Assembly: GCA_937996685.1 (NCBI GenBank)
Contig: CALKUP010000001.1
Coordinates: 117,571 to 181,570, forward strand
Source: an uncultured bacterium
GTDB lineage: Bacteria; Patescibacteriota; Patescibacteriia; UBA9570; XYC2-FULL-38-9
DNA length: 64,000 bases
Direction: 5' to 3'
How positions within the stretch are numbered: position 1 is the stretch's first letter; each line of letters begins with the position of its first letter. The notes under the pieces were generated by a model. That model did no database searches. It saw only the letters and a program-made list of their open reading frames with translations, and was not told the DNA's origin. Positions 1 to 64,000 of this stretch are shown here, piece after piece. The translations under genes and the position numbers were made by a program.

Positions 1-2
1 TT

Positions 3-455
3 TTGCCTGCACTGGCCGGCCTCCTGAATGTCGAATGTCAGCGAGTGCCGGCAAGGACTGCGTCGTCGCTGCGCTTCGTGATCGACTTTGACTACGCTGT
101 CACGGCCGGTGAGATCAACCGTGTTTTCGCGGATTTCGCGCAACATAACCCGGACTTGATGCACTTCGAACCGATCCCTGACGATCCTCAAGACAAGTCG
201 CTGTGGAGGCACAGTGGTCACTGCGTCGATCAGCGGTTCTGCGTCTACGTCGACGGACGTTTGACGCAGGTGATACGCCAGGGCAAGAGCGTGGTTGTTA
301 CGGCCTTTTATGACAACCGCGTGGGCTATACGTGGCAGGCGCTCCGCGTCGCCGACTTCTGGGCGGGCAAGCGGCTGGAGCTGGAGGGGCGTGGACTCGC
401 TCTCGAAGAGGTCGGACAGACCTACCCCAGTGCTCGTTCTCAACAACGAGAATAG
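3..455 (+). CDS. Hypothetical protein in GC-rich island A. The 5' end may be truncated by the window edge.
   Basis: The 150-aa ORF runs to the window start. Its GC-rich codon usage is unlike the backbone. No family was recognised. Confidence 0.3.
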   Translation: MPALAGLLNVECQRVPARTASSLRFVIDFDYAVTAGEINRVFADFAQHNPDLMHFEPIPDDPQDKSLWRHSGHCVDQRFCVYVDGRLTQVIRQGKSVVVTAFYDNRVGYTWQALRVADFWAGKRLELEGRGLALEEVGQTYPSARSQQRE

Positions 456-478
456 TCACTGCTTCTCAACGAACCGTA

Positions 479-568
479 CCCTCTCGGAGGCGATAGACAT
501 GCAACACACAGGTATCAACCCTGTACACATGTTAATCGCTTTCGAGACGCTTTTCATTGTGAATAATC
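479..568 (+). repeat. Copy 1 of a ~90-bp imperfect direct repeat (copy 2 at 1094-1183). It sits just downstream of ORF 3..455 and contains a GGAGG SD plus a small ORF at 499..573 (MQHTGINPVHMLIAFETLFIVNNH).
   Basis: The string cctctcggaggcgatagacatgcaacacacaggtatcaaccctgtacacatgttaatcgctttcgagacgcttttcattg recurs with about 5 transitions at 1094. GGAGG lies 8 nt upstream of the ATG. Confidence 0.7.
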
Positions 569-675
569 ATTGATTGTTCATAGCGAATAGTGAAATGGTC
601 TCTATATAATGAACACAATGAGGCTGAATATATTGCCTTGTTTATATTAACAAAACACTGTATGTTTTTTATAGA

Positions 676-1074
676 TTGTACCTTGGAGGTAGCGTGAAGC
701 AACCGACTGTGGATGAGTGCCAGTGGGCAATCCGGATGTTCAGCTGTAAGGAGTCTGATCGCTCGAAGCAGAAATGGCAGGAGCTCTTCCGCTGGTTCGA
801 GGAGGTGACGGATCAGTACAGGGGAGATCAAGAAATGGCCGAATGGGGGGAAAGGATCGCACGGTCCCTCCATCTGGAAGAAGGCCTGACTGAGCACCGC
901 CTCTGGCTCAAGATCTGTCAGGTGCTGTTGGCTAGAGCTGAAGAGTACTGGAAGGCTTTTGATGAAGCTAACCAGGCGTATCGGGGTAGTCCGCGGCGAA
1001 GGCTCCGGGATCAGTTGGGTCCCGGAGGTCGGGTCCTCCGACTGAATCAGATGTGGGAGCTGCTTAACAGGTAA
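676..1074 (+). CDS. Hypothetical protein in GC-rich island A. The start may instead be the GTG at 694, which follows a GGAGG.
   Basis: 132-aa ORF with GC-rich codons. The sequence ggaggtagcGTG lies at 685-696. It is followed immediately by repeat copy 2. Confidence 0.35.
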   Translation: MYLGGSVKQPTVDECQWAIRMFSCKESDRSKQKWQELFRWFEEVTDQYRGDQEMAEWGERIARSLHLEEGLTEHRLWLKICQVLLARAEEYWKAFDEANQAYRGSPRRRLRDQLGPGGRVLRLNQMWELLNR

Positions 1075-1093
1075 AAGATACGCAGCAACACGT

Positions 1094-1183
1094 CCCCTCG
1101 GAGGCGATAGACATGCAATACACAGGCATCAACCCTGTACACATGTTAATCGCTTTCGAGACGCTTTTCATTGCGGATAATGC
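1094..1183 (+). repeat. Copy 2 of the ~90-bp direct repeat. It includes a small ORF at about 1113..1211 (MQYTGINPVHMLIAFETLFIADNAVLSLVKCE) behind a GGAGG SD.
   Basis: About 94% identical to 479-568. The small ORF and SD are conserved, and the differences are mostly transitions. Confidence 0.7.
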
Positions 1184-1356
1184 TGTATTATCCTTAGTGA
1201 AATGCGAATAGATGACTTGTCCCCAGGATGTGCATAACAATGGGGATAACGTGTAAAAAAGGTGGAGAAGAAGGCAGTGTGATTTATACACAAAGGATAA
1301 AAAAGTGACTAAAATCAGCTCTTTTTACAGATATTGACAAATTTTGTAGTTATGCA

Positions 1357-1385
1357 TTGACAGTTATGCACAAAATGCGTATAAT
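1357..1385 (+). promoter_or_regulatory. Sigma70-type promoter (TTGACA-17-TATAAT) upstream of the rpoB leader.
   Basis: ttgaca at 1357-1362, a 17-nt spacer, and tataat at 1380-1385. A second ttgaca sits at 1335. It lies about 300 nt upstream of the rpoB ATG in an AT-rich leader. Confidence 0.5.
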
Positions 1386-1686
1386 CATTGAGATATTCAT
1401 GAATTTGAGCCAGAGTGTCTTGTACCGGTTTTTATCCGTCTGTCGAACGATATTTTCCTAGAAATAGTGAAAAACGTTCGAAAAAACACAATTTTCGTGA
1501 CACACGTCATTTCATAATACAACTGCACAATGAACCGAATCTTTCACAATACGAAAGATCCGGATTTTTGTGTTCTGCGCTGATTTTCGCAGAAAAAGCA
1601 GTATCATGAATAGATGTGTGCGGCGAAAAATAGTCCGTAGGGAAGTGCCTACAATTATATAACTAATTTTTTAAGGTTTACGCTCT

Positions 1687-4600
1687 ATGCCCAAACAAGC
1701 GCAATCACCTGCCACAACAGTGGCACACACTGACCCGGTAACCGGTCGTCTGTACTTTACTGATCCAAGTGAAGCAACAGAAATGCCAAATCTGATTGAA
1801 TCCCAAAAGGCTTCATATGATTGGTTTTTGGAAAAAGGTCTTCGTGAGTTATTTGATGAAGTAACACCAATCACTGATTTTTCTGATCGTGATTTAGAGT
1901 TGCATTTCATGGACTATTATCTTGATGAGCCACGATTTGACGAAGTAACAGCAAAAGCGAAGAATTTGACGTTTGAAGCAGCGCTTCGTGTCAACACAAA
2001 GCTCGTCAACAAGCGATCAAATGAAATTAAAGAACAAGAAGTCTTTTTGGGCGACTTTCCATTGATGACTGATCGCGGAACGTTCATTATTAATGGTATT
2101 GAACGTGTTGTTGTTTCACAGCTCATCCGTTCAGCTGGTGTGTTTTTCACTTCAAATTTCTTGAAAGGAAACTTTTACTACGGTGCAAAAATTATTCCAA
2201 ACCGTGGTGCGTGGCTTGAAGTTGAAACAAATCATGACAATGTGATCTATGTAAAAGTAGACCGTAAACGGAAAGTAGCGATTACTGCATTGTTACGTGC
2301 TTTTGGGTACAGCACAGATGAAGAAATCATGGAATTGTTCAAAGATGTTGATACAAATCCAAACAATCAATACATTGCTGCGACATTAGAAAAAGATATT
2401 TCAAAAAACGAAGCAGAAGGTTTGAAAGAAGTGTACAAACGTATTCGTCCAGGTGATCTCGCGACAGTTGATAACGCTCGTTCATTAATTCACGCAATGT
2501 TCTTCAACTTCGATCGTTATGATTTTGGTCGCGTTGGTCGATACAAATTGAACAAACGTTTTGGATTTGATGATGTAGAAAATATTCCAGATAACCGTGT
2601 ATTGCGTCGTGAAGACATTGTTGCAATCATTTCTGAAATCATTCGTTTGAACAATAGCCAAGAACAACCAGATGATATTGACCATCTTGGAAATCGCCGT
2701 ATTCGTGCCGTTGGTGAATTAGTACAAAACAAATTCCGCATTGGACTTTCACGTATGGAACGCATTGTGAAAGATCGTATGTCAACGAAAGATGTTGAAA
2801 CACTCACTCCTGGTGTGTTGATTAACGCTCGTCCAGTCATTGGTGCAGTGAAAGAATTTTTCATGAGTTCACAGCTCTCACAATTCATGGACCAAACAAA
2901 TCCACTGGCAGAACTTGAACATAAACGTCGTTTGAATGCGATGGGTCCGGGCGGTCTATCTCGTGAACGCGCAGGTTTTGAAGTTCGTGATGTACATCGT
3001 ACTCATTATGGTCGTATTTGTCCGATTGCGACTCCTGAAGGTCCAAATATTGGTCTCGTTGGTCACATGAGTTCATTTGCGCGTATTAATGATTTCGGTT
3101 TCCTCGAAACTCCATTCCGCAAAGTCGTCAAAGAAAAAGATGGTCGGATGCGAGTGACTGATGAAATTGTCTATCTTGATTCATTCGAAGAAGAAAAAAG
3201 TACAACAACAGCTGCAACAACACAGATTGATGCTGATGGGTATTTCCTCGTTGAAAAAGCGGAAGTGCGTCACCACATGCAACCGACAATTATGGATGTC
3301 ACAGAAATTGAATACATGGACGTGTCTCCAAAACAAATCATTTCTATCTCAACAGCCTTGATTCCATTCTTGGAACATAATGATGCGGTTCGTGCATTGA
3401 TGGGTACAAACATGCAACGCCAAGCAGTTCCAACCATTAAACCACAAGCACCGATCGTCGGAACAGGCGTTGAACTTCGTGCGGCAAAAGATTCTGGACA
3501 AGTAGCGGTTGCAACCGAAGATGGTGTTGTTGAACACGTTCAAGCGAATAAAGTCACAATCAAAGAAAAATCTGGTGGATACAAAGAATACCATTTGAAA
3601 TCATTCCAACGTTCAAATGCGTCAACATCGATTAACCAAAAACCAATTGTGTCTGTTGGTCAAAAGATCAAAAAAGGTGACATCTTAGCAGACGGTGCGT
3701 CAACCCAAGGCGGTGAGCTCGCGATTGGTCAAAACGTTGTCGTGGCATATATGCCATGGGAAGGGGGTAACTATGAAGATGCGATTTTGCTTTCTGAACG
3801 GTTAGTACAAAATGATCGCTACACATCAATTCATATCGAGGATTACACAATCGATGTGCGTGATACAAAGCTTGGGCCTGAGGTGATCACTCGTGATATC
3901 CCAAATGTGTCTGAAGATAAATTGAAGAACTTGGATGAAAACGGCATTATCCGAATCGGCGCGCAAGTTGGTAGTGGTGACATCTTGGTTGGAAAAATTA
4001 CTCCAAAAGGTGAAACAGAATTGTCAGCAGAAGAAAAATTATTGCGTGCGATTTTCGGTGATAAAGCCAAAGATGTAAAAGATAGTTCATTGTATCTATC
4101 ACATGGTGAACACGGAAAGGTTGTTGATGTAAAAATCTTCAGTAAAGAAAAAGGTGATAAATTGCCAGCTGGTGTGACACAAAGTATTCAAATCAGTATT
4201 GCACAACTGCGTAAAATCCAAGTTGGTGACAAAATGGCTGGACGTCATGGAAACAAAGGTGTTATCTCACGTATTGTTCCAGTTGAAGACATGCCATATC
4301 TCGCTGACGGAACACCAGTTGATATCATTTTGAACCCACTCGGTGTCGTGTCTCGTATGAACTTGGGTCAAATTTTGGAAGCCCATCTCGGTCTTGCGGC
4401 TCGTAGTCTCGGTTACACTGTTGCAACACCGCCATTTGCCGGCATTCCAGCAGAAGTGATTCGTGATGAATTAGAAAAAGCTGGTTTCCCACGTGAAGGT
4501 CGAATCCCTCTACATGATGGTCGTACTGGTGAAAAGTTTGATCAACTCGTGATGTGTGGTGTGTCATACATGTTGAAATTGAATCACATGGTTGAAGACA

Positions 4601-5049
4601 AGATCCATCAACGTTCAATTGGGCCATACAGTCTTGTGACACAACAACCTCTCGGTGGTAAAGCACAATTTGGTGGACAACGTTTCGGAGAAATGGAAGT
4701 GTGGGCGTTGCAAGCATATGGCGCGGCATACACATTGCAAGAAATGTTGACAATTAAATCCGATGATGTTCCAGGTCGTTCAAAAGCATACGAAAGTATC
4801 ATTAAGAGCGAGCCGATCCGAATGCAAAATGTTCCAGAATCATTCAATGTCTTAGTTCGAGAATTGAAAGGCCTCGCCCTTGATGTCGAATTATTGAATG
4901 ATGACGGCGAAGCAATTGATGACCTTGAAGACAAGCCGAAATATGTTGCGCCACCGGAAGCAGCGAACGAATATTCTGAAGATGAAGGTATCATCAAAGT
5001 TGATCGGGACGCTGATATCGATGAGCCCGCTGAAGACGACTTGAAATAA
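1687..5049 (+). CDS. rpoB: DNA-directed RNA polymerase beta subunit.
   Basis: 1120 aa. It carries the hallmark rifampicin-region and catalytic motifs ([45 protein letters not shown]) and is followed directly by rpoC. Confidence 0.97.
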
Positions 5050-5075
5050 TCAATTGAATTTAAGAAAATACGCCT

Positions 5076-8000
5076 ATGTCATTTTACGAAAATACAACTC
5101 GCGTCGCTGATTTTTCTGCCATTCGATTGAAACTCGCGTCGCCAGAAGAAATCCGTAGTTGGTCCCACGGGGAAGTGATTCGTCCGGAAACAATTAACTA
5201 CCGAACGCAAAAACCAGAAAAAGATGGTTTGTTCTGTGAAAAGATTTTTGGTCCGTCAAAGGATTGGGAATGTTATTGTGGAAAATACAAACGGATTCGT
5301 TATAAAGGAATCGTTTGTGATAAGTGTCATGTTGAAGTGACACGTGCTGTTGTGCGTCGTGAACGCATGGGGCACATTAACCTTGCAGCTCCAGTATCAC
5401 ACATCTGGTTCTTGCGTGGCGTGCCAAGTAAAATCGGTTTGTTGTTGAACTTGTCAGCTCAAGCGTTAGAAAAAGTTGTGTACTTTGCAAACTTTATCGT
5501 GACTGATGTCAACGAAGAATTGCGAACACAAACATTGGAACAAGTAGAACAAGAACTTGATCAAAAGAAAAAGCAGATCAAAGCAGACGCAACAGCAAAA
5601 GTTGCTGAAGTGAAAAAACGTCGTGAAGTTGCGACAAAAACTGCCGGCGGTAAATTGTCTGCAAAAGAAGATCAAGCGTTTGAACAAGAATTGGTCAATC
5701 TGTCTGTCATGCGTGACGAACAATTGAAAGATTTGGATGACGCTGCATCTGTTGCAACCAAAGAATTGCGCACATTGATGGTGCATCAAATTTTGTCTGA
5801 AAGTGAATACTACGACATGTCATTGAAATACGGTCACGTGTTCGATGCTGGTATTGGTGCAGAAGCAGTGAAAACATTGCTTGAGCGTATTGATTTGGCA
5901 GAAATGCAAACAGCGCTTGAAGCAGAGTTACTCACAGCAACAAAGAACCAATCAAGTCGTGTGTTGCGTCGTTTGAAATTAACAAAGAACTTGATCAAAA
6001 ACAGTTTGCGTCCTGAATGGATGATCATGGATGTGATTCCAGTGATCCCACCAGACATTCGTCCAATGGTGCAATTGGATGGTGGTCGTTTCGCTGCATC
6101 TGATTTGAACGATCTCTATCGTCGTGTGATTAACCGTAACAACCGTTTGAAACGTTTGAAAGAATTGAATGCACCAGAAGTGATTCAACGAAATGAAAAA
6201 CGTATGTTGCAAGAAGCGGTTGATGCATTGATTGATAACTCTGCGCGTCACGGAAAAACTGTGACATCTTCAACTGGTCAAAAACGCCAATTGAAATCAA
6301 TGGCTGACATGTTGAAAGGGAAACAAGGTCGTTTCCGTCAAAACTTGCTCGGTAAACGTGTTGATTATTCTGGTCGTTCAGTTATCGTCGTCGGTCCACA
6401 TTTGAAACTCTACCAATGTGGTTTACCAAAACGTATGGCGCTTGAATTGTTCAAATCATTCGTGATTGCGAAATTGATTGAACGCGAATATGTCTACAAC
6501 GTTCGTAGTGCAAACCGCTTCATCGAATCAGATCGTCCAGAAGTGTGGGACATTCTCGAAGAGGTGACAATGGACGCAACTGTTCTCTTGAACCGTGCTC
6601 CAACCCTCCATCGTCTTGGTATTCAAGCTTTCCAACCAATCTTGATTGAAGGTAAAGCGATCCAAGTGCATCCACTCGTCTGTCCAGCGTTTAATGCTGA
6701 CTTTGATGGTGACCAAATGGCTGTTCACGTTCCTCTTTCAACAGAGGCTCGTCAAGAAGCAAAAGATTTGATGCTCGCGTCACATAACTTGCTCAAACCA
6801 GCAACTGGTGAACCGATTGTGACCCCATCACAAGACATTGTCCTTGGTTCATATTACCTCACAGTCATGCGCGACAAAGAAGAGGATGACAAACGTCATC
6901 TTGCATTCGCGTCTATCGAAGAAGCATTATTTGCACAACAAGTTGGTCGTATCCATTTGCAAGATCCTATTACTGTAAAAATGGACGGCGCTATTGTTCA
7001 AACAACAGCTGGTCGTATTATTTTCAACAGTATCTTGCCTGAAGTGCAACGCTTCATGAATACGGTTGTTGATAAAAAAGTTTTGAAAGACATCATTGCT
7101 GAATGTTTAGCAGTGTCTGGTCCTGATACAACAGTGAAATTGTTGGATGATGTAAAAGATGTTGCGATTGAATACATTACAAAATCTGGTATCTCATGGG
7201 GTATGGATGACGTGATGGTTCCAGAAGCAAAAGCTGGTTTGATTCACGCTGCAAATGTGAAAGTTGAAGAAATTCAACACAACTACATGATGGGTCTTCT
7301 CACTGAAGAAGAACGTCGTGCGAAAGTTGTTGAAGTATGGACACAAACAAAAGAAGTGATCACTGACGAAGTGCAAAAAACATTGCCAGTGAAAGGCTCA
7401 GTGTTTGCCATGATTGACTCTGGTGCTCGTGGTTCATGGGGTCAAACAACTCAGATGATGGGTATGAAAGGTCTCGTGATTAACCCGTCTGGTGAAACAA
7501 TCGAATTGCCAGTCAAGGCGTCCTTTAAAGAAGGGTTCGATGTATTGGAATACTTTATTTCAACGCATGGTGCTCGTAAAGGTTTAACTGATACCGCGCT
7601 TCGTACGGCGAATGCTGGATACCTGACTCGTCGTTTGGTTGATGTTGCCCAAGATGTTGTTGTTGCAACAGAAGATTGTGGAACAGAACACGGCTTCGAA
7701 ATCACACAAACAGAATCTGAAGCAATGAACGAAACATTGCAAAATCGTTTGTGGGGTCGTATGCTCGCGAAAGATCTTCTTGATACAAAAGGTAAAATTG
7801 TCTTTGTAAAAGGAACCTTGATCCAAGCAGCTGAAATGGAAGTGTTGAAAAAAGCTGATATCGAAACAGCGGTGATCCGTTCAGTTCTCGCGTGTCGCCA
7901 AGACCGTGGTGTGTGTCAGTTCTGTTATGGTTTCGATCTATCAAACAATCGACTTGCTGAACTTGGAACAGCTGCCGGTGTTATGGCCGCGCAATCCATT

Positions 8001-8990
8001 GGTGAACCTGGAACACAGCTGACGATGCGTACCTTCCATACTGGTGGTGTTGCAGGAGCTGATATTACACAAGGTTTGCCTCGTGTTGAAGAATTGTTTG
8101 AAGCCCGTCAATTGAAACGCTCAGCAATTGTTGCCGATGTTGATGGTCAAGTACGAGATATCGTGAAAGAAAACGGACAATACATCATCAATGTTGCATA
8201 CACTGCAGATGTTGAAGAAAAATATACCGTCAAAAAAGCAGACAAATTACACATTGCTGATGGCGATGCAGTGAAAAAAGGCCAAGCGTTGTTTGATAAC
8301 GCAGATGGTACAGTGAAAGCTCGTATTGCTGGTAAAGTGAAGATTGATAAAACAAAAATCTCACTCTACGGTTCAGAAGAAAAAATCCGTGAATACCCAG
8401 TTGTTCCAGGATATAGTGTGTGGGTTGCGGCTGGTGAAACAATTGTTGCTGGTCAACAGTTAACAGAAGGTTCTCTCGACTTATATGAATTGCAAGCGTT
8501 GCAAGGCATCGAAGCTGTACAAAAATACATCATTAAAGAAATTCAATATGTATACAGCTCTCAAGGTCAAAACTTGAATGACAAGCATATTGAGGTGATT
8601 ATCCGCCAAATGCTTGCTCGTTTCAAAGTCTTGGATCCAAAGGGAACTGACCTCGTGACTGGAGATGTTGTGTCTCGTGCAGCACTTGGAACAGCAAATG
8701 TTGAAGCTGGTAAAGGAAAAGAAGCGCTTGTAGAACCAGTATTACTCGGTATTACAAAAGCATCTTTGACAGTCGATTCATTCTTGTCAGCAGCGTCTTT
8801 CCAAGAAACAGCGCGTATCTTAATTGATGCAGCGGTTTCCGGAAAAGTTGATAACCTCAGAGGTTTGAAAGAAAACGTTATTATCGGAAAATTGATCCCA
8901 GTTGGAACAGGTTTCCGTGCGCGTTTGAAAGATGCTGAAGCAGCAGAAGCTGCTGCAAAAGCAAGTGAAACAGAAGAAGTTGCGTCGTAA
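5076..8990 (+). CDS. rpoC: DNA-directed RNA polymerase beta' subunit.
   Basis: 1304 aa. It has the N-terminal zinc-finger cysteines (CYCGKYKRIRYKGIVCDKC), the NADFDGD catalytic motif and the typical RpoC C-terminus. Confidence 0.97.
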   Translation: MSFYENTTRVADFSAIRLKLASPEEIRSWSHGEVIRPETINYRTQKPEKDGLFCEKIFGPSKDWECYCGKYKRIRYKGIVCDKCHVEVTRAVVRRERMGHINLAAPVSHIWFLRGVPSKIGLLLNLSAQALEKVVYFANFIVTDVNEELRTQTLEQVEQELDQKKKQIKADATAKVAEVKKRREVATKTAGGKLSAKEDQAFEQELVNLSVMRDEQLKDLDDAASVATKELRTLMVHQILSESEYYDMSLKYGHVFDAGIGAEAVKTLLERIDLAEMQTALEAELLTATKNQSSRVLRRLKLTKNLIKNSLRPEWMIMDVIPVIPPDIRPMVQLDGGRFAASDLNDLYRRVINRNNRLKRLKELNAPEVIQRNEKRMLQEAVDALIDNSARHGKTVTSSTGQKRQLKSMADMLKGKQGRFRQNLLGKRVDYSGRSVIVVGPHLKLYQCGLPKRMALELFKSFVIAKLIEREYVYNVRSANRFIESDRPEVWDILEEVTMDATVLLNRAPTLHRLGIQAFQPILIEGKAIQVHPLVCPAFNADFDGDQMAVHVPLSTEARQEAKDLMLASHNLLKPATGEPIVTPSQDIVLGSYYLTVMRDKEEDDKRHLAFASIEEALFAQQVGRIHLQDPITVKMDGAIVQTTAGRIIFNSILPEVQRFMNTVVDKKVLKDIIAECLAVSGPDTTVKLLDDVKDVAIEYITKSGISWGMDDVMVPEAKAGLIHAANVKVEEIQHNYMMGLLTEEERRAKVVEVWTQTKEVITDEVQKTLPVKGSVFAMIDSGARGSWGQTTQMMGMKGLVINPSGETIELPVKASFKEGFDVLEYFISTHGARKGLTDTALRTANAGYLTRRLVDVAQDVVVATEDCGTEHGFEITQTESEAMNETLQNRLWGRMLAKDLLDTKGKIVFVKGTLIQAAEMEVLKKADIETAVIRSVLACRQDRGVCQFCYGFDLSNNRLAELGTAAGVMAAQSIGEPGTQLTMRTFHTGGVAGADITQGLPRVEELFEARQLKRSAIVADVDGQVRDIVKENGQYIINVAYTADVEEKYTVKKADKLHIADGDAVKKGQALFDNADGTVKARIAGKVKIDKTKISLYGSEEKIREYPVVPGYSVWVAAGETIVAGQQLTEGSLDLYELQALQGIEAVQKYIIKEIQYVYSSQGQNLNDKHIEVIIRQMLARFKVLDPKGTDLVTGDVVSRAALGTANVEAGKGKEALVEPVLLGITKASLTVDSFLSAASFQETARILIDAAVSGKVDNLRGLKENVIIGKLIPVGTGFRARLKDAEAAEAAAKASETEEVAS

Positions 8991-9015
8991 TTGATTGCGA
9001 TACAACAGAAAAAAA

Positions 9016-9041
9016 GCCAGGGTATGTCCCTGGTTTTTTTG
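9016..9041 (+). terminator. Rho-independent terminator after rpoC.
   Basis: Stem gccaggg / ccctggc with loop tatgt, followed by a T7 run. Confidence 0.7.
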
Positions 9042-9057
9042 TATTCAAACAACAAAC

Positions 9058-9086
9058 TGGACAAACGCGATATTTTTTGCTATAAT
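9058..9086 (+). promoter_or_regulatory. Sigma70-like promoter (TGGACA-17-TATAAT) for the downstream gene.
   Basis: tggaca at 9058-9063, a 17-nt spacer, and tataat at 9081-9086. It sits about 20 nt upstream of the ATG at 9108. Confidence 0.5.
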
Positions 9087-9107
9087 GTATTTATAAATTG
9101 CAATTCC

Positions 9108-10769
9108 ATGAGCATTCCAGCACAACAATCCGAATCACTGGTTTCTGAACTACAAAGCGTGCTTGCAAAAATTATTGCGGAAACAAATGGTATCGCCTTG
9201 CGCAGTACCCTTGATTTATTGCAACAATCACCGGTTGATGCATTTTCTTCCGATGCGCACCGTGCAATTGATGAGTTTTCTAAACTTCTAACAGCATTTC
9301 AAATTCGCCACGTTCCTATTGAGCAAGTCCTTGAGCATCCGTTTGCAGAGGCGTTATTTAATTATTTTCACGATTTCGGACTGCATTTTCAAGAGCACCA
9401 CACGCATTTGACCGGCGCGCTTGATGAGTCATTTGTGTTTCCGCGATTGCAAGAGGCGCTTGCAGGGCCGCACGGCGCGCAAATTGCCGAGCAAATTCGA
9501 GAAGTGTACGGCATTGATGCGAGTACATTGAAGACACCAGAAGATATCAGCGCGCTGATTCGATTGCGTGATGATGAGTCAGACCAGCCATTTGTGCAGT
9601 ATTTGCGAAAAATGTTGCTCACAAAAGTGGTGCTGACAACCAAGCAAGCGCATCACGACGCGGCATATCATATGGCAGAGAGGTTGTGGAATGAAGCCAA
9701 TGTTGGGTTTATTCGTTTGAAATGGTCATTTTCTCGCGCAAACTCCACTGGAGCTGCTGAGGAAATTCCTGGAATGGAGCATTTATCGTCTGAAGATATT
9801 ACCGTTGCGCTGTATGAAGGTTTCCGTGATTTTCAATCCAAGCATCCAGGCTTTTCATTTGAACTCGCGCCATCGTTTCGTAAAGAATTAGATTACTTTG
9901 ATACAAGTCGTTTTCAAGACAAGCAAGAAGATATCAATAATCAGGTGAATGAAATTTTAGCGATTATTGATCGTCATCCAGAGCTTGCTGCGGTGATGAC
10001 GTCGGTTGATACGGTTGGAAATGAAATGCATTTTTATAGCAAAGAAAATTACATGGCATTTAAGGCGGCATTTCGAAAATTGCAATTTCGTGGTTTTAAA
10101 ATCCGTAGTCATCACGGCGAAACATGGTACACATTGCGTCGCGGTATCCAATCAGTTGATAATGCGCTCAATATTTGGTCTATTGATGCGGTGGAACATG
10201 GCGTTGCGCTTGGGATTAACCCGAATTATTATTTTCATCGCTTATTTCAAGAAGCGCTTGAATATAACGTTCAACAAAAACCAATCGCTGAAGGAACGAG
10301 TTTGTGGCGTGAATTGTCTGACATGGATTGGCGCTCAGACGGCCATGTACTGACAAAATTATTACAAGGTGACCTATTGTCAGACGAAGATCGTACTGCA
10401 TTTATTAAAACAAAGTTTCACACATCCCGGGAAGTCGAGCGGTATCAACATGATATTTTAAATCGGATGATTGATACTGGGGTTGAATTAGTGTCGCTGC
10501 CATCATCAAACTATAAACTGACAACCCAATTTGGTGATTATAAAGAACATCCATTTTCTTGGTGGGAGAAAAAAGGCATGGAATTGAGTATCGGAACAGA
10601 TAATTATGTCTTGCTCAATTCAAATATTATTCGTGAAATGTTGATTTTATTATTTACTGATCCGGAAGGATTGAAGCTGACAAAATTGCTCATGGTTGCA
10701 ACTGGTGAGCACCGTCGTCCCTATATGAGTAGTGTTTTGTGGGACATGCGTCGCGATAAAGGGATTTAA
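9108..10769 (+). CDS. Adenosine/AMP deaminase-family (metal-dependent amidohydrolase) protein. The ORF-track start at 8991 lies inside the rpoC terminator, so the in-frame ATG at 9108 after the promoter is preferred.
   Basis: Motif order matches the ADA family by eye: HTHLTG (HxH metal site), SHHGETW (HAGE-like), IDAVEHGVAL, and LSIGTDNYVL (TDD-like). At 554 aa it is longer than canonical ADA. Confidence 0.45.
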   Translation: MSIPAQQSESLVSELQSVLAKIIAETNGIALRSTLDLLQQSPVDAFSSDAHRAIDEFSKLLTAFQIRHVPIEQVLEHPFAEALFNYFHDFGLHFQEHHTHLTGALDESFVFPRLQEALAGPHGAQIAEQIREVYGIDASTLKTPEDISALIRLRDDESDQPFVQYLRKMLLTKVVLTTKQAHHDAAYHMAERLWNEANVGFIRLKWSFSRANSTGAAEEIPGMEHLSSEDITVALYEGFRDFQSKHPGFSFELAPSFRKELDYFDTSRFQDKQEDINNQVNEILAIIDRHPELAAVMTSVDTVGNEMHFYSKENYMAFKAAFRKLQFRGFKIRSHHGETWYTLRRGIQSVDNALNIWSIDAVEHGVALGINPNYYFHRLFQEALEYNVQQKPIAEGTSLWRELSDMDWRSDGHVLTKLLQGDLLSDEDRTAFIKTKFHTSREVERYQHDILNRMIDTGVELVSLPSSNYKLTTQFGDYKEHPFSWWEKKGMELSIGTDNYVLLNSNIIREMLILLFTDPEGLKLTKLLMVATGEHRRPYMSSVLWDMRRDKGI

Positions 10770-10779
10770 TACAATTGCC

Positions 10780-12609
10780 ATGAGTACATTTGAACAGCGA
10801 CGAGCGACACCAGTTGGTGAGTCTGCGTCATCTCCTGAAGCGGTTGTTGCTATTCAAAAAGGTTTGCAGCAAGTGCGTGAGATTGAAAAAGCGATTATTG
10901 ATGCGCGGACAGAGGATCAAACAAGTGATATTTCAGGTTTTGCGACTGAATTAGAATCAATCGCCGAAACAGCCGAGAGTCTCTTTGTGTCTGTGGCAGC
11001 TCGTGGGGCATTAGAGCATGTGGTTGCAAATGATATCCCAGCGCTCCGTTTTTTATATTTTAATGCAGGGGACCGAAAGGGGAAATTTCTTGCGACGGCC
11101 AGTGATTATCAAGGTCTTGCGGAGGAGGGTGTGGTTGTTGGAGGAATGTATAATGGCGCAACAGAAGCGTATACGTTGAAAACGTTATTCGATGATCCGC
11201 GTGTGTTGCCGTTTCAAGGCGATCGCTCAACTGAAGAGTGTGTGTTATTGTTTCAAGAAATGCAGCGCCCATTGGTTCGTCGATATCTCGAGAGTCAATT
11301 GAATGTGCGGTTTGCTGATTTGAATGTGCGCGCGCAGTTGCAATGTATTGAGTATTTAGTGAGTGGTGACCGGCAGCTCATAGAAGCACTGTCAACAATT
11401 ACACATCGAGACGGTCTTGAAGCCGCTCAGTTTTTGCAATTATTTTTTTCTTTAACAGAAAGTGTTGCCATGGCTGTGCCGATTATTGAGGCTGGCAGAA
11501 CACTTCCAGTGTCAGAATTGAATGACATTGCCCGCGGATATAACGGTGCAATGCGTGGAATTGAAGCGATTGAACAACGGATTTCCGATGCAATGCATCT
11601 GAAAAATCAGGCAGATGCTTCTGCTGTTGACCGAGTTGATACACGACGTGTTGCGCAGGCTTGGGTGCGTCGTGCAAATCGAGCTCTGCAAAAAAGCTTG
11701 GGAGAACCGGCGCATGTGACGCAGTTATTTCAAGGGATTGAGCGTGATGCCTTCTTTTTTTCAGCACTGCTCACTGAAACACTAAAGCAACAAGCTGGTG
11801 ATTTTTCTTTTGAAGATTTTGTCGGTGTTTCATATGAGCAAATTGATGGCGCAGTTCTTGCGGCAGACGAGATGGGTCTCCGAGATCAATGTCTCGCGAT
11901 TGCTCGAGAGCATTACGCGAAAGCGTCACCAGCGCTGGTTGAGCGATTGCAAGCATTATTATTTCCGCAAGACGAAGCAGGTCAGACGCGTCTCGAACAA
12001 AATCAATTTTCATTTGTGTTACGCAACGGCCGGCTTGAAGCCTTTTTGAGAGCGCAGCCAGCAGCGGATGAGAGTGTGTTTGTCGCAGCGCTGCAAGTGC
12101 ATCCGACGCTCCAAGGTGCGGGCGTTGGCGAAGCACTGCTTGATCGAACAGTTGTGCAATTTGCGAAAGAGCGGCTGGTTCGCGGAACCGTTGTTCCTGA
12201 AATCCAAGCAGGTGTGCATTATGTTGAAACGCTCGGCAATACATTAACTGGTTTTACTGAACCACAGGCAACCGGAACGCCATACGGGTGGTTCACAATG
12301 GAGTTAGATTTACGGCCAGATGCCGCTCGCTATGTATTGCAGTCACCTGAAAAAACATCAGATGTATTAGAGGCTGAATCACGTATCAATCTTGATGAGG
12401 ACGCGATCGCAGACATTCTTACAGAGCGTCCGCAGTATGTTGTGATGCAATACGCAATGCAAACTCCAGAAGATATTCGTGTAATGACAGATCGTGTGCG
12501 GCAGATGTTAGAGACAGGGGAATATCGTGTTGTGCGGATGTTTGGGAGCGCTGCAGATGCAACGCAACGGCTATACGGATTTGAGCGTGTCCCACAAAGC
12601 GAGAAATAG
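10780..12609 (+). CDS. Hypothetical protein. The start is probably the second in-frame Met, MSTFEQ.
   Basis: 609-625-aa ORF with AT-rich native codon usage and no recognisable motifs. Its 3' end overlaps the convergent gene 12571..13383 by 39 nt. Confidence 0.5.
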   Translation: MSTFEQRRATPVGESASSPEAVVAIQKGLQQVREIEKAIIDARTEDQTSDISGFATELESIAETAESLFVSVAARGALEHVVANDIPALRFLYFNAGDRKGKFLATASDYQGLAEEGVVVGGMYNGATEAYTLKTLFDDPRVLPFQGDRSTEECVLLFQEMQRPLVRRYLESQLNVRFADLNVRAQLQCIEYLVSGDRQLIEALSTITHRDGLEAAQFLQLFFSLTESVAMAVPIIEAGRTLPVSELNDIARGYNGAMRGIEAIEQRISDAMHLKNQADASAVDRVDTRRVAQAWVRRANRALQKSLGEPAHVTQLFQGIERDAFFFSALLTETLKQQAGDFSFEDFVGVSYEQIDGAVLAADEMGLRDQCLAIAREHYAKASPALVERLQALLFPQDEAGQTRLEQNQFSFVLRNGRLEAFLRAQPAADESVFVAALQVHPTLQGAGVGEALLDRTVVQFAKERLVRGTVVPEIQAGVHYVETLGNTLTGFTEPQATGTPYGWFTMELDLRPDAARYVLQSPEKTSDVLEAESRINLDEDAIADILTERPQYVVMQYAMQTPEDIRVMTDRVRQMLETGEYRVVRMFGSAADATQRLYGFERVPQSEK

Positions 12610-13383
12610 CGATTTGTGCATTTGCGCGATATGTTCGTGGTGAATCATTGCCGCGGCTGGGGTGTTCGTGTGCAAAACATAAAATGCAACTGTGTCGTTG
12701 TAAATTTCAACTGGTGTGACAAACGGGTATTTTTCCGCGTCTAAAAATTTGCAGGTCGTGTATTCTGGGTTGATTTGTTTCGCGAGCTCTCGAGATTCTG
12801 GCGTGTCTGTGAAAATAATATATTTATGAATCTTCTTCGCAATGCGTTGTTTCATATATTCCGCATTCAGCTCCTCAGCAAAGGCGTTAATGGTTTGGCT
12901 ATTCGCAAAGGTGTAAATAGTATCTTTGGCTTGGAGTGAATCAAAGAGCGCTTCTTTCATTTGCTCTGGGCCTTCATAAAACCGCATGCCTGGTTTTCCG
13001 AGGAGGGTATTGTAATTTCCGGTCAGCTCCCGAATCGTTTCATTCATTTCGCGCACTTGCAGAGCAGTGGACCGTTCTTTTTCTGTAATAAGAGCTGCGA
13101 GATTTTGCGGATGACTACTGCGGTAATAGGCGACACGCCCATCTTTTCGGTGCTCAACTAACCGTTTGGCGCTGAGTTTTTGCAAGGCATCATAAATATT
13201 CGCACGACTCAAAGCAGTCGCTTTTTGTATATTCGGAACAGTGAGCTCGCCCTTATCTTGGAGGAGGAGATAGATAGTGGTTTCCGCAGACGAGAACCCG
13301 AATTCCGTTAAAATAGTGATTGTAGATAGCATAGAATGGAGTATAGCAGAATAATCTTGATTTGTCCAATAATTATCAGACAA
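12571..13383 (-). CDS. TrmB-like HTH transcriptional regulator.
   Basis: The N-terminal winged-HTH region (LLQDKGELTVPNIQKATALSRANIYDALQKLSAKRLVEHRKDGRVAYY) looks like TrmB/ArsR-type regulators. 270 aa. Confidence 0.55.
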   Translation of the reverse strand: MSDNYWTNQDYSAILHSMLSTITILTEFGFSSAETTIYLLLQDKGELTVPNIQKATALSRANIYDALQKLSAKRLVEHRKDGRVAYYRSSHPQNLAALITEKERSTALQVREMNETIRELTGNYNTLLGKPGMRFYEGPEQMKEALFDSLQAKDTIYTFANSQTINAFAEELNAEYMKQRIAKKIHKYIIFTDTPESRELAKQINPEYTTCKFLDAEKYPFVTPVEIYNDTVAFYVLHTNTPAAAMIHHEHIAQMHKSLFLALWDTLKSV

Positions 13384-13442
13384 ATGATTGCTTTAATATT
13401 AGCAAAATATATCAAATATATACACATCTGTCGACAATAGTA

Positions 13443-13471
13443 TTGACAAATTCATCATATCTTGTCATACT
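13443..13471 (+). promoter_or_regulatory. Candidate promoter (TTGACA-17-CATACT) reading toward GC island B.
   Basis: ttgaca at 13443-13448, a 17-nt spacer, and catact at 13466-13471. Confidence 0.35.
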
Positions 13472-13536
13472 ACGTAGTCTTGTGAATCACGGTTTACAAG
13501 ATTGCACATTTCAATAAGAACAGTTTTGTCAAAAAG

Positions 13537-13585
13537 GTTGCAGGACAGAAGTTGGTGACGCTCACCATTTTCCGCCCTGCAACCT
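13537..13585 (+). other. Nested inverted-repeat structure (ggttgcagg...cctgcaacc enclosing ggtgacgctcacc) in the 5' UTR of the island-B gene.
   Basis: Outer 9-bp arms lie at 13537-13545 and 13577-13585. An inner palindrome GGTGA-CGC-TCACC sits between them. It is about 35 nt upstream of the GGAGG/ATG at 13621. Confidence 0.4.
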
Positions 13586-13620
13586 GATGTCTCAGGCTCT
13601 GTATGGGATTTGGAGGTCAC

Positions 13621-14025
13621 ATGACCAACACCGCCACCCCGATGTCCGCATTTGAGACCGTCAGCACCACCGAGGCGCCCGCGTGCGCGTCGCATCCCTT
13701 GACCGAGGGGGTGGTCCCCCACAACGCCAGCCCGCGCGAGCGCGCGTGGGCGGACTGGGTTCTCACCCAGGCCTTCCGCGCGGAGTTCCCGGCCGAAAAG
13801 GGCTGCGGGCAGGGCTACATGAAGAACTTGGGAAATCCCGGGTCGCGCGCGGTTCCGACAAGTGTCCGGACCGTATCTTCCCCGGGCATGACGCAGATCC
13901 GCCTGCTGACGGCGGAAGAGGTCGCTGTCCTGCGTGTCATCTGTGACATGCACGGTTACCCCAGCACCTCAACCAAGGTGCTGGACCCGGGCACCGAAGA
14001 CGCTCGGATCGAGATCCACTACTAG
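13621..14025 (+). CDS. Hypothetical protein in GC-rich island B. The start at the Met preceded by GGAGG is preferred over 13603.
   Basis: ggaggtcacATG gives GGAGG at spacing 4. Its GC-rich codons are unlike the flanking genes. The antisense ORF 13465..13953 is considered a GC artefact. Confidence 0.4.
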   Translation: MTNTATPMSAFETVSTTEAPACASHPLTEGVVPHNASPRERAWADWVLTQAFRAEFPAEKGCGQGYMKNLGNPGSRAVPTSVRTVSSPGMTQIRLLTAEEVAVLRVICDMHGYPSTSTKVLDPGTEDARIEIHY

Positions 14026-14322
14026 GATCTCCGAGCCCGGAGTAGACATCTCCGGATAACGAAACAAAACTGTCTCAATCGGTCGGCGGCGCAATTCTTC
14101 GGAATTCGCGTCGCTGACCTCTTCTTCTTTGCGCAGCTTGTGATCGTTGTAACACAAGGTGAATAAAGAAGCGGAAATTCCGCTGTACTTCTCCGTCTAG
14201 ATTTTTTCAGACAGAAGATATACCTAATATTAGTAATAAAAAATATTTTTTATACACACCGTTATATGCGTGTACGATGATATTTTGTATACTAACGGTT
14301 ATACATTAGTAAGATACTTTTT

Positions 14323-16710
14323 ATGTCAGAAAAAAGCCTCTGGATGCATAAATCAAATAGTCAAGGTAGAAATAATCACGATAAAAAAATCATTTCAGAG
14401 CAAATAGACTCAATTGATATAGATAGTGAGATAGTTACAGAGTCAACACGTTTTGCTCAAATGTTACTAGATGATCAAGGTTCTGATATTGTTACGGCGC
14501 TTGAAAAAAGTGGCGTATCTGCATCAGATATAGAGCTTGTTTTTTCTCTTTTAGTAAGTCGTTCAGATGAGGCCATGGTTTCCTGGGGTTACGGAGACGA
14601 TGTAGAAAAGCGCCCCCTGTCTGATTTGTCTCAGCGTGATTTTTATCGAGCTCAAAATTTTAATTACAGGTTAGGCAAAATATTAAAATTATTAGCACTA
14701 CAAGGTAAAATTAATATACAAAGAGTATTATTGGATGTTTTTGATAGTGTAGATGCAAAAAATGAGGAAAAAACAAGTGTCATGTCTTTTGTGGATAGCC
14801 AACTTGATCCTGATGTTCAGTCTGACGAGAGTACAATAATTTTTTTTGAAAGTATTAAGGGGCAATTTTATTCAGATGTTCTCACGGTGTTATTGGCAAA
14901 GCATGATTACAATTTCATATTAAAATATGAAAGTACATTGTCATTATCAAGCGCGCAAATTTCTTTTTGCATTGACCAGATGGTCGCCAATGGTGAATTG
15001 ACGCAGCTGATTGAGCTTGCTCGTTATCGTCATATTGGTCAAGCATTTATTACAACTTTTAAAGAAAATGTTTTAGAAAAATTATCAATAGAGCAATATA
15101 TTGCATTATTAGAGCCTGAAGACAATTACGTTGTGCCGTACTATTTTCTTGACGAAGAAAAAATAATGCAACACCAATTTACTGATACTCCAAAAGATCG
15201 TGATCTTATAAAAAAGATTTTATATGTTTCAAGCGATCTTTCAGAAGCTTGTGTTCAGTATTTAGCACGACAATTATCAATTTTTGATCACGTTGCTGAT
15301 TCTCCCTTTTTTGTTAAAAGTAATATAGTCCGTGTCATTCAACAAGTTGATTTAAGTCGGCCAATTTTTACAGAACACCCAGATGAGGCAATGAATATAA
15401 TTCTTCAATTTCCTTGGTTGCAGGCTGATGGTAATGGAGAAACAGAATGGGAAAAAATGCCTATTGGACTACCTGAAGAACGTCAGGCTACGCTGAACAT
15501 GCTTTTACAAAAAGTACCAACAGACCATCAAGAGGCATTTATAAAGCGCTTTAATGAACAAGGTATAACTGATGGCCAGATGAAGTCTTGGCTTGGCCGC
15601 CGCGCTTTTAAAGCGCCTGATGAGTGGACTGAGGCGGTTATAGGTGATTTAATGTTTACTCGTTTGCAAAACCGATTTAGTCACAATATTCATGATGCGT
15701 CTTATTTTTTGTCCCATTTTCAAGCGCCTGAATCCTTAAAAGGAGATGATTCCGAGATCGTAAAAAAGCGAAAAAGTTATAATGCGACAGCTCAAAGGTG
15801 GTTAAAAAATAATATCTCAACACCTGCTGAGACTTTGGTATTAGCTTGGCAAAACCGTGATGCAGCTCTAGTAGATGGTTGCGCTGACAATCCTTCTGCA
15901 ATTATTCTATGGACAAAAGCGAATGCGGTGCGTCGTGTGTTAGATGGATTCAGTTTTGATGAAGCACCAAATCGTTCTGTTATAGAAGCTTTTTTAATTG
16001 AAACAGTACGTCAGACGTCGCCAGAAAAGGCAGTTGATATCTTCAGGAGAATTCAACTAGCGCATAATATTGAAGCGTTATTACGTCCGGTTAGGATTGA
16101 TCTTGGAAATGGGTATATCGGTGAGATTTTTCGAAAAGATGATCCTCGAGGGACAACAATTGGCGCTGATACGGGGTGTTGTATGTCAGTTGGAGGAGCG
16201 TCTGAAAGTTGTATTATCGCTGGCTACACAGATCCTCGCTATGGTTTTTTTGGACTATATCGTCAAGGAGAGTTAATTGCGCAGTCTTTTTTATACACAA
16301 ATCCAGAACAAGCTCCTGGTGTGCTTGTGTGCGACAATATTGAAGCTAATAAAGCTCGGGATCTGAAAAAAATACTCGATTTGTATCAAAAATTTTTCAC
16401 ACTGTATGGAGCGGCGAGTCCCGTCTCTTTTTCTCAGATATATGTTGGAGAAGGTTATTCATCTATTGGGTTGCATGATTTGTCGGAAGTAGATAGGTTA
16501 AAGCGCTCAATGTCTCCTTTGCCAATTTATACTGATGCTGAAAAGCAACGATTGTTAGCGTCGGTGCAAATCACTCCATCCCAGGCTAGTGAGTCTATTC
16601 AATGGCTGGACAGTGATCCTGTTGCCCGATTTAATACGGGTCCAATAGCGATAGATTGGGAGGCGGATGACGATGAGGATGAGGACGGAGACGATGATGA
16701 TGGTTTTTAA
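14323..16710 (+). CDS. Large hypothetical protein with a poly-acidic C-terminus.
   Basis: 795 aa, native AT-rich codon usage, no SD. It ends EADDDEDEDGDDDDGF. No Walker motif and no known catalytic motif were seen. Confidence 0.55.
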   Translation: MSEKSLWMHKSNSQGRNNHDKKIISEQIDSIDIDSEIVTESTRFAQMLLDDQGSDIVTALEKSGVSASDIELVFSLLVSRSDEAMVSWGYGDDVEKRPLSDLSQRDFYRAQNFNYRLGKILKLLALQGKINIQRVLLDVFDSVDAKNEEKTSVMSFVDSQLDPDVQSDESTIIFFESIKGQFYSDVLTVLLAKHDYNFILKYESTLSLSSAQISFCIDQMVANGELTQLIELARYRHIGQAFITTFKENVLEKLSIEQYIALLEPEDNYVVPYYFLDEEKIMQHQFTDTPKDRDLIKKILYVSSDLSEACVQYLARQLSIFDHVADSPFFVKSNIVRVIQQVDLSRPIFTEHPDEAMNIILQFPWLQADGNGETEWEKMPIGLPEERQATLNMLLQKVPTDHQEAFIKRFNEQGITDGQMKSWLGRRAFKAPDEWTEAVIGDLMFTRLQNRFSHNIHDASYFLSHFQAPESLKGDDSEIVKKRKSYNATAQRWLKNNISTPAETLVLAWQNRDAALVDGCADNPSAIILWTKANAVRRVLDGFSFDEAPNRSVIEAFLIETVRQTSPEKAVDIFRRIQLAHNIEALLRPVRIDLGNGYIGEIFRKDDPRGTTIGADTGCCMSVGGASESCIIAGYTDPRYGFFGLYRQGELIAQSFLYTNPEQAPGVLVCDNIEANKARDLKKILDLYQKFFTLYGAASPVSFSQIYVGEGYSSIGLHDLSEVDRLKRSMSPLPIYTDAEKQRLLASVQITPSQASESIQWLDSDPVARFNTGPIAIDWEADDDEDEDGDDDDGF

Positions 16711-16718
16711 TTCTTTCT

Positions 16719-19163
16719 ATGCGTCGTAAAGTTTACGTACCAGAACAATTGATGCAAGAAAAAAAAGTAGAACCCCCAAAGGTATCTAGAGAATTGCATT
16801 TAGAGGTTTTAGATGCATTTCGAGCCCCGAATGATGCCGACTTTCAGCGTTTGTATGGAATGGCAGTAATTCATTCTGATAGGGCAAGAGTTGAGCAATT
16901 AGAAGCTATATTTGAAAAAAGATCATCGCTTGTAAGCTCGACGGAATTATTAATTCCAGATCAGATTGTTCGTGGAAACTTTTTTGGTTCCGATGCAGAT
17001 ATTGATACACGCTTAACTCATAGATATGATGACGTTGTCGCTGGTATTGATTTTTGGATGAATTTTAATTCATCTACCGAAGAGATTGAAAGTGGAAAAA
17101 TAATTGGCGTTGATGTTACAGCGAGTCCCCGTGAAATTGGTGGTAAATTAAGAAAAATAGAGTCACAGCTTCGTGCGGGGCACACTGCAACAATAAAATA
17201 CTTCGAATCACCTAAGGTGGATAAATTGGGCAGGTCGTATGTCCATCGTGGTAAGCAAGATGTAATTCGTTTAATTACTTCATTAGACCGCTTATTATGG
17301 TCTTCAATTGCTGAAAATCCGGAAAGCCTTGATGAGCACCCGTATAAGGCCATTGTGTTAGAACAGTTGTTGTTGCAGTTAGAAACATTGTTGGCGTATT
17401 CAGAAACTGTTAATCATCGAGAGTTTTTGCGTTATATAAAAGCAAGGAGCGCCCTTGAGACGGCCCTACAAAACACGGTCATTCCTAATGTGGACGAGAG
17501 CGATTTTAATAATAATCCTAGTTACACGCTCATGCGAACAGCCTTGATTGATGTTTTTGGTATTGATGTAATCGGAGAAGAGGGTGGCTTGTTGCTTCAA
17601 CGATATATGAAAAATCCAGTAGTGATTACACCTCCGGTTGCTGAGGCGCCTGGTTCTGAAATCAACACAACAACAGATTTAACGAAGGCTTATTCATTTG
17701 TTGGCATACAAGATATTCAGAAGCGAGTGCAGGCAAGTAAAACAACTGTGCTGCGGTATTTGCATGAGCTATTTAATGATGAAGATTTTTCTTCAGACGA
17801 AGAAGGCTCTCAAGCATTTCGTATACGGTCTGATATGGCGGACCAGCTTGTGGAGCGTATACAGAATTTAAGCACGGAGCTCCCGTTGCCTCCAGAAAAC
17901 TGGCAATCGATGCGCAGCGTCGCTGAAGGTCTTGGCTTGTCGCCGAATAGCTTGCGTCGGCATTTCCAGGCATTTATAAAATTTAGTGATTCTGCCCAAG
18001 TAATGGTAGCGAGAAACACAATGGGGCATGACGGCTTATTCTTTTCCCCAACTGCTGTAGAGCAAGTATTAAAGGCAAAGTTTTCTGGAATTAGTTTGCG
18101 GCCGCGTATTGAAAAGCCAGTTGATCCAATTTGGTACGATGTAGATCGTGTTGCTTTAGAATTAGGAGTGTCATGGATATTGGCAAAAAGTTTATTAGAG
18201 TGGTCTGTAGCTGAGCATCCAGAATGGAAAAAAGATAAAAAAACCGCCTCTCATAAAAAGGGTTACCCGGTTTATCATATTGATGCAGTTAATGAGGCAA
18301 AGGTCATTTTTGCAGACGAAGGATTTGGTCGAATTAAAAAATTAACTGATCAAGGCTACATGTCCAAGAGTCAGGTATGTGCGTTACTGAATATAAGTTC
18401 ATTTAGTGAATTTCAAAATGACTTTTTTCCAGATGATGTAAATGCTGTTGTCGTTGTACGTAGTGGATATAAGGCAGAGCAAAAAAATTTGATTTTTTGT
18501 GCGCCATACTTCATTGAAGCTCTTCTTGCAGAAATTGAAAAGCCAATTCCAGAAGGATATGCTTTGGAATCTAGCATTGCTTCTAAAAGAGGAAAGCGTA
18601 CGATACCAGATACTATTATTGGTAGGTTAATTACAGAAATGATTGAGGCTGGCGTGTCACAAGATGATATTTATGTTGAAAGATATTCAAGGCCAGGAGG
18701 GTTGGGGGGTGAAAGCACAAGAAAAACACGGTATTATGCGCCTGCATTTGAAAGTCGTTATATTATGCATGACCAACAAAATGAAATTCCAACTGGTTAT
18801 CAAAATGTGACGGATTTTTATAGTCGATACCATTTAGGAAGAAAGGAAGTAAAAGAGCATGCGGATCGTATTGCCGTTTCAATAGGAGATCAATGTATTT
18901 ATAAGGTGACAAAAGGGAAGATGGTGTATGCTTTTTATGCCCCAGAAGTCGTGGCAGCTTTAGACAAAATTTTACCCCCTGCAAATTGGTATACTACAGC
19001 AGAAGCTGCTAGTCTTTTAGGTTTAGAGAATAAAAAATTGCTTTATAATTTACGTGATAGCTTAATGAGTCTTGATGATAAATCTGTCCGATATTTAGGT
19101 TCAGCTACAAAGCGAGCGTGGTTTTTTTCACCAGAATTTATTAATACTTTAAAAAAATCTTGA
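16719..19163 (+). CDS. Large hypothetical protein.
   Basis: 814 aa. It lies 9 nt downstream of the previous gene, so it is probably co-transcribed. No family was recognised. Confidence 0.55.
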   Translation: MRRKVYVPEQLMQEKKVEPPKVSRELHLEVLDAFRAPNDADFQRLYGMAVIHSDRARVEQLEAIFEKRSSLVSSTELLIPDQIVRGNFFGSDADIDTRLTHRYDDVVAGIDFWMNFNSSTEEIESGKIIGVDVTASPREIGGKLRKIESQLRAGHTATIKYFESPKVDKLGRSYVHRGKQDVIRLITSLDRLLWSSIAENPESLDEHPYKAIVLEQLLLQLETLLAYSETVNHREFLRYIKARSALETALQNTVIPNVDESDFNNNPSYTLMRTALIDVFGIDVIGEEGGLLLQRYMKNPVVITPPVAEAPGSEINTTTDLTKAYSFVGIQDIQKRVQASKTTVLRYLHELFNDEDFSSDEEGSQAFRIRSDMADQLVERIQNLSTELPLPPENWQSMRSVAEGLGLSPNSLRRHFQAFIKFSDSAQVMVARNTMGHDGLFFSPTAVEQVLKAKFSGISLRPRIEKPVDPIWYDVDRVALELGVSWILAKSLLEWSVAEHPEWKKDKKTASHKKGYPVYHIDAVNEAKVIFADEGFGRIKKLTDQGYMSKSQVCALLNISSFSEFQNDFFPDDVNAVVVVRSGYKAEQKNLIFCAPYFIEALLAEIEKPIPEGYALESSIASKRGKRTIPDTIIGRLITEMIEAGVSQDDIYVERYSRPGGLGGESTRKTRYYAPAFESRYIMHDQQNEIPTGYQNVTDFYSRYHLGRKEVKEHADRIAVSIGDQCIYKVTKGKMVYAFYAPEVVAALDKILPPANWYTTAEAASLLGLENKKLLYNLRDSLMSLDDKSVRYLGSATKRAWFFSPEFINTLKKS

Positions 19164-19422
19164 TTGATATACTCACAGTTTTGGTGCTTTCGTTGTCGCC
19201 AGCCTCATTGAAGAGGTGCTTGGAACCATCTAATATCACTTAATAATCTATTGACGCATTGCTGCTTTTGTGGCACTGTATTGAGCTTTCTTGCCGCAAG
19301 CAGGAAAGGTGTTCTTTGTCATGATATTTGATCAGGTTCGTGAAGATTGAGAAAAAGTTTCTTTGTTTTCGCGAGCCTGATCAATCCACATGAAGTGGAG
19401 AATATGGCTTATGGAGTTTCCT

Positions 19423-19806
19423 ATGCGCACTGTTTCCTTCCTTGAGCGCCATGATCGCAAGCTTCTCAGCCTCGAAGATCGGCAGTACCTGAGCCAGGTG
19501 TATGAAAATACAAGTACCGCTAGCGATGATTTTTTGCTCGGTTGTATACAGGCTGCGGCTGAAAAGAACGGCCTTAGTTTTGAGCAGGCGGTTGATGTCT
19601 TTGACCGGATAGTTGCCTGGTATAATTACGTAAACATCGACGGGGATGAGCTTGCTCAGATGATCGGAGGTGACATCCTGCGCCTTCTCCGAGAATCTGA
19701 ACAGGAACTCAAGGAGGAAGCCACTACCCTGCGGTGTGTCTTCGGCATGTTCGGCATCTGCGTCGTGTTGTTTGTCGTTTGGTTCATCCGGGTGGTGATT
19801 GGCTAG
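19423..19806 (+). CDS. Small C-terminally membrane-anchored hypothetical protein in the moderately GC-rich island C. The alternative ORF-track start is 19390.
   Basis: GGAG lies 6 nt before the ATG at 19423. The hydrophobic C-terminus is VFGMFGICVVLFVVWFIRVVIG. A near-coextensive antisense ORF (19381..19827, GTG start, no SD) is judged less likely. Confidence 0.35.
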   Translation: MRTVSFLERHDRKLLSLEDRQYLSQVYENTSTASDDFLLGCIQAAAEKNGLSFEQAVDVFDRIVAWYNYVNIDGDELAQMIGGDILRLLRESEQELKEEATTLRCVFGMFGICVVLFVVWFIRVVIG

Positions 19807-19865
19807 TTCCTGCTCGACTTGGTTCACGACGTTCCGCCGCCGCTCTAGACGAGAGCGCGACGCGG

Positions 19866-19909
19866 CAAAAAAAAGAAGAGGTTCGTTATTACAACGCGAC
19901 CTCTTCTTA
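19866..19909 (-). terminator. Rho-independent terminator for guaB (minus strand).
   Basis: A 10-bp stem aagaagaggt / acctcttctt is preceded on the plus strand by an A8 run, which is a T-run on the minus strand. Confidence 0.65.
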
Positions 19910-19952
19910 CATCTTCCATTGGACAGAGTGTAGTCTCTGTCTAGCGGATGGT

Positions 19953-21029
19953 TTATTTTTTGTAGTTACTGGAACTTTCGATCATTTTCAGTGAATGTGG
20001 ATGTGATTCCGCAAAGCCGGCTGAAGTAATTTGAATAAAGTCTGGTTTCGTTGCGAGCGCTTTCAAGTTTTTTGCGCCATTATATCCCATTCCAGCCCGC
20101 AGCCCGCCAGCGAGTTGAAAGACAACATCTCCAACTGCGCCTTTATAATCCGTGTATCCAACAATTCCTTCCGCAACAAGTTTCTTTTTGTCCGTTGTGT
20201 CTTTTTGTCCGTAGCGATCTTTTGAGCCCATTTCCATTGCGTCCGCTGAGCCCATGCCGCGATACATTTTCAGTTTTTTACCGTCTTTTGTGATTACTTC
20301 ACCAGGCGCTTCGTCTGTTCCAGCAAATAATCCACCCGCCATCACAACTGTTGCTCCAGCAGCGAGAGCTTTGACGATATCGCCACTATATTTAATTCCA
20401 CCGTCTGCGATAATCGGTGTCTTGGTTTTTTTTGCAGCAGCAACTGCGTCCATCACAGCAGTGAGTTGGGGAGCGCCAACACCAGCAATCACACGCGTTG
20501 TGCAAATCGATCCTGGGCCAACACCGACTTTTACAACGTCAGCACCAGCCGCGATCAAGGCTTTTGTCCCAGCTCCAGATGCAACGTTTCCTCCAACAAC
20601 AACGATCCTTTTCCCAAAGGCTTTTTTAATCCGCTTCACTTGGTTTAAAACTGATTGCGCATGACCGTGTGCTGAGTCAACAACAATCATCCGCGCTCCA
20701 GCTTCAACCAATAATTTCGCGCGTTCAAATTCTTCGTCGCCACCGCCAACACTGGCTGCGCCAATTAAGCCGTCTGCAACCAATTGCTTCACCATTCCGG
20801 CTTGTGTTTCTGCTGCCATGTTTTTGTGAATGACTCCAAGTCCGCCGAGCTCGCTCATCGCTTTTGCCATTGCGTATTCTGTGACCGTATCCATTGGCGC
20901 GCTCAAAAATGGCAGTTCAAGTTTGATGCCAGCGAGGTTCACGCGCAAATCAGTGTTGCGTGGGGAAACCTCAGAATAGCGGGGAATGAGGAGAACGTCG
21001 TCGTATGTAAGGCCGAGGCGAATTTGCAT
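19953..21029 (-). CDS. guaB: IMP dehydrogenase / GMP reductase family enzyme, probably a CBS-less IMPDH.
   Basis: 358 aa. It has the catalytic-loop signature [20 protein letters not shown] and the N-terminal motif [10 protein letters not shown]. It is divergent from guaA. Confidence 0.6.
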
Positions 21030-21120
21030 AAGGGTAAAAATAAATAATTAACCATATTTTACAACATTTCCCGACTTTTTTCAAGGTTGATTTTTCAGGC
21101 ATTTCGGGTACACTACGGCT

Positions 21121-22938
21121 ATGAATCAAAAACATATCGCCATTCTCGACTTTGGCTCTCAATATATGCACCTCATTTCTCGCCGTATTCGGCAAATGGG
21201 CGTGCTCACAAAAATTTATCCGTCCGATGTTCCAGCCTCAGAACTTGCTGATGCGTGGGGTGTGATTTTGTCTGGTGGTCCAAATGATGTGAATGAGCAA
21301 AAAATTGCCTATGACCCAGCAATTTTTGATTTGCCAGTGCCGGTGCTCGGCTTGTGTTATGGTCATCAGTTGATGGCGCATCATTATGGCGGTGCGGTGA
21401 AATCTGGTTTTGAAAGTGAATATGGTTTGGCCGAAATTGAAGTGCATGATGATTCTTCGTTATTTAAAGGATTGCAGAAAAATGAACCAGTCTGGATGAG
21501 TCATTGGGATTCTGTGGCGGAGCTTCCGGAAGGATTTCACATGACAGCGCGTACCAAGGCGGCGTCAATCTCTGGAATGGCAGATGATGCGCGTCGTCGG
21601 TATGGTCTGCAATTCCATGTTGAAGTAGCGCATACAACACACGGTATGGCGATGCTCGAAAATTTTGTGTTTGATATTTGCAACGCAGAAAAAAACTGGA
21701 GCATGGAGCAGTATTTATTGGAATTGACGGAAAAAATTAAACAGCAAGTTGGTGAACGTAATGTCTTTTTGTTTGTATCAGGTGGAGTTGATTCAACCGT
21801 TGCGTTTGCGTTGCTTGAAAAAATTCTCGGAAAAGAGCGGGTCTATGGCTTGCATGTCGACAACGGATTTATGCGTTTGAATGAATCTGCGTTGGTGAAA
21901 CAATCGCTCGCTGCAGCGGGGTTTGAAAATTTGCATGTTGTTGAAGCGCAAGATGATTTCCTCACAGCAGTTGCAGGCGTTGCGGAACCAGAAGAAAAGC
22001 GCAATATCATTGGCCGAACTTTTATTGATGTGCAGAAAAAGATGATTGCGGAGCTGAAATTTGATCCAGCGCAATGGATGCTCGGGCAAGGAACGATTTA
22101 CCCAGACACCATTGAATCTGGCGGAACAAAAGCATCCGATACAATTAAAACGCATCACAACCGGATTCCAGAAATCATGGAAATGATTGAACAAGGTGGT
22201 GTGATTGAACCGCTGAACGAACTCTATAAAGATGAAGTACGTGAACTCGGTGCGCAACTCGGCATCCCAGCGCCGCTCTTAAACCGTTGGCCGTTTCCAG
22301 GACCAGGCCTCTCAATCCGAACGTTGTGCAATACGGAAGAAAATGTTGTTGTTGAAAACGAAGCCGAGATTGATGCGCAGATCGCACAAATTATTGAACC
22401 AGCTGGAATTTCTGGTCGCGTATTACCAGTTCGCAGTGTTGGTGTCCAAGGAGATCAGCGTTCATATCAACATCCAGCATTGTTTTTCAACGCTGAAAAA
22501 GTTACTTGGGAGAAGCTGCAAGAATTGTCTGTTGAAACAACCAATGTGGTGAAGGGTGTGAATCGTGTGGTATTGCATGTCGCTGGTGGTAATCCAGCTG
22601 TTGTGCCGCGTTTATTACAAGGAACACTGACACAAGATCGACTTGACAAACTGCGTGAGGCGGAACAAGTGATGACGCAACATGTTGCAGCTGCTGGGCT
22701 CTACAACGACATTTGGCAATTTCCGGTAATTCTTGCGCCGCTGTCATTTACTGAAGACGACACTGAAACAATTGTGTTGCGCCCGATTGAATCACAAGAG
22801 GCGATGACCGTGAATTTCTATCCAATGAGCCAGCAAGTATTGCAAGATATGGCGAAAGAGCTGCTTGCTATCGAGGGGATTGGCGCGGTATTATTCGACA
22901 TTACCAATAAACCACCCGCAACAATTGAGTGGGAATAA
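21121..22938 (+). CDS. guaA: GMP synthase (glutamine-hydrolysing).
   Basis: The GATase triad region is LGLCYGHQLM. The ATP-pyrophosphatase P-loop is FVSGGVDSTV. At 605 aa it is longer than the typical ~520 aa. Confidence 0.9.
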   Translation: MNQKHIAILDFGSQYMHLISRRIRQMGVLTKIYPSDVPASELADAWGVILSGGPNDVNEQKIAYDPAIFDLPVPVLGLCYGHQLMAHHYGGAVKSGFESEYGLAEIEVHDDSSLFKGLQKNEPVWMSHWDSVAELPEGFHMTARTKAASISGMADDARRRYGLQFHVEVAHTTHGMAMLENFVFDICNAEKNWSMEQYLLELTEKIKQQVGERNVFLFVSGGVDSTVAFALLEKILGKERVYGLHVDNGFMRLNESALVKQSLAAAGFENLHVVEAQDDFLTAVAGVAEPEEKRNIIGRTFIDVQKKMIAELKFDPAQWMLGQGTIYPDTIESGGTKASDTIKTHHNRIPEIMEMIEQGGVIEPLNELYKDEVRELGAQLGIPAPLLNRWPFPGPGLSIRTLCNTEENVVVENEAEIDAQIAQIIEPAGISGRVLPVRSVGVQGDQRSYQHPALFFNAEKVTWEKLQELSVETTNVVKGVNRVVLHVAGGNPAVVPRLLQGTLTQDRLDKLREAEQVMTQHVAAAGLYNDIWQFPVILAPLSFTEDDTETIVLRPIESQEAMTVNFYPMSQQVLQDMAKELLAIEGIGAVLFDITNKPPATIEWE

Positions 22939-22963
22939 AGTCATTGAAGCATTGACTTTTTTA
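22938..22963 (+). terminator. Terminator after guaA.
   Basis: Stem aagtca / tgactt with a 9-nt loop, followed by a T6 run. Confidence 0.5.
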
Positions 22964-23022
22964 TAAAAAAATGGTACTATAATTATATAGTAGTGTTTTA
23001 CTATTAAAAAAATAAAAAAAAT

Positions 23023-24192
23023 ATGGGTTTTGAACGAAAATTACGCACATTTGCCGCAGCAGCGGGTTTAGCGGCAGCAAGCGGTGAGACGCGTCCAGCG
23101 GAGGCAATGGATGTGCAGCCACCAACAGAGCAAGTCGACGCAACTGATCCGCGGATTGCACGGTTGCCAGAACAAGTACGAGAACATCTCGTGACAGACA
23201 TTAAGACCGAAGCAAAGCGGTTTGTTGCGTATGTAAAAGATCCAGATATTGCATTGAGTGCCGCAGAGTCTGGAACAAATGTTTCAGAAGGACGCATGGG
23301 ACTAGAAGTAACAAAGGACGATATCAATCGTTGGATGTTTAACCCACAAGGCTTTGCGAGTCGTGAAAATCTTGGCGAAGGTGTCTTATGGACCCAAGAA
23401 GAGTTGGATCGTATGCAGGCTGGAGGTGTTGTTTCTCGGACAATGTCAGATACAGCACTGCGGCGCATGGCACCAGAACATGACCTTCCATTTTATCTTA
23501 CTGACACAATGGGCTTGTTGGCGGAAATGGATCAACGATTAGAGCATGGGCAAGATGCGTTTAATCCATTACGAAATGAAAAATTATCAAAAGAAGAGAA
23601 GCGCGCATTTGTAGTTTCTCTCACTGAAGCGTTTGGGTACACTGGTCCATTACTTCATTTTGTTCATGAAGAGCAGAAAAATAGCACAAACCATGAAACA
23701 CAAAAAACAAGTGCGTCTCGTGAAAAAGTGCGACATGGAGATGTTGTGGCGGCTGGCTTAGAACAAACCCGTATGTATGTAGAATATCTCCAAAGTCTTG
23801 TGGATCAATATCCGCAAACAGGTGAAATTTCATATGCAGAATATCGTGAGTTCGTGCAGCGTCTTGCAACATTGAGCGACTATATTCCACAGGCGAATTT
23901 AGTTCGTGGTGGATATGATGAATATTCACAACTTGCTGATTTACAAGCAGAGATTCTTGCAGCGGATACTGCAACAGGCGGTGCTATTGCTATAGCGGTT
24001 GAAGATTTGCATAAATCTGTTGAGTTTATGAAAGCTCGTGTCTCTGCTGCTGATCGTGCTAAATTTTTGCACGATCATAAAGATGCACTTGATGAGCAAG
24101 TTACTCGAGAACTTGCAAAAGTAACAGGTGAGAAACCATCTCAGTATCAAAAAGACGCAATCGAACGAACGATTGCACCTGAGCTGAGATAA
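23023..24192 (+). CDS. Hypothetical protein, possibly secreted.
   Basis: 389 aa. The N-terminus is Ala-rich and hydrophobic (LRTFAAAAGLAAASG). No family was recognised. Confidence 0.5.
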   Translation: MGFERKLRTFAAAAGLAAASGETRPAEAMDVQPPTEQVDATDPRIARLPEQVREHLVTDIKTEAKRFVAYVKDPDIALSAAESGTNVSEGRMGLEVTKDDINRWMFNPQGFASRENLGEGVLWTQEELDRMQAGGVVSRTMSDTALRRMAPEHDLPFYLTDTMGLLAEMDQRLEHGQDAFNPLRNEKLSKEEKRAFVVSLTEAFGYTGPLLHFVHEEQKNSTNHETQKTSASREKVRHGDVVAAGLEQTRMYVEYLQSLVDQYPQTGEISYAEYREFVQRLATLSDYIPQANLVRGGYDEYSQLADLQAEILAADTATGGAIAIAVEDLHKSVEFMKARVSAADRAKFLHDHKDALDEQVTRELAKVTGEKPSQYQKDAIERTIAPELR

Positions 24193-24207
24193 GGTTGGTT
24201 CATCTCA

Positions 24208-24237
24208 AAAAGCCCCTTTGAACGGGGCTTTTTTTGT
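24208..24237 (+). terminator. Rho-independent terminator.
   Basis: Stem agcccc / ggggct with loop tttgaac, followed by a T7 run. Confidence 0.7.
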
Positions 24238-24247
24238 GGTATAATAA

Positions 24248-26680
24248 ATGCCTATGCCAGCAAAAAAGAAGGTCACACCTGATGATGACACACCAAAAAA
24301 ACGCAAACGCGCGAAAAAAGCCGTTGAAATTGAAGAATTTGAAGATGACGAAGAAGAGGATGATGCAGAATTGTTCCAATTTTCTGATGAACACGGAACA
24401 CAACGCGGGTTAACAGTGATTTTTTTCTTTAGTATTGCAGTGTTGTCGTTCTTGTCGTTTATTGATGCGGCAGGGGATCTTGGAATCTGGATTGATACCG
24501 GCCTCGGCTGGTTGTTTGGTTGGGGGCGATATATGATGACCGTTGTGTTTGCGGCTCTTGGATATGTGTTGTTACACCCAAATCGATATCAAGTGCGCGC
24601 AGTCAATTGGGTTGGTGCAGTGTTATTCGTTTTATCAAGTTTGGCAATTATTCATTTATGGATTCCAATTGATCAGTCAGTGGCTGTGCTTGCTGATGGT
24701 CGAGGCGGCGGACTGTTTGGTGTGTTGCTGGCATTTCCGTTGTTAAAATATGCTGGTGTGTTTGCATCTGTTGTGATTTTACTTGCCTTGTTTATCGCTT
24801 CAATTCTCATGATGTTTGAAACATCATTAAATGCGTTGCTTGATGTGATTGGTTCTGTACGCGTTTTAGCAAAACCAGTGGAATGGATTCGAAAGCGAAT
24901 TACTGCACGTCGGTATGGATATACATTAGATGAGGATTCAGATGAAGACGACGAAGAGGAGTGGGAAGAAATTGAGGATGATGAAGAAATCGAAGAAGAG
25001 GTGGAAGCACCTGTGTTCACGACAGCAGAATTGCAAGACCGAACGGAAGAAGCGGCGATTGATCCAACGTCTGCTGAGCAGTTAGAGTTTGTTCCACAAA
25101 AACCAAAACGCCGCCGCACAAAAGTCGATATGCCACTTGATTTATTGGTGCGCAGTACAGACAAGCCAATGAGTGGCGACATTGAAGGCAACAAAGAAAA
25201 GATCCGATCGACGTTTGAAAATTTCCGCATTGACGTTGAAATGGAAGAGGTGAGTGTTGGCCCAATGGTGACGCAATATGCATTGAAGCCGGCGCAAGGG
25301 GTGAAACTCACGCAGATTACATCACTGAGCAATGATCTTGCACTCGCACTTGCTGCGCATCCAATTCGTATTGAAGCGCCAATTCCAGGAAAGTCACAAG
25401 TCGGTATTGAAGTCCCAAACAAAACAACTGCGACTGTCCGTTTGCGTGATTTGTTGGAATCCAAAGAATTCAAAAAACGTGAAGATAATTTGATGTTCTG
25501 TATTGGTCGTGATGTCTCTGGAAAAACTGCGATGGTGTCGGTGAACAAAATGCCGCATGTATTGATTGCGGGTGCGACCGGTTCTGGAAAATCAGTTGGT
25601 ATCAATAGTTTGATTGTATCGCTCTTGTATCAAAATTCACCAGATGATTTGAAATTCATCATGGTCGATCCGAAGCGTGTGGAATTGTCTGTCTATAATG
25701 GTATTCCACATTTACTCACACCGGTCATTACTGATGTTGAAAAAACGGTGAACTCATTGAAATGGGCAGTGACAGAAATGGACCGTCGATATGAAGTCTT
25801 GTCACGAGCGGGCAAACGAAATATTGAAGGTTATAATGCAGCGGCGAATAATGAAGAGCGCATGCCATATATCGTCTTTATTATTGATGAATTAGCGGAC
25901 ATTATGTCTGTGGCGTCGACCTCTGTTGAAGCGGCGATTGTGCGTTTGTCTCAAATGTCTCGTGCGGTCGGAATCCATCTTGTGCTTGCAACGCAGCGCC
26001 CATCCGTCAATGTCATCACCGGTTTAATTAAAGCCAATATGCCAACGCGTATTGCGTTTGCGGTCACATCATTAGTTGATTCCCGAACAATTTTGGATTT
26101 CTCCGGCGCGGAAAAATTACTTGGTCGTGGTGATATGCTCTACATTGATCCAAGTACCAGTAAACCACGTCGCTATCAAGGTGCGTATATTGATGAAACT
26201 GAAATTGAAAAAGTCGTTGAATTTTTGAAAGAAGAAGCTGGCGAGCCGGATTACGATTCAAACATCACCGATAAAATTTCAGTCAAAGGTGTCCCAGGAA
26301 TGGTCAGTGATGGGATGGGAAGTGACGAAGATGAGTTGTTGGATGAAGCGAAGAAAGTGTTGTTGCAAGCCGGCAAAGCTTCTGCGTCATTGTTGCAACG
26401 TCGTTTACGAGTCGGATATGCGCGCGCTGCTCGCATCTTGGATATCCTTGAAGAGCAAGGATTTATTGGACCTGCAGAAGGCAGTAAGCCCCGTGAAATT
26501 TTGGCAACAGAAGAAGATCTTGGTCCTGCTGATGAAGAATCAGAAGATGACGAAGAAGGTGAATATGAAGATGATCCGTTAGATGAGGTGACAACTGATG
26601 ACGAGGAAGAGGACGACGAAGATGCATTGGAAGAAGACGATGAGGAGGATGAAGATTCGCAGGAGATTGAGCGTGTATAA
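24248..26680 (+). CDS. ftsK: DNA translocase FtsK/SpoIIIE, with poly-acidic N- and C-terminal extensions.
   Basis: Four N-terminal TM helices. Walker A is GATGSGKSVGINSLIVSLLY. LVLATQRPSVNVITGLIKAN and a C-terminal winged-helix region are present. Its acidic tails are unusual. Confidence 0.9.
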   Translation: MPMPAKKKVTPDDDTPKKRKRAKKAVEIEEFEDDEEEDDAELFQFSDEHGTQRGLTVIFFFSIAVLSFLSFIDAAGDLGIWIDTGLGWLFGWGRYMMTVVFAALGYVLLHPNRYQVRAVNWVGAVLFVLSSLAIIHLWIPIDQSVAVLADGRGGGLFGVLLAFPLLKYAGVFASVVILLALFIASILMMFETSLNALLDVIGSVRVLAKPVEWIRKRITARRYGYTLDEDSDEDDEEEWEEIEDDEEIEEEVEAPVFTTAELQDRTEEAAIDPTSAEQLEFVPQKPKRRRTKVDMPLDLLVRSTDKPMSGDIEGNKEKIRSTFENFRIDVEMEEVSVGPMVTQYALKPAQGVKLTQITSLSNDLALALAAHPIRIEAPIPGKSQVGIEVPNKTTATVRLRDLLESKEFKKREDNLMFCIGRDVSGKTAMVSVNKMPHVLIAGATGSGKSVGINSLIVSLLYQNSPDDLKFIMVDPKRVELSVYNGIPHLLTPVITDVEKTVNSLKWAVTEMDRRYEVLSRAGKRNIEGYNAAANNEERMPYIVFIIDELADIMSVASTSVEAAIVRLSQMSRAVGIHLVLATQRPSVNVITGLIKANMPTRIAFAVTSLVDSRTILDFSGAEKLLGRGDMLYIDPSTSKPRRYQGAYIDETEIEKVVEFLKEEAGEPDYDSNITDKISVKGVPGMVSDGMGSDEDELLDEAKKVLLQAGKASASLLQRRLRVGYARAARILDILEEQGFIGPAEGSKPREILATEEDLGPADEESEDDEEGEYEDDPLDEVTTDDEEEDDEDALEEDDEEDEDSQEIERV

Positions 26681-26682
26681 GA

Positions 26683-27432
26683 ATGATAAATCCATTTCAG
26701 AAAAAACCAATCGACAGCAAACAAACTCTCGGTGAAATTTTGCAGGCCGCGCGGGCAGAAAAAAATATTGATCTTGAAACTGCGAGCAAGCACACCAAAA
26801 TTAATCGTGTCTTTTTGACTGCGCTTGAAAAGGGGCGATATGCGGCATTGCCGTCACCGGTGTATATTCGCAATTATGTGACGGTGTATGCGAAATATCT
26901 TGGTATTCCGTGGGATTTTATTGCAGAGCAATACGAAAAAGAAATTGCGACGTATCAAGATGTGCCAAAAGCACTCCATGAACAAGTTGGACAATTGTTG
27001 CCGAATGCAAAAAAACAACAGACAGCAAAAAAGATTGTTGTGACACGGACGCGTGAACATACGCATGCAATTTTAGTTCCGCAGCTTGTGAAATTCGGTG
27101 TTGTTGGGTTGCTCGCGCTCGCATTTTTGCTCTACGTCACAATTCAATTAGTTCGGTTATATAACCCACCAATGCTTGATGTCACAAATCCAGCGTCTGA
27201 CTTTCAAACAACCACCGAAAAAATTACCATCGCTGGAACAACATCTCCTGAAGCGACAATTGAAATCAACGGTCAACGGCAAGACGTTGGCTTTGATGGG
27301 CAATTTTCAGCAGAGCTCTATGTGAAGGATGGGTTGAATACGATTCGTGTCACCAGTCAATTCAAACACAGTAAAAAAAGGGAAGTGATTCGCCAAGTAT
27401 TGTTTGACGCAGAGGCAAAAAGCGGCCAATAA
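26683..27432 (+). CDS. RodZ-like cytoskeletal protein (XRE-type HTH plus one TM segment).
   Basis: The N-terminal HTH is LGEILQAARAEKNIDLETASKHTKI. It is followed by YIRNYVTVYAKYLGI (compare the YIRGYxRsYARLLGL of RodZ) and one TM helix. It overlaps the ftsK stop. Confidence 0.55.
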   Translation: MINPFQKKPIDSKQTLGEILQAARAEKNIDLETASKHTKINRVFLTALEKGRYAALPSPVYIRNYVTVYAKYLGIPWDFIAEQYEKEIATYQDVPKALHEQVGQLLPNAKKQQTAKKIVVTRTREHTHAILVPQLVKFGVVGLLALAFLLYVTIQLVRLYNPPMLDVTNPASDFQTTTEKITIAGTTSPEATIEINGQRQDVGFDGQFSAELYVKDGLNTIRVTSQFKHSKKREVIRQVLFDAEAKSGQ

Positions 27433-27435
27433 CAC

Positions 27436-27520
27436 ACTTCGGTTTTTATTCGGTTATCCACAGGTTGTGCGAAACCCTCTTTTGACTTCGGTTTTTATTC
27501 GGGTATACTATAGAGGTCAC
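27436..27520 (+). repeat. Two copies of a ~22-bp direct repeat (acttcggtttttattcggKtat) upstream of recA. This is a candidate operator.
   Basis: cttcggtttttattcggttatcc and cttcggtttttattcgggtatac lie about 50 bp apart in the recA 5' region. Confidence 0.45.
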
Positions 27521-27551
27521 CCTAGATATATAAATGAATTAAATTATTCGT

Positions 27552-28604
27552 ATGGCAACAAAAAAAGATGTTGAACCAAAAGAAGCAAAGACTGTAAAAG
27601 AGGTTAAAGAAGACGGGAAGCAGCAGGCAGCGCAGCTCGCAATTGCACAAATTCGTGATCGATTCGGCGAAGGATCGATCATGAAGCTCGGGGATTCAAA
27701 ACATATGAATGTTGAATCAGTGCCGAGTGGTTGTCTCTCTTTGGACTTGGCTCTTGGGGTCGGAGGAATGCCACGTGGTCGCGTTGTTGAAATTTATGGG
27801 CCAGAATCATCTGGTAAAACCACTTTAGCGCAACATGTGATTGCAGAAGTGCAAAAGATGGGCGGAACAGCAGCGTTTATTGACGCAGAACATGCGCTGG
27901 ATCCTGAATATGCAAAAAAGATTGGCATCAACACAAATGACATGTTGATTTCTCAACCAGACAATGGTGAGCAAGCGCTTGAAATTTTAGAAACACTGGT
28001 ACGATCAAATGCAGTTGACGTGATTGTTGTCGACTCTGTTGCAGCACTCACTCCACGTGCTGAAATTGAAGGGGATATGGGAGATTCTCATATGGGTTTG
28101 CAAGCGCGTTTAATGAGTCAGGCGCTTCGTAAGTTGACAAGTATCATTTCAAAAACAAACTGCGTTGTGATTTTCATCAACCAAACCCGAATGAAAATTG
28201 GCGTTGTGTTTGGTAATCCAGAAACAACAACTGGTGGAACAGCGTTGAAATTTTATTCTTCTGTGCGTATTGAAGTGCGTCGCGCAGCCCAAATTAAAAA
28301 GGGTGAAGTGACAATCGGTAATCGTGTGAAAGTCAAAATTGTGAAAAATAAAGTGGCCGCTCCATTCCGTACAACAGAATTCGACATTATGTACAATGAA
28401 GGTATTAGTTTATCCGGCGACTTACTTGATACTGGTGTCGCATTAGAATCAATTAAGAAAAGTGGAAATACCTATTCATTCGGTGAAGAAAAACTTGGTG
28501 TTGGTCGTGAAGCAGCGAAGCAATATTTGAATGAGCATCCAAAACTGATGAAGGATATTCGAAAAGCCGTAATGACAAGTGTTGCAGAAAGTAAAAATAA
28601 ATAA
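27552..28604 (+). CDS. recA: Recombinase RecA.
   Basis: Walker A is [11 protein letters not shown]. The rest is a classical RecA sequence. 350 aa. Confidence 0.96.
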
Positions 28605-28625
28605 AGAGACAGTACTCTTTCAAAA

Positions 28626-28653
28626 AAGACCAAGGATTACTTGGTCTTTTTTA
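28626..28653. terminator. Bidirectional terminator between recA and the convergent membrane-protein gene.
   Basis: Stem gaccaag / cttggtc, a T6 run on the plus strand, and an A6 run upstream that serves the minus strand. Confidence 0.65.
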
Positions 28654-29044
28654 GTTGCTGACGTTTCTTTTGAATACCGCGCTGTATAATGTAATAGACT
28701 TCAACTGCAAGGCCAGCTAGTAGTGCGTCAATAAAAGCGGTGATCACCATTTGCGGAACTATAGAAAATAGCGCAGCAACTGAGAAGTTGCTCACGACAA
28801 CAAATAATGATTGCAAGAGACCAATGATTGCACCGACAAATACCCCGACAACAGCAGAGACTTTCCATGATTCTCGGATTGCAATAGTGTATCGACTAAT
28901 CATATAGACAACAAACAGATGTACCCCAATCAAGATATAGAGTTGATAGACATTAAAGTAGGCAGCGCATGATAAGGCTGTGCTGCCAATGACAGTCCAG
29001 AAGAGTTTTTCGAGGAAATACTCGGTACGTTCGGTCGGTTCCAT
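28637..29044 (-). CDS. Small integral membrane protein (about 4 TM helices).
   Basis: 135 aa, strongly hydrophobic with TM-like segments, and a basic C-terminal tail. Confidence 0.45.
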   Translation of the reverse strand: MEPTERTEYFLEKLFWTVIGSTALSCAAYFNVYQLYILIGVHLFVVYMISRYTIAIRESWKVSAVVGVFVGAIIGLLQSLFVVVSNFSVAALFSIVPQMVITAFIDALLAGLAVEVYYIIQRGIQKKRQQLKKTK

Positions 29045-29100
29045 ATGCAGCCTATTGTATCATAAAATTGTCTGTGTTAGGGTGTTTTTGGAGGTGAGTT

Positions 29101-29187
29101 ATGCCGTTTGGTCGGTCATTGGCAGAATTGACTGTGGTTATCGTAGTTCTGGTCGCCTTCGCGATGTACTGCGTGTCTCGGCCATGA
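29101..29187 (+). CDS. Tiny hydrophobic peptide 1 (28 aa, MPFGRSLAELTVVIVVLVAFAMYCVSRP) in GC-rich island D.
   Basis: A strong SD, GGAGGTG, ends 4 nt before the ATG. It has a single TM-like core. Its stop overlaps the next start as ATGA. Confidence 0.4.
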   Translation: MPFGRSLAELTVVIVVLVAFAMYCVSRP

Positions 29188-29315
29188 GCGGCGGGAACAT
29201 TCCGCATGGACTTGGCGACATCATCCTCGGGGTGGCTGTCTTCGTAGTTTTCGTGGCGGCGCTTTCTTGCGCTGGGTTCATGTATATGGTTGGGACTTTC
29301 TTCGGATTGTTCTGA
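29184..29315 (+). CDS. Tiny hydrophobic peptide 2 (43 aa, MSGGNIPHGLGDIILGVAVFVVFVAALSCAGFMYMVGTFFGLF), translationally coupled to peptide 1.
   Basis: ATGA start/stop overlap. It has a GxxxG-containing TM segment. It corresponds to the 3' part of ORF-track 28980..29315, whose 5' part overlaps the opposite-strand gene. Confidence 0.4.
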   Translation: MSGGNIPHGLGDIILGVAVFVVFVAALSCAGFMYMVGTFFGLF

Positions 29316-29354
29316 CCCTTTGTCTATTAGATAGGTTTTAGTATACTGCTCAAT

Positions 29355-30179
29355 ATGGAGTTTAAAGCAATAAACCCAAAAACAGAAAAATCACAAGGAG
29401 TGGGTGTTGATTTTTCTGTGGAAAATTTTGGCAATTTTATTGTTGTTCATTCTTCAGAGGGGAGAGCTCTACGGTTGAATGGCGGACTTGAAATTAAGCG
29501 TATTAATAATGAGCAGTGCAGTTTTTTGGTTTCCCTGGATAAGGAAGGTCTTCATGCTGCATATATACCGGGAGTTGATATTTTCCGCATTGGAAAAGGA
29601 GTTTTATCTGACTTTGAAAAGGATCCATTGATTGCTGATAGAGTGTTTGCTCATGAAGCAGCGCATAGAAGGTTTTTTCAATCGTCAAAAATGGAACAAG
29701 CCACACTGGCTGATGGCATGTATTTGGATAATCCCGAAGCTTTTCAGCGGCTTACTCATTCTTTTTATAATTCTAGATTAGGTAAATCCTACGCAGGAGT
29801 GCATGGCCACGATTTTAATGTCGGTGATTTTTTAACGAAAGGAAAAAAATCAGGTTTAAGAGATGACCGTGTTTTTCAATTAACTGAAAGTGATGACATG
29901 AGGTTGGGATTATTTGTGACAGAGATGCTTTCTTATATGTCTCCATTATTCCTCCCTAACGGTCAATTAGAGTTTGAAAAAGAAGCGGCTGGGTATAAAG
30001 ATCCTGTATCGGGAGGTTCTTTTTTTGAAAACTTATATAGAATGTATACTGTTCTCATGGATATGCCTGACCGACAAAAAATACAATATACATCTTTATT
30101 TCGTGACGCTTCCCCTCAGTCACTCTCAGTTTTTCGGCAATTTATTGCTGATGTTCAAAAAAAACAGAAGCGCCAATAA
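29355..30179 (+). CDS. Hypothetical protein with an HExxH (HEAAH) motif. It is a possible zinc metallopeptidase-like protein.
   Basis: 274 aa with native AT-rich codons. The only recognisable feature is AHEAAHRRF. Confidence 0.4.
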   Translation: MEFKAINPKTEKSQGVGVDFSVENFGNFIVVHSSEGRALRLNGGLEIKRINNEQCSFLVSLDKEGLHAAYIPGVDIFRIGKGVLSDFEKDPLIADRVFAHEAAHRRFFQSSKMEQATLADGMYLDNPEAFQRLTHSFYNSRLGKSYAGVHGHDFNVGDFLTKGKKSGLRDDRVFQLTESDDMRLGLFVTEMLSYMSPLFLPNGQLEFEKEAAGYKDPVSGGSFFENLYRMYTVLMDMPDRQKIQYTSLFRDASPQSLSVFRQFIADVQKKQKRQ

Positions 30180-30180
30180 A

Positions 30181-30212
30181 AAAAAGATGAGACTTGAAGT
30201 CTCATCTTTTTG
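30181..30212. terminator. Bidirectional terminator between the 29355 gene and groEL.
   Basis: Stem gatgagac / gtctcatc with loop ttgaa. It is flanked by an A5 run and a T5 run. Confidence 0.7.
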
Positions 30213-30226
30213 CATACACGAATGAT

Positions 30227-31882
<1,656 letters not shown>

Positions 31883-31890
31883 TCAAATAA

Positions 31891-32169
31891 TTATTTAATA
31901 ACAGCAAGCACTTCTTTGTCTGTCAGAATTTTGAATTCTTTCGTTTTGTCGTCAGTTTCAATGTCGTCTCCGCCGTATTTGCCAAATAAGACAACATCGC
32001 CAACAGCAAGTGATAGGGCAGTGATTTTTTCGCCATTACCAATGGCAACAATTGTGCCTTCTGCCTTTTTTTCTTTTGCAGAATCTGGCAAGACAATTCC
32101 ACTGGCTGTGGTTGTTTCAGTTTGTTTGACTTCGACAAGAAGTCGATCACCTAACGGTTGAATCGCCAT
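31891..32169 (-). CDS. groS: Co-chaperonin GroES (10 kDa).
   Basis: 92 aa. It is a classical GroES sequence (IQPLGDRLLVEV...) immediately upstream of groEL. Confidence 0.92.
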   Translation of the reverse strand: MAIQPLGDRLLVEVKQTETTTASGIVLPDSAKEKKAEGTIVAIGNGEKITALSLAVGDVVLFGKYGGDDIETDDKTKEFKILTDKEVLAVIK

Positions 32170-32206
32170 AAAAATAGAAAAATTAATGAATAAATATAGA
32201 TGTAGA

Positions 32207-32233
32207 TTAGCACTCTCATGTAGAGACTGCTAA
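32207..32233 (-). promoter_or_regulatory. CIRCE element (HrcA operator) upstream of groES-groEL.
   Basis: TTAGCACTC-N9-GACTGCTAA has one mismatch to the consensus TTAGCACTC-N9-GAGTGCTAA. It lies about 40 nt upstream of the groES start. Confidence 0.8.
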
Positions 32234-32251
32234 TACAGAATAGCGAAGATT

Positions 32252-33634
32252 TTAGGCTTCGTCAACAGCAAGAAAACTGAATGCAATACACAGCCAGACA
32301 AGGAGAATGCCAGGGTGGAGTGACCATAAAAAGTGGTCAAAGAGGCTTGAAATGACAAGAATACTCAACATGCCAGTGCTAGCGTAGAGGGCTGCTTCAG
32401 AGCGAGAGTGTTTCGCAGTGGCGCGGTATTGAGATGCAATCGTCCAGGCGAGCGTTGTAGCAAAAAGCGTGGCAGCGAACATGCCGAAGATTCCAGTTTC
32501 TTGAAAAATCAATAACCAGACATTGTGCACAGGCTCGCGGGTGATGGTTGTGCTGTTTCCGATGCCAATGCCGGTGAGGTAATGTGTTTGGATTGTGTCG
32601 AGTGCGACGCTTGTGTTGGTGTAGCGCTCGGCGACAGATTTACGCTCTAAGCGCGCGCTGTCCACTGTGTTGTTTGTGTCCGCGATCGCCGCTACATTAC
32701 TGATGCCATCGATACGTGGCGACACATACCACGGGCACGCAGCTGTGAGGATCACAAATGGCAATGCAATGCTCGCGGCTGCAATGATGAGCGCGCTGTG
32801 TGGTCTGCGATATTCCAACGCGTGCCATAGCGCAAGACTGATTCCGACAATGCCGAGCGCAATGATACTGGAGCGTGAAGCGGCGACCCAGAGTCCGGCT
32901 GATTGAATTGCAATAATTGTTCCGAGACCGATAACGCCCAATAGCCAGAGACGACGATTGCGTGCGGGAGTGTCGATGTGCGTGTGTAAAAGCGCGGTGG
33001 CAAGTGTGATGCCGAGACTCAAATACAGCGCAAAGATATTTGGATGCGGGAAGCTGCCGTATGCTCGCAAGACACGACCAAAGGGGAGTGTGTCAATAAC
33101 TTGCGTGCCTGGAATTTCTGGTAGTTGCTGCGCAATTCCAAGGTAGGTGCTTGGTGGGATGATTTGTAGTTTCCATTGAATAAGGCCGAGGAGTGCTTGA
33201 ATAGTCATTGCGGAAACAAACGCCCAAGCAGCCCGTTTCCAGGAAACTTCTTTCCAAATAAGTATCCAACAAAACACCATACCAAAGCCGAGATTACCAA
33301 GCCACCAGCCGCTCATTGATTTATCAAGAGCAAAGAAAAAAGAGAGATAGCAGGCGAGCCAGAATGTAATTGTTGAAAGAAACAGTGTTTGATATTTGCG
33401 AAAACGAGCCTGGTTTTGAGCGTTCCAGGTCAGAAGGCCAATAATACAGGCAGCAATGATAACAATGTCGACGCCGTAGATGCTGCGACTGCCATATTCA
33501 TACGGATAGCCGGTAAGGGTTTCGGCGTGAAAAATCCAGCGGGTTTGCCACGGTAATAAAAAAATCGCGAGCAGTAATAAGAGCTCAGCGCAATGCCTCC
33601 AAAAAAGCTTGATGAATTTCCCGGCGTGTATCAT
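32252..33634 (-). CDS. Polytopic membrane protein, O-antigen ligase/polymerase-like.
   Basis: 460 aa with at least 10 predicted TM segments and a large loop near the C-terminal third. The assignment rests on architecture only. Confidence 0.35.
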   Translation of the reverse strand: MIHAGKFIKLFWRHCAELLLLLAIFLLPWQTRWIFHAETLTGYPYEYGSRSIYGVDIVIIAACIIGLLTWNAQNQARFRKYQTLFLSTITFWLACYLSFFFALDKSMSGWWLGNLGFGMVFCWILIWKEVSWKRAAWAFVSAMTIQALLGLIQWKLQIIPPSTYLGIAQQLPEIPGTQVIDTLPFGRVLRAYGSFPHPNIFALYLSLGITLATALLHTHIDTPARNRRLWLLGVIGLGTIIAIQSAGLWVAASRSSIIALGIVGISLALWHALEYRRPHSALIIAAASIALPFVILTAACPWYVSPRIDGISNVAAIADTNNTVDSARLERKSVAERYTNTSVALDTIQTHYLTGIGIGNSTTITREPVHNVWLLIFQETGIFGMFAATLFATTLAWTIASQYRATAKHSRSEAALYASTGMLSILVISSLFDHFLWSLHPGILLVWLCIAFSFLAVDEA

Positions 33635-34526
33635 GTGTGTGAAATTTTAGCACAGAGTCCTCGAGTCGAACACGGCTGTCTTGGCCAGCGAGACGCTTTA
33701 ATACATCGGGCATAATACGCTGCTGCACCTTTTTGAATGTGTGCTCAAATGGAGAGGTCAGCCGTTCAAGTGTTGTTTGTATTCCGCGGTGCCATGGTTT
33801 CCAGGAGAGAGTCCGGTGTGAGACAGGGAGTGTCCATTGCAGGTCTGCGAAGGTGTGTGCGAGCCATGTGTTTTCGCTGCGAAATCGCTCATACAGCGCG
33901 TCTCGATCAAGTACCGGATAAAATTGCGTACACCAAAAATCAAAATGAATGTCACCGTCCGCATGGCGTGAGTCTTCTAAATTCAGATGATTGTCAGCGA
34001 TGTACATTGATAAACAAATGGCTTTTGCTGGATGTTGCTCGCCTGGGCGTTGCTTCAATAGTTTCATGATGCCTGCTGTGAATAAACGAGCAGTCCAAAT
34101 GTGACCCGCTTTTGCGATAATCACAATGTCGATATCACTCAACCGACGTGCATTGTTCCAGCCCATTGAATTACACAACCAAACACCGCGAACAAACGGC
34201 ATGACAGACAGCAGGCGTAATAGCGGTTTCGCGTATTGCCACTTTGTTTCGGTGAAATTGTATTTTTCATTACGTTGCTGCGCGAGCCCTTTGCGGCCAT
34301 GCAAGACATATACGCCATCAACGTGCGTCAGCCGCGGATCAGCGTCGAGGAGTTGTTGAATTTCTGACAGTCGTGGCATTGCGGAAAATTGACGTGGTCG
34401 CAATAACCATTTTTGGACATCAATCAGACTTGGGGCAAAGTCAAACATATTGCAATAGACGACTGTTGCGTATACCGCGTCAGCCCAGTGTTCAATCGGC
34501 AATGTGTGTGACGTGCCTGTTGTCAT
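33585..34526 (-). CDS. Hypothetical protein with a possible nucleotidyltransferase-fold motif.
   Basis: 313 aa. SMGWNNARRLSDIDIVII fits the hG[GS]-x9-13-Dh[DE]h pattern of the Pol-beta NTase superfamily. It overlaps the downstream gene by 50 nt. Confidence 0.35.
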   Translation of the reverse strand: MTTGTSHTLPIEHWADAVYATVVYCNMFDFAPSLIDVQKWLLRPRQFSAMPRLSEIQQLLDADPRLTHVDGVYVLHGRKGLAQQRNEKYNFTETKWQYAKPLLRLLSVMPFVRGVWLCNSMGWNNARRLSDIDIVIIAKAGHIWTARLFTAGIMKLLKQRPGEQHPAKAICLSMYIADNHLNLEDSRHADGDIHFDFWCTQFYPVLDRDALYERFRSENTWLAHTFADLQWTLPVSHRTLSWKPWHRGIQTTLERLTSPFEHTFKKVQQRIMPDVLKRLAGQDSRVRLEDSVLKFHTHDTRREIHQAFLEALR

Positions 34527-34528
34527 TG

Positions 34529-37366
34529 TTATTTCAGTAGTTTTCCAAGGTATTTGCCGGTGTAACTGCCGGCTGTTTTCGCAACTGTTTCTGGTGTGCC
34601 GGTCGCGATAATCTGCCCACCTTTATTGCCACCTTCAGGGCCGAGATCGATGATCCAGTCCGCGCATTTAATGACATCGAGATTATGTTCAATGACAAGA
34701 ATGGAATTGCCGCGATCAACCAATTCTTGCAAGACAGAGAGTAATCGTTTCACGTCCGCAAAATGCAGACCAGTAGTTGGTTCATCCAGAATGTACAGCG
34801 TTTTGCCAGTGCCTTTGCGCGCGAGTTCAGTTGCAAGTTTGACGCGTTGCGCTTCACCGCCAGAGAGGGTTGTGGCGTTTTGTCCAAGTTGGACATAGGA
34901 CAAGCCGACGGAGTTGAGGGTTTCCAGTTTTTTCGCAATCGCTGGAATGTTCGCGAAAAATTTTGCCGCTTCTTCAATAGTCATCTGCAAGACATCCGCA
35001 ATCGTTTTTTGTTTGTAGAAGATTTCTAAGGCTTGTTTGTTGTAGCGTTTGCCGTGACATTCATCACATTCAACGTAGACATCTGGCAAGAAATGCATTT
35101 CGATTTTAATGACGCCGTCACCTTGGCATTGTTCACAACGACCACCTTTGACATTGAATGAAAATCGACCAGCTTTGTAACCGCGCATTTTACTTTCTGG
35201 GAGTTCCGCAAACAGGTCACGGATTAATGTAAAGACTCCAGTGTATGTCGCAGGGTTACTGCGTGGTGTGCGGCCAATCGGGGATTGATCAATCGTGATC
35301 ACTTTGTCGATATTCTCAAGTCCAGTGATTTCTTTATGTTTTCCAGGCAAATCTTTTGAATTGAAAAAATGTTGATTCAAGGCTTTGCCGAGAATGTCTG
35401 TAACCAATGTCGATTTTCCAGATCCTGAAACGCCAGTGACTGCCGTGAACATGCCGAGAGGAATGTGCATGTCGACATTTGTGAGGTTGTTTTCTTCAGC
35501 ACCGAGAATGGCGATTTCTTTGCCATTGCCTTTACGGCGTTTTTTTGGAACTGCCACCATTTCTTTGCCGGATAAAAATTTCCCAGTAATTGATTTTGGA
35601 TTTTTTGCAACTTGTGCTGGTGTGCCACTGGCGATAACAGCGCCGCCGTGTTTTCCGGCGCCCGGTCCAATGTCGATGACGTAATCAGATGCACGAATGG
35701 TGTCTTCATCATGCTCGACGACGATGACGGTATTTCCTAAATCACGCAATGATTTCAAGGTTTCAATCAAGCGGTCGTTATCTCGTTGATGCAAGCCGAT
35801 ACTTGGTTCGTCTAAAATATAGAGCACGCCAACCAGTGAGCTACCGATTTGTGTTGCGAGGCGAATCCGTTGTGCTTCACCGCCAGAGAGCGTGGATGCA
35901 GTACGGTTGAGGGTTAAATAGGACAGTCCGACGTTATTCAAAAACGTGAGGCGTTCTGTAATTTCTTTGAAAATTTGTTTTGCAATTTGCTCGTCTTTTT
36001 TGGAGAGGGGAAGTGAGGTGAAAAATTCGAGTGCTTCTTCAATAGTAAATGCGGTGCATTGTGCAATATTGAGATTCTCAACAGTGACGCTCAGTGCTTC
36101 ATTATTTAAGCGACGACCTTCACAAGACGGGCAGGGGAAAATCCGCATATAGCGTTCAATTTCTGAGCGCATGTAATCACTTTCGGTTTCTTTGTAGCGA
36201 CGTTCCAGGTTTGGAATCACGCCTTCGTAGGTTGTTAAAAATTCGCGCACTTTTCCGTTGCCTTCGCCAGCGTTGACGTCATATGACGTGTTGCCGCTGC
36301 CATTCAAAATCAAATCCAATTGTTTTTTGGTCAGGTCTTTCACAGGAGTGAGTGTTGAAAAACCGTGGTGCAGTGCGACTGCTTCCAAAATACGCATCAT
36401 CCACGTTTGTGAACCAGCGGCTCGGTTCCATGGGCGAATTGCACCTTCTGCAATACTGAGGCGTTTATTTGGAATAATCAGGTCAGCGTCTACTTCGAGT
36501 TTTGTGCCAAGACCAGTACATGCAACACAGGCGCCATGTGGTGAGTTGAATGAAAAATTACGTGGTTCAATTTCCTGTAATGAAATGCCGCAATCATGAC
36601 ACGCGAATTGTTCGGAAAAAATTACATCTTCTTGCGTTGTCATGTTTTGCACCATCAGCAATCCATCGCCGAGGTTCAACGCGGTTTCCATTGATTCTGC
36701 AAGGCGTTGTTTGTCGATGGTTTTTTCAACAACTAAGCGATCGATAATAATATCAATGGTGTGTTTCTTTTGTTTATCAAGATCGAGGTCGAGCGCTTCA
36801 TCAACAGTATATTGAATGCCGTCGATCCGTAAACGGGCATACCCAGACTTGCGAGCTTGTTCAAAGACGGCACGGTGTTCACCTTTTTTGTCGCGAATAA
36901 TTGGCCCAAGAATCAAAATTTTTGTGCCGCCCGGCATTCCAAGAACTTGCTTCACCATTTGTTGGACTGTTTGCTTTGAAACGATTTTGCCACAATTCGG
37001 ACAATGTGGTGTTCCGATGCGGGCGTATAATAAACGTAAATAGTCGTAAATTTCAGTGACGGTTCCGACAGTGGAGCGTGGGTTGTGAGATGCAGTTTTT
37101 TGGTCAATGGAAATTGCAGGGGAGAGGCCATCGATTTGATCAACGTCCGGTTTGTCCATGAGTCCAAGAAATTGACGAGCATAGGCAGAGAGACTTTCAA
37201 CATAGCGGCGTTGTCCTTCGGCGTAGATGGTGTCAAAGGCGAGTGATGATTTTCCAGAGCCAGAGAGGCCGGTCAGAACAACAAGGGAATCACGAGGAAT
37301 ATCAACGTCAATATTTTTCAGATTGTGAACGCGTGCGCCGCGGATTTTGATCATTTCTTGAGCCAT
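34529..37366 (-). CDS. uvrA: Excinuclease ABC subunit A.
   Basis: 945 aa. Two ABC modules ([12 protein letters not shown] and [11 protein letters not shown]), zinc-finger cysteines and the [12 protein letters not shown] signatures are present. Confidence 0.96.
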
Positions 37367-37599
37367 AAAACGTGGTGGTAGTCAGTTGTATATAAGGATA
37401 GATTTTTTGAAATAGTGCCTTAGTATAGTCCGATTTTTGTGATTGGTCAACTCTTTCTGGTTCAAGGAATAATTATTGACAGATAGGGTAAAAAATCAAC
37501 AAAGACGTATTTTTCAGATCCCATCGTTTCCTGTTATTGCACGCCTTGATTGCGCCTGCCAACACACAATACCTGTGTGTTTGTTCCTTGGAGTTCATC

Positions 37600-38184
37600 A
37601 TGATCCGTTTTGTTTCCGTAGCGCTGTTTTTCTGGCTCACCCTCTACAGCGCCTCTCCTGCGTGGGCTGGCGGTGGGTGGGGTATTCCAGTGAACCCGGA
37701 ACTCTGCGCTGAAGACGGCACGCCGATGGATGCTGATGGCGACGGCATCTTCACCCACATTGAAGACAACGACGGTGATGGCGTCTCGGTCTGCTACGAA
37801 GGCAACCACCTTGTGTGGGATCAGCCGGGTTGGGTGCAGTTCATGACCGCGAACTTCACGCGGATTCAGAACAAGCCGGGTGACCTTCAGTTGTACATGC
37901 TGCAGCACATGTACACGCCCTACCTCCTGGACTGGGTATATTTCTTCCAGGAGATGACAACGGTCCGGACTCCTGGAGGCGGTCTCGGTTATTCGTTTGC
38001 CGATGTCGAAGGAGATTGTGACGACAACGATCCGAACCGCTTTCCCGGCAACTGGGAGGTGATGTTCGACGGCGTCGACGCTGACTGCAACCCGATGAAC
38101 GAGGTCTGCATTCCTGCGATTGTTCCACCTGGTTGGCCGGGGTACGCCTGGGCTGTTGGGATGAAGTATTGGGACTGTCCGTGA
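37600..38184 (+). CDS. Secreted protein with a MopE-like putative metal-binding Cys/Asp motif (GC-rich island E). It is a paralog of 40661..41188.
   Basis: GGAG lies 6 nt before the ATG. The signal peptide is MIRFVSVALFFWLTLYSASPAWA. The motif GDCDDNDPNRFPGNWEVMFDGVDADCN resembles the myxobacterial MopE-type metal-binding repeat. DxDGDG stretches are present. The gene is GC-rich. Confidence 0.5.
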   Translation: MIRFVSVALFFWLTLYSASPAWAGGGWGIPVNPELCAEDGTPMDADGDGIFTHIEDNDGDGVSVCYEGNHLVWDQPGWVQFMTANFTRIQNKPGDLQLYMLQHMYTPYLLDWVYFFQEMTTVRTPGGGLGYSFADVEGDCDDNDPNRFPGNWEVMFDGVDADCNPMNEVCIPAIVPPGWPGYAWAVGMKYWDCP

Positions 38185-38302
38185 AATCTTTGTAGACCTT
38201 CAATGGTCGCTTGTGAGCGCTGCGCATTGTTTCACATTGCCACGCTCACATCTTTCTTTAGTATATTACGTTTATTATATACCATGACGTATATCTGTAT
38301 CC

Positions 38303-38878
38303 ATGTCGTTTACAGAATATGTCAGATCTGATACACACACCCTCATGTCAACAGCGCTATTACTCACATTATTTGAACAAGAATATGAATCTGTGTATCG
38401 ATTCATCTATTTTCGCGTGTCTCACAAAGAAACCGCAGAAGATCTTGTTTCAGTGATTTTTGAAAAAGCCGTAAAACATATTGATCGTTTTTCGAAGCAG
38501 GAAGGAGCAACGCCGCGTTCATGGCTCTTTACCATTGCTCGCAACACGCTGATTGATCATTACCGTTCGCAAAAATATATTGAACCACTGGATGATCACA
38601 CGGATCTCACAGACGAATCGCATGATGCGCTATTGTCTGACATCGATACGCAGATTGTTATGGAGAAAGTCTTTGAAGTTATTCCGCAATTATCACCGCG
38701 TGGACAAGAGTTGATTTTATTACGGTTCCAAGCTGATTTTTCCAATAAAGAAATTAGTCAGATTACCGGCCTCCATGAAAAAGTTGTCGCATCTGGAATC
38801 AGCAAGGCCATCCGTCGATTACAACAACTCATTATAGAATCCAAACAACAACCATCCATTGAAGAATCTCTTTTATGA
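38303..38878 (+). CDS. ECF-type sigma-70 family RNA polymerase sigma factor (copy 1).
   Basis: Region 2 is LVSVIFEKAVKHIDRFSKQEGATPRSWLFTIARNTLIDHYR. Region 4 is LILLRFQADFSNKEISQITGLHEKVVASGISKAIRRL. 191 aa. Confidence 0.8.
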   Translation: MSFTEYVRSDTHTLMSTALLLTLFEQEYESVYRFIYFRVSHKETAEDLVSVIFEKAVKHIDRFSKQEGATPRSWLFTIARNTLIDHYRSQKYIEPLDDHTDLTDESHDALLSDIDTQIVMEKVFEVIPQLSPRGQELILLRFQADFSNKEISQITGLHEKVVASGISKAIRRLQQLIIESKQQPSIEESLL

Positions 38879-40506
38879 AACCGATTACACCCCAACATTC
38901 ATCATTCGAAGAGCAGCTCACTCGTGCATTCCATGAGCAGAGTGTTCCTGAGCACAAAGCACATCGTCGTGCGGTGTTTCAGCGCTTGCAAGAAGCAGTT
39001 GCTGTTGAACACATATCGTACTCAGAGCGATTCCGTCACTGGGTGCGTCGTCGGTTTTTATGGGTGTCTGTATCCGCTTCAACGCTTGCGCTGGCTGGTA
39101 TTCTCGTTGTGTTTTTCGGCGCACCGGTTGCTGAGCAGTACATTGCTCAGCGCCAAGGAAATACAAATTCAATTTTAGACGCGCTGGCACCTCAAGAATT
39201 ACTTGCGGAGTCAATTCAAAATACATTTGCTGCAAACGATGGCATTCGTCATGTAATGTTTCATACGGTTCGTGAAGATGTGAACACTGACAAGACAACA
39301 TCAGAAGCAAAAGAAGTGACAGCGCGCACTGATCAGGAATATTATATTGCGCCAGATGCGTTTACTGGTTTTTTGCATAAAACAGGACCAAGCGTGCAAC
39401 AAGAGAAGAGTTATCGAATGACAAAGCTAAGCGCTGATACACAATCGATTGAAAATTGTGTCATCAACATCAATATGAAAAATGCTCAGTCAATAAAAAG
39501 TGCCAATGCAGAGTTATCTGGTGAGAATGTATGTGGGTTAATGGGGATTGAAGACTATGCAGGTTTTGCAGAAACACAACCAGCGCTTGATATCCAAGAT
39601 CTTTCATACAATACAGACCTTGATAGCGAGCAGATGTCATTTACAACCGCAGAGCCAATTGATCCTAAACAACTTGGTATTTTGATTGCGGAACCGTCTT
39701 TTGTGAAATATATTTCAGAGTTTATTGATGCACAAAATAATATTGCCTTTGCTCCAATTGCATTGTCTCCACTCGGGAATGTATCTGGAGCAATTGCCGA
39801 CCCTGAATGGAATGTGCCGGTGAATGGTCGATACAAACAATCCTTCGTGTATATGTTAGATGGGCGCTATGCACATGACACCTTAACAGAAGCAACGCAA
39901 ACGCCGGTCCGCATTTTTTCTGAAGTGCAATTACAATTTGTGCAGCTCAACACAGCACTTCTTGAAGCAACGACGCTTCAAGAAAACGGCTATGATCCAA
40001 AATTATTTTCAGCTGCATCTCAAGTGTTTCAAATCAAGTTTTCTGATGAATGGAAACTTGAGAGCGTGAATGCGCTCACGCAAACACCTGAGGACATTGC
40101 GCAGTTTAACGCACGTCGGTTGGCAACACGTAAAGAAATTTTTACAAACAATTCAGGTGAAACATTTTTTAACTACATTGCAGGAGGGTCGGCAGTGTTT
40201 GCGCAACTCCATGATGTGAAGCCTCGGGTAGAGGGGAATGAGTATGTGTATAGTGTCCAGCAGGAGTGGAATCCAGATAATCCTGATATGCATATGATTG
40301 GAACAACAGAGGTGCGTGTTGATAGTCAGACTCAGCTGTTAACGGCAATTATTGAGCGGTATGACTACCCAGAAACACAGCAAGCAACGGTCTACACAAC
40401 AACCTTCGATGCACTGAAAACAACCACAGATAATACAGACACGTTTTTTTCTGAGAAGGCATGGAAAGAGCGCGCCAAGGAGATTATAAATGACTCACGG
40501 TACTAG
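38875..40506 (+). CDS. Anti-sigma-factor-like single-pass membrane protein (copy 1).
   Basis: Its start overlaps the sigma gene's stop by 4 nt (ATGA). It has an N-terminal cytoplasmic segment, one TM helix (LWVSVSASTLALAGILVVFFGAPV) and an extracytoplasmic domain of about 450 aa. It is paralogous to 41884..43527. Confidence 0.5.
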   Translation: MKPITPQHSSFEEQLTRAFHEQSVPEHKAHRRAVFQRLQEAVAVEHISYSERFRHWVRRRFLWVSVSASTLALAGILVVFFGAPVAEQYIAQRQGNTNSILDALAPQELLAESIQNTFAANDGIRHVMFHTVREDVNTDKTTSEAKEVTARTDQEYYIAPDAFTGFLHKTGPSVQQEKSYRMTKLSADTQSIENCVININMKNAQSIKSANAELSGENVCGLMGIEDYAGFAETQPALDIQDLSYNTDLDSEQMSFTTAEPIDPKQLGILIAEPSFVKYISEFIDAQNNIAFAPIALSPLGNVSGAIADPEWNVPVNGRYKQSFVYMLDGRYAHDTLTEATQTPVRIFSEVQLQFVQLNTALLEATTLQENGYDPKLFSAASQVFQIKFSDEWKLESVNALTQTPEDIAQFNARRLATRKEIFTNNSGETFFNYIAGGSAVFAQLHDVKPRVEGNEYVYSVQQEWNPDNPDMHMIGTTEVRVDSQTQLLTAIIERYDYPETQQATVYTTTFDALKTTTDNTDTFFSEKAWKERAKEIINDSRY

Positions 40507-40660
40507 AATTGATAAAAAAGCCCTGAAATATGGGCTTTTTTGGTATTCATACGTACTTTTGCATATCCATCGTTGTAGTGTATGCAGTCGTGATTCGGCG
40601 ATTGTGTACCTTGAGATCACCTTTCAGCGACCAAGATCGCTCATTGCAACTGGAGTTCTC

Positions 40661-41188
40661 ATGCTTCCCATGTTTTTGGCATTCCTCGCAAACCACACCG
40701 ACCCGCAGATTTTCCAGGTGGTAGGCGACGCGCTTGTCACCGCTCCTTCGGATGGCTGCCTCATTGAGCAAAATGTCTGGGTCGACCTCGACGGCGACTT
40801 CCACTTCCAGCATTGGGAGGATCGGGACCTCGACGGCTACGGAAACTGCTACGACGAGCAGGGCCGAGTTGCCTGGATGTTTCCGGGTCTCGCTCGTGAG
40901 TTCACCGTGAATTTCGGTGACTACATGAACCACGCTGCGCAGGCACGTGCGCATTGGCCGTTGGGTCTCGCGATGCTCCCGATGAATGCTCCGGAGCAGT
41001 TCAATCTGCCCTGGACCATGCCGGGTTGGAGCTTCTGGTTTGATCCGATCACGCATCGGCAATACTTGAACTTCCAGGAAGCGATGGCGGGAGATTGTGA
41101 TGACAGCGATCCGAATCGATTCCCGTATAACCAGGCTGACGTGCCGGGTGACGGGTTCGACGAGAACTGCAGCCCCTTCGATGAGTAA
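40661..41188 (+). CDS. Secreted MopE-like metal-motif protein (GC-rich island F). It is a paralog of 37600..38184.
   Basis: GGAG lies 5 nt before the ATG. The ORF-track start at 40490 is AT-rich sequence overlapping the upstream gene, and GC-rich coding begins near 40660. The motif is GDCDDSDPNRFPYNQADVPGDGFDENCSP. Its architecture is similar to 37600. Confidence 0.5.
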   Translation: MLPMFLAFLANHTDPQIFQVVGDALVTAPSDGCLIEQNVWVDLDGDFHFQHWEDRDLDGYGNCYDEQGRVAWMFPGLAREFTVNFGDYMNHAAQARAHWPLGLAMLPMNAPEQFNLPWTMPGWSFWFDPITHRQYLNFQEAMAGDCDDSDPNRFPYNQADVPGDGFDENCSPFDE

Positions 41189-41367
41189 AAAGCCTCTCAT
41201 GTGAGAGGTCAGAGTGACACGCTCTGTGATCCGTGCCCTGTTGCGCTTTGCTATCAATAGTTGAGCGCAGCAGATTTTCTTAGTACAAATCCGCGTTCAT
41301 GTTTTTAGAATGCATATTGTACACACCATACTCTGCAGAGTATACTTCACATAATTAACCTATCAGC

Positions 41368-41877
41368 ATGACGCTTGAACAAATCGCCGCGCTATTCGAC
41401 ACGTATCACAAACCGATTTATCGTTTTGTGTATTTACGTGTGAATCACATGGAAACAACCGAAGATTTGGTCTCTGCGATTTTTGAAAAAGTCGTTCGGC
41501 ATTATGATGCGCTTGCGCCAAAAAATGACGAGCTCGCATTTCGCAAATGGATTTACACCATTGCACGCAATACAGTGATCGACTACTATCGCACACAAAA
41601 GCAGACAGACGATATCGCGGATTATGATGTCGTTGACACGGCGCAGATGCCAGACATTGCACTCGACACCGCGATGAATCTGGAAATGCTGCAAAGCCAT
41701 CTTGGGGCTCTGACTGACCGACAACGTGAAGTGCTCTTGTTGCGATACCAGTCCGATTTTTCAAATGTGGAAATTGCGGAGATGCTCGACATTGATCAAA
41801 AAACAGTCAGCAGTATCTTGAGTCAAGCGATCAAACGTTTAAAAAACAGTGTTCAATCCGTTCAATCAATTGTGTAA
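41368..41877 (+). CDS. ECF-type sigma-70 family sigma factor (copy 2).
   Basis: Region 2 is LVSAIFEKVVRHYDALAPKNDELAFRKWIYTIARNTVIDYYR. Region 4 is VLLLRYQSDFSNVEIAEMLDIDQKTVSSILSQAIKRL. 169 aa. Confidence 0.8.
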   Translation: MTLEQIAALFDTYHKPIYRFVYLRVNHMETTEDLVSAIFEKVVRHYDALAPKNDELAFRKWIYTIARNTVIDYYRTQKQTDDIADYDVVDTAQMPDIALDTAMNLEMLQSHLGALTDRQREVLLLRYQSDFSNVEIAEMLDIDQKTVSSILSQAIKRLKNSVQSVQSIV

Positions 41878-41883
41878 TTTTTT

Positions 41884-43527
41884 ATGAAACACCAACCATC
41901 ACAATTTGAAGAATCACTCGAGCAGCTATTACAGGCTACTCCGATTCCAGAACGAGCAGACCACACTGCAGAGTTGCGTGCACGCGTGTTGAACGACTAT
42001 CGTGAACGCCAGGTCCGTTATGCTGAACCAAAATTATCTTTTATGAATACAGTATTTCCACGTCTCTTTCTTGCAACCAGCGGCGCCGTTTCTGTCCTTG
42101 CAATAGGATTTGTCATTTTCAACCAACCGGTTGTTCAAACACAAGTCGCAAAACTGCGCGGCAATAGCAATGTAAACACTCCAACACATTCACTGCTATC
42201 TCAGCTGTCACCGAAAGAAGTACTAGCTGATTCACTAGCCGCAACAATCGGCGAGTTGAATGACACATCACAGTCGCACTATGTACATATGAAAACAACG
42301 TCAAAAAGTACAGATGGCACGATTGACTCGACAATTGATTTTCAATCATGGAAAGAGGGGCTTAATGTGCGCGTCAAAACAACGGATACAGATCACGTGA
42401 ATAATACAACTGGCATGACAACGCAACTCACTTCGTATGAGGCTGACGAAACGTCATGGAATTGTGTTGCTGATACAACCGGGACGGTGAGTGGCCCAGG
42501 TTACGATAATAATTCAGGTGTCTGCTTTCACTATGGAGCTCCTCAAGAATATAATCGTCAAGTATATACAAGTGCTCCAAGTCTCAGTTTAGAGAGTGTA
42601 TCCGCAACAGCTGCCCGTGCTGGAGACACGGTCGGTCCGACACAGCGAATCACAGTGACATTTCGTACAACGCAGCCATTATCGAATGAGGCGCTGATTG
42701 AATCCGTCAATTCTGATATTGCTGATTTAGGTGATGTCGTTTCCGGTGGTAACTTTTTTAACCATTCAGATGGATTGCTGCCGACAGAATATAATGCAAA
42801 AAAAGTGGGCGATCAATATGAGTACCGTGTTGTTATGGATCAAGCGTATGATATGCGAGGCGATGCTCCGACTGGATCTCAGACTTCGAAAGATACGCGA
42901 CGAAATTACATTCAAATTCTTGATGGCAATGCACATAGTCCGGTCTATCAAGTGAATATTGATACTGGTGATATCACGGAATTAACCACCGTTCAATTAC
43001 AACAATTAGTGTCCGCACAGCAACAAGCAAAGCGCGAAAAAGCACAACAGCAAGCAGGGCAAGTCACGCTGGCATCTGGATATGATCCATATGCTGATTT
43101 GCAAAACATCTATACAACCATGGAAAAAAATGGCCAAATTATAGATAGTGCAGAAGTGCAAGGTGATGATACAACTTTGTTGAAAGTTCATTATCGATAC
43201 ACAGAAATATACGGACCGCAGATTCCACAAGAAGAGGTTGATCGTCGTCTCAAAGAATCTCCATATACTGAAGTGAATATTTTTGTGGATTTAAAGACAA
43301 AAGAAGTGGTGCGTGTTGAGTATGTATTGCTGCCTTGGACACAAAACACATATACCACAGAGATTATTGAGTCAGCGTCCGTGGGCCCAGAAGAGTCAGG
43401 GCAATTGCTTGGTCCAGATCCGTTTACAATCGATACATGGAAAAACGAAACCCGTGATCTCTATAGCGAGCTCTATCCAGATCGTGGTGAGATTCAATTC
43501 ACCATGAAAGATATCGGCGAGTATTAA
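41884..43527 (+). CDS. Anti-sigma-factor-like single-pass membrane protein (copy 2).
   Basis: Same architecture as copy 1, with the TM helix LFLATSGAVSVLAIGFVIFNQPVV. It lies 6 nt after the sigma gene. Confidence 0.5.
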   Translation: MKHQPSQFEESLEQLLQATPIPERADHTAELRARVLNDYRERQVRYAEPKLSFMNTVFPRLFLATSGAVSVLAIGFVIFNQPVVQTQVAKLRGNSNVNTPTHSLLSQLSPKEVLADSLAATIGELNDTSQSHYVHMKTTSKSTDGTIDSTIDFQSWKEGLNVRVKTTDTDHVNNTTGMTTQLTSYEADETSWNCVADTTGTVSGPGYDNNSGVCFHYGAPQEYNRQVYTSAPSLSLESVSATAARAGDTVGPTQRITVTFRTTQPLSNEALIESVNSDIADLGDVVSGGNFFNHSDGLLPTEYNAKKVGDQYEYRVVMDQAYDMRGDAPTGSQTSKDTRRNYIQILDGNAHSPVYQVNIDTGDITELTTVQLQQLVSAQQQAKREKAQQQAGQVTLASGYDPYADLQNIYTTMEKNGQIIDSAEVQGDDTTLLKVHYRYTEIYGPQIPQEEVDRRLKESPYTEVNIFVDLKTKEVVRVEYVLLPWTQNTYTTEIIESASVGPEESGQLLGPDPFTIDTWKNETRDLYSELYPDRGEIQFTMKDIGEY

Positions 43528-43548
43528 GAGGTAAGAGATACAAGTAGC

Positions 43549-43578
43549 GTCCATACAAACCGTCACACATGTGGCGGT
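43549..43578 (+). terminator. Terminator-like hairpin after the second sigma/anti-sigma pair.
   Basis: aaaccgtc...ggcggttttt: a stem of about 7 bp (one mismatch) plus a T5 run. It overlaps the ORF-track start of 43569, which argues that uvrC starts at 43620. Confidence 0.4.
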
Positions 43579-43619
43579 TTTTGGTTGCCAAATCACTCAC
43601 GCTACCTTATATATACACT

Positions 43620-45254
43620 ATGGAGACACAGCAACCAGCAGATACAATTGCAAAGCTTGTTCAAGCACTTCCGATGAAGCCGGGTGTGTATCAGTTTTTT
43701 GATGCAGCTGGAAAGTTGTTGTATGTCGGTAAGGCGGTGAAATTGCGGTCACGTGTGCAATCCTATTTTCGCTCAAGCACAAATCATTCGCCAGCCAAAC
43801 AGTTTATGGTTGGAAAAATTGCGGATATCAAAACAATTACTGTCGACACAGAAGCCGAGGCATTACTGCTCGAAACAACACTGATTAAAAAACACAAACC
43901 GCCGTATAACATTGTCATGAAGGATGACAAAAATTTTCAATATATTCATATCACCGACGATCCGTTTCCGCGTATTGAAACAGTGCGTCAGTTGCCGAGT
44001 CTCGGAAAACGGCGCGGGAAATATTTTGGGCCGTATGTGTCCGGCTTTGCGGTGAAAAAAACCTTGCGGACAATGCAGATGGTGTTTCGATATTGCACAA
44101 CTCCTCCAGAAGTGAAGCGTGGTGTTGTGGTCTATCCGAAGCGACCGTGTTTGCAATACCAATTGGGGCGTTGTGTCGGGCCGTGCGCGCAAGCAGTGTC
44201 ACAAGAAGAATATGCAATCATATTTCGTGATATCGCTCGCATGCTCGCAGGCGACACAGAATATGTGATCGCTGATTTGCGTGAGCGAATGCAACAGGCG
44301 AGCGCCGCAAAACGGTTTGAAAAAGCAGCGGAATTACGTGATCAGCTGCAAGCGCTCGACCGATTATTTTTTGATCAAAAAGTGGTTGATGTCCGTGAAC
44401 AGTCGGTTGATGTCTTGTCACTGGCTCGAGTTGATGACACAGCGGCGGTGAATGTCTTTATTGTTCGTCATGGTCGATTGATTGCGCAGAATGTATTTTT
44501 ATTGCGACACGTGAAAGATCAATCTGATGATGATGTGCTCGAAGCGTTTCAAGATCAGTATTATCAAACAGCGCTTGAAAAACCAAAAGACATCATGACC
44601 AATCGGCAAGAGCGGCGTGGGAAAAATAAACAGTTGCTCGAAATGGGAGAAGCCAATGCATTGCAGGCGCTTGAAAATCATCTCGCCCGGTTTGAAAAAG
44701 AAGATAAACGCGCAAAACAGGGAATTGCGGAGCTCGCGACTGCTTTGGAGACGACTCCAGAAAAACTACATCGTATTGAAGTCTATGATATCTCACACAA
44801 TCAAGGTGCGTACACTGTTGCGTCGATGATTGTGTTTGTTGATGGCCGACCAGCGCCAAGCGAATATCGCAAATTCAAAATTCGAAGCGCGCGTGGAACA
44901 GGGAAGTCAGATGATTTTGCATCAATGCGTGAAGTGATCAATCGTCGCGTGAAACATATTAAGCGGAAACAAAAAGATATTGCCGATCCGTGGCCAACAC
45001 CAAGTTTGATTGTCATCGATGGAGGGAAAGGGCAGTTGTCATCCGCAAAAGCGATGCTTGATATCGCACATTTAGACATCCCAATTATTTCGCTTGCCAA
45101 GCGCATTGAAGAAATATTTTTGCCAGAAAATTCAACGCCGATTTTGTTGCCACGTGATTCGCAAGGGCTGTATTTGATGCAGCGTATGCGTGACGAAGCG
45201 CATCGATTTGCCATTGGGTTTTATCGAAAACGTCATTTAGCGGGATTAGTATAG
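43620..45254 (+). CDS. uvrC: Excinuclease ABC subunit C.
   Basis: The GIY-YIG domain is KPGVYQFFDAAGKLLYVGKAVKLRSRVQSYF. The UvrBC motif and C-terminal RNaseH-like/HhH region are present. The start is taken as METQQP. Confidence 0.9.
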   Translation: METQQPADTIAKLVQALPMKPGVYQFFDAAGKLLYVGKAVKLRSRVQSYFRSSTNHSPAKQFMVGKIADIKTITVDTEAEALLLETTLIKKHKPPYNIVMKDDKNFQYIHITDDPFPRIETVRQLPSLGKRRGKYFGPYVSGFAVKKTLRTMQMVFRYCTTPPEVKRGVVVYPKRPCLQYQLGRCVGPCAQAVSQEEYAIIFRDIARMLAGDTEYVIADLRERMQQASAAKRFEKAAELRDQLQALDRLFFDQKVVDVREQSVDVLSLARVDDTAAVNVFIVRHGRLIAQNVFLLRHVKDQSDDDVLEAFQDQYYQTALEKPKDIMTNRQERRGKNKQLLEMGEANALQALENHLARFEKEDKRAKQGIAELATALETTPEKLHRIEVYDISHNQGAYTVASMIVFVDGRPAPSEYRKFKIRSARGTGKSDDFASMREVINRRVKHIKRKQKDIADPWPTPSLIVIDGGKGQLSSAKAMLDIAHLDIPIISLAKRIEEIFLPENSTPILLPRDSQGLYLMQRMRDEAHRFAIGFYRKRHLAGLV

Positions 45255-45269
45255 TGTGTTCAATAAACG

Positions 45270-45295
45270 CAGGCTTGAAAAAAGCCTTGTTTTGT
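45270..45295 (+). terminator. Terminator after uvrC.
   Basis: Stem aggctt / aagcct followed by a T-rich tract. Confidence 0.5.
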
Positions 45296-45333
45296 GATAG
45301 AATAGATATAATTGCAAAATAAAAAGAAAAAAT

Positions 45334-46764
45334 ATGGCAAATCCAGAAGGAAAAGGACCACGTGCGCAGGTGGCAAAGCCAGTGCAAGTAGAAAAAATAA
45401 AACCAGCTGATTTGACGCATCCTGATTGGGATCGTTTAGACTTAGGTGAAGCATGGAATCAACCAACTGTTGCCGATGAAGTCGCTCAAGCAGATAAAAT
45501 GTTGACACAAGCTCGAGAGACTCTTCGAGATCGACGCCAAGATGAAAAAGTAGTTGCTCGCGCATATGCATCAGTAGATGCGAAGTCGCGTCAGGCTGCA
45601 GTTGGAACAACAGAATCATTTGATGTTGGAGATTTTCCTGATGATAGACCGCTTCCATTACTCGGTGAAGAAGATGATGAAACAGAGGATACATTTCAAT
45701 CGTTAGATGATGGTCCAGTTATTGACTTACCTGAGAAACGCAAAGCAAAAGATTTGCGTAAGCAAGGGCCAAAAACAGAATTACGAGAACCGCCAACACG
45801 AGAAGAGCGTGCAGCAGCTCGTGTATTTGAGATGCCAGCGTCGTCAATTGTAGAGCCTGCTGCAGTTGCGCCGATGCCAGAAGTTGCTCCACGCGCCTCT
45901 GAAGTCGCTTCTACTGAATTAGAGTGGATGACCGTTGAAGAAGCGGCGCCACTATCACAGTCTTTAGGCTTGTTTGATCGAGTAAAACAGGCAGCGTCTC
46001 AATTTACAAAACGTTGGAGTCGACGCTTTGCAGTGATTGGTGCATTGCTCGCACAGCCAGCAGCAGAAAAGCCGATTACAATGCCACAACCGCAAGAACA
46101 CATTGATGCAGTGCCTCAAGAAGCAGCGCCTGCGCCTGTTGTTGCGGAGGTCGCTCCAGTAGTACCAACACCAGAAGTTGTTCCAGTAGTGCCTCAAGCG
46201 CCTGAAGTGAGTGTGACAGTTCCAGTTGAATTGCCAGCCCAAGGCGTTGTGAGCATGCCGCGTGTTGACACTGCTTCATCAGCGCCAATAAAGACAACAT
46301 TGCCTGCAGCTGCTGCGCATATTGATGTTCGTGCGCCTCTACCTCAGGCTTCAGAAAAGCCACAAGTAGCGCCGAGTCCTGTAACAATCCCGCAACCTGC
46401 ACCTGATACAAATCCAGCAACCCGACCGACAGCTGATGCTGCTGCTCCAAAGCCGCCAGTCGTTGCGCCGGAGGTTCCAGCAACTCGTGAAGAATTGGCA
46501 AAACAAATGAATGCAGAATCACATGTTGATCAACTGTCTCCAGCAAAACAAATTGCCTATCTTGATAGCTTGTTTGATCAAACCGACGCGTCAAAACTCT
46601 TTTTACGCTTGAGTCCAACAAAACGTTTAGAAGTGTCTCGTGATTCACGTGGTGAATTATTTATTAAAACAGCGCGAGAAGGGAAGATTGAGCCATTAAC
46701 AGAAGAGGTCGTTGAAAAGATTGGAAAAAACTTGGCAGCATTGCGATATACCGTCGGTCGATAA
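45334..46764 (+). CDS. Hypothetical Pro/Ala/Val-rich protein.
   Basis: 476 aa with a long low-complexity PAPVVAEVAPVVPTPEVVPVVPQAPEV linker. No catalytic motif was seen. Confidence 0.5.
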   Translation: MANPEGKGPRAQVAKPVQVEKIKPADLTHPDWDRLDLGEAWNQPTVADEVAQADKMLTQARETLRDRRQDEKVVARAYASVDAKSRQAAVGTTESFDVGDFPDDRPLPLLGEEDDETEDTFQSLDDGPVIDLPEKRKAKDLRKQGPKTELREPPTREERAAARVFEMPASSIVEPAAVAPMPEVAPRASEVASTELEWMTVEEAAPLSQSLGLFDRVKQAASQFTKRWSRRFAVIGALLAQPAAEKPITMPQPQEHIDAVPQEAAPAPVVAEVAPVVPTPEVVPVVPQAPEVSVTVPVELPAQGVVSMPRVDTASSAPIKTTLPAAAAHIDVRAPLPQASEKPQVAPSPVTIPQPAPDTNPATRPTADAAAPKPPVVAPEVPATREELAKQMNAESHVDQLSPAKQIAYLDSLFDQTDASKLFLRLSPTKRLEVSRDSRGELFIKTAREGKIEPLTEEVVEKIGKNLAALRYTVGR

Positions 46765-46821
46765 CATTGACTTTTTCGAATTTTTGTGGTATGAATTGAA
46801 GTAATAACTTCTCTTATTTTT

Positions 46822-48837
46822 ATGTCATCCTACGAGAATCCTCCAAAACCAAAATCACAAGTAGATACAACTGACGGTTTAACTCCGGTGCAACGTGCAA
46901 AAGCTGCTCGAGAGGCAGCGGCGGTAACATTGGCTGATTCAAAGAACAGAATGCCTATTGCGACAGCGTATGAAGAGAATTCTGCTATTAATCATAGAGT
47001 TGAAACAAATGAAGCTGCGGCAATTGCTGCTGAAGAGGTTATTCGTGAAGCGGCAAAGCGTCGAGAAAGTGCACGTCGTGAAGCTGAGCTGGCAGCACGG
47101 TCTCGTGTTGAGATGGAAGAGTCAAAGATAGAGTGGCGAAAATGGATGGACGGTTTAATTGCCGAAGCATCAGTGGATGATGCACAATTTGTGTCAGGTC
47201 TTGAAAACATCCAAGCAGGAAATGATACGCATAGAGCAGAGCAGTCTAAAAAAAAAGCGGATCCGCTCGCTGATTTTGATATTCCAACACAAGATGTTGA
47301 TGTGTCTGAAGCAAAGGCTGTTGAGACAAGTTTTGATGATGTGCCAGATGGTTTTATTGAATTATCAAGTGAAGGAGATTTGGAAACAGGAGATAATGAC
47401 TATACGATTTCTGAATCGGATGCACCCGCGTCTGAAGTCACAGATGAGTCGATGACAGTATCAGCATCTGTTCTAGACACAACGCCAGGTAGGCAGCGAT
47501 TTAATCGTGCGCTTACTAAAGAGGAAGTAAAAAAAATTCTTGAGCAAACCGCAACAGATCCACGGTATCGTGAAGCGACAAATCCACGCGTGCCAAAAAA
47601 AATAAGCACAGCCGATGTGTCATCTGTCGCGAGCACTGCTCAAACAGAATTACCTCCAACGGAGCTGATTCCAGCGGTTGTTGATCCAAAAAAACCAACT
47701 CCAGCGACTGAGAAAAAAGCGCCAAGCCGAATTCGTGGCTGGTTGAAAAAAATCGGATTGTTATTTGGTATTGCTACGGCACTTGATAGTGCAGTGCAAC
47801 AACCACAAGAATATTCAACTGCGAGTGCTGATGTAGAAAACGCAACAACGATAATGGTTGATGACAAAGGCGTGCAAGAAGTTGAGCAAGTAGCCGATGT
47901 TGATTCAGTCGCGGAAGTGGCGCAGTCGTCATCTAATGAACAAGCGCCAGAAACAAATCTTGTGCGAACCAATATTGAAACAGGAGAAGGTGTGTCACAA
48001 GCGATGCTTCGCTTAGGATATGATATTTCTGATATTCAAGCGGCGTTGCAGTTGCCGGTAACCATTGGTTCTGAAACAAAAACACTGGGTGATGTATTTG
48101 TTGATGCGAAAGGCGGCGATCTTGGAATGACGATTACTGAAAATCCAGAAGGCGGAGTTGCAAGTGTTGATTTTTATTCCGTTGATGGTGATAAGACGCT
48201 AATGCCTGCTGCTGAGCTTTCAAGTGTTCTGCATTTTGTTGGATCTTCAGAGGCCGTGCCGCAAACGCAAGAGCCTGCAACGACAGTGGCGCCACAGGCA
48301 AGTGAACCTATGATGATCACAGCTCCTGCTACTACTGCAGTTGTTGATCGTGCTCCAGTGCAAGGAACGTCTGTTGCTGTTACTCCAGATATTCCACCTG
48401 CTCCAGTGATCAAGTCTGCTGATGCGCCAATGCTAGATCCAAAATTGCGTGAAGCTGTTATTGTGAAAAAACCAGAAGATAATCCAAATGATGATGAACA
48501 ACAGGTAGATACACCGGCTCAGATAAAAATGGACGGACCGGACCGGCGTTCATTTATGAATCCGGAACGACAACTTTCGGGACTTGAGGATATACTTGAT
48601 CAGATGGCGCCGGGAACAGAACTATATTATTCACCATTAGTATTCCGTATTCCAGAAGAAGAGGGTGAGGTGCAAATTCGACACATCGCTGATGCTCAGC
48701 ATTATTACAAAGTAACGCCGCTGTTACTTGAAACACTTGGGTTTGACTATCGCAAAGACTACGAAGATAAACGATTGAGTCGTGCATCATTCCGTGACAT
48801 TGTTGCTGGGCAAGGCCTTGATCCAATTCCGCGATAG
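46822..48837 (+). CDS. Hypothetical protein.
   Basis: 671 aa, acidic and low-complexity. No family was recognised. Confidence 0.5.
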   Translation: MSSYENPPKPKSQVDTTDGLTPVQRAKAAREAAAVTLADSKNRMPIATAYEENSAINHRVETNEAAAIAAEEVIREAAKRRESARREAELAARSRVEMEESKIEWRKWMDGLIAEASVDDAQFVSGLENIQAGNDTHRAEQSKKKADPLADFDIPTQDVDVSEAKAVETSFDDVPDGFIELSSEGDLETGDNDYTISESDAPASEVTDESMTVSASVLDTTPGRQRFNRALTKEEVKKILEQTATDPRYREATNPRVPKKISTADVSSVASTAQTELPPTELIPAVVDPKKPTPATEKKAPSRIRGWLKKIGLLFGIATALDSAVQQPQEYSTASADVENATTIMVDDKGVQEVEQVADVDSVAEVAQSSSNEQAPETNLVRTNIETGEGVSQAMLRLGYDISDIQAALQLPVTIGSETKTLGDVFVDAKGGDLGMTITENPEGGVASVDFYSVDGDKTLMPAAELSSVLHFVGSSEAVPQTQEPATTVAPQASEPMMITAPATTAVVDRAPVQGTSVAVTPDIPPAPVIKSADAPMLDPKLREAVIVKKPEDNPNDDEQQVDTPAQIKMDGPDRRSFMNPERQLSGLEDILDQMAPGTELYYSPLVFRIPEEEGEVQIRHIADAQHYYKVTPLLLETLGFDYRKDYEDKRLSRASFRDIVAGQGLDPIPR

Positions 48838-48859
48838 TAATGGACACACTAGGCAAATA

Positions 48860-48890
48860 AAAAATCGGGACACGCTCCCGATTTTTTATT
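48860..48890. terminator. Bidirectional terminator between the convergent genes.
   Basis: Stem atcggga / tcccgat with loop cacgc. It is flanked by A-runs and T-runs. Confidence 0.65.
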
Positions 48891-48908
48891 TCTTGTAGTA
48901 TTTGACTC

Positions 48909-49469
48909 CTACATGCCAAGCGCAAGAATTGCCTGTGACCAAGCAAGTGCGACAACAATAAAGACTGTCACAACAGTTGCAAGAACATACAGTTCGCCGA
49001 GTCGTGTGATTCTGTGCATGGCTGGGCTGTGAACGATTTGTTTTGCGGCTGTTTCGACTTGGAGTAATTCACGTTTCATTGTCACGGTAGCTGTTTTAGC
49101 AGGGGTGCGACGAGACGCTGTTTTTTTCACCGCTTTTTTTGCAGTAACCTTTTTCGCAACAGGCTTTTTGGCAGCAACTTTTTTTACAGTACGAGCTTTT
49201 TTTGTTTGCACAGCCTTTGCTGCTGTTGTTTTTGTGCTACGCTTTTTTGCTGAAGTTGCAGTTGTAGTAGATTTTTTCTTCGTTGTTCCGGTAGTCGTTT
49301 TCTTCACCGCTTTTTTTGCAGTAACCTTTTTCGCAACGGGTTTTTTGGCAGCAACTTTTTTTGCGCGCACTGTTTTTGTCATTGGCGCACTCGCAAGCGA
49401 CAACACTTCATCCTCGAGTGTGACTGTGCGCTTTCGATTTTGTTGTTGTTTTGGTTTTTGTACCGCCAT
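48909..49469 (-). CDS. Lys/Ala-rich histone-H1-like basic protein with a C-terminal TM anchor.
   Basis: 186 aa. The stretch TVKKVAAKKPVAKKVTAKKAVKKT occurs twice, encoded by a ~70-bp DNA direct repeat at about 49121-49190 and 49301-49370. The C-terminus is hydrophobic (LYVLATVVTVFIVVALAW). Confidence 0.55.
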   Translation of the reverse strand: MAVQKPKQQQNRKRTVTLEDEVLSLASAPMTKTVRAKKVAAKKPVAKKVTAKKAVKKTTTGTTKKKSTTTATSAKKRSTKTTAAKAVQTKKARTVKKVAAKKPVAKKVTAKKAVKKTASRRTPAKTATVTMKRELLQVETAAKQIVHSPAMHRITRLGELYVLATVVTVFIVVALAWSQAILALGM

Positions 49470-49527
49470 ATTTTTTATTCCTCCAAATAATTAGAGACAG
49501 TATATCGAATTTTTGTATTCCGTGCAA

Positions 49528-51735
49528 TTAATTCCACGGAGATTTCCAGACAGCAAGTTCTTTTGGAATTTCATCGAGAAAGCGTGACGGTGGATTGACG
49601 TGCATTTCTCCGTAGCGCATGCGTTGTGATGCGAATAAACAATACACTTGATGTTCCGCGCGAGTCAGTGCCACATAACATAGTCGACGTTCTTCTTCCA
49701 TTTCTTGTGGGTCAACCAGTGAGCGAGAGTGGGGGAATAATCCTTCTTCCATTCCAACGATAAAGACAATCGGAAATTCCAAACCTTTCGCCGCATGCAC
49801 AGTCATCAGTTTCACAGCATTTTCTGTTTCATCAACTTTGTCTTGATCAGACACTAATGCAACATCTTCTAAAAATGTTTGCAACCCTTCTTGTCCGCGT
49901 AAGTGCATGAATTTTTGTGTTACATTTTTCAATTCCAAGACATTTTCCCAACGCATTTCCGCTTCTTCTTTGGTTTCTGAAGTTTTTTCCAAATGCTCTT
50001 TAAAGCCAATTTCTGTTGTGAGTAATTGCAGAATTTCAGTTGGATTGAGTTCTGCCATTTTGTCATGAACAGTCGCGAGTTCCGCCGCGAATTGATAAAA
50101 CTTTTGTAACCGCGCACTTTGAATTTCCGGGATATCGTTTCGCGCCGCTTCAATGACCGTCATGTTTCGGGTTCGAGCGAATTGTTCAATTTTGAACCAG
50201 GTGCGATCACCAAGTCCGCGCGCTGGCACATTCACAATTCGTTCCATCGCCACCCAGTCACTCGGGTTAAACAACACTTTCATATACGCAAGCAAATCTT
50301 TGATTTCACGGCGTTCATAAAATCGTAAACCACCAATTAATTGATAGGGAACACCGTATGTCAAAAAGGCTTCTTCAAGCGGACGAGACTGCGCATTGGT
50401 GCGATATAACACAACGTACTTTGAAAAGTCGATGGAAGATTTATTGTTTTTGACGTAGTCCGCCAAGTCTGATGTTTCTTTATGTGCTTGAAACATTTTA
50501 CTGCCCATGATGCGGTCCAAAATACTTTCACCTGTTTGAATTGGTGTTTCGTCTGGATCTGGTTGCGCGTATTCATCGTCATACGTCACTTCATCATCAG
50601 AGCCGTCTGTTCCGCTGCCATCATGTTCTTTGATTTTTCCGGTAATCACTTCAACAATATATTTTCCTTCAGCGTCACCGTTTTCTAATTCACGAACAAT
50701 AATTGCATCACCGCCAGGATTTTCCGTCCACAACTTCTTTTTCTTTTGCTTTGGATTGTTCGCGATAATTGCGTTACTCGCGTTGAGAATTGTTTGGGTT
50801 GAGCGATAATTTTGTTCTAAGAAAATTTCAGTCGCATCAGGATAGTCTTTTTCAAATTCAAGAATGTTGCGAATGTCGGCTTGTCGCCATGAATAAATTG
50901 ATTGCGCGTCATCTCCAACGACGCAAATATTTTTGTGAGCAGCTGCGAGCATTGTCACGAGTTGGTATTGCGCTTGGTTGGTATCTTGGTACTCATCAAC
51001 CAAAATAAATTGCCATAAGTCTTGATATTTTTTGAGCACCTCTGGATATTGCTTGAACAGCTCAACGGTTTTCATGATCAAGTCATCAAAGTCGAGGGCG
51101 TTGTTGGTTTGTAAATCAGCTTGATATTTCGGATACACAACCGTCACTACTTCTGATAACGCATCTGAGCTTTCAGCGGCAACTTGCCCTGGAGTTTTTA
51201 ATTCATTTTTGGCTTTACTGATTTGCCAATGGACCAACGACGGCGCAATTTGTTTTGTGTCGTATCCATTATCCTTCATGATTTTTTTCACCAATGTCAG
51301 TTGTTCGTCTGAATCGTAAATCGTGAAATTGGTCTCATATCCAATGGCAGAAATTTCGCGGCGGAGAATACGGGAGCAAACCGAATGGAATGTGCCCATT
51401 ACTGGTGGGTGTTCCAATTTTCCAACCAACGCTTCCATCCGCTCTTGCATATTGCGCGCTGCCTTGTTTGTAAAGGTCACGGCGAGGATGTTCCATGGTT
51501 TTGCAAAACCACCAGCGACAAGATAGGCAATGCGATGCACCAAGGTTTTGGTTTTGCCAGAGCCAGCACCAGCGAGAATCAAGACTGGGCCGTGCATTGT
51601 TTCAGCGGCAAGACGTTGCTGTTCGTTTAATGAATGGAGGATTTGATCAGCGACAGAGTAGACGCCGACAGAGCCAGCAGAAGCAGGGGAGGGCGTTTGA
51701 GATTCGTTGGGAGTTGATTTGGATTTTTGAGACAT
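49528..51735 (-). CDS. pcrA: UvrD/PcrA/Rep-family ATP-dependent DNA helicase.
   Basis: Walker A is LILAGAGSGKTKTLVHRIAYLV. The SF1 helicase motifs, including VDEYQDTN and a C-terminal domain, are present. 735 aa. Confidence 0.88.
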   Translation of the reverse strand: MSQKSKSTPNESQTPSPASAGSVGVYSVADQILHSLNEQQRLAAETMHGPVLILAGAGSGKTKTLVHRIAYLVAGGFAKPWNILAVTFTNKAARNMQERMEALVGKLEHPPVMGTFHSVCSRILRREISAIGYETNFTIYDSDEQLTLVKKIMKDNGYDTKQIAPSLVHWQISKAKNELKTPGQVAAESSDALSEVVTVVYPKYQADLQTNNALDFDDLIMKTVELFKQYPEVLKKYQDLWQFILVDEYQDTNQAQYQLVTMLAAAHKNICVVGDDAQSIYSWRQADIRNILEFEKDYPDATEIFLEQNYRSTQTILNASNAIIANNPKQKKKKLWTENPGGDAIIVRELENGDAEGKYIVEVITGKIKEHDGSGTDGSDDEVTYDDEYAQPDPDETPIQTGESILDRIMGSKMFQAHKETSDLADYVKNNKSSIDFSKYVVLYRTNAQSRPLEEAFLTYGVPYQLIGGLRFYERREIKDLLAYMKVLFNPSDWVAMERIVNVPARGLGDRTWFKIEQFARTRNMTVIEAARNDIPEIQSARLQKFYQFAAELATVHDKMAELNPTEILQLLTTEIGFKEHLEKTSETKEEAEMRWENVLELKNVTQKFMHLRGQEGLQTFLEDVALVSDQDKVDETENAVKLMTVHAAKGLEFPIVFIVGMEEGLFPHSRSLVDPQEMEEERRLCYVALTRAEHQVYCLFASQRMRYGEMHVNPPSRFLDEIPKELAVWKSPWN

Positions 51736-51867
51736 AGTTCAAGCAGTGTAGCACAGTTTTGCTTTTCCCGAAAAATGCCCGAATAGGCATTGACTTTTTG
51801 CCCAAAATATGGTAACTAATAAGGAGTGCGGAATGCAATTTCGCATTTTTGCCCTTTTACAAAAAAC

Positions 51868-51929
51868 AGGATTGTTGCAGTTGGTTGACTCTAATATTAG
51901 TCAATAATCAATCAACCGCAGCAATCCTG
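51868..51929. promoter_or_regulatory. Nested inverted repeats in a divergent intergenic region. This is a candidate operator.
   Basis: The outer arms are AGGATTGTTGC at 51868-78 and GCAGCAATCCT at 51919-29. The inner palindrome TTGAC-TC-TAATATTA-GTCAA lies at 51885-51904. Confidence 0.4.
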
Positions 51930-52011
51930 AATATCGCATGCATCTGACAGATCCGTCGGGTGTGTGCAACGCATCGAACTGCCCAGCATTGACTGGGTTT
52001 TGGAGTCTCTC

Positions 52012-53835
52012 ATGATGAAGCTCATCTCTCGGAATGCCTTCGCGATCCTCTTCGTCACCCTCGCGGTGGCGTGCGGCTTTCTCCCTGATACGATCGGGGG
52101 AACCGGGCTGCACCCGGTCGCGGCCGACACGGTCGACACGACGGACGACGTCCGCACTGACGACACGCCGTCGTCGGACATCGTCGGTGTTCACACGACG
52201 AATACCAACGTCGGCAACACCGACACGGTCGACACGACGGACGACACCGACATCACGCCGGACACCGGCACGGACCTCCTCCCTGTCACCGGCGACACGC
52301 CGGCTGACACGGACATCGTCGACACGACGGACACGACGGACACGACGGACACGACCGAGCCCGTCGACACCGACGTGACGTGGTCCGAGACGGATCCACC
52401 CGCAGATGACCAGTTCCCGCCCTACGCGTTCGTAGGCTACGGGCACTACCAGTTCTGTGGCGACCCCGCGATCCCGTGGGAGCCCTGTCTTCAGAACCGG
52501 GTGGTCTACGGACGCCCGCTCCAGGAGCGTCCTGCCGCCTGTGTTCCTGGAAACCAGTACGCTCCTGGGGAGCTTTCGAGCGACGTGCTCGTCTGCTTTC
52601 TGGACTACTTCCGCGGCCAGATCCACGGTGTCATCTCTGTTTTTAACCCGGCGACGCACGCCTGGTCCGACCTGCCGAATGGCGGGCCTACCAACTTCGT
52701 GCAAGCGGGACTCGTCGAGCAGCGTGGTGCTGTTCAAACGAGTCAAGTCAGCTCGTTCCTCTTTGCTCAGCTCGAGCCGGGGAGCGAGCAGATCTCGCTG
52801 ATCGTCCGGAGCCCCAACGGCCCGCTCATGCGGCGCGGGGCAAACGGCGTTTGGTCGCAAGACCGCGCCTTCTTCACTGCCTGGCAGGCCGCCGGCATGG
52901 CGCAGATGAGCGAGTCGATCGTCCGGGACTTTGACCGCAACGGTCTCCCGGACATCGGGATGATGCGCTGCCTCCAAGGCAACTGCGACCCGGTGATTTT
53001 CTACCAGACGGCGCCTGGCGCCTGGCAGAGCTCAATGAACGTGACCCGCATCCCGTACAAGTCTTCGGATGTGTACGAGTGGGACGCGATTCAGGACTCT
53101 GCAACCGGCGCTTGGACGCTCGTCGCTGCTGGCGGTTTCACCGACATGCAGCGCGCCGGCTCCAGCGGCATCTTCGTAGAATACGGGACCGGGCCCGACG
53201 GCTTCCCGGCGTACGTCGAGGCCAATGGTACGAATGCCGCCGGAATGGCCGGAATGGGTGTGACCCATTTCGACCCCCGCGGCATCGACGCCGCTGGCAA
53301 CTCCACGCCGTTCCCGGACGGTCAACCGGAGATCATCGTCTCCAGTCAAACCCAGTGTCCAGAGATGTTGCAAAGCCTCTTCGGCTGGGCTGGGGTGGAT
53401 TCGTGGGTCAACCTGACCCCGAACTACTCCAACTGGATCCAGCAAGGAGGGCGCTTTCGCCCTGGCTGCTGGGAAGACGCGACCCCGGAAACTGAGGATC
53501 TCGCCTGGGGCGTGGAACTCGTCCTTGAGGACTTGCTGCTCGTCGCCAAGGGCGACGACGGCCGAGTTCTTCCGACGGGTCACTGCGACCGAGCCGAGTG
53601 CCCTCAGGACGGCGAGCCGATCATCGGCTACAAGCCGTGGCACGGACGCTTCTGGGCGTATCCGCTCGGGCGCCTGCAGTTTGTCGACCCCTTGGGGAAC
53701 GACATTCTGCTGGGCAACCGGCGGACGCTCGACGTCCACTACGTCACCGGCGCCGACGGCGTCACCCGCACCGTCGTCGTGACGGGTGGCACCTGGGAAA
53801 ACGGCAATCCTGAAGTTTGGCTGCTCGAGGAGTAA
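52012..53835 (+). CDS. GC-rich lipoprotein-like secreted protein with Thr-Asp repeats (island G).
   Basis: GGAG lies 6 nt before ATGATG. The lipoprotein-like signal is MMKLISRNAFAILFVTLAVAC. Repeats of the TTDTTDTTD / VDTTDD type come from tandem gtcgacacgacggac DNA units. An FG-GAP-like segment (DRNGLPDIGM) is present. GC is strongly elevated. Long minus-strand ORFs here are artefacts. Confidence 0.55.
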   Translation: MMKLISRNAFAILFVTLAVACGFLPDTIGGTGLHPVAADTVDTTDDVRTDDTPSSDIVGVHTTNTNVGNTDTVDTTDDTDITPDTGTDLLPVTGDTPADTDIVDTTDTTDTTDTTEPVDTDVTWSETDPPADDQFPPYAFVGYGHYQFCGDPAIPWEPCLQNRVVYGRPLQERPAACVPGNQYAPGELSSDVLVCFLDYFRGQIHGVISVFNPATHAWSDLPNGGPTNFVQAGLVEQRGAVQTSQVSSFLFAQLEPGSEQISLIVRSPNGPLMRRGANGVWSQDRAFFTAWQAAGMAQMSESIVRDFDRNGLPDIGMMRCLQGNCDPVIFYQTAPGAWQSSMNVTRIPYKSSDVYEWDAIQDSATGAWTLVAAGGFTDMQRAGSSGIFVEYGTGPDGFPAYVEANGTNAAGMAGMGVTHFDPRGIDAAGNSTPFPDGQPEIIVSSQTQCPEMLQSLFGWAGVDSWVNLTPNYSNWIQQGGRFRPGCWEDATPETEDLAWGVELVLEDLLLVAKGDDGRVLPTGHCDRAECPQDGEPIIGYKPWHGRFWAYPLGRLQFVDPLGNDILLGNRRTLDVHYVTGADGVTRTVVVTGGTWENGNPEVWLLEE

Positions 53836-53864
53836 ACCTCGTACTACTGCAACCAGCTTCACAC

Positions 53865-53900
53865 ACCGCGGAAAACTACATGGTTGACCGCGGTTTTTTC
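53865..53900 (+). terminator. Rho-independent terminator after island G.
   Basis: Stem accgcgg / ccgcggt with a 15-nt loop, followed by a T6 run. Confidence 0.6.
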
Positions 53901-53992
53901 TTAGTATTAGCCTCTTAAAACAACTGTTTGATTTTTTTCTTGTATCGTGTTATAATCATTCTATTGTGAGGAGTAAAAATAGATATAAAAAA

Positions 53993-56900
53993 ATGCGTTT
54001 TTCTGGAAAATTTTTTACAGCAATTTCAACACTTTTCCTCTCAGTGTTGTTTTTTTCAGCTGTGCCACTGTCCGCGCAAGCCGCAACCTCAACCTTTACA
54101 GTCAATAACGCGAATGATTCAGGAGCTGGCTCACTTCGCCAAGCAATTACAGATTGTAGTGCTCTTGGTGGCAGTGATGATTGTGTTATTTCCTTAGAAA
54201 ATAGCGGCGGAACTCAAACCTTGAATCTTGTTTCAGCATTGCCAGTATTAACTCGTCCAGCAGTATTTTCGAATGCTGGTGTTGATACGGACTTATTAAT
54301 CAATGGAGCATCAGCCTCTGGTAGCTATTGTTTGCGTATTGAAAGTGGCGTCAATGGCTCGGTCCATACAATCGTCGAAGGCTTGGCGTTTACAAGTTGT
54401 CCAACTGCAGCAATTGTGGTGGCGAATGTTTCAACAGATGTCCAAATTGGAAACACAAATTCAGCTTCTGATATTGTCAGTATTTTTAGTGGTTCAAAAG
54501 GTATTAAAGTTGATGGCGATAATGCAGTGATTCAAAACACTGTTTTTGGTGTAAATCTTTCAAACGCAGCAGCTGGTCAATCCGGGAACTCTATTGATGT
54601 GTCTTCATTCGCGAGTAATGTCACAATTGACAGCGTTACGTCAAAAAATGCCACAACACCAAATATCAATATTGACACTGTTTCAACCGTTTCAATTACA
54701 GACAGTCTCATTGCTGACTCAACATCAAACTCTATTCGTTTGTTGAGTGTGACAAACGCGACAATGAGCGGTAATACAATTACAAATGCCGGAGGCGTAT
54801 TTATTTCAGGTGGTAGTTCGTTTGTGATTACAAACAATACAATTACAAATACTTCAACAAATGGGACGTATCGCGCGTTTACATTTGCGGGATCTGTATC
54901 AGACGTGCAATTAGGGGCAGCGTCATCAACAAATATTGCGACTGACGGAAATGTCATGTCTGTTGCGGCTTCTCCGGTAATTTCTGCTGGCGCTGCAATC
55001 CTGACAAACTTTCAAGCAGCATTTAATCTGTCATTTCAATCGAGCAACACAAATTACTTGTCATATGATTCTGGCATGGAGCCATTTACTGTGCCATCAA
55101 GTCTCGTTGCGACAACAACAAGTATCGCTGGTACCGCTGGTGTCAGTTCTGGAACGGTTAGTGCGTATCAAAATGGTGTGTTTGTTGGTTCAAAAGCGTT
55201 GTCTGGAACGTCTTTTACATTTTCAGGAGGTGATTTAAACACGACGCTTACTGGAGGTGCGAATATTGTTGTGTTAGTGCGTAATACATCAGGAACTCCA
55301 ACATCAACATCAACCGTTGTTGCGTTTGATGGCTTGGTGTCTTCGTTTAGTGTGACGCCGTCTGGTACGTCAGCAAACTTTTCTTTCTCATCAACTGAAA
55401 CAATTACACCAAAAGTGTATATCGCAACTTCAGAAGGTGGTCTTTCGGGCGCAACACCAACCAATGGAACTCTTGGAACTAGCCATTCAGTGAATGTGAC
55501 AGGATTGTCTGGCAGCACGTTGTATTACTACCGCCTTGATACTGTCAGTGCCGCAGGCTCACAAACACGAACCGGCGCTCAATCAGGAACCTTTACAACA
55601 AGCTTTTCTGGAGCAATCTCCAGTTTGTCTGTAACGCCAGCTGCAACGTCAGCAAATTTTTCCTTTTCATCTACTGAGACATTAACGCCAAAGATTTACG
55701 TTGCTACATCATTAGGTGGTTTGTCTGGTGCGACACCAGTGAATGGAACTCTTGGAACAACCCATTCTGTAAACGTGACAGGTCTCACTGTTGGTGTGTT
55801 GTATTATTATCGTATTGATGCCGTTGCGTCTGATGGAACAACAACGGTAACCGGTGTGTCGTCGAGTACATTTACAACCGTTGATAATGTTGCTCCTGTA
55901 TTACAGTCCTTTACAACGTCCTCAATTAGTGGTCGATATGGTCCTGGAGCGGTGATTACAATTACAGCGACATATAATGAGACGATTAATGCGTCGTCGA
56001 CAATGCAGATTACGCTCAATAATTCTGGAACAGTAAGCTTGAGTGGGGTTGGTTCAACAGCAACATTAACTGGAACATATACTGTGCCCTCAACAGGAGC
56101 TGGAGGAGGAACAGCAGATTTAACAGTATCGTCAATTAATTCTGAAGGTGTTGTTGATCTTGCTGCGTCTCCAAACACACGGACAAATTCATCTGTTCCA
56201 TCGGGTTCGAATAATATTGGAGGAGCAAAAGATTTGGTTATTGATACAACTGTGCCGACAATTTCTGAAATAACAGCTGTCACAACACCGACAAATGACA
56301 CAACGCCAAATTATGTATTTACAACAAATGAAGCCGGAACAATTGCATTTACGCTCGGCAGTTGTCGCAGTGCAACCACCAGTGCAACCAGTGGAAGTAA
56401 CACGATTACGCTTGATTCAAATGGTTCTGGTGGCGCGCTTGCTGATGGGGCTTACACAAACTGTCGTTTAACAGTGACTGACCTGGTTGATTTTGGTTCA
56501 GGAAATACAAGTGCAGCATTATCTCTGACGTCTTTTACTATTGCAACAACAGCTCCAGCGTTGACTCAATTTGCAACCCTCACTTCCAGTGGTACATATA
56601 CAACCGGTCAAACAATTTTGGTCGGTGCCCAATTTGCGAGAACACTGAACTCGGCATCAACAATGACGGTTCGTTTAACAAACGGTGTTGAAGTTGACTT
56701 GGTCTATAATCCGGCATACGGCGGAAATATTATTGCTGGAAACTATACGATCGGAGACGCGGCTTCTGGAGAAGATGATTCAGATTTGCAAATTGCAAGC
56801 ATTGTTTCATATTCAATTATTGATACACTAGGCAATTCAACAACAACGCCACCGTCAATTGTTGGTATTACGCAGTTAAGAAGTGCAATGAGCGGTCTTG

Positions 56901-59230
56901 CAGTGACTTTGGTTATTGAAACTGGAGCAACTCCTGTGATTGATTCTATTTCTTCAGATGCGGCAAACGGTTCATATCATCCTGGAGATGTGATTGATAT
57001 TGATGTGACATTTTCTGAGCCGGTGACGTCGACAGGTAGTGTCACTGTGACGCTTGAAACGGGAACAACTGATCAAACATGTACATTCACCATCACTGCT
57101 TCTCGAACAGGAACCTGTAATTACACCGTGCAAACAGGTGATACAACTGCTGATTTAGATGCAACGATTTCCGGAACAATCAAGGATCGTGCACTAAATC
57201 TGGTAACAGATTTCACTCCAGGAACAACGCTTGCAGCGAATAAAAATATTGTAATTGATTCAGTGGCACCAACAATCTCTGTCGTAACACCTGTTTCAAC
57301 ACCGACAACAGACAATACACCAAGCTACACATTCACAACGAATGAAGCTGGAACCATTTCCTATGGTGGCGACTGTAGTTCAAGTACAACCTCTGCAAGT
57401 TCTGGTTCAAACATCATTACATTTAATACGCTCGCTGACGGCGCGCATACAAATTGTACGATTACCGTCACTGATGCAATTGGGAATGTATCTAATACAC
57501 TGAGTGTTGCTTCATTCACAATTGATTCAACAGCGCCAACAATTTCTGTCGTGACACCTGTTTCAACGCCGACAACCGATAACACGCCAAACTATACATT
57601 CACAACCAACGAAGCGGGTAGTCTATCATACGGTGGCGATTGCGCATCCAGTGCTGTGTCAGCGTCAGTTGGTTCAAATGCAGTGACGTTTGCGGAACTT
57701 GCTGATGGCGCGCATACAAATTGTACGATTACCGTCACCGACGCTGCTGGCAATGCATCCAATCTATTGAGTGTTGCGTCGTTTACAATTGATGCGACTG
57801 CGCCAGTGATTGTTATTACTGCGCCGACAGTGTCTTCAAATGCAACAATTACAAATACAACGATCCGTGTCACAGATGCGCGTGCATTGAATAGTACTGA
57901 CGTGACTGTTGATGCGGCAACCACTGCTGGACATGACGCGATCGCGTGTACACAAACATCTGGAACGCAAGTGGATTGTACTATTGCAATTACGAGTTCT
58001 GGAAACCTGAAAATTGCTGCGCAAGATGCGCTTGGAAATGTTGCAACTCCTGTGACACAAGCCGGCTATGTGATTGTTGCGACAACTCCGGATACTGATG
58101 ACACGACAGCGCCAGACGCTCCAGTGATTGTTGCGACAAATAATGGAAATACAGCTATTGTGACAGAAGGAGGATCAGTGAAAACAAAAACGCCAACCTT
58201 CCAAGGAACTGCAGAAGCGCTGACAACTGTGATTGTCCGTGATAGCAATAACAATACGCTGTGTACAACCACCGCCGGAACTGACGGTTCTTGGCTCTGC
58301 GCGAGTACAACATCGTTAGTGCTCGGTTCACAAACAGTGAGTGTGACAGCAATGGACGCGGCTGGAAATGTCAGTTCAGCGCGTAGTGTTGCGTTTGTTC
58401 GGTCATCACTATCAGCATCATATACAATCAAGCAAAACTTGATTTCACCAAAAGCCAAGAAAGGGAAGTATCCAACTGTTGCAAAAGGCAAGACAGTAAA
58501 ATATACCGTGAAGATTAAAAATACCGGAGAAGCAACGCTGACAAAATTGAAATTGACACAAACCTATCCAAAGGAAACATTGCAATTCCAAAAACCAAAA
58601 TCAGCCAAAGCGAAAACAACAACTGGCAATCCAACAGTGAGTACAAAAAAAGGCACACTGACATGGAATAACGTGTTAAAAGGCAAACCGCTCAAAGCAA
58701 ATACTACTCGAACAATCACATTGACATATACAGTGAAGAGTATTCCCGCGAAAAAAGCGGCTCGAACGTTGAACGTGTCAACAAAAGGGACAGGTGGGAA
58801 AGATTTGTACAGCGTTACAGCGAAAAATCGTACAACAAAAAACAAGCAATTGAAGGTTCGCACCGCAATGGCTGATATGCGATATCAAATTTTTATCCGC
58901 TCTACACGAGGAGTGAGCGCAATGTTCTCAAATGCCGTGCAGATGATCGATAAAGGCTCAGGTCGGACACAATTGAATTTTGAGGATAGTACAGATAATG
59001 ATTTCAATGACTTCCAAATGACCACGAGCCGCGATGATAACGCGGCTTCTTTTGGATTTACCCCAGAAACATCCGAGGCGCAGGCAGACCACCAAGTCTT
59101 TATTCGTGTGATTGTTGGCTCTTTTGTCAAAGACATTCAAATCTACGATTCTACAAAAACAACCCAAAAAATGGGGAATATTGGCAAAACACAACAGACA
59201 TCAGTCTTGCGCTATCTCGAAGACTATTAA
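53993..59230 (+). CDS. Giant secreted surface/adhesin-like protein. It has parallel beta-helix-like N-terminal repeats, tandem Ig-like domains and a C-terminal DUF11/CARDB-like domain.
   Basis: An extended -10 (tgtTATAAT) lies at 53948-56. The signal peptide is MRFSGKFFTAISTLFLSVLFFSAVPLSAQA. NxTITN-type beta-helix repeats are present. A ~87-aa domain is triplicated (about 56250-56560, 57280-57540 and 57540-57800), the last two as near-identical tandem DNA repeats. The C-terminus is KYTVKIKNTGEATLTKLKLTQTYP. The ORF-track GTG start at 53966 is rejected. Confidence 0.7.
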   Translation: MRFSGKFFTAISTLFLSVLFFSAVPLSAQAATSTFTVNNANDSGAGSLRQAITDCSALGGSDDCVISLENSGGTQTLNLVSALPVLTRPAVFSNAGVDTDLLINGASASGSYCLRIESGVNGSVHTIVEGLAFTSCPTAAIVVANVSTDVQIGNTNSASDIVSIFSGSKGIKVDGDNAVIQNTVFGVNLSNAAAGQSGNSIDVSSFASNVTIDSVTSKNATTPNINIDTVSTVSITDSLIADSTSNSIRLLSVTNATMSGNTITNAGGVFISGGSSFVITNNTITNTSTNGTYRAFTFAGSVSDVQLGAASSTNIATDGNVMSVAASPVISAGAAILTNFQAAFNLSFQSSNTNYLSYDSGMEPFTVPSSLVATTTSIAGTAGVSSGTVSAYQNGVFVGSKALSGTSFTFSGGDLNTTLTGGANIVVLVRNTSGTPTSTSTVVAFDGLVSSFSVTPSGTSANFSFSSTETITPKVYIATSEGGLSGATPTNGTLGTSHSVNVTGLSGSTLYYYRLDTVSAAGSQTRTGAQSGTFTTSFSGAISSLSVTPAATSANFSFSSTETLTPKIYVATSLGGLSGATPVNGTLGTTHSVNVTGLTVGVLYYYRIDAVASDGTTTVTGVSSSTFTTVDNVAPVLQSFTTSSISGRYGPGAVITITATYNETINASSTMQITLNNSGTVSLSGVGSTATLTGTYTVPSTGAGGGTADLTVSSINSEGVVDLAASPNTRTNSSVPSGSNNIGGAKDLVIDTTVPTISEITAVTTPTNDTTPNYVFTTNEAGTIAFTLGSCRSATTSATSGSNTITLDSNGSGGALADGAYTNCRLTVTDLVDFGSGNTSAALSLTSFTIATTAPALTQFATLTSSGTYTTGQTILVGAQFARTLNSASTMTVRLTNGVEVDLVYNPAYGGNIIAGNYTIGDAASGEDDSDLQIASIVSYSIIDTLGNSTTTPPSIVGITQLRSAMSGLAVTLVIETGATPVIDSISSDAANGSYHPGDVIDIDVTFSEPVTSTGSVTVTLETGTTDQTCTFTITASRTGTCNYTVQTGDTTADLDATISGTIKDRALNLVTDFTPGTTLAANKNIVIDSVAPTISVVTPVSTPTTDNTPSYTFTTNEAGTISYGGDCSSSTTSASSGSNIITFNTLADGAHTNCTITVTDAIGNVSNTLSVASFTIDSTAPTISVVTPVSTPTTDNTPNYTFTTNEAGSLSYGGDCASSAVSASVGSNAVTFAELADGAHTNCTITVTDAAGNASNLLSVASFTIDATAPVIVITAPTVSSNATITNTTIRVTDARALNSTDVTVDAATTAGHDAIACTQTSGTQVDCTIAITSSGNLKIAAQDALGNVATPVTQAGYVIVATTPDTDDTTAPDAPVIVATNNGNTAIVTEGGSVKTKTPTFQGTAEALTTVIVRDSNNNTLCTTTAGTDGSWLCASTTSLVLGSQTVSVTAMDAAGNVSSARSVAFVRSSLSASYTIKQNLISPKAKKGKYPTVAKGKTVKYTVKIKNTGEATLTKLKLTQTYPKETLQFQKPKSAKAKTTTGNPTVSTKKGTLTWNNVLKGKPLKANTTRTITLTYTVKSIPAKKAARTLNVSTKGTGGKDLYSVTAKNRTTKNKQLKVRTAMADMRYQIFIRSTRGVSAMFSNAVQMIDKGSGRTQLNFEDSTDNDFNDFQMTTSRDDNAASFGFTPETSEAQADHQVFIRVIVGSFVKDIQIYDSTKTTQKMGNIGKTQQTSVLRYLEDY

Positions 59231-59282
59231 AACACAGGTCTTTTGACAGATTTTGTGTTATCTGGTAGAGTAGGACTGGTCT

Positions 59283-59507
59283 ATGGCTCAAACCATCCTC
59301 AATATATCTCAAATTATTCTAGCGATTCTGCTGGTCACGAGCATCCTCTTACAAGCAAAAGGAGACGGCTTAGGAAGTGCCTTTGGTGGTACTGGTGCTA
59401 TTATTTCTAAACGTCGTGGACCGGAAAAGGTCATCTTTATTTCAACTATTCTCTTTGCAACAGCGTTTATTGCTGTTTCTGCTGCTCGTTTATTTATTGC
59501 ATCATAA
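59283..59507 (+). CDS. secG: Preprotein translocase subunit SecG.
   Basis: 74 aa with two TM helices and the LLQ-KGDGLGSAFGGTG signature typical of SecG. Confidence 0.7.
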   Translation: MAQTILNISQIILAILLVTSILLQAKGDGLGSAFGGTGAIISKRRGPEKVIFISTILFATAFIAVSAARLFIAS

Positions 59508-59525
59508 TTCGACCAACCACTTCAT

Positions 59526-61361
59526 TTGAAGTCATTTGTCATGAAACAATCTGTTTTTCAATCATTATCAACTGTCTCACAACGTTTGCGTTCAAACGCA
59601 CCTGTTGATGAGCAACTTGTCTACATGACAAGTCCAAATCGCACGATTCCGTCATGGGGTCAGATGGGGTATTTCTTCCGTTTGCTTTCAATGCGTGAAC
59701 GTATGATTGCGTTTTTCGCGCTGTGTCTCATTGTTGTTGGGATTCCTGTATTGATTGTGCGTGGCTATTTTGCAATGACAATGGTTGTGCCGCAGGTGGG
59801 TGGTTCGTATACAGAAGGTGTCGTTGGTGCTCCGCAGTATATCAATCCGGTATTGTCTCCGCTATCTGATGTTGATTCAGACGTTGCGCAGCTGATTTTT
59901 TCGAGCATTTTTCGATATGACAGCAATCAAACACTGCAACCTGATGTGATTACGAACTACACCATTTCAGACGATAAAAAAACCTACACATTTTTTTTAC
60001 GACGTGATGTGAAATGGCATGACGGGGAAGCGATGACTGCTGATGATGTGTTATTTACCATTGGTTTGATTCAAGATCCGCTGTATCAAAGTCCGTTGCT
60101 TGCGAATTTGAAAGGCGTTACCGCGACAAAGATTGATGATTATTCATTTTCATTAGGCTTGAAAGAACCATTTGCGCCGTTTTTGACAACGCTGACATTT
60201 GGTATTTTGCCAAAACATATCTGGTCTGACGTGACTCCACAAACTATGACGGTTAATGAGGCAAATCTTTTGCCGATTGGAAGTGGCATGTACACAATGA
60301 AACAAGTGAAAAAGGATCGTGATGGTTTGGTGAAATCAATGGAACTCAGTCAGAATGAAGAGTTTTATGGCACAAAGCCGTATCTCAAAACAGTTCAATT
60401 TTCATTTTTTGCTGATGAAGTGACAGCGAGTGCTGCGCTGCAAGATCACAAAGTTGAAGGTTTGGCGTTTTTTCCTGGCACAGATTGGGCGTCGATCAAG
60501 AAAAAAAATCGTGATTTAGAGTTGTATCATTTGCGTATCCCGCAATACACTGCCGCATTTTTTAATCAACAAAAATCCGTTCCATTGCAGGAAGGTGCGG
60601 TTCGTAAAGCTTTGGCGTTTGCATTGAATAAACAGCAGATCGTGCAAGATGTCTTTGCAGGGAATGCGGAAGTGTTGCACACTCCAATTTTGCCAGGGTA
60701 TTTAGGATACAACGCGAGTGTTGGGGAATATGCGCAAAATATTCAAGAAAGTATGAAGCTCTTAGAAGAGGCTGGCTGGAAATACCCAGAAGGTCATGAT
60801 GCATCGTCTGCGGATTTTTTGCCACGTCAAAAAGATGGTAAGTCTCTCGAGCTTTCACTTGTGACTGCAAGTATTCCTGAGTATGAGCAAACGGCAAAAG
60901 AATTAGAAGCAGCCTGGAAAGCGATAGGGGTCAAGGTGAATACTACTGTCGCAAGTACAGAAGATATTCAAGCGTCAACAATCAAAAATCGTGAATACGA
61001 TGTCTTGTTGTTTTCTCAAATCGTTGGGACGGACCCAGATCCGTATCCATATTGGCATAGCTCGCAACAAGAGGCTCCTGGCCTCGGTCTCGCAATTTTC
61101 CGTGATCGTGAAACGGATAAGTTGTTAGAAGCAGCTCGTAAGACCACTTCAGATGACGAACGTCGTGATCAATACATGAAATTTCAAGATGAATTAGCGC
61201 TCGCTGTTCCAGCAATTTTCTTGTACAACTCAACGTATACGTATGCAATAAACGAAAAGATTGACGGCATTAATCCGACACAATATATTACAACCCCTGC
61301 AGATCGTTTTTCTGCGCTGCCACAATGGTACAGCAAGACAGACCGAGTACTGCGAAAATAA
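59526..61361 (+). CDS. ABC transporter substrate-binding protein, family 5 (peptide/nickel, OppA-like).
   Basis: It has an N-terminal TM/signal anchor. The family-5 SBP motif region is DDKKTYTFFLRRDVKWHDGEAMTADDVLFT. 611 aa. Confidence 0.8.
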   Translation: MKSFVMKQSVFQSLSTVSQRLRSNAPVDEQLVYMTSPNRTIPSWGQMGYFFRLLSMRERMIAFFALCLIVVGIPVLIVRGYFAMTMVVPQVGGSYTEGVVGAPQYINPVLSPLSDVDSDVAQLIFSSIFRYDSNQTLQPDVITNYTISDDKKTYTFFLRRDVKWHDGEAMTADDVLFTIGLIQDPLYQSPLLANLKGVTATKIDDYSFSLGLKEPFAPFLTTLTFGILPKHIWSDVTPQTMTVNEANLLPIGSGMYTMKQVKKDRDGLVKSMELSQNEEFYGTKPYLKTVQFSFFADEVTASAALQDHKVEGLAFFPGTDWASIKKKNRDLELYHLRIPQYTAAFFNQQKSVPLQEGAVRKALAFALNKQQIVQDVFAGNAEVLHTPILPGYLGYNASVGEYAQNIQESMKLLEEAGWKYPEGHDASSADFLPRQKDGKSLELSLVTASIPEYEQTAKELEAAWKAIGVKVNTTVASTEDIQASTIKNREYDVLLFSQIVGTDPDPYPYWHSSQQEAPGLGLAIFRDRETDKLLEAARKTTSDDERRDQYMKFQDELALAVPAIFLYNSTYTYAINEKIDGINPTQYITTPADRFSALPQWYSKTDRVLRK

Positions 61362-61451
61362 TTTTTCTTATTTGAGATTTTTTATACCGAGCTTCTTTTG
61401 GAGGAGTGAAGCACGGCTCAAACTACCTGTTATTAATCAATTATTCACATT

Positions 61452-63512
61452 ATGAATACAACACAGAACACACCTGGACAATCACGCTTTAGTCGTGATA
61501 TCCGGAAAAAAACAGACGGTACAGACCGTCAAACAACTCATGTGATGCGCGCCCCAGCTGGCCGCACAAAACCAATTCAACCTGGCGCGCAAGATGCTAT
61601 TTTAGCACCAGCGGCTCGTCCAGCGCGTCCTGCGGGCAGTGCAAACAGTGGCGGAAATCGCGGTGGTCGCCCACAAGGCGGCGGTCGCGGCGGTAATAAC
61701 AATAACCGCAGTGGCGGTCGTGGTCGTCGTCCAAAAGGCGTTGATCAAAACATCGCGCGTAATTGGAAAAAACCAGACGAATACAGTACAACCGGTTTGC
61801 CGCATGCTGCTGGAACTGCAAAAATCATGAAACCAATCCCATCTGACGGCAAAACCAAATTACGAGTGATCGTGGTTGGTGGCGCTGAAGAAGTAGGACG
61901 AAACATGACATTAATCGAATACGGTGAAGATATCATCTTGATCGATTGTGGTTTGCAATTCCCAGAGGAAGAAATGCCAGGAATTGATTATGTCATTCCA
62001 AATGTCTCATACCTCAAAGGTAAAGAAAAAAATATCCGTGGTTTAATTATCACTCATGGTCATTATGATCATATTGGTGCGATTCCGCATCTGATGCCAG
62101 TGTTGCATAACCCACCAATTTTCTCAGCGCCGTTGTCACTTGGATTGATTGCAAAACGCCAAGACGATTTCTCTCATTTGCCAAAACTTGATTTACGCCA
62201 AATTGATATTGATGGTCAATTAAAGCTCGGTCAATTGATCGTTGAATTTGTTCGCATCAATCACAGTATCCCTGATTCACTTGCGATCGTGGTTCGAACT
62301 CCAGAAGGCACAGTGTTGCATACTGGCGATTTCAAATTCGATTTGCAGCCAATTGGTGATCAAGTCACAGACTTTGCAAAATTGTCTCGTTTAGGACAAG
62401 AAGGTATTTTAGCGTTACTTGGTGATTCAACAAATGCCAGTAAACCAGGACAACAAGTATCAGAAAGTACAATCGGACAAAACATTGAAGACATTATGTC
62501 AAAAGCGAAGGGCCGCATTATTGTGGGAACATTCGCGTCTTCTTTAAACCGTGTGCAGCAGTTGCTGTGGAGTGCGGAAAAACTTGGTCGCAAGGTTGTG
62601 CTTGAAGGATTTTCAATGAAAACAAACGTTGAAATTGCGAAACAACTTGGCTATTTGACAGTTGATAACAGTACAATTATTAAAGCAGAAGATGCAGAGC
62701 GTCTACCGCCAGAAAAATTGTTGATTGTTGGAACTGGTGCGCAAGGTGAAGAAAACGCTTCAATGATGCGTATCGCGCAAGGGGAACATCGATTCTTCAA
62801 AGTCCATGCTGGTGATATGGTGATTTTCAGTTCATCAGTCGTCCCTGGAAATGAACGCAGTGTTCAATCATTGAAAGATCTCTTGATTCGCCAAGGTGCG
62901 ACAGTGATTCATTATCAAATGATGGATGTCCATGCTGGTGGTCACGCGCAAAAAGAAGACATTAAATTGTTATTGCGCATGGTGAATCCGACATATTATA
63001 TTCCAGTTGAAGGTAACTTGCATTTATTGCATGACAATGGATTAGTGGCTCGTGAATTGGGCTGGGGTGAAGACAAAGTCTTTATCACAAGTAACGGACA
63101 AGTGATGGAATTCTTGAACGGTGAAGGCCGTCTCACAGATGAAAAAATTGTCGCTGACTATGTCTTTGTCGATGGTTTGGGTGTCGGTGATATTTCTGAG
63201 GTCGTATTGCGAGACCGTCAATTACTATCTGAAGATGGTATGTTAGTTGTCATTGTGACACTTGATGCGCATAACGGAAAAGTGATTGGTGAACCAGATA
63301 TCATCTCACGTGGATTCGTTTATTCAAAAAACAGTACAGCGTTGATTGAAGATGCGAAAAAGAAAGTGGTTGATATTGTCTCTCCACATTTGAAAGACGA
63401 AACACCAAACTCTGCATATATCAAAAATAAATTACGCGATGATCTCGGTCAGTTCTTGTTCGAAAGAACAGAGCGCAAGCCGATGATCCTTCCAGTGATC
63501 GTAGAAGTATAA
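61452..63512 (+). CDS. rnj: Ribonuclease J (metallo-beta-lactamase / beta-CASP) with an Arg/Gly-rich N-terminal extension.
   Basis: The metal site is HGHYDHIG. The beta-CASP and C-terminal domains are present. The ~120-aa N-terminus is GGNRGGRPQGGGRGGNNNNRSGGRGRRPKG. Confidence 0.88.
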   Translation: MNTTQNTPGQSRFSRDIRKKTDGTDRQTTHVMRAPAGRTKPIQPGAQDAILAPAARPARPAGSANSGGNRGGRPQGGGRGGNNNNRSGGRGRRPKGVDQNIARNWKKPDEYSTTGLPHAAGTAKIMKPIPSDGKTKLRVIVVGGAEEVGRNMTLIEYGEDIILIDCGLQFPEEEMPGIDYVIPNVSYLKGKEKNIRGLIITHGHYDHIGAIPHLMPVLHNPPIFSAPLSLGLIAKRQDDFSHLPKLDLRQIDIDGQLKLGQLIVEFVRINHSIPDSLAIVVRTPEGTVLHTGDFKFDLQPIGDQVTDFAKLSRLGQEGILALLGDSTNASKPGQQVSESTIGQNIEDIMSKAKGRIIVGTFASSLNRVQQLLWSAEKLGRKVVLEGFSMKTNVEIAKQLGYLTVDNSTIIKAEDAERLPPEKLLIVGTGAQGEENASMMRIAQGEHRFFKVHAGDMVIFSSSVVPGNERSVQSLKDLLIRQGATVIHYQMMDVHAGGHAQKEDIKLLLRMVNPTYYIPVEGNLHLLHDNGLVARELGWGEDKVFITSNGQVMEFLNGEGRLTDEKIVADYVFVDGLGVGDISEVVLRDRQLLSEDGMLVVIVTLDAHNGKVIGEPDIISRGFVYSKNSTALIEDAKKKVVDIVSPHLKDETPNSAYIKNKLRDDLGQFLFERTERKPMILPVIVEV

Positions 63513-63523
63513 AAACAGACAAA

Positions 63524-63557
63524 AAGACCCATCGACTTGCTTCCTTGGGTCTTTTTC
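63524..63557 (+). terminator. Terminator after rnj.
   Basis: Stem gaccca / tgggtc with a 14-nt loop, followed by a T5 run. Confidence 0.45.
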
Positions 63558-63569
63558 GACATACTATAG

Positions 63570-64000
<431 letters not shown>

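What the first reader, a model, noticed from the sequence alone, without database searches (positions are those of the whole stretch)
1..53900. Compositional mosaic: at least seven GC-rich, SD-bearing islands in an AT-rich, SD-poor chromosome
The islands are at about 1-1190, 13537-14165, 19390-19920 (weaker), 29090-29320, 37600-38190, 40660-41200 and 51960-53870. By eye they are clearly GC-richer than the flanking genes (roughly 55-65% against about 40%). Every gene in them is preceded by a canonical GGAG(G) Shine-Dalgarno at 4-6 nt spacing. The resident genes checked (rpoB, rpoC, guaA, ftsK, recA, groES, uvrA, secG, rnj, both ECF sigma genes, both anti-sigma genes) have no SD. All island products look exported or membrane-associated. 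Shared distinct composition and a different translation-initiation style point to horizontally acquired cargo from a high-GC donor. The donor could be a host or partner organism if this is an epibiont or symbiont. No integrase, transposase, tRNA or flanking repeat accompanies them, except in island A.
Basis: seen in the sequence. Interest (0 to 1): 0.75.

Follow-up and report, generated by a model that had tools for sequence, protein, structure and literature searches.

The report
Foreign GC-rich genes in hotspots
An AT-rich bacterium, probably an ultra-small Patescibacteria-type one, that starts most of its own genes without a ribosome-binding site carries at least seven short, GC-rich, ribosome-binding-site-bearing genes between its core genes; comparison with sister genomes shows they are foreign genes acquired repeatedly at the same few insertion hotspots, a well-documented kind of event.

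Summary
Seven units (1-1190, about 13540-14165, 19390-19920, 29090-29315, about 37490-38270, 40596-41328, 51953-53900) have GC3 of 0.56-0.85, against 0.27-0.52 for 33 resident genes. All seven testable island genes have GGAG(G) 4-6 nt before the start codon, against 1 of 33 residents (p = 4e-7). Residents look leaderless: a -10-like hexamer sits a few nucleotides before the ATG.

The horizontal-transfer reading is supported.
- A sister genome (housekeeping proteins 84-98% identical) and three other assemblies show the islands are accessory.
- Island F is a clean 733-nt insertion. B and C lie in a 9.2-kb block the sister lacks.
- The sister holds different GC-rich, SD-led genes, partly in the same slots.
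- The 607-aa lipoprotein has only three database homologs, and the two with retrievable DNA lie in uniformly 72-75% GC contigs.
- AT/GC junctions recur in independent assemblies, so this is not a chimera.

New details:
- Two slots hold same-family but very divergent genes in the two genomes.
- E and F (paralogs) lie downstream of an ECF-type promoter motif.
- In island A one gene is bracketed by a conserved two-hairpin repeat, like a cassette.
- Three of nine products are soluble, not exported.

The donor and the integration mechanism remain unknown. This is a good example of a known phenomenon.

The parts
1..455 (+). Island A, gene A1: the 3' part of a GC-rich GAPDH-like gene (GC 0.60, GC3 0.70) that runs off the left edge of the window.
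   Evidence: NCBIfam GAPDH-I E = 1.5e-7 and Pfam Gp_dh_C. Composition. The sister genome has a GC-rich GAPDH-like gene in the same slot, but it is only 25% identical.
478..594 (+). Two-hairpin repeat element, copy 1, immediately 3' of A1.
   Evidence: Direct repeat family D5, 86% identity. Folds at -51.6 kcal/mol, z = -7.4. A single copy is conserved in the sister genome at the island/rpoB boundary. Its stem sequence differs but it folds the same way, z = -6.4.
685..1074 (+). Island A, gene A2: SD GGAGG at 685-689, GTG start at 694, 126-aa soluble helical protein, GC3 0.67.
   Evidence: No homolog among 1.84 billion representative proteins. No family hit.
1094..1208 (+). Two-hairpin repeat element, copy 2, 3' of A2. 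Homology to the sister genome resumes here and runs on into the rpoB leader.
   Evidence: z = -6.6; L091 9434-17216 matches window 1094-8914.
13540..14165 (+). Island B: structured 5' UTR, SD GGAGG at 13612-13616, gene 13621-14025 (134 aa, soluble, GC 0.65, GC3 0.85), then 3' hairpins.
   Evidence: (UTR z = -3.6). Only a self-hit among 5.8 billion proteins. Both junctions are reproduced at 100% identity in an independent ENA contig, L085. It lies in the 10773-19953 block that the sister genome lacks.
19390..19920 (+). Island C (weak): SD GGAG at 19413-19416, gene 19423-19806 (127 aa, C-terminal transmembrane anchor, GC3 0.60), hairpin terminator at about 19868-19910.
   Evidence: GC alone is not significant. 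It lies in the block absent from the sister genome.
29090..29315 (+). Island D (smallest): SD GGAGG at 29090-29094, then two overlapping small membrane-peptide ORFs, 29101-29187 (28 aa) and 29184-29315 (43 aa), GC3 0.59 and 0.66.
   Evidence: GC alone is not significant. No relative covers this slot.
37505..37528 (+). ECF-type promoter motif ACGTA-N15-CGTT upstream of E.
   Evidence: Only 3 matches in the window against 0.57 expected. The same motif precedes sigma1 and sigma2 in the sister genome and precedes E in L086.
37590..38184 (+). Island E gene: SD GGAG at 37590-37593, ATG at 37600, 194-aa secreted protein with a signal peptide and a C-terminal MopE-type Cys/Asp motif, GC3 0.70.
   Evidence: (PF11617, E = 1.6e-6). 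36% identical to F. No other homolog. Nearly identical in L086, where it sits behind a different GC-rich gene.
38213..38268 (+). Hairpin followed by a T-run ending in TTTCTTTAGTAT, 3' of E.
   Evidence: The same tail follows F, G and gene X of L086.
38287..40506 (+). Resident context: a second copy of the promoter motif (38287-38310), then ECF sigma1 (annotated 38303-38878; the likely true start is Met15 at 38345) and anti-sigma1 (38875-40506).
   Evidence: AT-rich and SD-less.
40551..40574 (+). ECF-type promoter motif ACGTA-N15-CGTT. In the sister genome it belongs to sigma2; here it lies upstream of F.
40596..41328 (+). Island F, a clean 733-nt insertion relative to the sister genome: SD GGAG at 40652-40655, gene 40661-41188 (175 aa, MopE-type motif, GC3 0.72), and a hairpin with TTTTCTTAGTAC tail at about 41240-41286.
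   Evidence: blastn synteny: L087 6294-7733 matches window 39160-40595, and L087 7748-8398 matches window 41329-41979. Alignment. An ortholog is present in a third genome, L092 (86% aa identity, GC3 0.73).
41368..43527 (+). Resident context: ECF sigma2 (41368-41877) and anti-sigma2 (41884-43527), paralogous to the sigma1 module.
   Evidence: Sigma2 is 95% identical to the sister copy.
51953..53905 (+). Island G: SD GGAG at 52002-52005, gene 52012-53835 (607-aa lipoprotein with lipobox LAVAC, an Asp/Thr-rich linker and a roughly 470-aa beta-rich domain; GC 0.64, GC3 0.82), and a hairpin with TTTTTTCTTAGTAT tail at 53866-53905.
   Evidence: Three homologs, 49-60% identical, with the same architecture. 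The two retrievable ones lie in 72-75% GC contigs. The sister genome has a 32-36% identical FG-GAP family gene in the same slot.

Best explanation
WHAT IT IS. The window is chromosome from an AT-rich bacterium (GC3 about 0.35), probably a Patescibacteria/CPR-type organism. Its own genes are mostly transcribed as leaderless or very short-leader mRNAs. Between its conserved core genes sit at least seven short units of one or two genes each. These units were acquired horizontally, in several separate events, from bacteria with high-GC genomes.

WHAT EACH UNIT CARRIES. Each unit keeps the marks of its origin:
- GC-rich synonymous sites
- a 5' untranslated region of its own, with a canonical GGAG(G) Shine-Dalgarno 4-6 nt before the start codon
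- usually its own hairpin terminator

WHERE THEY LAND (shown). The units occupy a small number of intergenic slots that act as hotspots: upstream of rpoB, uvrA|sigma1, anti-sigma1|sigma2, and uvrD|giant surface protein. Sister genomes carry other GC-rich, SD-led genes in the same slots, or nothing.

HOW THEY ARE EXPRESSED (inferred). A foreign gene inserted downstream of a resident promoter is transcribed with a leader, so it needs its own SD to be translated. Survivors are therefore those that brought one. The cell can use SDs, because one resident gene (the histone-like gene) keeps a conserved GGAGG.

The paralogs E and F sit behind an ACGTA-N15-CGTT motif that precedes the ECF sigma genes in all relatives. 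They are therefore probably expressed as members of those sigma regulons.

HOW THEY ARRIVED (inferred, weakest step). Entry was probably by uptake of foreign DNA and illegitimate or site-directed recombination, without an element-encoded integrase. In island A the two-hairpin repeat that brackets gene A2 suggests cassette-like insertion at a structured site.
For: 1. Bimodal synonymous composition and codon usage. Amino-acid-driven GC bumps are excluded.

2. SD in 7/7 island genes against 1/33 residents, p = 4e-7. Residents, and the genes of relatives, have TANNNT or TATAAT-like hexamers 6-12 nt before the ATG.

3. Composition-normalised tetranucleotide usage: residents against sister residents r = 0.97; islands against residents 0.69; islands against the 73% GC contig L082 0.78; sister islands against L082 0.82.

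4. Accessory distribution.
- F is a clean 733-nt indel with flanks 81-91% identical.
- B and C lie in a 9.2-kb block absent from the sister genome.
- The uvrA|sigma1 slot exists as E (window), X (sister) and X+E (L086).
- The sister genome has a GC-rich gene between rpoC and the deaminase-like gene that the window and L093 lack.
- Relatives with uvrC 52-58% identical have no islands.

5. Direction of transfer. G's homologs P0002 and P0003 sit in uniformly 72-75% GC contigs with GC3 of 0.90-0.94, whereas G is atypical for its own genome.

6. Recency. Synonymous sites between the window and the sister genome are near saturation: fourfold-site identity is 0.37-0.67. A simple relaxation estimate puts a gene resident since the split at GC3 of about 0.6 or lower. 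Yet G, G', X, B, and the sister's NhaD and GAPDH-like genes are at 0.80-0.85.

7. G is 61/50/49% identical to the outside homologs but only 32-36% identical to the sister's same-slot gene.

8. Not an artefact. The junctions are reproduced in L085 (100% over 813 nt), L086, L087, L091 and L092.

9. The promoter motif has only 3 hits in 64 kb, all at E, sigma1 and F, and is present before sigma1 and sigma2 in the sister genome.
Against: - Four of the five island protein families searched (A2, B, and the E/F pair) have no homolog outside this lineage in 5.8 billion and 1.84 billion protein sets. For these, no donor can be named.
- Part of that absence may be technical. Gene callers put the genes on the wrong strand in the sister islands, so lineage-internal homologs are missing from protein databases.
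- Two slots hold same-family but very divergent GC-rich genes in the two genomes: GAPDH-like at 25% and FG-GAP lipoprotein at 32-36%. E and F are paralogs at equivalent positions of paralogous sigma modules. Independent random insertions do not readily explain this.
- Several AT-rich resident genes are just as divergent between the genomes (anti-sigma2 29%, g46822 35%, g45334 39%). Low identity alone therefore does not prove xenology.
- The DNA of the closest G homolog (P0001, 60%) could not be read.
- No integrase, transposase, tRNA or target-site duplication was found, so the integration mechanism is unknown.
- The amelioration argument assumes that low resident GC3 reflects mutation bias.
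Confidence: 0.8

Rival explanations
1. The GC-rich genes are old residents of the lineage, inherited vertically at fixed positions. They evolve fast and are kept GC-rich by a local force. That force could be selection on codon usage tied to SD-dependent translation or export, or GC-biased gene conversion at recombination hotspots.
For: The same families occupy the same slots in the two sister genomes: GAPDH-like upstream of rpoB and FG-GAP lipoprotein beside uvrD. E and F are 36% identical paralogs at equivalent places in sigma modules that are themselves 41% identical. F and its ortholog in L092 both keep GC3 of 0.72-0.73. AT-rich lineage-specific genes are equally divergent between the genomes. 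Three-taxon distances for G, G' and P0002 can be fitted by a long G' branch.
Against: - F, B, C, E, X and the sister's 105-aa gene are present or absent between close genomes with clean boundaries.
- G is closer to genes in 72-75% GC organisms (49-61%) than to the sister's same-slot gene (32-36%).
- Island tetranucleotide usage resembles the high-GC contigs at least as much as the host backbone.
- To my knowledge (not checked here), reported GC-biased gene conversion effects in bacteria are a few points of GC3, not 30-50 points.
- More distant relatives lack the islands.
Confidence: 0.08
2. The islands are gene cassettes moved by a site-specific recombination system that acts on structured DNA sites, comparable to an integron or to a cluster of attC sites lacking an integrase. 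This is a mechanism of arrival and is compatible with a foreign origin.
For: In island A each of two same-strand, SD-led ORFs is followed by an 86% identical two-hairpin element of about 115 nt. The sister genome has one copy of the element at the same boundary and lacks A2, so A2 plus one element behaves as an inserted unit. The hairpins are kept although the stem sequences differ, and the short ORF inside the element is not conserved. The uvrA|sigma1 slot exists as E, X, or X+E.
Against: - Only three copies are known.
- They lack the canonical attC R-box pair (RYYYAAC ... GTTRRRY), judged by reading the sequence.
- No tyrosine recombinase lies in the window or in 10 kb upstream of the sister's island.
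- The element is absent from islands B-G.
- RNAalifold found no formally compensatory pair, because of an indel in the alignment.
- The element could instead be a terminator or insulator ahead of the rpoB leader.
Confidence: 0.15
3. The donor is not a cellular partner. It is a high-GC phage, plasmid or other extrachromosomal element that infects this lineage and leaves fragments behind.
For: The units are small single genes, many of them orphans, as is typical of mobile-element cargo. They sit at hotspots and their content turns over quickly.
Against: - None of A2, B, C, E, F or G hits PHROGs; only the GAPDH-like A1 matches an unknown-function family, phrog_21942 (E = 1.1e-6).
- G has no relatives in IMG/VR, and the island A repeat has no match there.
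- There are no structural, replication or integrase genes.
- G's homologs sit beside ordinary chromosomal-looking genes in the high-GC contigs.
- Elements that replicate in an AT-rich host usually resemble the host's composition (general knowledge).
Confidence: 0.07
4. The mosaic is an assembly or binning artefact, with reads from a high-GC organism joined into an AT-rich contig.
For: The source is a metagenome-assembled contig (267,582 bp). The composition switches are abrupt.
Against: - Switches fall exactly at gene boundaries, with SDs, promoters and terminators in register.
- The same junctions occur in other assemblies and samples: L085 at 100% identity, L086, and F in L092 at 78% nucleotide identity.
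- The sister genome has its own islands in the same slots.
Confidence: 0.01

Closest known systems
Genomic islets at integration hotspots between core genes (the classical horizontally acquired island recognised by atypical GC and codon usage)
   Same: Atypical GC3, codon and tetranucleotide usage. Sporadic presence among close relatives. The same few intergenic slots are reused with different cargo in different genomes. Cargo is enriched in surface, secreted and small membrane proteins. GC3 is graded (0.56-0.85), as expected for different ages or donors.
   Different: The units are very small (0.25-1.9 kb, one or two genes). They have no tRNA, integrase, transposase or direct-repeat boundary. 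The contrast extends to the mode of translation initiation, SD-led against leaderless. In two slots the alternative cargo belongs to the same protein family.
Horizontal transfer and genomic islands reported in Patescibacteria/CPR genomes (PMC12455944)
   Same: That study reports hundreds of genomic islands and individually transferred genes in groundwater Patescibacteria, with up to 13% of genome length attributed to transfer and donors from diverse phyla. The present window is a concrete instance of this, if the CPR assignment is right.
   Different: There most transfers were between Patescibacteria, and very recent ones escaped detection. Here the cargo is compositionally far from the recipient (GC3 up to 0.85 against about 0.35). 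It appears recent and comes from outside the lineage.
Integron gene cassettes and attC clusters without an integrase (CALINs)
   Same: Applies to island A only. Same-strand ORFs with their own SD are each followed by a long imperfect hairpin of about 60 nt plus a second hairpin. One ORF-plus-hairpin unit is present in one genome and absent in the sister.
   Different: No IntI-type recombinase was seen. There is no canonical R''/R' box consensus. Only two copies are in the window and one in the sister. The other islands have no such site.
ECF sigma / anti-sigma modules with co-regulated neighbouring genes
   Same: E and F each lie directly upstream of an ECF sigma plus anti-sigma pair, behind a bipartite motif (ACGTA-N15-CGTT) that precedes the sigma genes in all relatives. 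This is the arrangement expected for an autoregulated ECF promoter.
   Different: The co-located genes are compositionally foreign and accessory, whereas the sigma and anti-sigma genes are native in composition. The motif's function as a promoter is inferred, not shown, and it does not match the common GGAAC...CGT consensus at its upstream half.

Membership tests
Horizontally acquired genomic island | Composition (GC3, codon usage, oligonucleotide usage) departs from the host backbone. | tested here: met
   GC3 0.56-0.85 against 0.27-0.52. Codon log-likelihood ratio is bimodal. Tetranucleotide r = 0.69 against 0.97 for backbone against sister backbone.
Horizontally acquired genomic island | Patchy presence among closely related genomes, with conserved flanks. 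| tested here: met
   F is a clean 733-nt indel. B and C lie in a block absent from the sister genome. E, X and X+E are alternative haplotypes of one slot. More distant relatives have no islands.
Horizontally acquired genomic island | Closest homologs lie in a lineage whose genome matches the island's composition. | tested here: inconclusive
   Met for G: homologs lie in 72-75% GC contigs. Not testable for A2, B, E and F, which have no homologs. A1, C and D were not searched.
Horizontally acquired genomic island | Mobility marks: integrase or transposase, tRNA target, direct-repeat boundaries. | tested here: not met
   No tRNA. No recombinase domain in the ORFs scanned. Only island A has a repeat. 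This feature is common in islands but not obligatory.
Integron cassette array / CALIN | attC sites: imperfect inverted repeats with R''-L''...L'-R' boxes (RYYYAAC / GTTRRRY) 3' of each ORF. | tested here: inconclusive
   Long imperfect hairpins lie 3' of both ORFs (z = -7.4 and -6.6) and are conserved in the sister genome. However, only GTTAATC (one mismatch to GTTRRRY) is present and there is no matching RYYYAAC, by inspection. No attC covariance model was available.
Integron cassette array / CALIN | Integron integrase (IntI) with attI and Pc next to the array. | tested here: not met
   None in the window. None in the 10 kb upstream of the sister's island (LexA, Cas4-like, S8 peptidase and Mur ligase only).
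ECF sigma regulon member (E, F) | The gene lies downstream of the promoter recognised by the adjacent ECF sigma. | tested here: inconclusive
   A conserved bipartite motif occurs only before E, sigma1 and F in the window (3 hits against 0.57 expected), and before sigma1 and sigma2 in the sister genome. Promoter activity is not testable here.
FG-GAP / ASPIC-UnbV beta-propeller surface proteins (G) | FG-GAP repeats detectable by profile. | tested here: inconclusive
   G itself has no Pfam, NCBIfam or PDB hit. Its 32-36% identical same-slot relative G' hits FG-GAP_3 at 2e-9 and weakly hits UnbV_ASPIC. The AlphaFold model is too poor to use (pLDDT 46.5).
MopE-type putative metal-binding motif proteins (E, F) | PF11617 motif above the gathering score. 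| tested here: met
   E scores 28.6 bits against a cut-off of 27. F scores 22 bits, below the cut-off, but it aligns to E across the motif. Only the 30-residue motif is shared with the family; the rest of the protein is orphan.
Assembly chimera | Junctions unique to one assembly and not respecting gene structure. | tested here: not met
   Junctions are reproduced in L085, L086, L087, L091 and L092, and they coincide with SDs and terminators.

The most novel reading that the evidence does not exclude
The lineage receives a continuing stream of genes from one kind of high-GC partner, possibly the host of an epibiont. These genes go into a handful of fixed landing slots. A gene already in a slot may be repeatedly replaced by a same-family version from the current partner. 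Examples are the GAPDH-like genes at 25% identity and the FG-GAP lipoproteins at 32-36% identity, in genomes whose housekeeping proteins are 84-98% identical. At least one slot would use a structured two-hairpin DNA site as an integrase-independent, or remotely encoded, cassette-insertion site. If so, the islands record the partner's identity, and they reveal a gene-capture system not described in these organisms.
Probability: 0.15. Interest if true: 0.7.

Novelty: new member of a known kind. Interest (0 to 1): 0.4.

Why it matters
Compositionally foreign islets are textbook, and transfer into Patescibacteria is documented. The finding therefore does not change what is known. It has three points of value.

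1. It is an unusually clean natural contrast. Every foreign gene is SD-led, in a genome whose own genes are leaderless-style. It is therefore a convenient system for asking how a leaderless-dominated translation apparatus handles SD-led mRNAs, and which foreign genes can be expressed.

2. The islands are recent, surface-directed, and reused at the same slots. If the organism is an epibiont, they may point to the partner lineage. Finding near-identical homologs in co-occurring high-GC genomes would be a direct way to predict a host for an uncultured bacterium.

3. There is a practical warning. Gene callers trained on the AT-rich backbone put several island genes on the wrong strand in three related assemblies, so such cargo is systematically missing from protein databases.

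Tried and rejected
- Genome-collection scan with uvrA. This used the single genome scan without finding the source or a close relative.
- Exact look-ups of window proteins (recA; P0004) found no contig.
- The metagenome scan with uvrC found only two distant relatives. They served as island-free outgroups. Close relatives came only from the 90% identity cluster members.
- Rfam at gathering score for the whole window, and at E <= 1 for 1-1700, gave nothing.
- PHROGs, PADLOC, NCBIfam and PDB sequence searches of island proteins gave nothing beyond GAPDH-like for A1, an unknown-function PHROG for A1, and the MopE motif.
- IMG/VR scans for the island A repeat and for the G family gave nothing.
- The AlphaFold model of G from a 4-sequence alignment had mean pLDDT 46.5, so I ran no fold search.
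- TTTCTTAGTA as an island boundary or attachment site. It follows E, F, G and gene X of L086, and the two exact copies in the window are both at island ends. It is absent from the sister's islands. Resident terminators end in similar T-run plus (A/G)GT tails. It is most likely just this organism's terminator tail, so I left it as unexplained.
- The short SD-led ORF inside the island A repeat as a conserved peptide. I rejected this because the peptide diverges after 9 residues in the sister genome while the hairpins are kept.
- RNAalifold on the three repeat copies showed no compensatory pairs, because an indel misaligned the 3' arm. I used single-sequence folds instead.
- E and F as one ancient in-place tandem duplication together with the sigma modules. 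This is unlikely. The sister genome has both sigma modules but neither E nor F, and GC3 of 0.70-0.72 should not survive divergence to 36% identity in an AT-rich genome.
The protein was obtained through cluster membership instead.

Full report

Yes. The window is 44.5% GC.

I ran a maximal-segment scan against a block-shuffle null whose 95th percentile is 18.0.
- Far above chance: 5-436, 13572-14055, 37634-38160, 40684-41246 and 51953-53871.
- Borderline: 685-1106.
- Not significant on GC alone: the two 'weaker' islands at 19.6 kb and 29.2 kb.

The decisive measure is synonymous composition. After I corrected the starts to the SD-led start codons, island genes have GC3 of 0.56-0.85. The 33 resident genes have 0.27-0.52. 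A leave-one-out codon-usage likelihood ratio is cleanly bimodal.

Three other GC bumps come from amino-acid composition and are not islands: the Arg/Gly-rich N-terminal extension of RNase J, the Ala/Pro-rich g45334, and g10732. Their GC1 and GC2 are high but their GC3 is low. A Wzy-like gene (32252-33634) is intermediate, with GC3 of 0.52.

**2. Translation signals.**

All seven island genes whose start is in the window have GGAG(G) 4-6 nt before the start codon. Only 1 of 33 residents has one, the histone-like gene 48909-49469. Fisher p = 4e-7. TTGGAGGT occurs three times on the + strand, each time as an island SD.

Residents are not merely SD-poor. Many have a TATAAT-like or extended -10 hexamer 6-12 nt before the ATG, for example TGTTATAAT-N9-GTG at 53966 and TGCTACACT-N9-ATG at uvrD. 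This is the signature of leaderless or near-leaderless mRNAs. The same style is seen in all relatives retrieved. The one resident SD is conserved in the sister genome, so SD-dependent initiation is presumably available.

**3. What the islands encode.**

- A1 is the C-terminal part of a divergent GAPDH-like protein.
- A2 (126 aa) and B (134 aa) are soluble proteins with no homolog anywhere.
- C is a 127-aa tail-anchored protein.
- D is two overlapping small membrane peptides.
- E (194 aa, signal peptide) and F (175 aa) are 36% identical paralogs. Each ends in a MopE-type Cys/Asp motif. They have no other homolog among 5.8 billion proteins.
- G is a 607-aa lipoprotein with an Asp/Thr-rich linker and a beta-rich domain.

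**4. Where G comes from.**

G has only three homologs, 49-60% identical, with the same lipoprotein-linker-domain architecture. The two whose DNA could be fetched lie in contigs that are uniformly 72-75% GC, and the genes themselves have GC3 of 0.90 and 0.94. G is therefore native-looking there and atypical here, which gives the direction of transfer. The phylum of those contigs could not be determined.

**5. Relatives.**

The source contig (267,582 bp) could not be retrieved. uvrA best hits of 65-67% are to Patescibacteria MAGs, only marginally above Bacillota, so the CPR assignment is tentative.

Two distant relatives, with uvrC 52-58% identical, are 38% GC throughout and have no islands. In one of them uvrA directly abuts uvrC.

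Cluster membership then revealed a close sister genome, GCA_964492735.1, plus fragments from three other assemblies. Housekeeping proteins are 84-98% identical to the sister. Fourfold synonymous sites are only 37-67% identical, which is close to saturation.

**6. What the sister genome shows**

(a) F is a clean 733-nt insertion (window 40596-41328) between flanks that are 81% and 91% identical. A third genome, L092, has an F ortholog in the same place (86% aa identity, GC3 0.73).

(b) B and C lie in a 9.2-kb block (10773-19953) that the sister genome lacks. There, guaB abuts the deaminase-like gene.

(c) The uvrA|sigma1 slot holds E in the window. In the sister genome it holds a different GC-rich secreted gene, X (328 aa, GC3 0.81, SD GAGG). 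In a further strain, L086, it holds an X homolog followed by a nearly identical E.

(d) The uvrD|giant-protein slot holds G in the window. In the sister genome it holds a 90-aa SD-led gene plus G' (674 aa, GC3 0.83, FG-GAP repeats), which is only 32-36% identical to G.

(e) The slot upstream of rpoB holds a GAPDH-like gene in both genomes, but the two are only 25% identical. The sister genome adds a GC-rich NhaD antiporter.

(f) The sister genome has a GC-rich SD-led gene between rpoC and the deaminase-like gene. The window and L093 lack it.

The phenomenon is thus lineage-wide, the cargo is accessory and turns over, and a few slots are reused.

**7. Foreign or home-grown?**

Composition-normalised tetranucleotide usage gives these correlations:
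- the two backbones against each other: r = 0.97
- islands against their own backbone: 0.69
- islands against the high-GC contig L082: 0.78
- sister islands against L082: 0.82

A simple relaxation estimate uses a resident equilibrium GC3 of about 0.33 and at least 0.35 synonymous substitutions per site per lineage since the split, derived. Under it, a gene resident since the split should now be at about 0.6 or below, even if it started at 0.95. Yet G, G', X, B and the sister's NhaD and GAPDH-like genes are at 0.80-0.85. That points to acquisition after the split. The spread from 0.56 to 0.85 fits different ages or donors.

This argument assumes that the low resident GC3 reflects mutation bias. 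That is the main escape route for the rival view that the genes are old residents kept GC-rich.

**8. Not an artefact.**

Switches coincide with SDs and terminators. Both junctions of B are reproduced at 100% identity over 813 nt in an ENA contig. E, F and the sister's islands give independent junctions in other assemblies.

**9. How E and F are wired.**

A bipartite motif, ACGTA-N15-CGT(T/C), occurs only three times in the 64-kb window, against 0.57 expected: before E, before sigma1 and before F.

In the sister genome, which lacks E and F, the same motif precedes sigma1 and sigma2. F was therefore inserted between sigma2's motif and sigma2. E carries its own copy of the motif.

I infer that this is the autoregulatory ECF promoter, and that E and F are expressed as part of these sigma regulons. 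This is not shown. The alignment also suggests that sigma1 really starts at Met15 (38345).

**10. Island A looks cassette-like.**

A1 and A2 are each followed by an 86% identical element that folds into two long hairpins, with z = -7.4 and -6.6. The sister genome has a single copy at the island/rpoB-leader boundary and no A2.

The sister's copy folds the same way (z = -6.4), although its stem sequence differs: GCGAU/AUCGC becomes GCGGC/GCCG. The short ORF inside the element is not conserved. A2 plus one element thus behaves as an inserted unit.

The element resembles an integron attC site in position and shape. It lacks the canonical R-boxes, no recombinase is nearby, and only three copies are known. 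I do not file it as an integron.

**11. Unexplained.**

- Two slots carry same-family but very divergent GC-rich genes in sister genomes. Either there were independent acquisitions with some targeting or seeding effect, or differential loss from ancestral arrays, or very fast evolution of old residents. Several AT-rich genes are equally divergent (29-39%).
- Four island protein families have no homolog at all.
- E, F, G and gene X of L086 end in hairpin plus TTT(C)TTAGTA(T/C), but the sister's islands do not.

**12. Comparison with what is known, and verdict.**

This is a set of small horizontally acquired islets at integration hotspots. Transfer and genomic islands in Patescibacteria are documented (PMC12455944). 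It is a new member of a known kind.

It is of moderate interest for three reasons. The contrast between foreign SD-led genes and native leaderless genes is very clean. The islets have possible use as a host or partner tracer. Island A contains a cassette-like element.

The host-as-donor idea is untested, and the claim that all products are exported is not correct.

Noticed in passing
window, all resident gene starts (e.g. 53966, 49528-51735 minus strand, 29355, 32252-33634 minus strand); also L083, L084, L087, L089: Resident genes have TATAAT-like or extended -10 hexamers 6-12 nt before the start codon and no SD. This suggests a genome dominated by leaderless mRNAs, and the style is shared by all relatives retrieved.
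   Followed up: partly
window 48909-49469 (-): A Lys/Ala-rich histone H1/Hc2-like gene is the only resident with a canonical GGAGG. The SD is conserved in the sister genome although the proteins are only 48% identical.
   Followed up: partly
L087 4368-5408 and 19013-21160; L091 7009-9137; L092 389-1036: In three related public assemblies the gene calls on the GC-rich islands are on the wrong strand: their GC3 is lower than their overall GC, and the SD-led ORFs lie opposite. The real island proteins are therefore missing from protein databases, which weakens 'no homolog' results.
   Followed up: yes
window 10773-19953: A 9.2-kb block is absent from the sister genome. It contains a GNAT-like 625-aa protein, a TrmB-family regulator, island B, two unknown proteins of about 800 aa (one with HTH motifs) and island C. 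It has no recognisable mobility or defence genes.
   Followed up: partly
window 41884-43527, 45334-48837, 38303-38878 against L087: Several AT-rich, native-looking genes are extremely divergent between the two sister genomes: anti-sigma2 29%, g46822 35%, g45334 39%, sigma1 51%. They sit next to genes at 84-98%. This suggests allele replacement or very fast evolution of envelope-related genes.
   Followed up: no
window 38287-38345: The annotated sigma1 start (38303) is probably wrong. Alignment to sigma2 and to the sister's 169-aa sigma1 begins at Met15 (38345), and the promoter-like motif overlaps the annotated ATG.
   Followed up: partly
window 38255-38265, 41277-41286, 53898-53907; L086 about 270-290: Four GC-rich units end with a hairpin followed by TTT(C)TTAGTA(T/C). 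The two exact TTCTTAGTA copies in the window are both at island ends. The motif is absent from the sister's islands, and its meaning is unclear.
   Followed up: partly
window 61452-61850: RNase J has an N-terminal extension of about 130 aa rich in Arg, Gly, Pro and Asn. It makes a local GC bump with normal GC3.
   Followed up: no
window 32252-33634 (-): The Wzy/O-antigen-ligase-like gene has intermediate GC3: 0.52 overall and 0.55-0.62 in its central third. It may be an older or mosaic acquisition.
   Followed up: no
L085 about 985-1001 and 814-984: The ENA contig that reproduces island B ends in an Illumina adapter sequence. Its last 170 nt or so diverge from the window. At coverage 1.9 this is probably a chimeric read end rather than a strain variant.
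   Followed up: no
L086 404-450 against window 37600-37640: E is essentially identical between two assemblies except for the signal-peptide codons, which differ sharply. This suggests recombination or replacement confined to the N-terminus.
   Followed up: no
window 53966-59230: A 1754-aa protein has internal repeats of about 267 nt (families D3 and D6). Its sister ortholog carries Big_6, Big_13 and beta-helix domains. It is a giant surface protein lying next to the island G hotspot.
   Followed up: no

What the first reader, a model, noticed from the sequence alone, without database searches (positions are those of the whole stretch)
479..1211. Conserved ~90-bp element duplicated downstream of two GC-rich ORFs, each encoding an SD-driven small hydrophobic peptide
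Two ~94%-identical copies lie at 479-568 and 1094-1183. Each sits immediately 3' of a GC-rich hypothetical ORF (3..455 and 676..1074). Each contains GGAGG, then 8 nt, then an ATG opening a small ORF (MQHTGINPVHMLIAFETLFIVNNH at 24 aa and MQYTGINPVHMLIAFETLFIADNAVLSLVKCE at 32 aa). Substitutions between the copies are mostly transitions, and the peptide is largely conserved. This looks like a repeated gene-plus-small-peptide module. Possibilities include a toxin/immunity or polymorphic cassette, a small membrane peptide or leader, or a precursor-peptide family, rather than a simple terminator. The window edge cuts the island, so more copies may lie upstream.
Basis: seen in the sequence. Interest (0 to 1): 0.6.

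Follow-up and report, generated by a model that had tools for sequence, protein, structure and literature searches.

The report
Repeated hairpin module bounding acquired genes
The two repeats are real, but they are a non-coding, strand-specific hairpin module that follows each horizontally acquired GC-rich gene inserted upstream of rpoB in a candidate-phylum (Kerfeldbacteria) bacterium; they are not genes for a conserved small peptide.

Summary
Observation confirmed. Window 480-568 and 1094-1182 are 93% identical, with a 75-nt core at 97%. These are the only two copies in 64 kb, and each follows a GC-rich ORF.

Peptide reading rejected. In the sister genome (L003, RpoB 95% identical) the homologous element keeps only 9 codons before the frame shifts. 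The GGAGG lies inside a stem. Three of four early codon changes are non-synonymous.

What is conserved is structure. A 66-nt hairpin H1 is followed by a ~45-nt hairpin H2, plus an H3 in some copies. Both H1 and H2 show compensatory changes, and G.U pairs favour the gene-sense strand. There is no Rfam match.

The organism is a Kerfeldbacteria (CPR) bacterium. A relative has murE directly next to rpoB, so this spacer is an insertion site. The genes there have GC3 of 0.67-0.83 against 0.32 for core genes, and each ends in one element.

Compared with L003, the window gained a 614-bp unit: an AT-rich leader, orphan ORF2 and one element. The junctions lie inside the near-identical H1 block.

Most likely this is a 3' end hairpin module that also serves as the homology patch where gene modules are recombined in. 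It fails the attC, canonical-terminator and dispersed-REP tests. An unrelated but analogous array exists in Uhrbacteria. Interest is moderate.

The parts
3..455 (+). 3' part of ORF1, a very divergent GAPDH-like gene with foreign codon usage, cut by the window edge
   Evidence: NCBIfam GAPDH-I E=1.5e-7, far below the family cut-off. GC3 is 0.70 against 0.32 for rpoB. Only 25% aa identity to the syntenic GAPDH-like gene of L003. No homologues found.
456..481 (+). 5' flank of element copy 1 (CTTCTCAAC..ACCC)
   Evidence: Gapped identity 0.58 to the L003a flank against 0.41 for copy 2. Conservation with L003 begins immediately after the stop codon.
482..547 (+). H1 of copy 1: 66-nt imperfect hairpin (13-bp basal stem holding GGAGG, 6-bp inner stem holding the ATG, 5-bp apical stem)
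   Evidence: RNA fold z = -6.7 on the + strand against -3.1 on the - strand. Pair table against L003a.
548..597 (+). H2 of copy 1 (paired core 548-592)
   Evidence: H2 alignment: 92.6% of cells paired, 6 pairs changed on both sides.
499..573 (+). Small ORF 1 (24 aa), judged incidental
   Evidence: Not conserved in L003.
598..693 (+). AT-rich (~30% GC) leader of ORF2 with GGAGG at 685-689
   Evidence: No counterpart in L003.
694..1074 (+). ORF2, 126 aa, GTG start: an orphan, predicted all-helical, with foreign codon usage
   Evidence: GC1/2/3 = 0.62/0.41/0.67. The only database hit is itself, on a 1088-bp ENA contig identical to window 99-1186. AlphaFold pLDDT 48, five helices.
1075..1095 (+). 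5' flank of element copy 2
1096..1161 (+). H1 of copy 2
   Evidence: Two differences from copy 1 within the 484-558 core (505 C/T, 513 T/C), both at unpaired positions.
1162..1209 (+). H2 of copy 2
1113..1211 (+). Small ORF 2 (32 aa), judged incidental
1217..1249 (+). H3 of copy 2; overlaps an rpoB-upstream motif (GTGCATAAC...) shared with other Kerfeldbacteria
   Evidence: Fold. Motif present in L003, L004, L008 and L011.
1357..1385 (+). rpoB promoter TTGACA-17-TATAAT, downstream of the element
   Evidence: The same promoter is readable in L003.
1687..5049 (+). rpoB, the conserved right border of the insertion site

Best explanation
The repeat is a non-coding module of about 125-170 nt: a long hairpin H1, a second hairpin H2 and, in some copies, a third hairpin H3. 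It sits directly after the stop codon of each horizontally acquired, GC3-rich gene inserted between murE and rpoB in one Kerfeldbacteria lineage. The window has two copies because a 614-bp unit (AT-rich leader + orphan ORF2 + one element) was added next to a resident element. The recombination junctions fall inside the near-identical H1 block. Copy 1 keeps the resident left flank and copy 2 keeps the resident right flank.

Inferred mode of action: the module is transcribed as the 3' end of the upstream gene, and its hairpins define or protect that 3' end and insulate the rpoB promoter region. As DNA, the shared module is the homology patch through which gene modules are added or swapped by RecA-type recombination among related Patescibacteria.

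Shown: the repeat, the conserved structure, the strand bias, the insertion relative to the sister genome, the foreign codon usage, and the lack of peptide conservation. Inferred: transcription, the 3' end function, and the recombination route.
For: Structure.
- All four copies fold into the same H1+H2 architecture, with z-scores of -5.4 to -6.7 on the gene-sense strand and -2.3 to -3.2 on the other.
- H1, window against L003a: the left arm plus apex is 37/43 identical and the right arm only 11/24. Above the basal four pairs, 6 of the 7 changed pairs still pair, including GAU/AUC to GGC/GCC.
- H2: 17 pairs, 92.6% of cells paired, 6 pairs changed on both sides. 1 of 500 shuffles reaches the covariation score, and the slid controls give none.
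- G.U pairs outnumber A.C mismatches about 17 to 4 on the + strand.

Context.
- L004 has murE directly next to rpoB.
- L003 has murE, NhaD, element b, GAPDH-like gene, element a, rpoB.
- GC3 is 0.67-0.83 in the inserted ORFs and 0.32 in rpoB, rpoC and recA.

Mosaic pattern.
- 5' flank: copy 1 is closer to L003a (0.58 against 0.41).
- The 120 nt after H2: copy 2 matches L003a (0.58-0.64), while copy 1 does not (the second 60 nt gives 0.10).
- H1 is 0.97 identical between the window copies, but H2 only 0.69.

Other support.
- RecA is encoded in the window.
- Independent analogue: in Uhrbacteria locus L052, three unrelated GC3-rich genes (0.80-0.89) upstream of rpoB are each followed by a 95-105-nt two-hairpin element that is 97-100% identical between copies and ends in a U-tract. 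The two hairpins also occur singly after native genes in L038 and L046.
Against: - No U-tract follows H1 or H2, and the consensus scan does not call the element a terminator. Canonical terminators do exist elsewhere in this genome.
- The left arm of H1 is much more conserved than pairing alone requires. That hints at a sequence-specific ligand or recombination core, which this explanation does not need.
- Only four copies in two genomes are available, so covariation statistics rest on few, related sequences.
- There are no expression data.
- The crossover position rests on two informative sites.
- Sequence upstream of window position 1 is not available.
Confidence: 0.55

Rival explanations
1. 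The element is a dedicated site-specific recombination site (attC-like or att-like) of a cassette-capture system. A recombinase would recognise the conserved H1 left arm and apex, possibly in folded single-stranded DNA, and insert circular gene+element cassettes.
For: - A gene-element-gene-element array in one orientation, holding orphan or foreign ORFs of cassette size (614 bp).
- Flank mosaic resembling attL/attR.
- The H1 left arm and apex are 86% conserved while the right arm is 46%.
- The two informative sites (505, 513) are compatible with a crossover in the conserved CAAYACACAGGYATCA core.
- The favoured folding strand matches the leading-strand sequence by GC skew.
Against: - There are no R''/R' AAC...GTT core sites at the base of the hairpin (reading).
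- No integrase or transposase was found in the 10 kb upstream in L003 or in any large window ORF.
- With DNA energy parameters there is no strand preference.
- Each module appears to carry its own AT-rich leader rather than being promoterless.
- Ordinary homologous recombination at a 75-nt identical block explains the same pattern.
Confidence: 0.15
2. H1 is a selfish mobile hairpin (REPIN- or MITE-like) that inserted independently next to pre-existing H2-type hairpins. The repeat would then say nothing about the neighbouring genes.
For: - H1 is 97% identical between the copies while the flanks and H2 are far more diverged.
- H1 is two inverted ~20-nt arms, as in REP doublets.
- Hairpin modules occur singly and in combination in Uhrbacteria.
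Against: - Only two copies in 64 kb and two in 21 kb, all within one island.
- No target-site duplication at the H1 edges.
- No Y1/RAYT or other transposase among the ORFs scanned.
- The 5' flank and H2 are homologous in all copies, so the whole unit was duplicated, not H1 alone.
Confidence: 0.1
3. A small peptide or leader peptide (MQ[HY]TGINPV...) is translated from the GGAGG-N8-ATG inside the element.
For: The SD, spacing, ATG and first 9 codons are conserved between the window and L003a. This coincides with the strongly conserved left arm.
Against: - The frame and sequence diverge after codon 9-10; the products are 24, 32 and 63 aa.
- Among the first ten codons there is 1 synonymous change against 3 non-synonymous.
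- The SD and ATG are base-paired.
- L003b has no equivalent ORF.
- The opposite strand is equally open across the same conserved bases.
- The hydrophobic stretch is only about 11 residues and contains a Glu.
Confidence: 0.05
4. The element is a cis-regulatory RNA or small RNA acting on the downstream gene (ORF2, rpoB).
For: Structured and conserved, with sense-strand bias, and located upstream of ORF2 and rpoB.
Against: - The strong rpoB promoter lies about 150 nt downstream of copy 2, so the element is outside the rpoB leader.
- No Rfam family matches even at E<=10.
- The downstream genes are unrelated to each other (ORF2, rpoB, GAPDH-like gene).
- The constant neighbour is the stop codon of the upstream gene.
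Confidence: 0.08

Closest known systems
Integron gene-cassette arrays (attC sites; chromosomal arrays such as Vibrio VCRs)
   Same: An array of mostly orphan ORFs with foreign composition, all in one orientation. Each ORF is followed by a 60-140-nt imperfect-hairpin repeat that is similar within one genome. The unit size is about 0.6 kb.
   Different: There are no RYYYAAC/GTTRRRY core sites. The element has two or three hairpins rather than one. No integron integrase, attI or Pc was found. The structure favours the sense strand with G.U pairs (RNA-like). The modules have their own AT-rich leaders.
REP/BIME, ERIC and pneumococcal BOX elements (mosaic extragenic hairpin repeats at gene 3' ends)
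   Same: Modular hairpin units (H1, H2, H3) lie in 3' or intercistronic positions and are presumably transcribed. The modules have separate histories. A role in mRNA 3' end stability or attenuation is plausible.
   Different: Those families have tens to hundreds of dispersed copies per genome. Here only four copies are seen, all inside one acquired-gene island. There is no sequence similarity and no RAYT gene.
Tandem accretion of integrative elements with duplicated att sites (ICE/CIME accretion, IMEX at dif, tycheposon arrays at tRNA genes)
   Same: Each added module leaves a further copy of the attachment sequence. The two copies are left/right hybrids of the resident and incoming sites.
   Different: The repeated site is not a tRNA gene or dif. 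No integrase was found. The added units are single genes.
Intercistronic RNase III processing hairpins (e.g. phage T7 early region)
   Same: Long irregular hairpins with internal loops recur after successive genes. They lack U-tracts and would leave a protective 3' hairpin on the upstream mRNA.
   Different: This is purely a structural analogy. No cleavage data or sequence relationship exists.
Uhrbacteria two-hairpin terminator repeat (found here in L052, L038, L046)
   Same: GC3-rich genes upstream of rpoB are each followed, directly after the stop codon, by the same two-hairpin element. Identity drops sharply outside the element.
   Different: The sequence is unrelated. The second hairpin there is followed by a U-tract, making it a canonical intrinsic terminator. 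The two hairpins also occur singly after native genes.

Membership tests
Integron attC site / cassette array | Inverted core sites R'' (RYYYAAC) and R' (GTTRRRY) pairing at the base of the hairpin | tested here: not met
   The base of H1 is UCUCGGAGG/CUUUCGAGA. The only GTT within H1 (GTTAATC, 531-537) lies inside the right arm and has no complementary RYYYAAC. Candidate AAC motifs in the 5' flank differ between the copies.
Integron attC site / cassette array | Adjacent intI tyrosine recombinase with attI and Pc | tested here: inconclusive
   No recombinase in the 10 kb upstream of the L003 array (PD-(D/E)XK nuclease, exonuclease, LexA, S8 protease, MurE), nor in any large window ORF scanned. 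However, the window starts inside the array, so its own upstream side is unseen.
Integron attC site / cassette array | Single imperfect hairpin recombined as a folded bottom strand | tested here: not met
   Two to three separate hairpins. The RNA-parameter z-score favours the top (sense) strand, and DNA parameters show no strand preference.
Intrinsic (Rho-independent) terminator | GC-rich stem followed within 0-2 nt by a U-rich tract | tested here: not met
   The consensus scan of 1-1800 does not call either copy. H1 is followed by CGCUUUUCAUUG in the window only, and H2 by no U-run. A canonical example exists at about 53868-53900.
REP/BIME/REPIN-type dispersed extragenic repeats | Many dispersed copies per genome and an associated RAYT (Y1 transposase) | tested here: not met
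   2 copies in 64 kb and 2 in 21 kb, all in one island. No other hit in 1.43 Mb of Patescibacteria loci. No Y1 transposase domain in the ORFs scanned. Whole genomes were not available.
Small protein / leader peptide gene | Reading frame, length and sequence conserved in homologues; excess of synonymous change; accessible ribosome-binding site | tested here: not met
   Only 9 codons are shared with L003a before the frame changes, and the ORF is absent in L003b. 1 synonymous against 3 non-synonymous changes. The SD and ATG are paired in H1.
Any curated RNA family (Rfam 15) | Covariance-model match | tested here: not met
   No hit in the element at E<=10 in 1-1800, and none at gathering score in the whole window.
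Anti-phage defence / toxin-immunity cassette | ORFs matching known defence, toxin or immunity families | tested here: not met
   PADLOC gave no hits. Pfam and NCBIfam gave only a weak GAPDH C-terminal match for ORF1 and nothing significant for ORF2. ORF2 is an orphan among 1.84 billion representatives.

The most novel reading that the evidence does not exclude
Patescibacteria carry a non-integron gene-cassette system. Structured, lineage-specific hairpin modules at gene 3' ends would act as the attachment or crossover sites at which single foreign genes are captured in tandem in front of rpoB. Capture might involve an unidentified recombinase or a single-strand mechanism that recognises the conserved H1 left arm and apex. 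The parallel array in Uhrbacteria (L052) would be a second instance.
Probability: 0.12. Interest if true: 0.8.

Novelty: new variant of a known kind. Interest (0 to 1): 0.42.

Why it matters
CPR/Patescibacteria have tiny genomes yet exchange genes frequently (PMC12455944 attributes up to 13% of genome length to horizontal transfer, mostly between Patescibacteria). How single genes are slotted in has not been described.

This locus shows, at base resolution, a gene added together with a copy of a structured 3' module next to an essential operon. A second lineage shows the same layout with an unrelated module.

If general, shared hairpin or terminator modules would act as portable recombination handles and as ready-made expression boundaries for acquired genes. 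The locus also contributes an uncatalogued structured RNA/DNA motif with covariation support. Finally, it is a caution that an SD-ATG pair inside a conserved hairpin need not be a gene.

Tried and rejected
1. Exact 20-22-mers of the element found nothing except a 1088-bp ENA contig identical to the window. Scanned: viral contigs (3 scans), GTDB species genomes, and JGI/ENA metagenome contigs. The exact-match scans were too strict, since they missed even L003.
2. blastn of the element against the phage and plasmid collections gave no match.
3. Homologues of ORF2, ORF1 and the L003 GAPDH-like protein were sought. The results were only ORF2 itself, nothing, and one ordinary GAPDH on a 1.8-kb contig without any element.
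4. AlphaFold of ORF2 gave pLDDT 48, too poor for a fold search.
5. Looking up the window's own contig through RpoB failed: not on record.
6. Hairpins after a third GC-rich orphan (14075-14183) scored 19.7 bits with the whole-element model but were not found by the H2 model. They are not counted as a member.
7. A four-way MAFFT/RNAalifold alignment of H1 including L003b was not informative. Homology of L003b rests on H2, on the right arm of H1, and on a 47-nt direct repeat.
8. Resemblances of H1 to dif/Xer sites, DnaA boxes and SOS boxes were considered from memory. They were dropped as short, untestable matches, and GC skew shows no origin or terminus here.
9. A possible direct repeat (CCCT.T..AC..AAG) flanking the whole L003 island is too weak to claim.

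Full report
**1. The observation**

- The repeat is real. The repeat finder reports 480-594 and 1094-1208 as a two-copy family at a constant 614-nt offset.
- Identity is 93.3% over 480-568 (6 mismatches, 5 of them transitions) and 97.3% over a sharp 75-nt core (484-558). It falls to 61% over 559-597 and to background beyond that.
- The 65-nt core occurs exactly twice in the window, against none expected in shuffles. A covariance model run without filters finds no other clear copy in 64 kb.
- Both upstream ORFs are GC-rich. ORF2 more plausibly starts at GTG 694, four bases after a GGAGG.

**2. What is conserved is a fold, not a peptide**

- On the gene-sense strand, each copy folds into two hairpins.
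  - H1 (482-547 / 1096-1161) is a 66-nt irregular hairpin. Its basal stem contains the GGAGG and its inner stem contains the ATG.
  - H2 (548-592 / 1162-1206) is a second hairpin of about 45 nt.
  - Copy 2 has a third hairpin, H3 (1217-1249).
- RNA-parameter z-scores are -6.7 and -5.5 on the + strand, against about -3 on the - strand. DNA parameters show no such asymmetry.
- Rfam has no match.

**3. Relatives**

- RpoB identifies the organism as a Candidatus Kerfeldbacteria (Patescibacteria/CPR) bacterium.
- The closest genome held, L003, has an RpoB N-terminus 95% identical. It carries one clear homologue of the element (L003a, 9430-9554, 107 bits) in the same place, between a GAPDH-like gene and the rpoB promoter.
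- L003 also carries a diverged copy (L003b, 7964-8101) directly after an NhaD antiporter gene one position upstream.
- L003b is tied to the family in three ways: H2 scores 63 bits with the H2 model, a 47-nt direct repeat is 72% identical to L003a, and it has the same H1/H2/H3 fold (z = -5.4 on the + strand, -2.3 on the - strand).

**4. Covariation**

- H1, window against L003a: the left arm and apex are 37/43 identical, but the right arm is only 11/24.
- Above the four basal pairs, 6 of the 7 changed pairs stay paired. This includes two fully compensatory changes (GAU/AUC to GGC/GCC) and several G.U to G-C switches.
- H2, four copies: 17 pairs, 92.6% of cells paired, and 6 pairs with changes on both sides.
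- Only 1 of 500 column shuffles reaches the observed covariation score. Partners slid by 1-3 columns give zero double changes.
- G.U pairs outnumber A.C mismatches about 17 to 4, so the folding strand is the sense strand.
- These statistics rest on four related sequences. They are supportive, not conclusive.

**5. The peptide hypothesis fails**

- The ORF in L003a (63 aa) shares only MQHTGI[N/S]PV with the window peptides before an indel changes the frame.
- L003b has no SD and no related ORF.
- Among the first ten codons there is one synonymous and three non-synonymous differences.
- The two window peptides differ in length and C-terminus precisely where H2 is maintained by compensatory substitutions.
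- The opposite strand is open across the same conserved bases in both genomes (TGL[IM]PV[CY]CM...). Open frames here are therefore a by-product of nucleotide conservation.

**6. Genomic context: an insertion site holding foreign genes**

- In the more distant Kerfeldbacteria L004, murE is followed directly by the rpoB upstream region.
- L011 has a single GC-rich gene on the opposite strand there and no element.
- L003 has murE, NhaD, element b, GAPDH-like gene, element a, rpoB.
- The window has GAPDH-like gene, element 1, ORF2, element 2, rpoB.
- The inserted ORFs have the codon-position signature of genuine genes from a GC-rich source: GC3 of 0.67-0.83 against 0.32 for rpoB, rpoC and recA. 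The leaders between them are about 30% GC.
- The two GAPDH-like genes are only 25% identical even though RpoB is 95% identical. DNA conservation between the genomes starts immediately after their stop codons.
- ORF1 and ORF2 have no relatives in the protein collections searched. They also have no defence, toxin or immunity signal.

**7. How the duplication arose**

- Segment-by-segment comparison gives a mosaic:
  - The 5' flank of copy 1 resembles that of L003a (0.58 against 0.41 for copy 2).
  - The 120 nt after H2 of copy 2 are orthologous to those of L003a (0.58-0.64). Those after copy 1 are not.
  - H1 is 0.97 identical between the two window copies, while H2 is 0.69.
- Between species the divergence is 23% for H1 and about 40% for H2. 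The within-genome identity of H1 is therefore about tenfold too high for a uniform duplication.
- This pattern is what a single crossover, or a conversion tract, within the H1 block produces when a resident element recombines with a related element carried by incoming DNA. The net addition is the 614-bp unit.
- The two informative sites in H1 (505 and 513) are compatible with a crossover between them, but that is very weak evidence.
- RecA is encoded in the window.
- No integrase, transposase or Y1/RAYT domain was found. This covers the large window ORFs scanned and the 10 kb upstream in L003.

**8. What it is not**

- It is not an attC site. There are no AAC/GTT core sites at the hairpin base, it has several hairpins, and the structure favours the sense strand.
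- It is not a consensus intrinsic terminator. There is no U-tract and the scan does not call it. This genome does use canonical terminators elsewhere.
- It is not a dispersed REP-like repeat in the DNA available. No copies were found elsewhere in 64 kb + 21 kb, nor in 1.43 Mb of other Patescibacteria loci.

**9. An independent analogue**

- I looked at other GC-rich islands upstream of rpoB. In Uhrbacteria locus L052, three unrelated genes with GC3 of 0.80-0.89 lie in tandem.
- Each is followed, directly after its stop codon, by a 95-105-nt two-hairpin element that is 97-100% identical between copies. The second hairpin carries a U-tract, so it is a canonical terminator.
- The two hairpins also occur singly after native genes (GC3 about 0.6) in L052, L038 and L046. 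One 50-nt stretch is 100% identical between two genomes.
- The sequence is unrelated to the window element, but the layout is the same. This supports reading such modules as 3' end hairpin units shared among relatives and duplicated whenever a gene is added.
- It fits the report that most transfers into Patescibacteria come from other Patescibacteria (PMC12455944).

**10. Verdict**

- The 'gene plus downstream element' module is supported, and the small-peptide reading is not.
- The best explanation (confidence about 0.55) is a transcribed 3' end hairpin module that bounds acquired genes. It doubles as the homology patch for their recombinational insertion.
- Rival explanations:
  - a dedicated recombination site (0.15);
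  - a selfish mobile hairpin (0.10);
  - a cis-regulatory RNA or small RNA (0.08);
  - a small peptide (0.05).
- One feature is left unexplained: the H1 left arm and apex are conserved well beyond what pairing requires.
- Novelty: a new variant of a known kind (structured repeats at cassette or gene boundaries). Interest is moderate. It would rise sharply if a cassette-capture mechanism were demonstrated.

Noticed in passing
L052 4422-8068 (also L038 7412-7449 and 9250-9299; L046 6433-6467 and 7349-7396): In Uhrbacteria, three unrelated GC3-rich genes upstream of rpoB are each followed by a two-hairpin, U-tract terminator element that is 97-100% identical between copies. The two hairpins also occur singly after native genes, and one 50-nt stretch is 100% identical between two different genomes.
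   Followed up: partly
window 10732-19900: About 9 kb here is absent from sister genome L003, where the adenosine-deaminase-like gene is followed about 60 nt later by IMPDH. The insert holds a GNAT-like 625-aa protein, a TrmB-like regulator, a GC-rich orphan (13603-14025, GC3 0.83) followed by a hairpin cluster (14075-14183), and two large proteins (795 and 814 aa) without significant Pfam domains.
   Followed up: partly
window 51964-53835: A 623-aa ORF with 64% GC (GC3 0.81), Asp/Thr-rich tandem repeats and no Pfam match. It ends in a canonical terminator (about 53868-53900) and is followed by a 1754-aa ORF (53966-59230) with internal 267-nt-spaced repeats.
   Followed up: no
loci L011, L035, L044, L049, L050, L056 (0.5-5 kb upstream of rpoB): GC-rich islands sit immediately upstream of rpoB in several other Patescibacteria, so the rpoB-upstream spacer may be a recurrent landing site for foreign genes. 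Only L011 and L035 were inspected, and neither has the Kerfeldbacteria element.
   Followed up: partly
window 3-455 vs L003 8295-9404: Syntenic GAPDH-like genes are only 25% identical in two genomes whose RpoB is 95% identical. This means either allele replacement or extreme divergence. Both are far below the GAPDH family cut-offs.
   Followed up: partly
window 1357-1385 (L003 about 9701-9729): A perfect TTGACA-17-TATAAT promoter upstream of rpoB is conserved in the sister genome. In this lineage rpoB follows murE rather than rplJ-rplL.
   Followed up: partly
window 38303-40506 and 41368-43527: Two paralogous pairs, each an ECF-type sigma factor plus an unknown protein of about 545 aa (repeat family D7).
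   Followed up: no
window 48909-49469 (-): A histone H1-like (HC2) basic protein gene with internal 66-nt repeats.
   Followed up: no
window 456-557 (-), 1064-1291 (-); L003 9302-9592 (-): An antisense open frame across H1 gives a Cys-rich stretch, TGL[IM]PV[CY]CM..ASE, in both genomes. It was judged a by-product of nucleotide conservation, because the starts and ends are not conserved.
   Followed up: partly

Follow-up and report, generated by a model that had tools for sequence, protein, structure and literature searches.

Layout and expression signals of the locus

The window, by which we mean the whole 64-kb stretch of DNA that was analysed, is core chromosome of a member of the Patescibacteria (CPR) that also holds rpoBC, guaBA, ftsK, rodZ, recA, groESL, uvrACD and the gene for RNase J; its RecA is 74-78% identical to those of Patescibacteria MAGs. 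Between a gene for a four-helix (4-TM) membrane protein and an ORF with an HEAAH motif lie two very small ORFs, pep28 and pep43, with the following features in and around them.

28637..29044, minus strand: gene for the 135-aa four-helix membrane protein, divergent from the small gene; a conserved neighbour
29052..29083, plus strand: conserved 5′ block with the putative promoter region, TGTGTTAGGGT, followed by N7 and then GGAGGTG
29054-29059, minus strand: -10 box TACAAT of the membrane-protein gene, overlapping the 5′ block
29063-29068, plus strand: candidate -10 box TAAAAT of a putative promoter
29075-29083, plus strand: candidate -10 box TGnTAGGGT of a putative promoter
29090-29096, plus strand: Shine-Dalgarno (SD) sequence GGAGGTG, 4 nt from the ATG at 29101
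29101..29183, plus strand: 83-nt extra segment, absent in six relatives, which lies between the SD/start position and the conserved ORF and changes the frame between them
29101..29187, plus strand: pep28, a TM-like ORF of 28 codons found in the window genome only, encoding MPFGRSLAELTVVIVVLVAFAMYCVSRP
29184..29315, plus strand: pep43, an ORF of 43 codons and the conserved small gene, encoding MSGGNIPHGLGDIILGVAVFVVFVAALSCAGFMYMVGTFFGLF, with GxxxG at G37-G41
29288..29317, plus strand: conserved, terminator-like hairpin of 9 bp + 2 bp with a cUUCGg tetraloop and the stop codon TGA (29313-29315) within its 3′ arm
29318..29328, plus strand: conserved U-rich tail 3′ of the hairpin, CTTTGTCTATT
29355-30179, downstream of the small gene: 274-aa HEAAH-motif ORF (an orphan HExxH ORF), from the ORF list

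The elements that the initial annotation had named, namely the GGAGGTG before the ATG at 29101, the 28-codon ORF, the ATGA, the 43-codon ORF with its GxxxG motif and the two flanking genes, were all found at these positions, and the TGA of pep28 (29185-29187) overlaps the ATG of pep43 (29184) in the ATGA. Its view that both peptides are TM-like is borne out by the in-frame hydrophobic stretch of each, which is matched in <1/5000 dinucleotide-preserving shuffles of the ORF interior for pep43 and in 0.2% of them for pep28 (P = 0.002). The region is also GC-rich compared with its surroundings, with a GC content of 0.54 over 29101-29315 versus 0.445 for the whole window, although 7.7% of 215-nt windows are equally or more GC-rich and the enrichment, while real, is not extreme.

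The 5′ block, which occurs once in the window with 0 occurrences expected by chance, is 94% identical over 32 nt to the related loci L084, L086 and L088, compared with 47-68% in other intergenic regions. Both candidate promoters of the small gene are poor consensus matches and were not reported by the promoter scan. The GGAGGTG is invariant in the orthologous loci (7/7), its GGAGG core lying 5-6 nt before the ATG. Given that GGAGG occurs 45 times on the plus strand of the window, an SD with an ATG is not compelling by itself, and the significance of this SD lies in its invariance in the seven loci rather than in its mere presence in the window. The genome otherwise does not use SD sequences and its genes are often leaderless; a 4-nt SD core precedes just 2 of the 29 other window genes, which is the random rate (6.6%), and a TAnnnT box is present 4-12 nt before the start in 12/29 genes versus 8.8% at random.

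At the 3′ end, the hairpin forms by itself in each of five loci, at -13 to -22 kcal/mol and with z scores between -2.6 and -5.4, with 90% of its cells paired versus 31-56% when the partners are slid and with double compensatory changes at two pairs. Its stem encodes the last ten codons, and it is the sole structure predicted by RNAalifold. The tail that follows (CUUUGUCUAUU) has five U in its first 8 nt (6/8 in L087), the tract being interrupted, and the terminator scan made no call here. Hairpin and tail together are 87-89% identical to L084 and L086, and the conserved 29-mer of the locus is CTTCGGATTGTTCTGACCCTTTGTCTATT. In the window genome the U-rich tail doubles as the source of the -35-like TTGTCT for the following gene, within a promoter (TTGTCT-16-TATACT) that the scan placed at 29320-29347. 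The fold of the whole region is no better than that of shuffles on either strand (z = -1.05 and -0.26), no tRNA or tmRNA lies in the region, and Rfam gave no match in the window at the gathering score and only chance-level matches (E 1-5) within 28900-29500. A pairing of the 5′ and 3′ ends (AGGGUC/GACCCU) was considered and rejected, being neither kept in L087 nor predicted in the alignment fold.

Orthologues and evolution of the small ORF

Syntenic relatives were reached via RodZ and via members of the GroEL cluster, and together with the window genome they make up seven genomes, all MAGs or metagenome contigs, of one narrow clade of the Patescibacteria. Six related genomes carry the small-ORF unit at the same site between the 4-TM protein gene and groEL, near recA, in the order recA, 4-TM protein gene (other strand), small gene, groEL (other strand). 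Each of them has an orthologue of pep43 of 30-38 codons directly behind the conserved SD, and the encoded peptides are as follows.

L084: MSGNINPLGVATIFWATIMAALLSATALCVVGAFFGWF
L086: MSGTAHRGMTSMVLVFVFLSGAFCSGLILMVGAVFGWF
L087: MQDFLLYTFPLWLFGAIVGEVWVMACFGLP
L088: MGNTHPAMTSMVLAFLVVVVFLCAGIASAVGAFFGLF
L089: MSGTAHPGMTSIVLVFVLLCGAFCAGTAGAVGAFFGLF
L090: MGTAHPAMTSILLVSLLLCGVICAGAAGAVGAFFGLF

Against an HMM made solely from four orthologues of other genomes, pep43 scores 23 bits. The ORFs change in length by whole codons only, over a range that including pep43 is 30-43 codons, and only frame 0 is hydrophobic, with a frequency of T at codon position 2 of 0.41-0.50 compared with 0.16-0.33 in the other frames. 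The best 17-residue hydropathy of these peptides of 30-43 aa reaches 1.9-2.9 in the reading frame only, and the frame-specific TM signal exceeds that of shuffles at P values of <0.0002 to 0.037 per orthologue. Between L089 and L090 the pN/pS is 0.24, with a pS of 0.43 that is near the 0.41 of groEL, and between L088 and L090 the HPAMTS segment differs by five synonymous changes and by no amino acid; several other pN/pS values, at 0.6-0.9, indicate weak constraint over much of the peptide. A conserved face of small residues, C[AS]G-x5-VGxFFG[LW]F, marks the C-terminal half of the peptide, and the polar start and first part of the helix differ between strains. The C-terminal motif and the hairpin share nucleotides, and their constraints are inseparable save for C[AS]G, which lies upstream of the hairpin.

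The GC3 of the small ORFs is 0.62-0.74 (five computed) versus a genomic value of 0.375. Because all seven orthologues are well above the latter in genomes of ∼44% GC, the GC-richness is a trait of the family, and we rejected the idea that it marks a foreign island. The 111-aa frame (28980..29315), which the initial annotation had offered as the possible real product, fared no better, as it crosses the divergent promoter region into the membrane-protein gene and is not conserved; its upstream extension meets stops in the relatives, whose stop-to-stop frames start 21-51 nt before the ATG. Gene callers passed over the small ORF in the relatives, except that in L084 a wrong frame was taken and an ORF of 84 aa reported. 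We rejected this Prodigal call, which is not conserved and crosses the promoter block.

Searches with the peptides themselves returned nothing further. Queries with pep28, pep43 and the fused 71-mer found no family match in Pfam, NCBIfam or PHROGs, the last giving none at E ≤ 0.1 and just weak matches to families of unknown function; a word-index protein search yielded zero candidates and exact protein look-ups no record. Neither viral contigs nor metagenomes yielded a relative in pattern scans with the fused peptides, and the 3′ block was absent from viral contigs. The search for small-protein relatives that the initial annotation had envisaged likewise found no homologue at the protein level, an exhaustive phmmer run giving 0 matches among 1.84 billion protein representatives, which is to be expected if gene callers skip such ORFs.

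The neighbours were followed in the same genomes. Orthologues of the 135-aa protein (142-155 aa) occupy the same place in L084, L086, L087, L088 and L090, and the four compared are 47-49% identical to it. No Pfam family matched this protein, and its single-sequence AF2 model has four helices with a pLDDT of only 67 and a pTM of 0.42, which we judged too poor for a fold search. In the more distant L008, the gene for a weak homologue of the 4-TM protein lies beside groEL with no small ORF, hence the 4-TM protein does not need the peptide. Downstream of the small ORF the relatives have no same-strand gene but groEL in antisense orientation, where the window genome has the 274-aa gene. P0002, at 42% identity the sole homologue of the 274-aa protein, lacks upstream TM mini-ORFs, and the 274-aa protein as a pattern-scan query found no relatives in GTDB genomes and JGI metagenomes. 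The 80 GTDB loci anchored on RecA proved too distant: they all lack both the small ORF and the 274-aa gene, and L008 is the only one of them with a homologue of the 4-TM protein.

The alleles of the small ORF are mosaic between strains, and its product diverges much more quickly than the neighbouring proteins. The recA genes of L086 and L088 are 99% identical (dS 0.06) and the flanks of the unit do not differ, but in the ORF itself 38 of 114 positions do (33%, counted from alignments), with 21-30 of 40 positions identical in 40-nt blocks; the N-terminal half of L086 resembles L089 and not its sister L088. At the protein level the small peptide evolves about ten times faster than its 4-TM neighbour. 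DGR-type hypermutation, considered for hypervariability beside a hairpin, was rejected: no ORF that was scanned in the window, or that the loci list, has an RT domain, no second unit or template copy occurs in the window, and the substitutions are of all types and not adenine-limited.

The 83-nt segment and the function of the locus

The initial annotation had taken pep28 and pep43 as a dedicated two-peptide system, and here the comparative data speak against it. Only the second peptide is conserved, with a homologue in all six relatives, which carry a single ORF behind the SD; pep28 lies inside the 83-nt extra segment, begins where the ancestral start codon sits and has a counterpart in 0/6 relatives, the pair being found only here. 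The segment forms a single gap block in a MAFFT alignment with the other four aligned loci. The support for pep28 as a coding sequence is its intrinsic TM signal only, and the comparative support belongs to pep43. With the window genome as outgroup to the remaining six, the 83 nt may have been gained in the window genome or lost in the ancestor of the others. No source copy of the segment exists in the window or in 88 loci, and the unit is single copy in the window. A tandem duplication of the 5′ part of the ORF would automatically yield an ATGA junction; this attractive origin was rejected, the similarity being not significant under fair nulls. pep28 has no significant similarity to the pep43 family, and its comparison with pep43 gave p = 0.08-0.3 against shuffles. 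The scores of the two peptides in fixed register reflect just a shared polar-then-hydrophobic layout.

The coupling of the two ORFs, also proposed in the initial annotation, stands as far as can be read from the DNA, which has the layout of termination-reinitiation: an ATGA at 29184-29187 and a downstream cistron without an independent ribosome-binding site, the sequence upstream of pep43 (GTACTGCGTGTCTCGGCC) having no SD-like purine run. Given this overlap and the lack of an SD before pep43, coupling appears to be the only obvious route to pep43 translation in the window genome.

Together these data probably reflect an unannotated, compact mini-gene for a small membrane peptide, pep43, that is conserved at a core-genome site, with the pep28 arrangement particular to the window genome. 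The small gene would have its own promoter region, its promoter and transcription start site being predicted, and a very strong SD; its product would be a single-pass membrane peptide of ∼4 kDa, and the UUCG hairpin that holds the stop codon would end the transcript. In the window genome, ribosomes recruited by the SD would start at 29101, make the 28 residues of pep28 and stop at the TGA of the ATGA, and pep43 would then be made solely by termination-reinitiation at the ATGA. pep28 may be an accessory peptide of recent origin, or else no more than a uORF by which pep43 is throttled. As to function, we suggest only tentatively that the peptide acts in the membrane of its producer, packing through its C-terminal face on itself or on a partner, for which the divergent 4-TM protein is the most obvious candidate.

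Several other readings of the locus bear on how the 83 nt and the hairpin are understood. The least improbable of them, though still an unlikely one, is that the 83 nt are a neutral or mildly deleterious insertion or duplication, with pep28 an accidental and functionless uORF and the output of pep43 throttled or silenced in the window genome. It would fit the lack of pep28 in 6/7 genomes and of significant similarity to anything, the capture by pep28 of the only SD where pep43 has none, and the tolerance of the locus for indels (30 to 43 codons, with a longer 5′ region in L087). However, few shuffles (P = 0.002) match the clean TM helix encoded by pep28, which ends exactly on the ATGA, the layout that best preserves downstream translation, and pep43, the promoter block and the hairpin are all intact. 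The two frames could also be halves of one protein of ∼71 aa with two TM helices, split by a single-base assembly error in the segment; the genome is a MAG, the pep43 frame is open across the whole segment (as the 111-aa frame) and a single indel would suffice to fuse the start of pep28 with the body of pep43. We hold this to be very unlikely, as the 83 nt contain no long homopolymer, the segment when read in the pep43 frame gives YAVWSVIGRIDCGYRSSGRLRDVLRVSA, rich in Arg and Ser and unlike a protein, where the pep28 frame is a TM helix, and all the relatives have one-TM peptides. About as improbable is that the product is an RNA, either an sRNA or a translation-sensitive attenuator ending in the UUCG hairpin, with the ORF incidental or a leader that controls read-through into the 274-aa gene here and into antisense groEL in the relatives. 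Nucleotide conservation at both ends and not in the middle would suit this, as would the stop codon inside a terminator-like hairpin, the folding of which a closely trailing ribosome would disturb; but the variable middle keeps an open frame, with indels of whole codons, frame-specific hydrophobicity and pN/pS <1, no conserved structure apart from the hairpin is predicted and no Rfam family matches, and the relatives have no same-strand gene downstream to be controlled.

A module like those of type I toxins, in which pep43 and perhaps pep28 would damage membranes and be checked by an antisense or trans-acting RNA, for example by read-through from the convergent groESL in the relatives, agrees with a small, unannotated and very hydrophobic peptide that has its own predicted short transcript, a stable 3′ hairpin and an aromatic C-terminus (FFG[WL]F), and with its poor sequence conservation, narrow distribution and fast evolution; of the criteria by which Fozo et al. 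2010 (PMC2887945) searched, several are matched. Against it, no antisense promoter or sRNA gene was found, the promoter scan reporting no minus-strand promoter in the unit and no conserved one being visible on reading the relatives' sequences, and there is little room for an antitoxin in the 55 nt between the unit and the upstream gene start or in the ∼70-310 nt to groEL in the relatives, much of which is taken by the groEL terminator. The peptide has no charged or polar C-terminal cluster and, at its fixed place in the core genome, is subject to purifying selection, the tandem repeats sought by those criteria find no statistical support, and the flanks are not long. We regard a toxin of this kind as improbable. 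The pair of membrane-active peptides, bacteriocin or holin/antiholin, that the initial annotation had listed among its candidates draws on two adjacent small TM peptides, one with GxxxG, and is the reading we find hardest to credit: the pair is not conserved, no transporter, immunity, lysis or endolysin gene lies nearby, and no phage genes occur in the 64-kb window. The absence of double-glycine leaders from pep28 and pep43, which had been recorded at the outset, was upheld; the peptides are essentially uncharged and without a PHROG, Pfam or NCBIfam match, and the core-chromosome position is syntenic across genomes.

A more far-reaching reading, to which we give little credence, would make the locus a strain-variable membrane-peptide module of conflict or recognition in an episymbiotic CPR bacterium, acting for instance as a type-I-like toxin or in specifying self or partner. 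Recombination would shuffle its alleles, expression would depend on the sole strong SD in a translation system that otherwise ignores SD sequences, the stop codon in the terminator would tie translation to 3′-end formation, and pep28/pep43 would be a newly evolved two-peptide variant.

Significance and comparison with known systems

Small membrane proteins systematically escape annotation, and the locus adds a small-protein family at one core site in a narrow clade of the CPR/Patescibacteria, whose genomes are tiny and most of whose genes are unexplained. It is also an internally controlled test case for the role of a perfect SD where genes are SD-less and often leaderless, for the rise of a uORF-like cistron by short insertion with the ATGA keeping the downstream gene translatable, and for an ORF of ∼100 nt that differs at 33% of positions between strains with 99% identical recA. 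As long as no function has been demonstrated, its practical use stays modest.

Type I toxins have been sought as peptides under ∼70 aa with a predicted TM helix, and their known loci tend toward long flanks (Fozo et al. 2010, PMC2887945). Like the chromosomal type I toxins Hok, Fst/Ldr, Ibs, TisB and DinQ, the small gene encodes <70 aa with a single hydrophobic helix and an aromatic C-terminus, was missed by annotation, has a predicted short transcript of its own with a stable 3′ stem-loop and is of narrow distribution and weak sequence conservation. Unlike them, it is squeezed in among core genes instead of lying in a long intergenic stretch, with no antitoxin RNA found and little space for one; pep43 is without a polar or charged tail, and pep28 and pep43 are not demonstrable repeats. 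With class IIb bacteriocins the window genome shares two adjacent genes for small hydrophobic peptides and a GxxxG motif, in contrast to which it has no double-glycine leader, ABC transporter or immunity gene, the peptides are not cationic, only one of them is conserved and the site is core genome. The hairpin resembles intrinsic (Rho-independent) terminators in its stable tetraloop stem followed by a U-rich tract, and differs from them in that the stem carries the last ten codons and the stop and the U-tract is interrupted; its role as a terminator here is a putative one.

KdpF, AcrZ, CydX, MgrB and MgtS are small single-TM accessory or regulatory proteins that are usually encoded in the operon of their partner and well conserved in sequence. 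pep43 is like them in its size within 30-50 aa, its one helix with a GxxxG-type small-residue face and its place beside the gene for a multi-pass protein, whereas it is divergently transcribed, evolves about ten times faster than this neighbour, and the neighbour exists alone in L008. Overlapping cistrons with an AUGA junction, as in trp operons, are the classical setting of termination-reinitiation, and pep28/pep43 have the same four-base overlap of stop and start and a downstream cistron without an SD. Unlike a classical upstream cistron, pep28 has 28 codons, is lineage-specific and sits at the start site of an ancestrally monocistronic gene, and in this it is more like a newly arisen uORF.

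Two overlapping small ORFs in a core chromosomal setting

The SD sequence and the two small ORFs described in the initial annotation are all present, as are the neighbors named there, a membrane-protein gene on one side and an HExxH gene on the other.

Features at the small ORFs, and two further window genes with an SD sequence
28637-29044, minus strand: 135-aa four-helix membrane protein (4-TM protein), neighbor of the small ORFs
29063-29068, plus strand: candidate -10 box TAAAAT, a weak consensus match not called by the promoter scan
29075-29083, plus strand: candidate -10 box TGnTAGGGT, a weak consensus match not called by the promoter scan
29090-29096, plus strand: SD, GGAGGTG
29101-29187, plus strand: pep28, 28 codons, ATG at 29101, translation MPFGRSLAELTVVIVVLVAFAMYCVSRP
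29184-29315, plus strand: pep43, 43 codons, ATG at 29184, end at 29315, translation MSGGNIPHGLGDIILGVAVFVVFVAALSCAGFMYMVGTFFGLF
29355-30179, plus strand: 274-aa ORF with HEAAH motif, neighbor of the small ORFs
40490-41188: GC3-rich ORF (0.63), one of two window genes with an SD (AAGGAG)
48909-49469, minus strand: histone H1-like HC2 family protein (Pfam PF07382 at threshold), the other SD gene, GGAGG 10 nt 5' of the ATG

The TGA of pep28 (29185-29187) and the ATG of pep43 (29184) share the sequence ATGA. The segment had also been described as GC-rich, and it is indeed enriched (GC of 0.54 in 29101-29315 versus 0.445 window-wide), but only moderately so and not as an island, with 7.7% of equal-sized windows matching or exceeding it. 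The finding is real and goes beyond a chance ORF pair, though not as first proposed. What lies here is a gene for a small membrane peptide that had escaped annotation; it diversifies rapidly, has unusual expression signals and is conserved in one narrow clade, and in this one genome it appears from sequence comparison to have been rearranged to a coupled two-ORF form.

The window is normal core chromosome. It carries rpoB, rpoC, IMPDH, GMP synthase, ftsK, a RodZ-like gene, recA, groEL, a Wzy-type ligase, uvrA, two ECF sigma factors, uvrC, uvrD and RNase J, and its RecA (27552-28604) is 74-78% identical to those of Patescibacteria/CPR MAGs. No phage, plasmid or reverse-transcriptase genes were found in the window. 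Among 29 confident window genes (for example those at 24248, 28637-29044 minus, 29355 and 49528-51735 minus), an SD core of even 4 nt precedes just two, which is the random rate of 6.6%, whereas a TAnnnT box ends 4-12 nt 5' of the start codon in 12 (41%, versus 8.8% at random positions). These counts indicate a genome that is largely SD-free and often leaderless, the boxes suggesting that leaderless or near-leaderless mRNAs are widespread, and the perfect 7-nt SD of the small gene is an exception in it.

Two other features of the window were noted. A 623-aa ORF (51964-53835) has a GC of 0.64 and a GC3 of 0.81 in a 44.5% GC genome, has no Pfam match, and long ORFs on the minus strand overlap it (51901-52977 and 53032-53862); it could be foreign DNA, or its coding strand could be mis-assigned. 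A duplicated sigma/anti-sigma-like module may be formed by two ECF-type sigma factor genes, each of which has an ORF with a MopE-like Cu-binding motif nearby (37537-38184, 38303-38878, 40490-41188 and 41368-41877).

A conserved small ORF in six related genomes

Direct searches with the peptides retrieved no relatives, as expected because gene callers leave out such ORFs. Using the RodZ-like gene as an anchor, we retrieved three genomes (RodZ 66-68% identical), and members of the RodZ and GroEL clusters gave three more. All six relatives share the gene order ftsK, rodZ, recA, 4-TM protein (minus), a short gap, and groEL and groES (minus), and match the window at 89-91% identity in RecA and 83-84% in GroEL. 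Compared with one another, the six reach 98-99% in GroEL, which makes the window genome the outgroup. The gap holds the same unit in all six: a conserved block CTATTGTATCATAAAA..GTCTGTGTTAGGGT, then GGAGGTG, an ATG 5-6 nt past the GGAGG core that opens a single ORF of 30-38 codons, and the ending TTCTTCGGAT(T/G)GTTCTGACCCTTTGTCTATT. Searching 80 recA loci from more distant Patescibacteria did not reveal the unit; in one of them (L008), a weak homologue of the 4-TM gene lies directly against groEL.

The relatives' peptides are homologous to pep43, which scores 23 bits against an HMM built without the window sequence. They have a short polar start (MSG.. or MG..) and one hydrophobic helix, and the family shares C[AS]G and a C-terminal VGxFFG[LW]F. 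In all seven loci the frame stays open between the conserved start (ATG) and stop (TGA) codons, at lengths of 30, 37, 37, 38, 38, 38 and 43 codons, so that indels have been of whole codons only. T at codon position 2 is 0.41-0.50 in the reading frame versus 0.16-0.33 in the other frames, and the reading frame alone is hydrophobic; with the hairpin left out, the hydrophobic stretch of the ORF interior exceeds dinucleotide-preserving shuffles in each orthologue (P from <0.0002 to 0.037). Between the relatives L089 and L090, the small ORF differs at synonymous sites as much as groEL does (0.43 and 0.41), with a small-ORF pN/pS of 0.24. The HPAMTS segment shows five synonymous and zero amino-acid changes between L088 and L090, and the C[AS]G codons vary (TGC GCT GGG, TGC TCC GGG, TGC GCC GGC, TGC GCC GGT). 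RNAalifold found no conserved structure in the transcript body. Together, the open frame, the frame-specific hydrophobicity, the pN/pS and the unstructured body indicate that the conserved small ORF is coding. The GC3 of the small ORFs is 0.62-0.74 versus a genomic 0.375, and their high GC is a family property and no mark of recent import.

The ORF has changed far faster than its surroundings in L086 and L088, near-identical strains with RecA 99% identical (dS 0.06) and the 4-TM protein 92%. Their flanks differ by 1 base in the 55 nt before the SD and are identical for 70 nt past the stop, whereas 38 of 114 aligned positions differ within the ORF (counted from the alignments) and the peptides are only 46-49% identical. 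The N-terminal half of L086 matches L089 nearly base for base, and L088 resembles L090, in conflict with the flanking genes, which points to allele exchange or long-lived polymorphism limited to the ORF. A DGR-type mechanism is not supported: no reverse transcriptase was found among the ORFs scanned in the window or listed for the loci, the window has no template copy, and substitutions are of every kind.

Two loci show peculiarities of their own. The public gene call in L084 (GCA_964492735.1, 10463-10717) is an 84-aa wrong-frame ORF that starts inside the promoter block and has no conservation in the other genomes; it is an annotation artefact masking the true 38-codon ORF. In L087 (4104-4233), the spacing from the 4-TM gene to the small ORF exceeds that of the other genomes by ∼75 nt, and extra copies of a TATCATAGAAT / TATGATAC promoter-like motif suggest local duplication of the divergent promoter region.

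At the 3' end, a hairpin with a cUUCGg tetraloop is formed by the final ten codons together with the stop codon and the 2 nt after it. It folds alone in five loci (-13 to -22 kcal/mol, z of -2.6 to -5.4), and 90% of alignment cells are paired versus 31-56% with partners slid; in L087 two pairs carry double compensatory changes and five more are changed on one side only. The hairpin is followed by CUUUGUCUAUU, or in L087 by UUUCUUGUG, and we read it as a putative terminator or 3'-stabilizing element. The GxxxG helix-packing motif singled out in the initial annotation is conserved within VGxFFG[LW]F, but peptide motif and stem share bases, so the conservation of this C-terminal sequence as a whole, GxxxG included, is not assignable to protein or RNA alone. 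A structured-RNA reading of the whole region was rejected: Rfam gave no match at gathering scores in the whole window and locally only chance-level matches, no tRNA or tmRNA genes were found, and 29045-29354 does not fold more stably than shuffled sequence, whichever strand is taken (z = -1.05 and -0.26).

Rearrangement in the window genome

Alignment with MAFFT places one 83-nt block (29101-29183) of the window between the SD and the ATGA of the conserved ORF, with the ATG at 29101 at the exact position of the relatives' start codon. As the block length is not divisible by three, ribosomes starting at this ATG would read a different frame and stop at the TGA within the ATGA. Since the 18 nt 5' of 29184 hold no SD-like run, pep43, if made in this genome, would most plausibly arise by termination-reinitiation, judging from the established behavior of AUGA overlaps. 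The segment differs from random sequence, since its pep28 frame encodes a TM helix (P = 0.002 versus shuffles); the pep43 frame, by contrast, gives an Arg/Ser-rich string that is not protein-like. No other copy was found in the window or the loci, and the segment's resemblance to the pep43 family does not reach significance (p = 0.08-0.3). Hypothetically, an ORF that starts with ATGA would acquire exactly this junction if its first 83 nt were duplicated in tandem. With the window genome as outgroup, it is equally parsimonious that the segment was gained here or was lost in the relatives' ancestor. A 17-nt inverted repeat (15/17 complementary) joins 28983-28999, near the 5' end of the 4-TM coding sequence (WTVIG), to 29109-29125, at the start of the segment; about 0.06 such repeats are expected by chance in this 1.2-kb region (our estimate), and the repeat may be coincidental or may be left over from the event that gave rise to the segment.

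Neither the six relatives nor L008 carry the 274-aa gene, whose presence is most simply explained by insertion into this lineage, at a point between the hairpin and the groEL terminator. A leaderless-type promoter of its own (TTGTCT-16-TATACT, ATG 7 nt later) precedes it, and for both reasons we did not count it in the unit. Its single distant homologue, P0002 (locus L081, 2888-3764), is 42% identical with a conserved HETCH motif and lies in a transposase-rich context with no mini-ORFs 5' of the gene. The 274-aa ORF looks like a mobile orphan putative metalloprotease. The L081 homologue is apparently split by a frameshift at a nine-G run (about 3021-3029).

Expression and possible function

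Transcription would start from the conserved 5' block, which holds both candidate -10 boxes and, in back-to-back arrangement, shares sequence with the -10 (TACAAT) of the divergently transcribed 4-TM gene; initiation would depend on the SD, the peptide would insert into the membrane, and the transcript would end at the hairpin. Tentatively, the product may be a small protein embedded in the membrane whose conserved C-terminal face of small residues packs against a second copy or against a partner, for which the adjacent 4-TM protein is the first candidate. The bacteriocin and holin functions originally suggested are contradicted by the gene context.

The main alternative, a type-I-like toxin, seems to us improbable. 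Its narrow distribution and rapid change fit, as do size, hydrophobicity and a structured 3' end, but an antitoxin RNA was not found and there are no long flanks, polar tail or demonstrable tandem repeats, all of them type I toxin criteria in Fozo et al. 2010 (PMC2887945). We regard the small membrane-peptide gene as a new family of a known kind.
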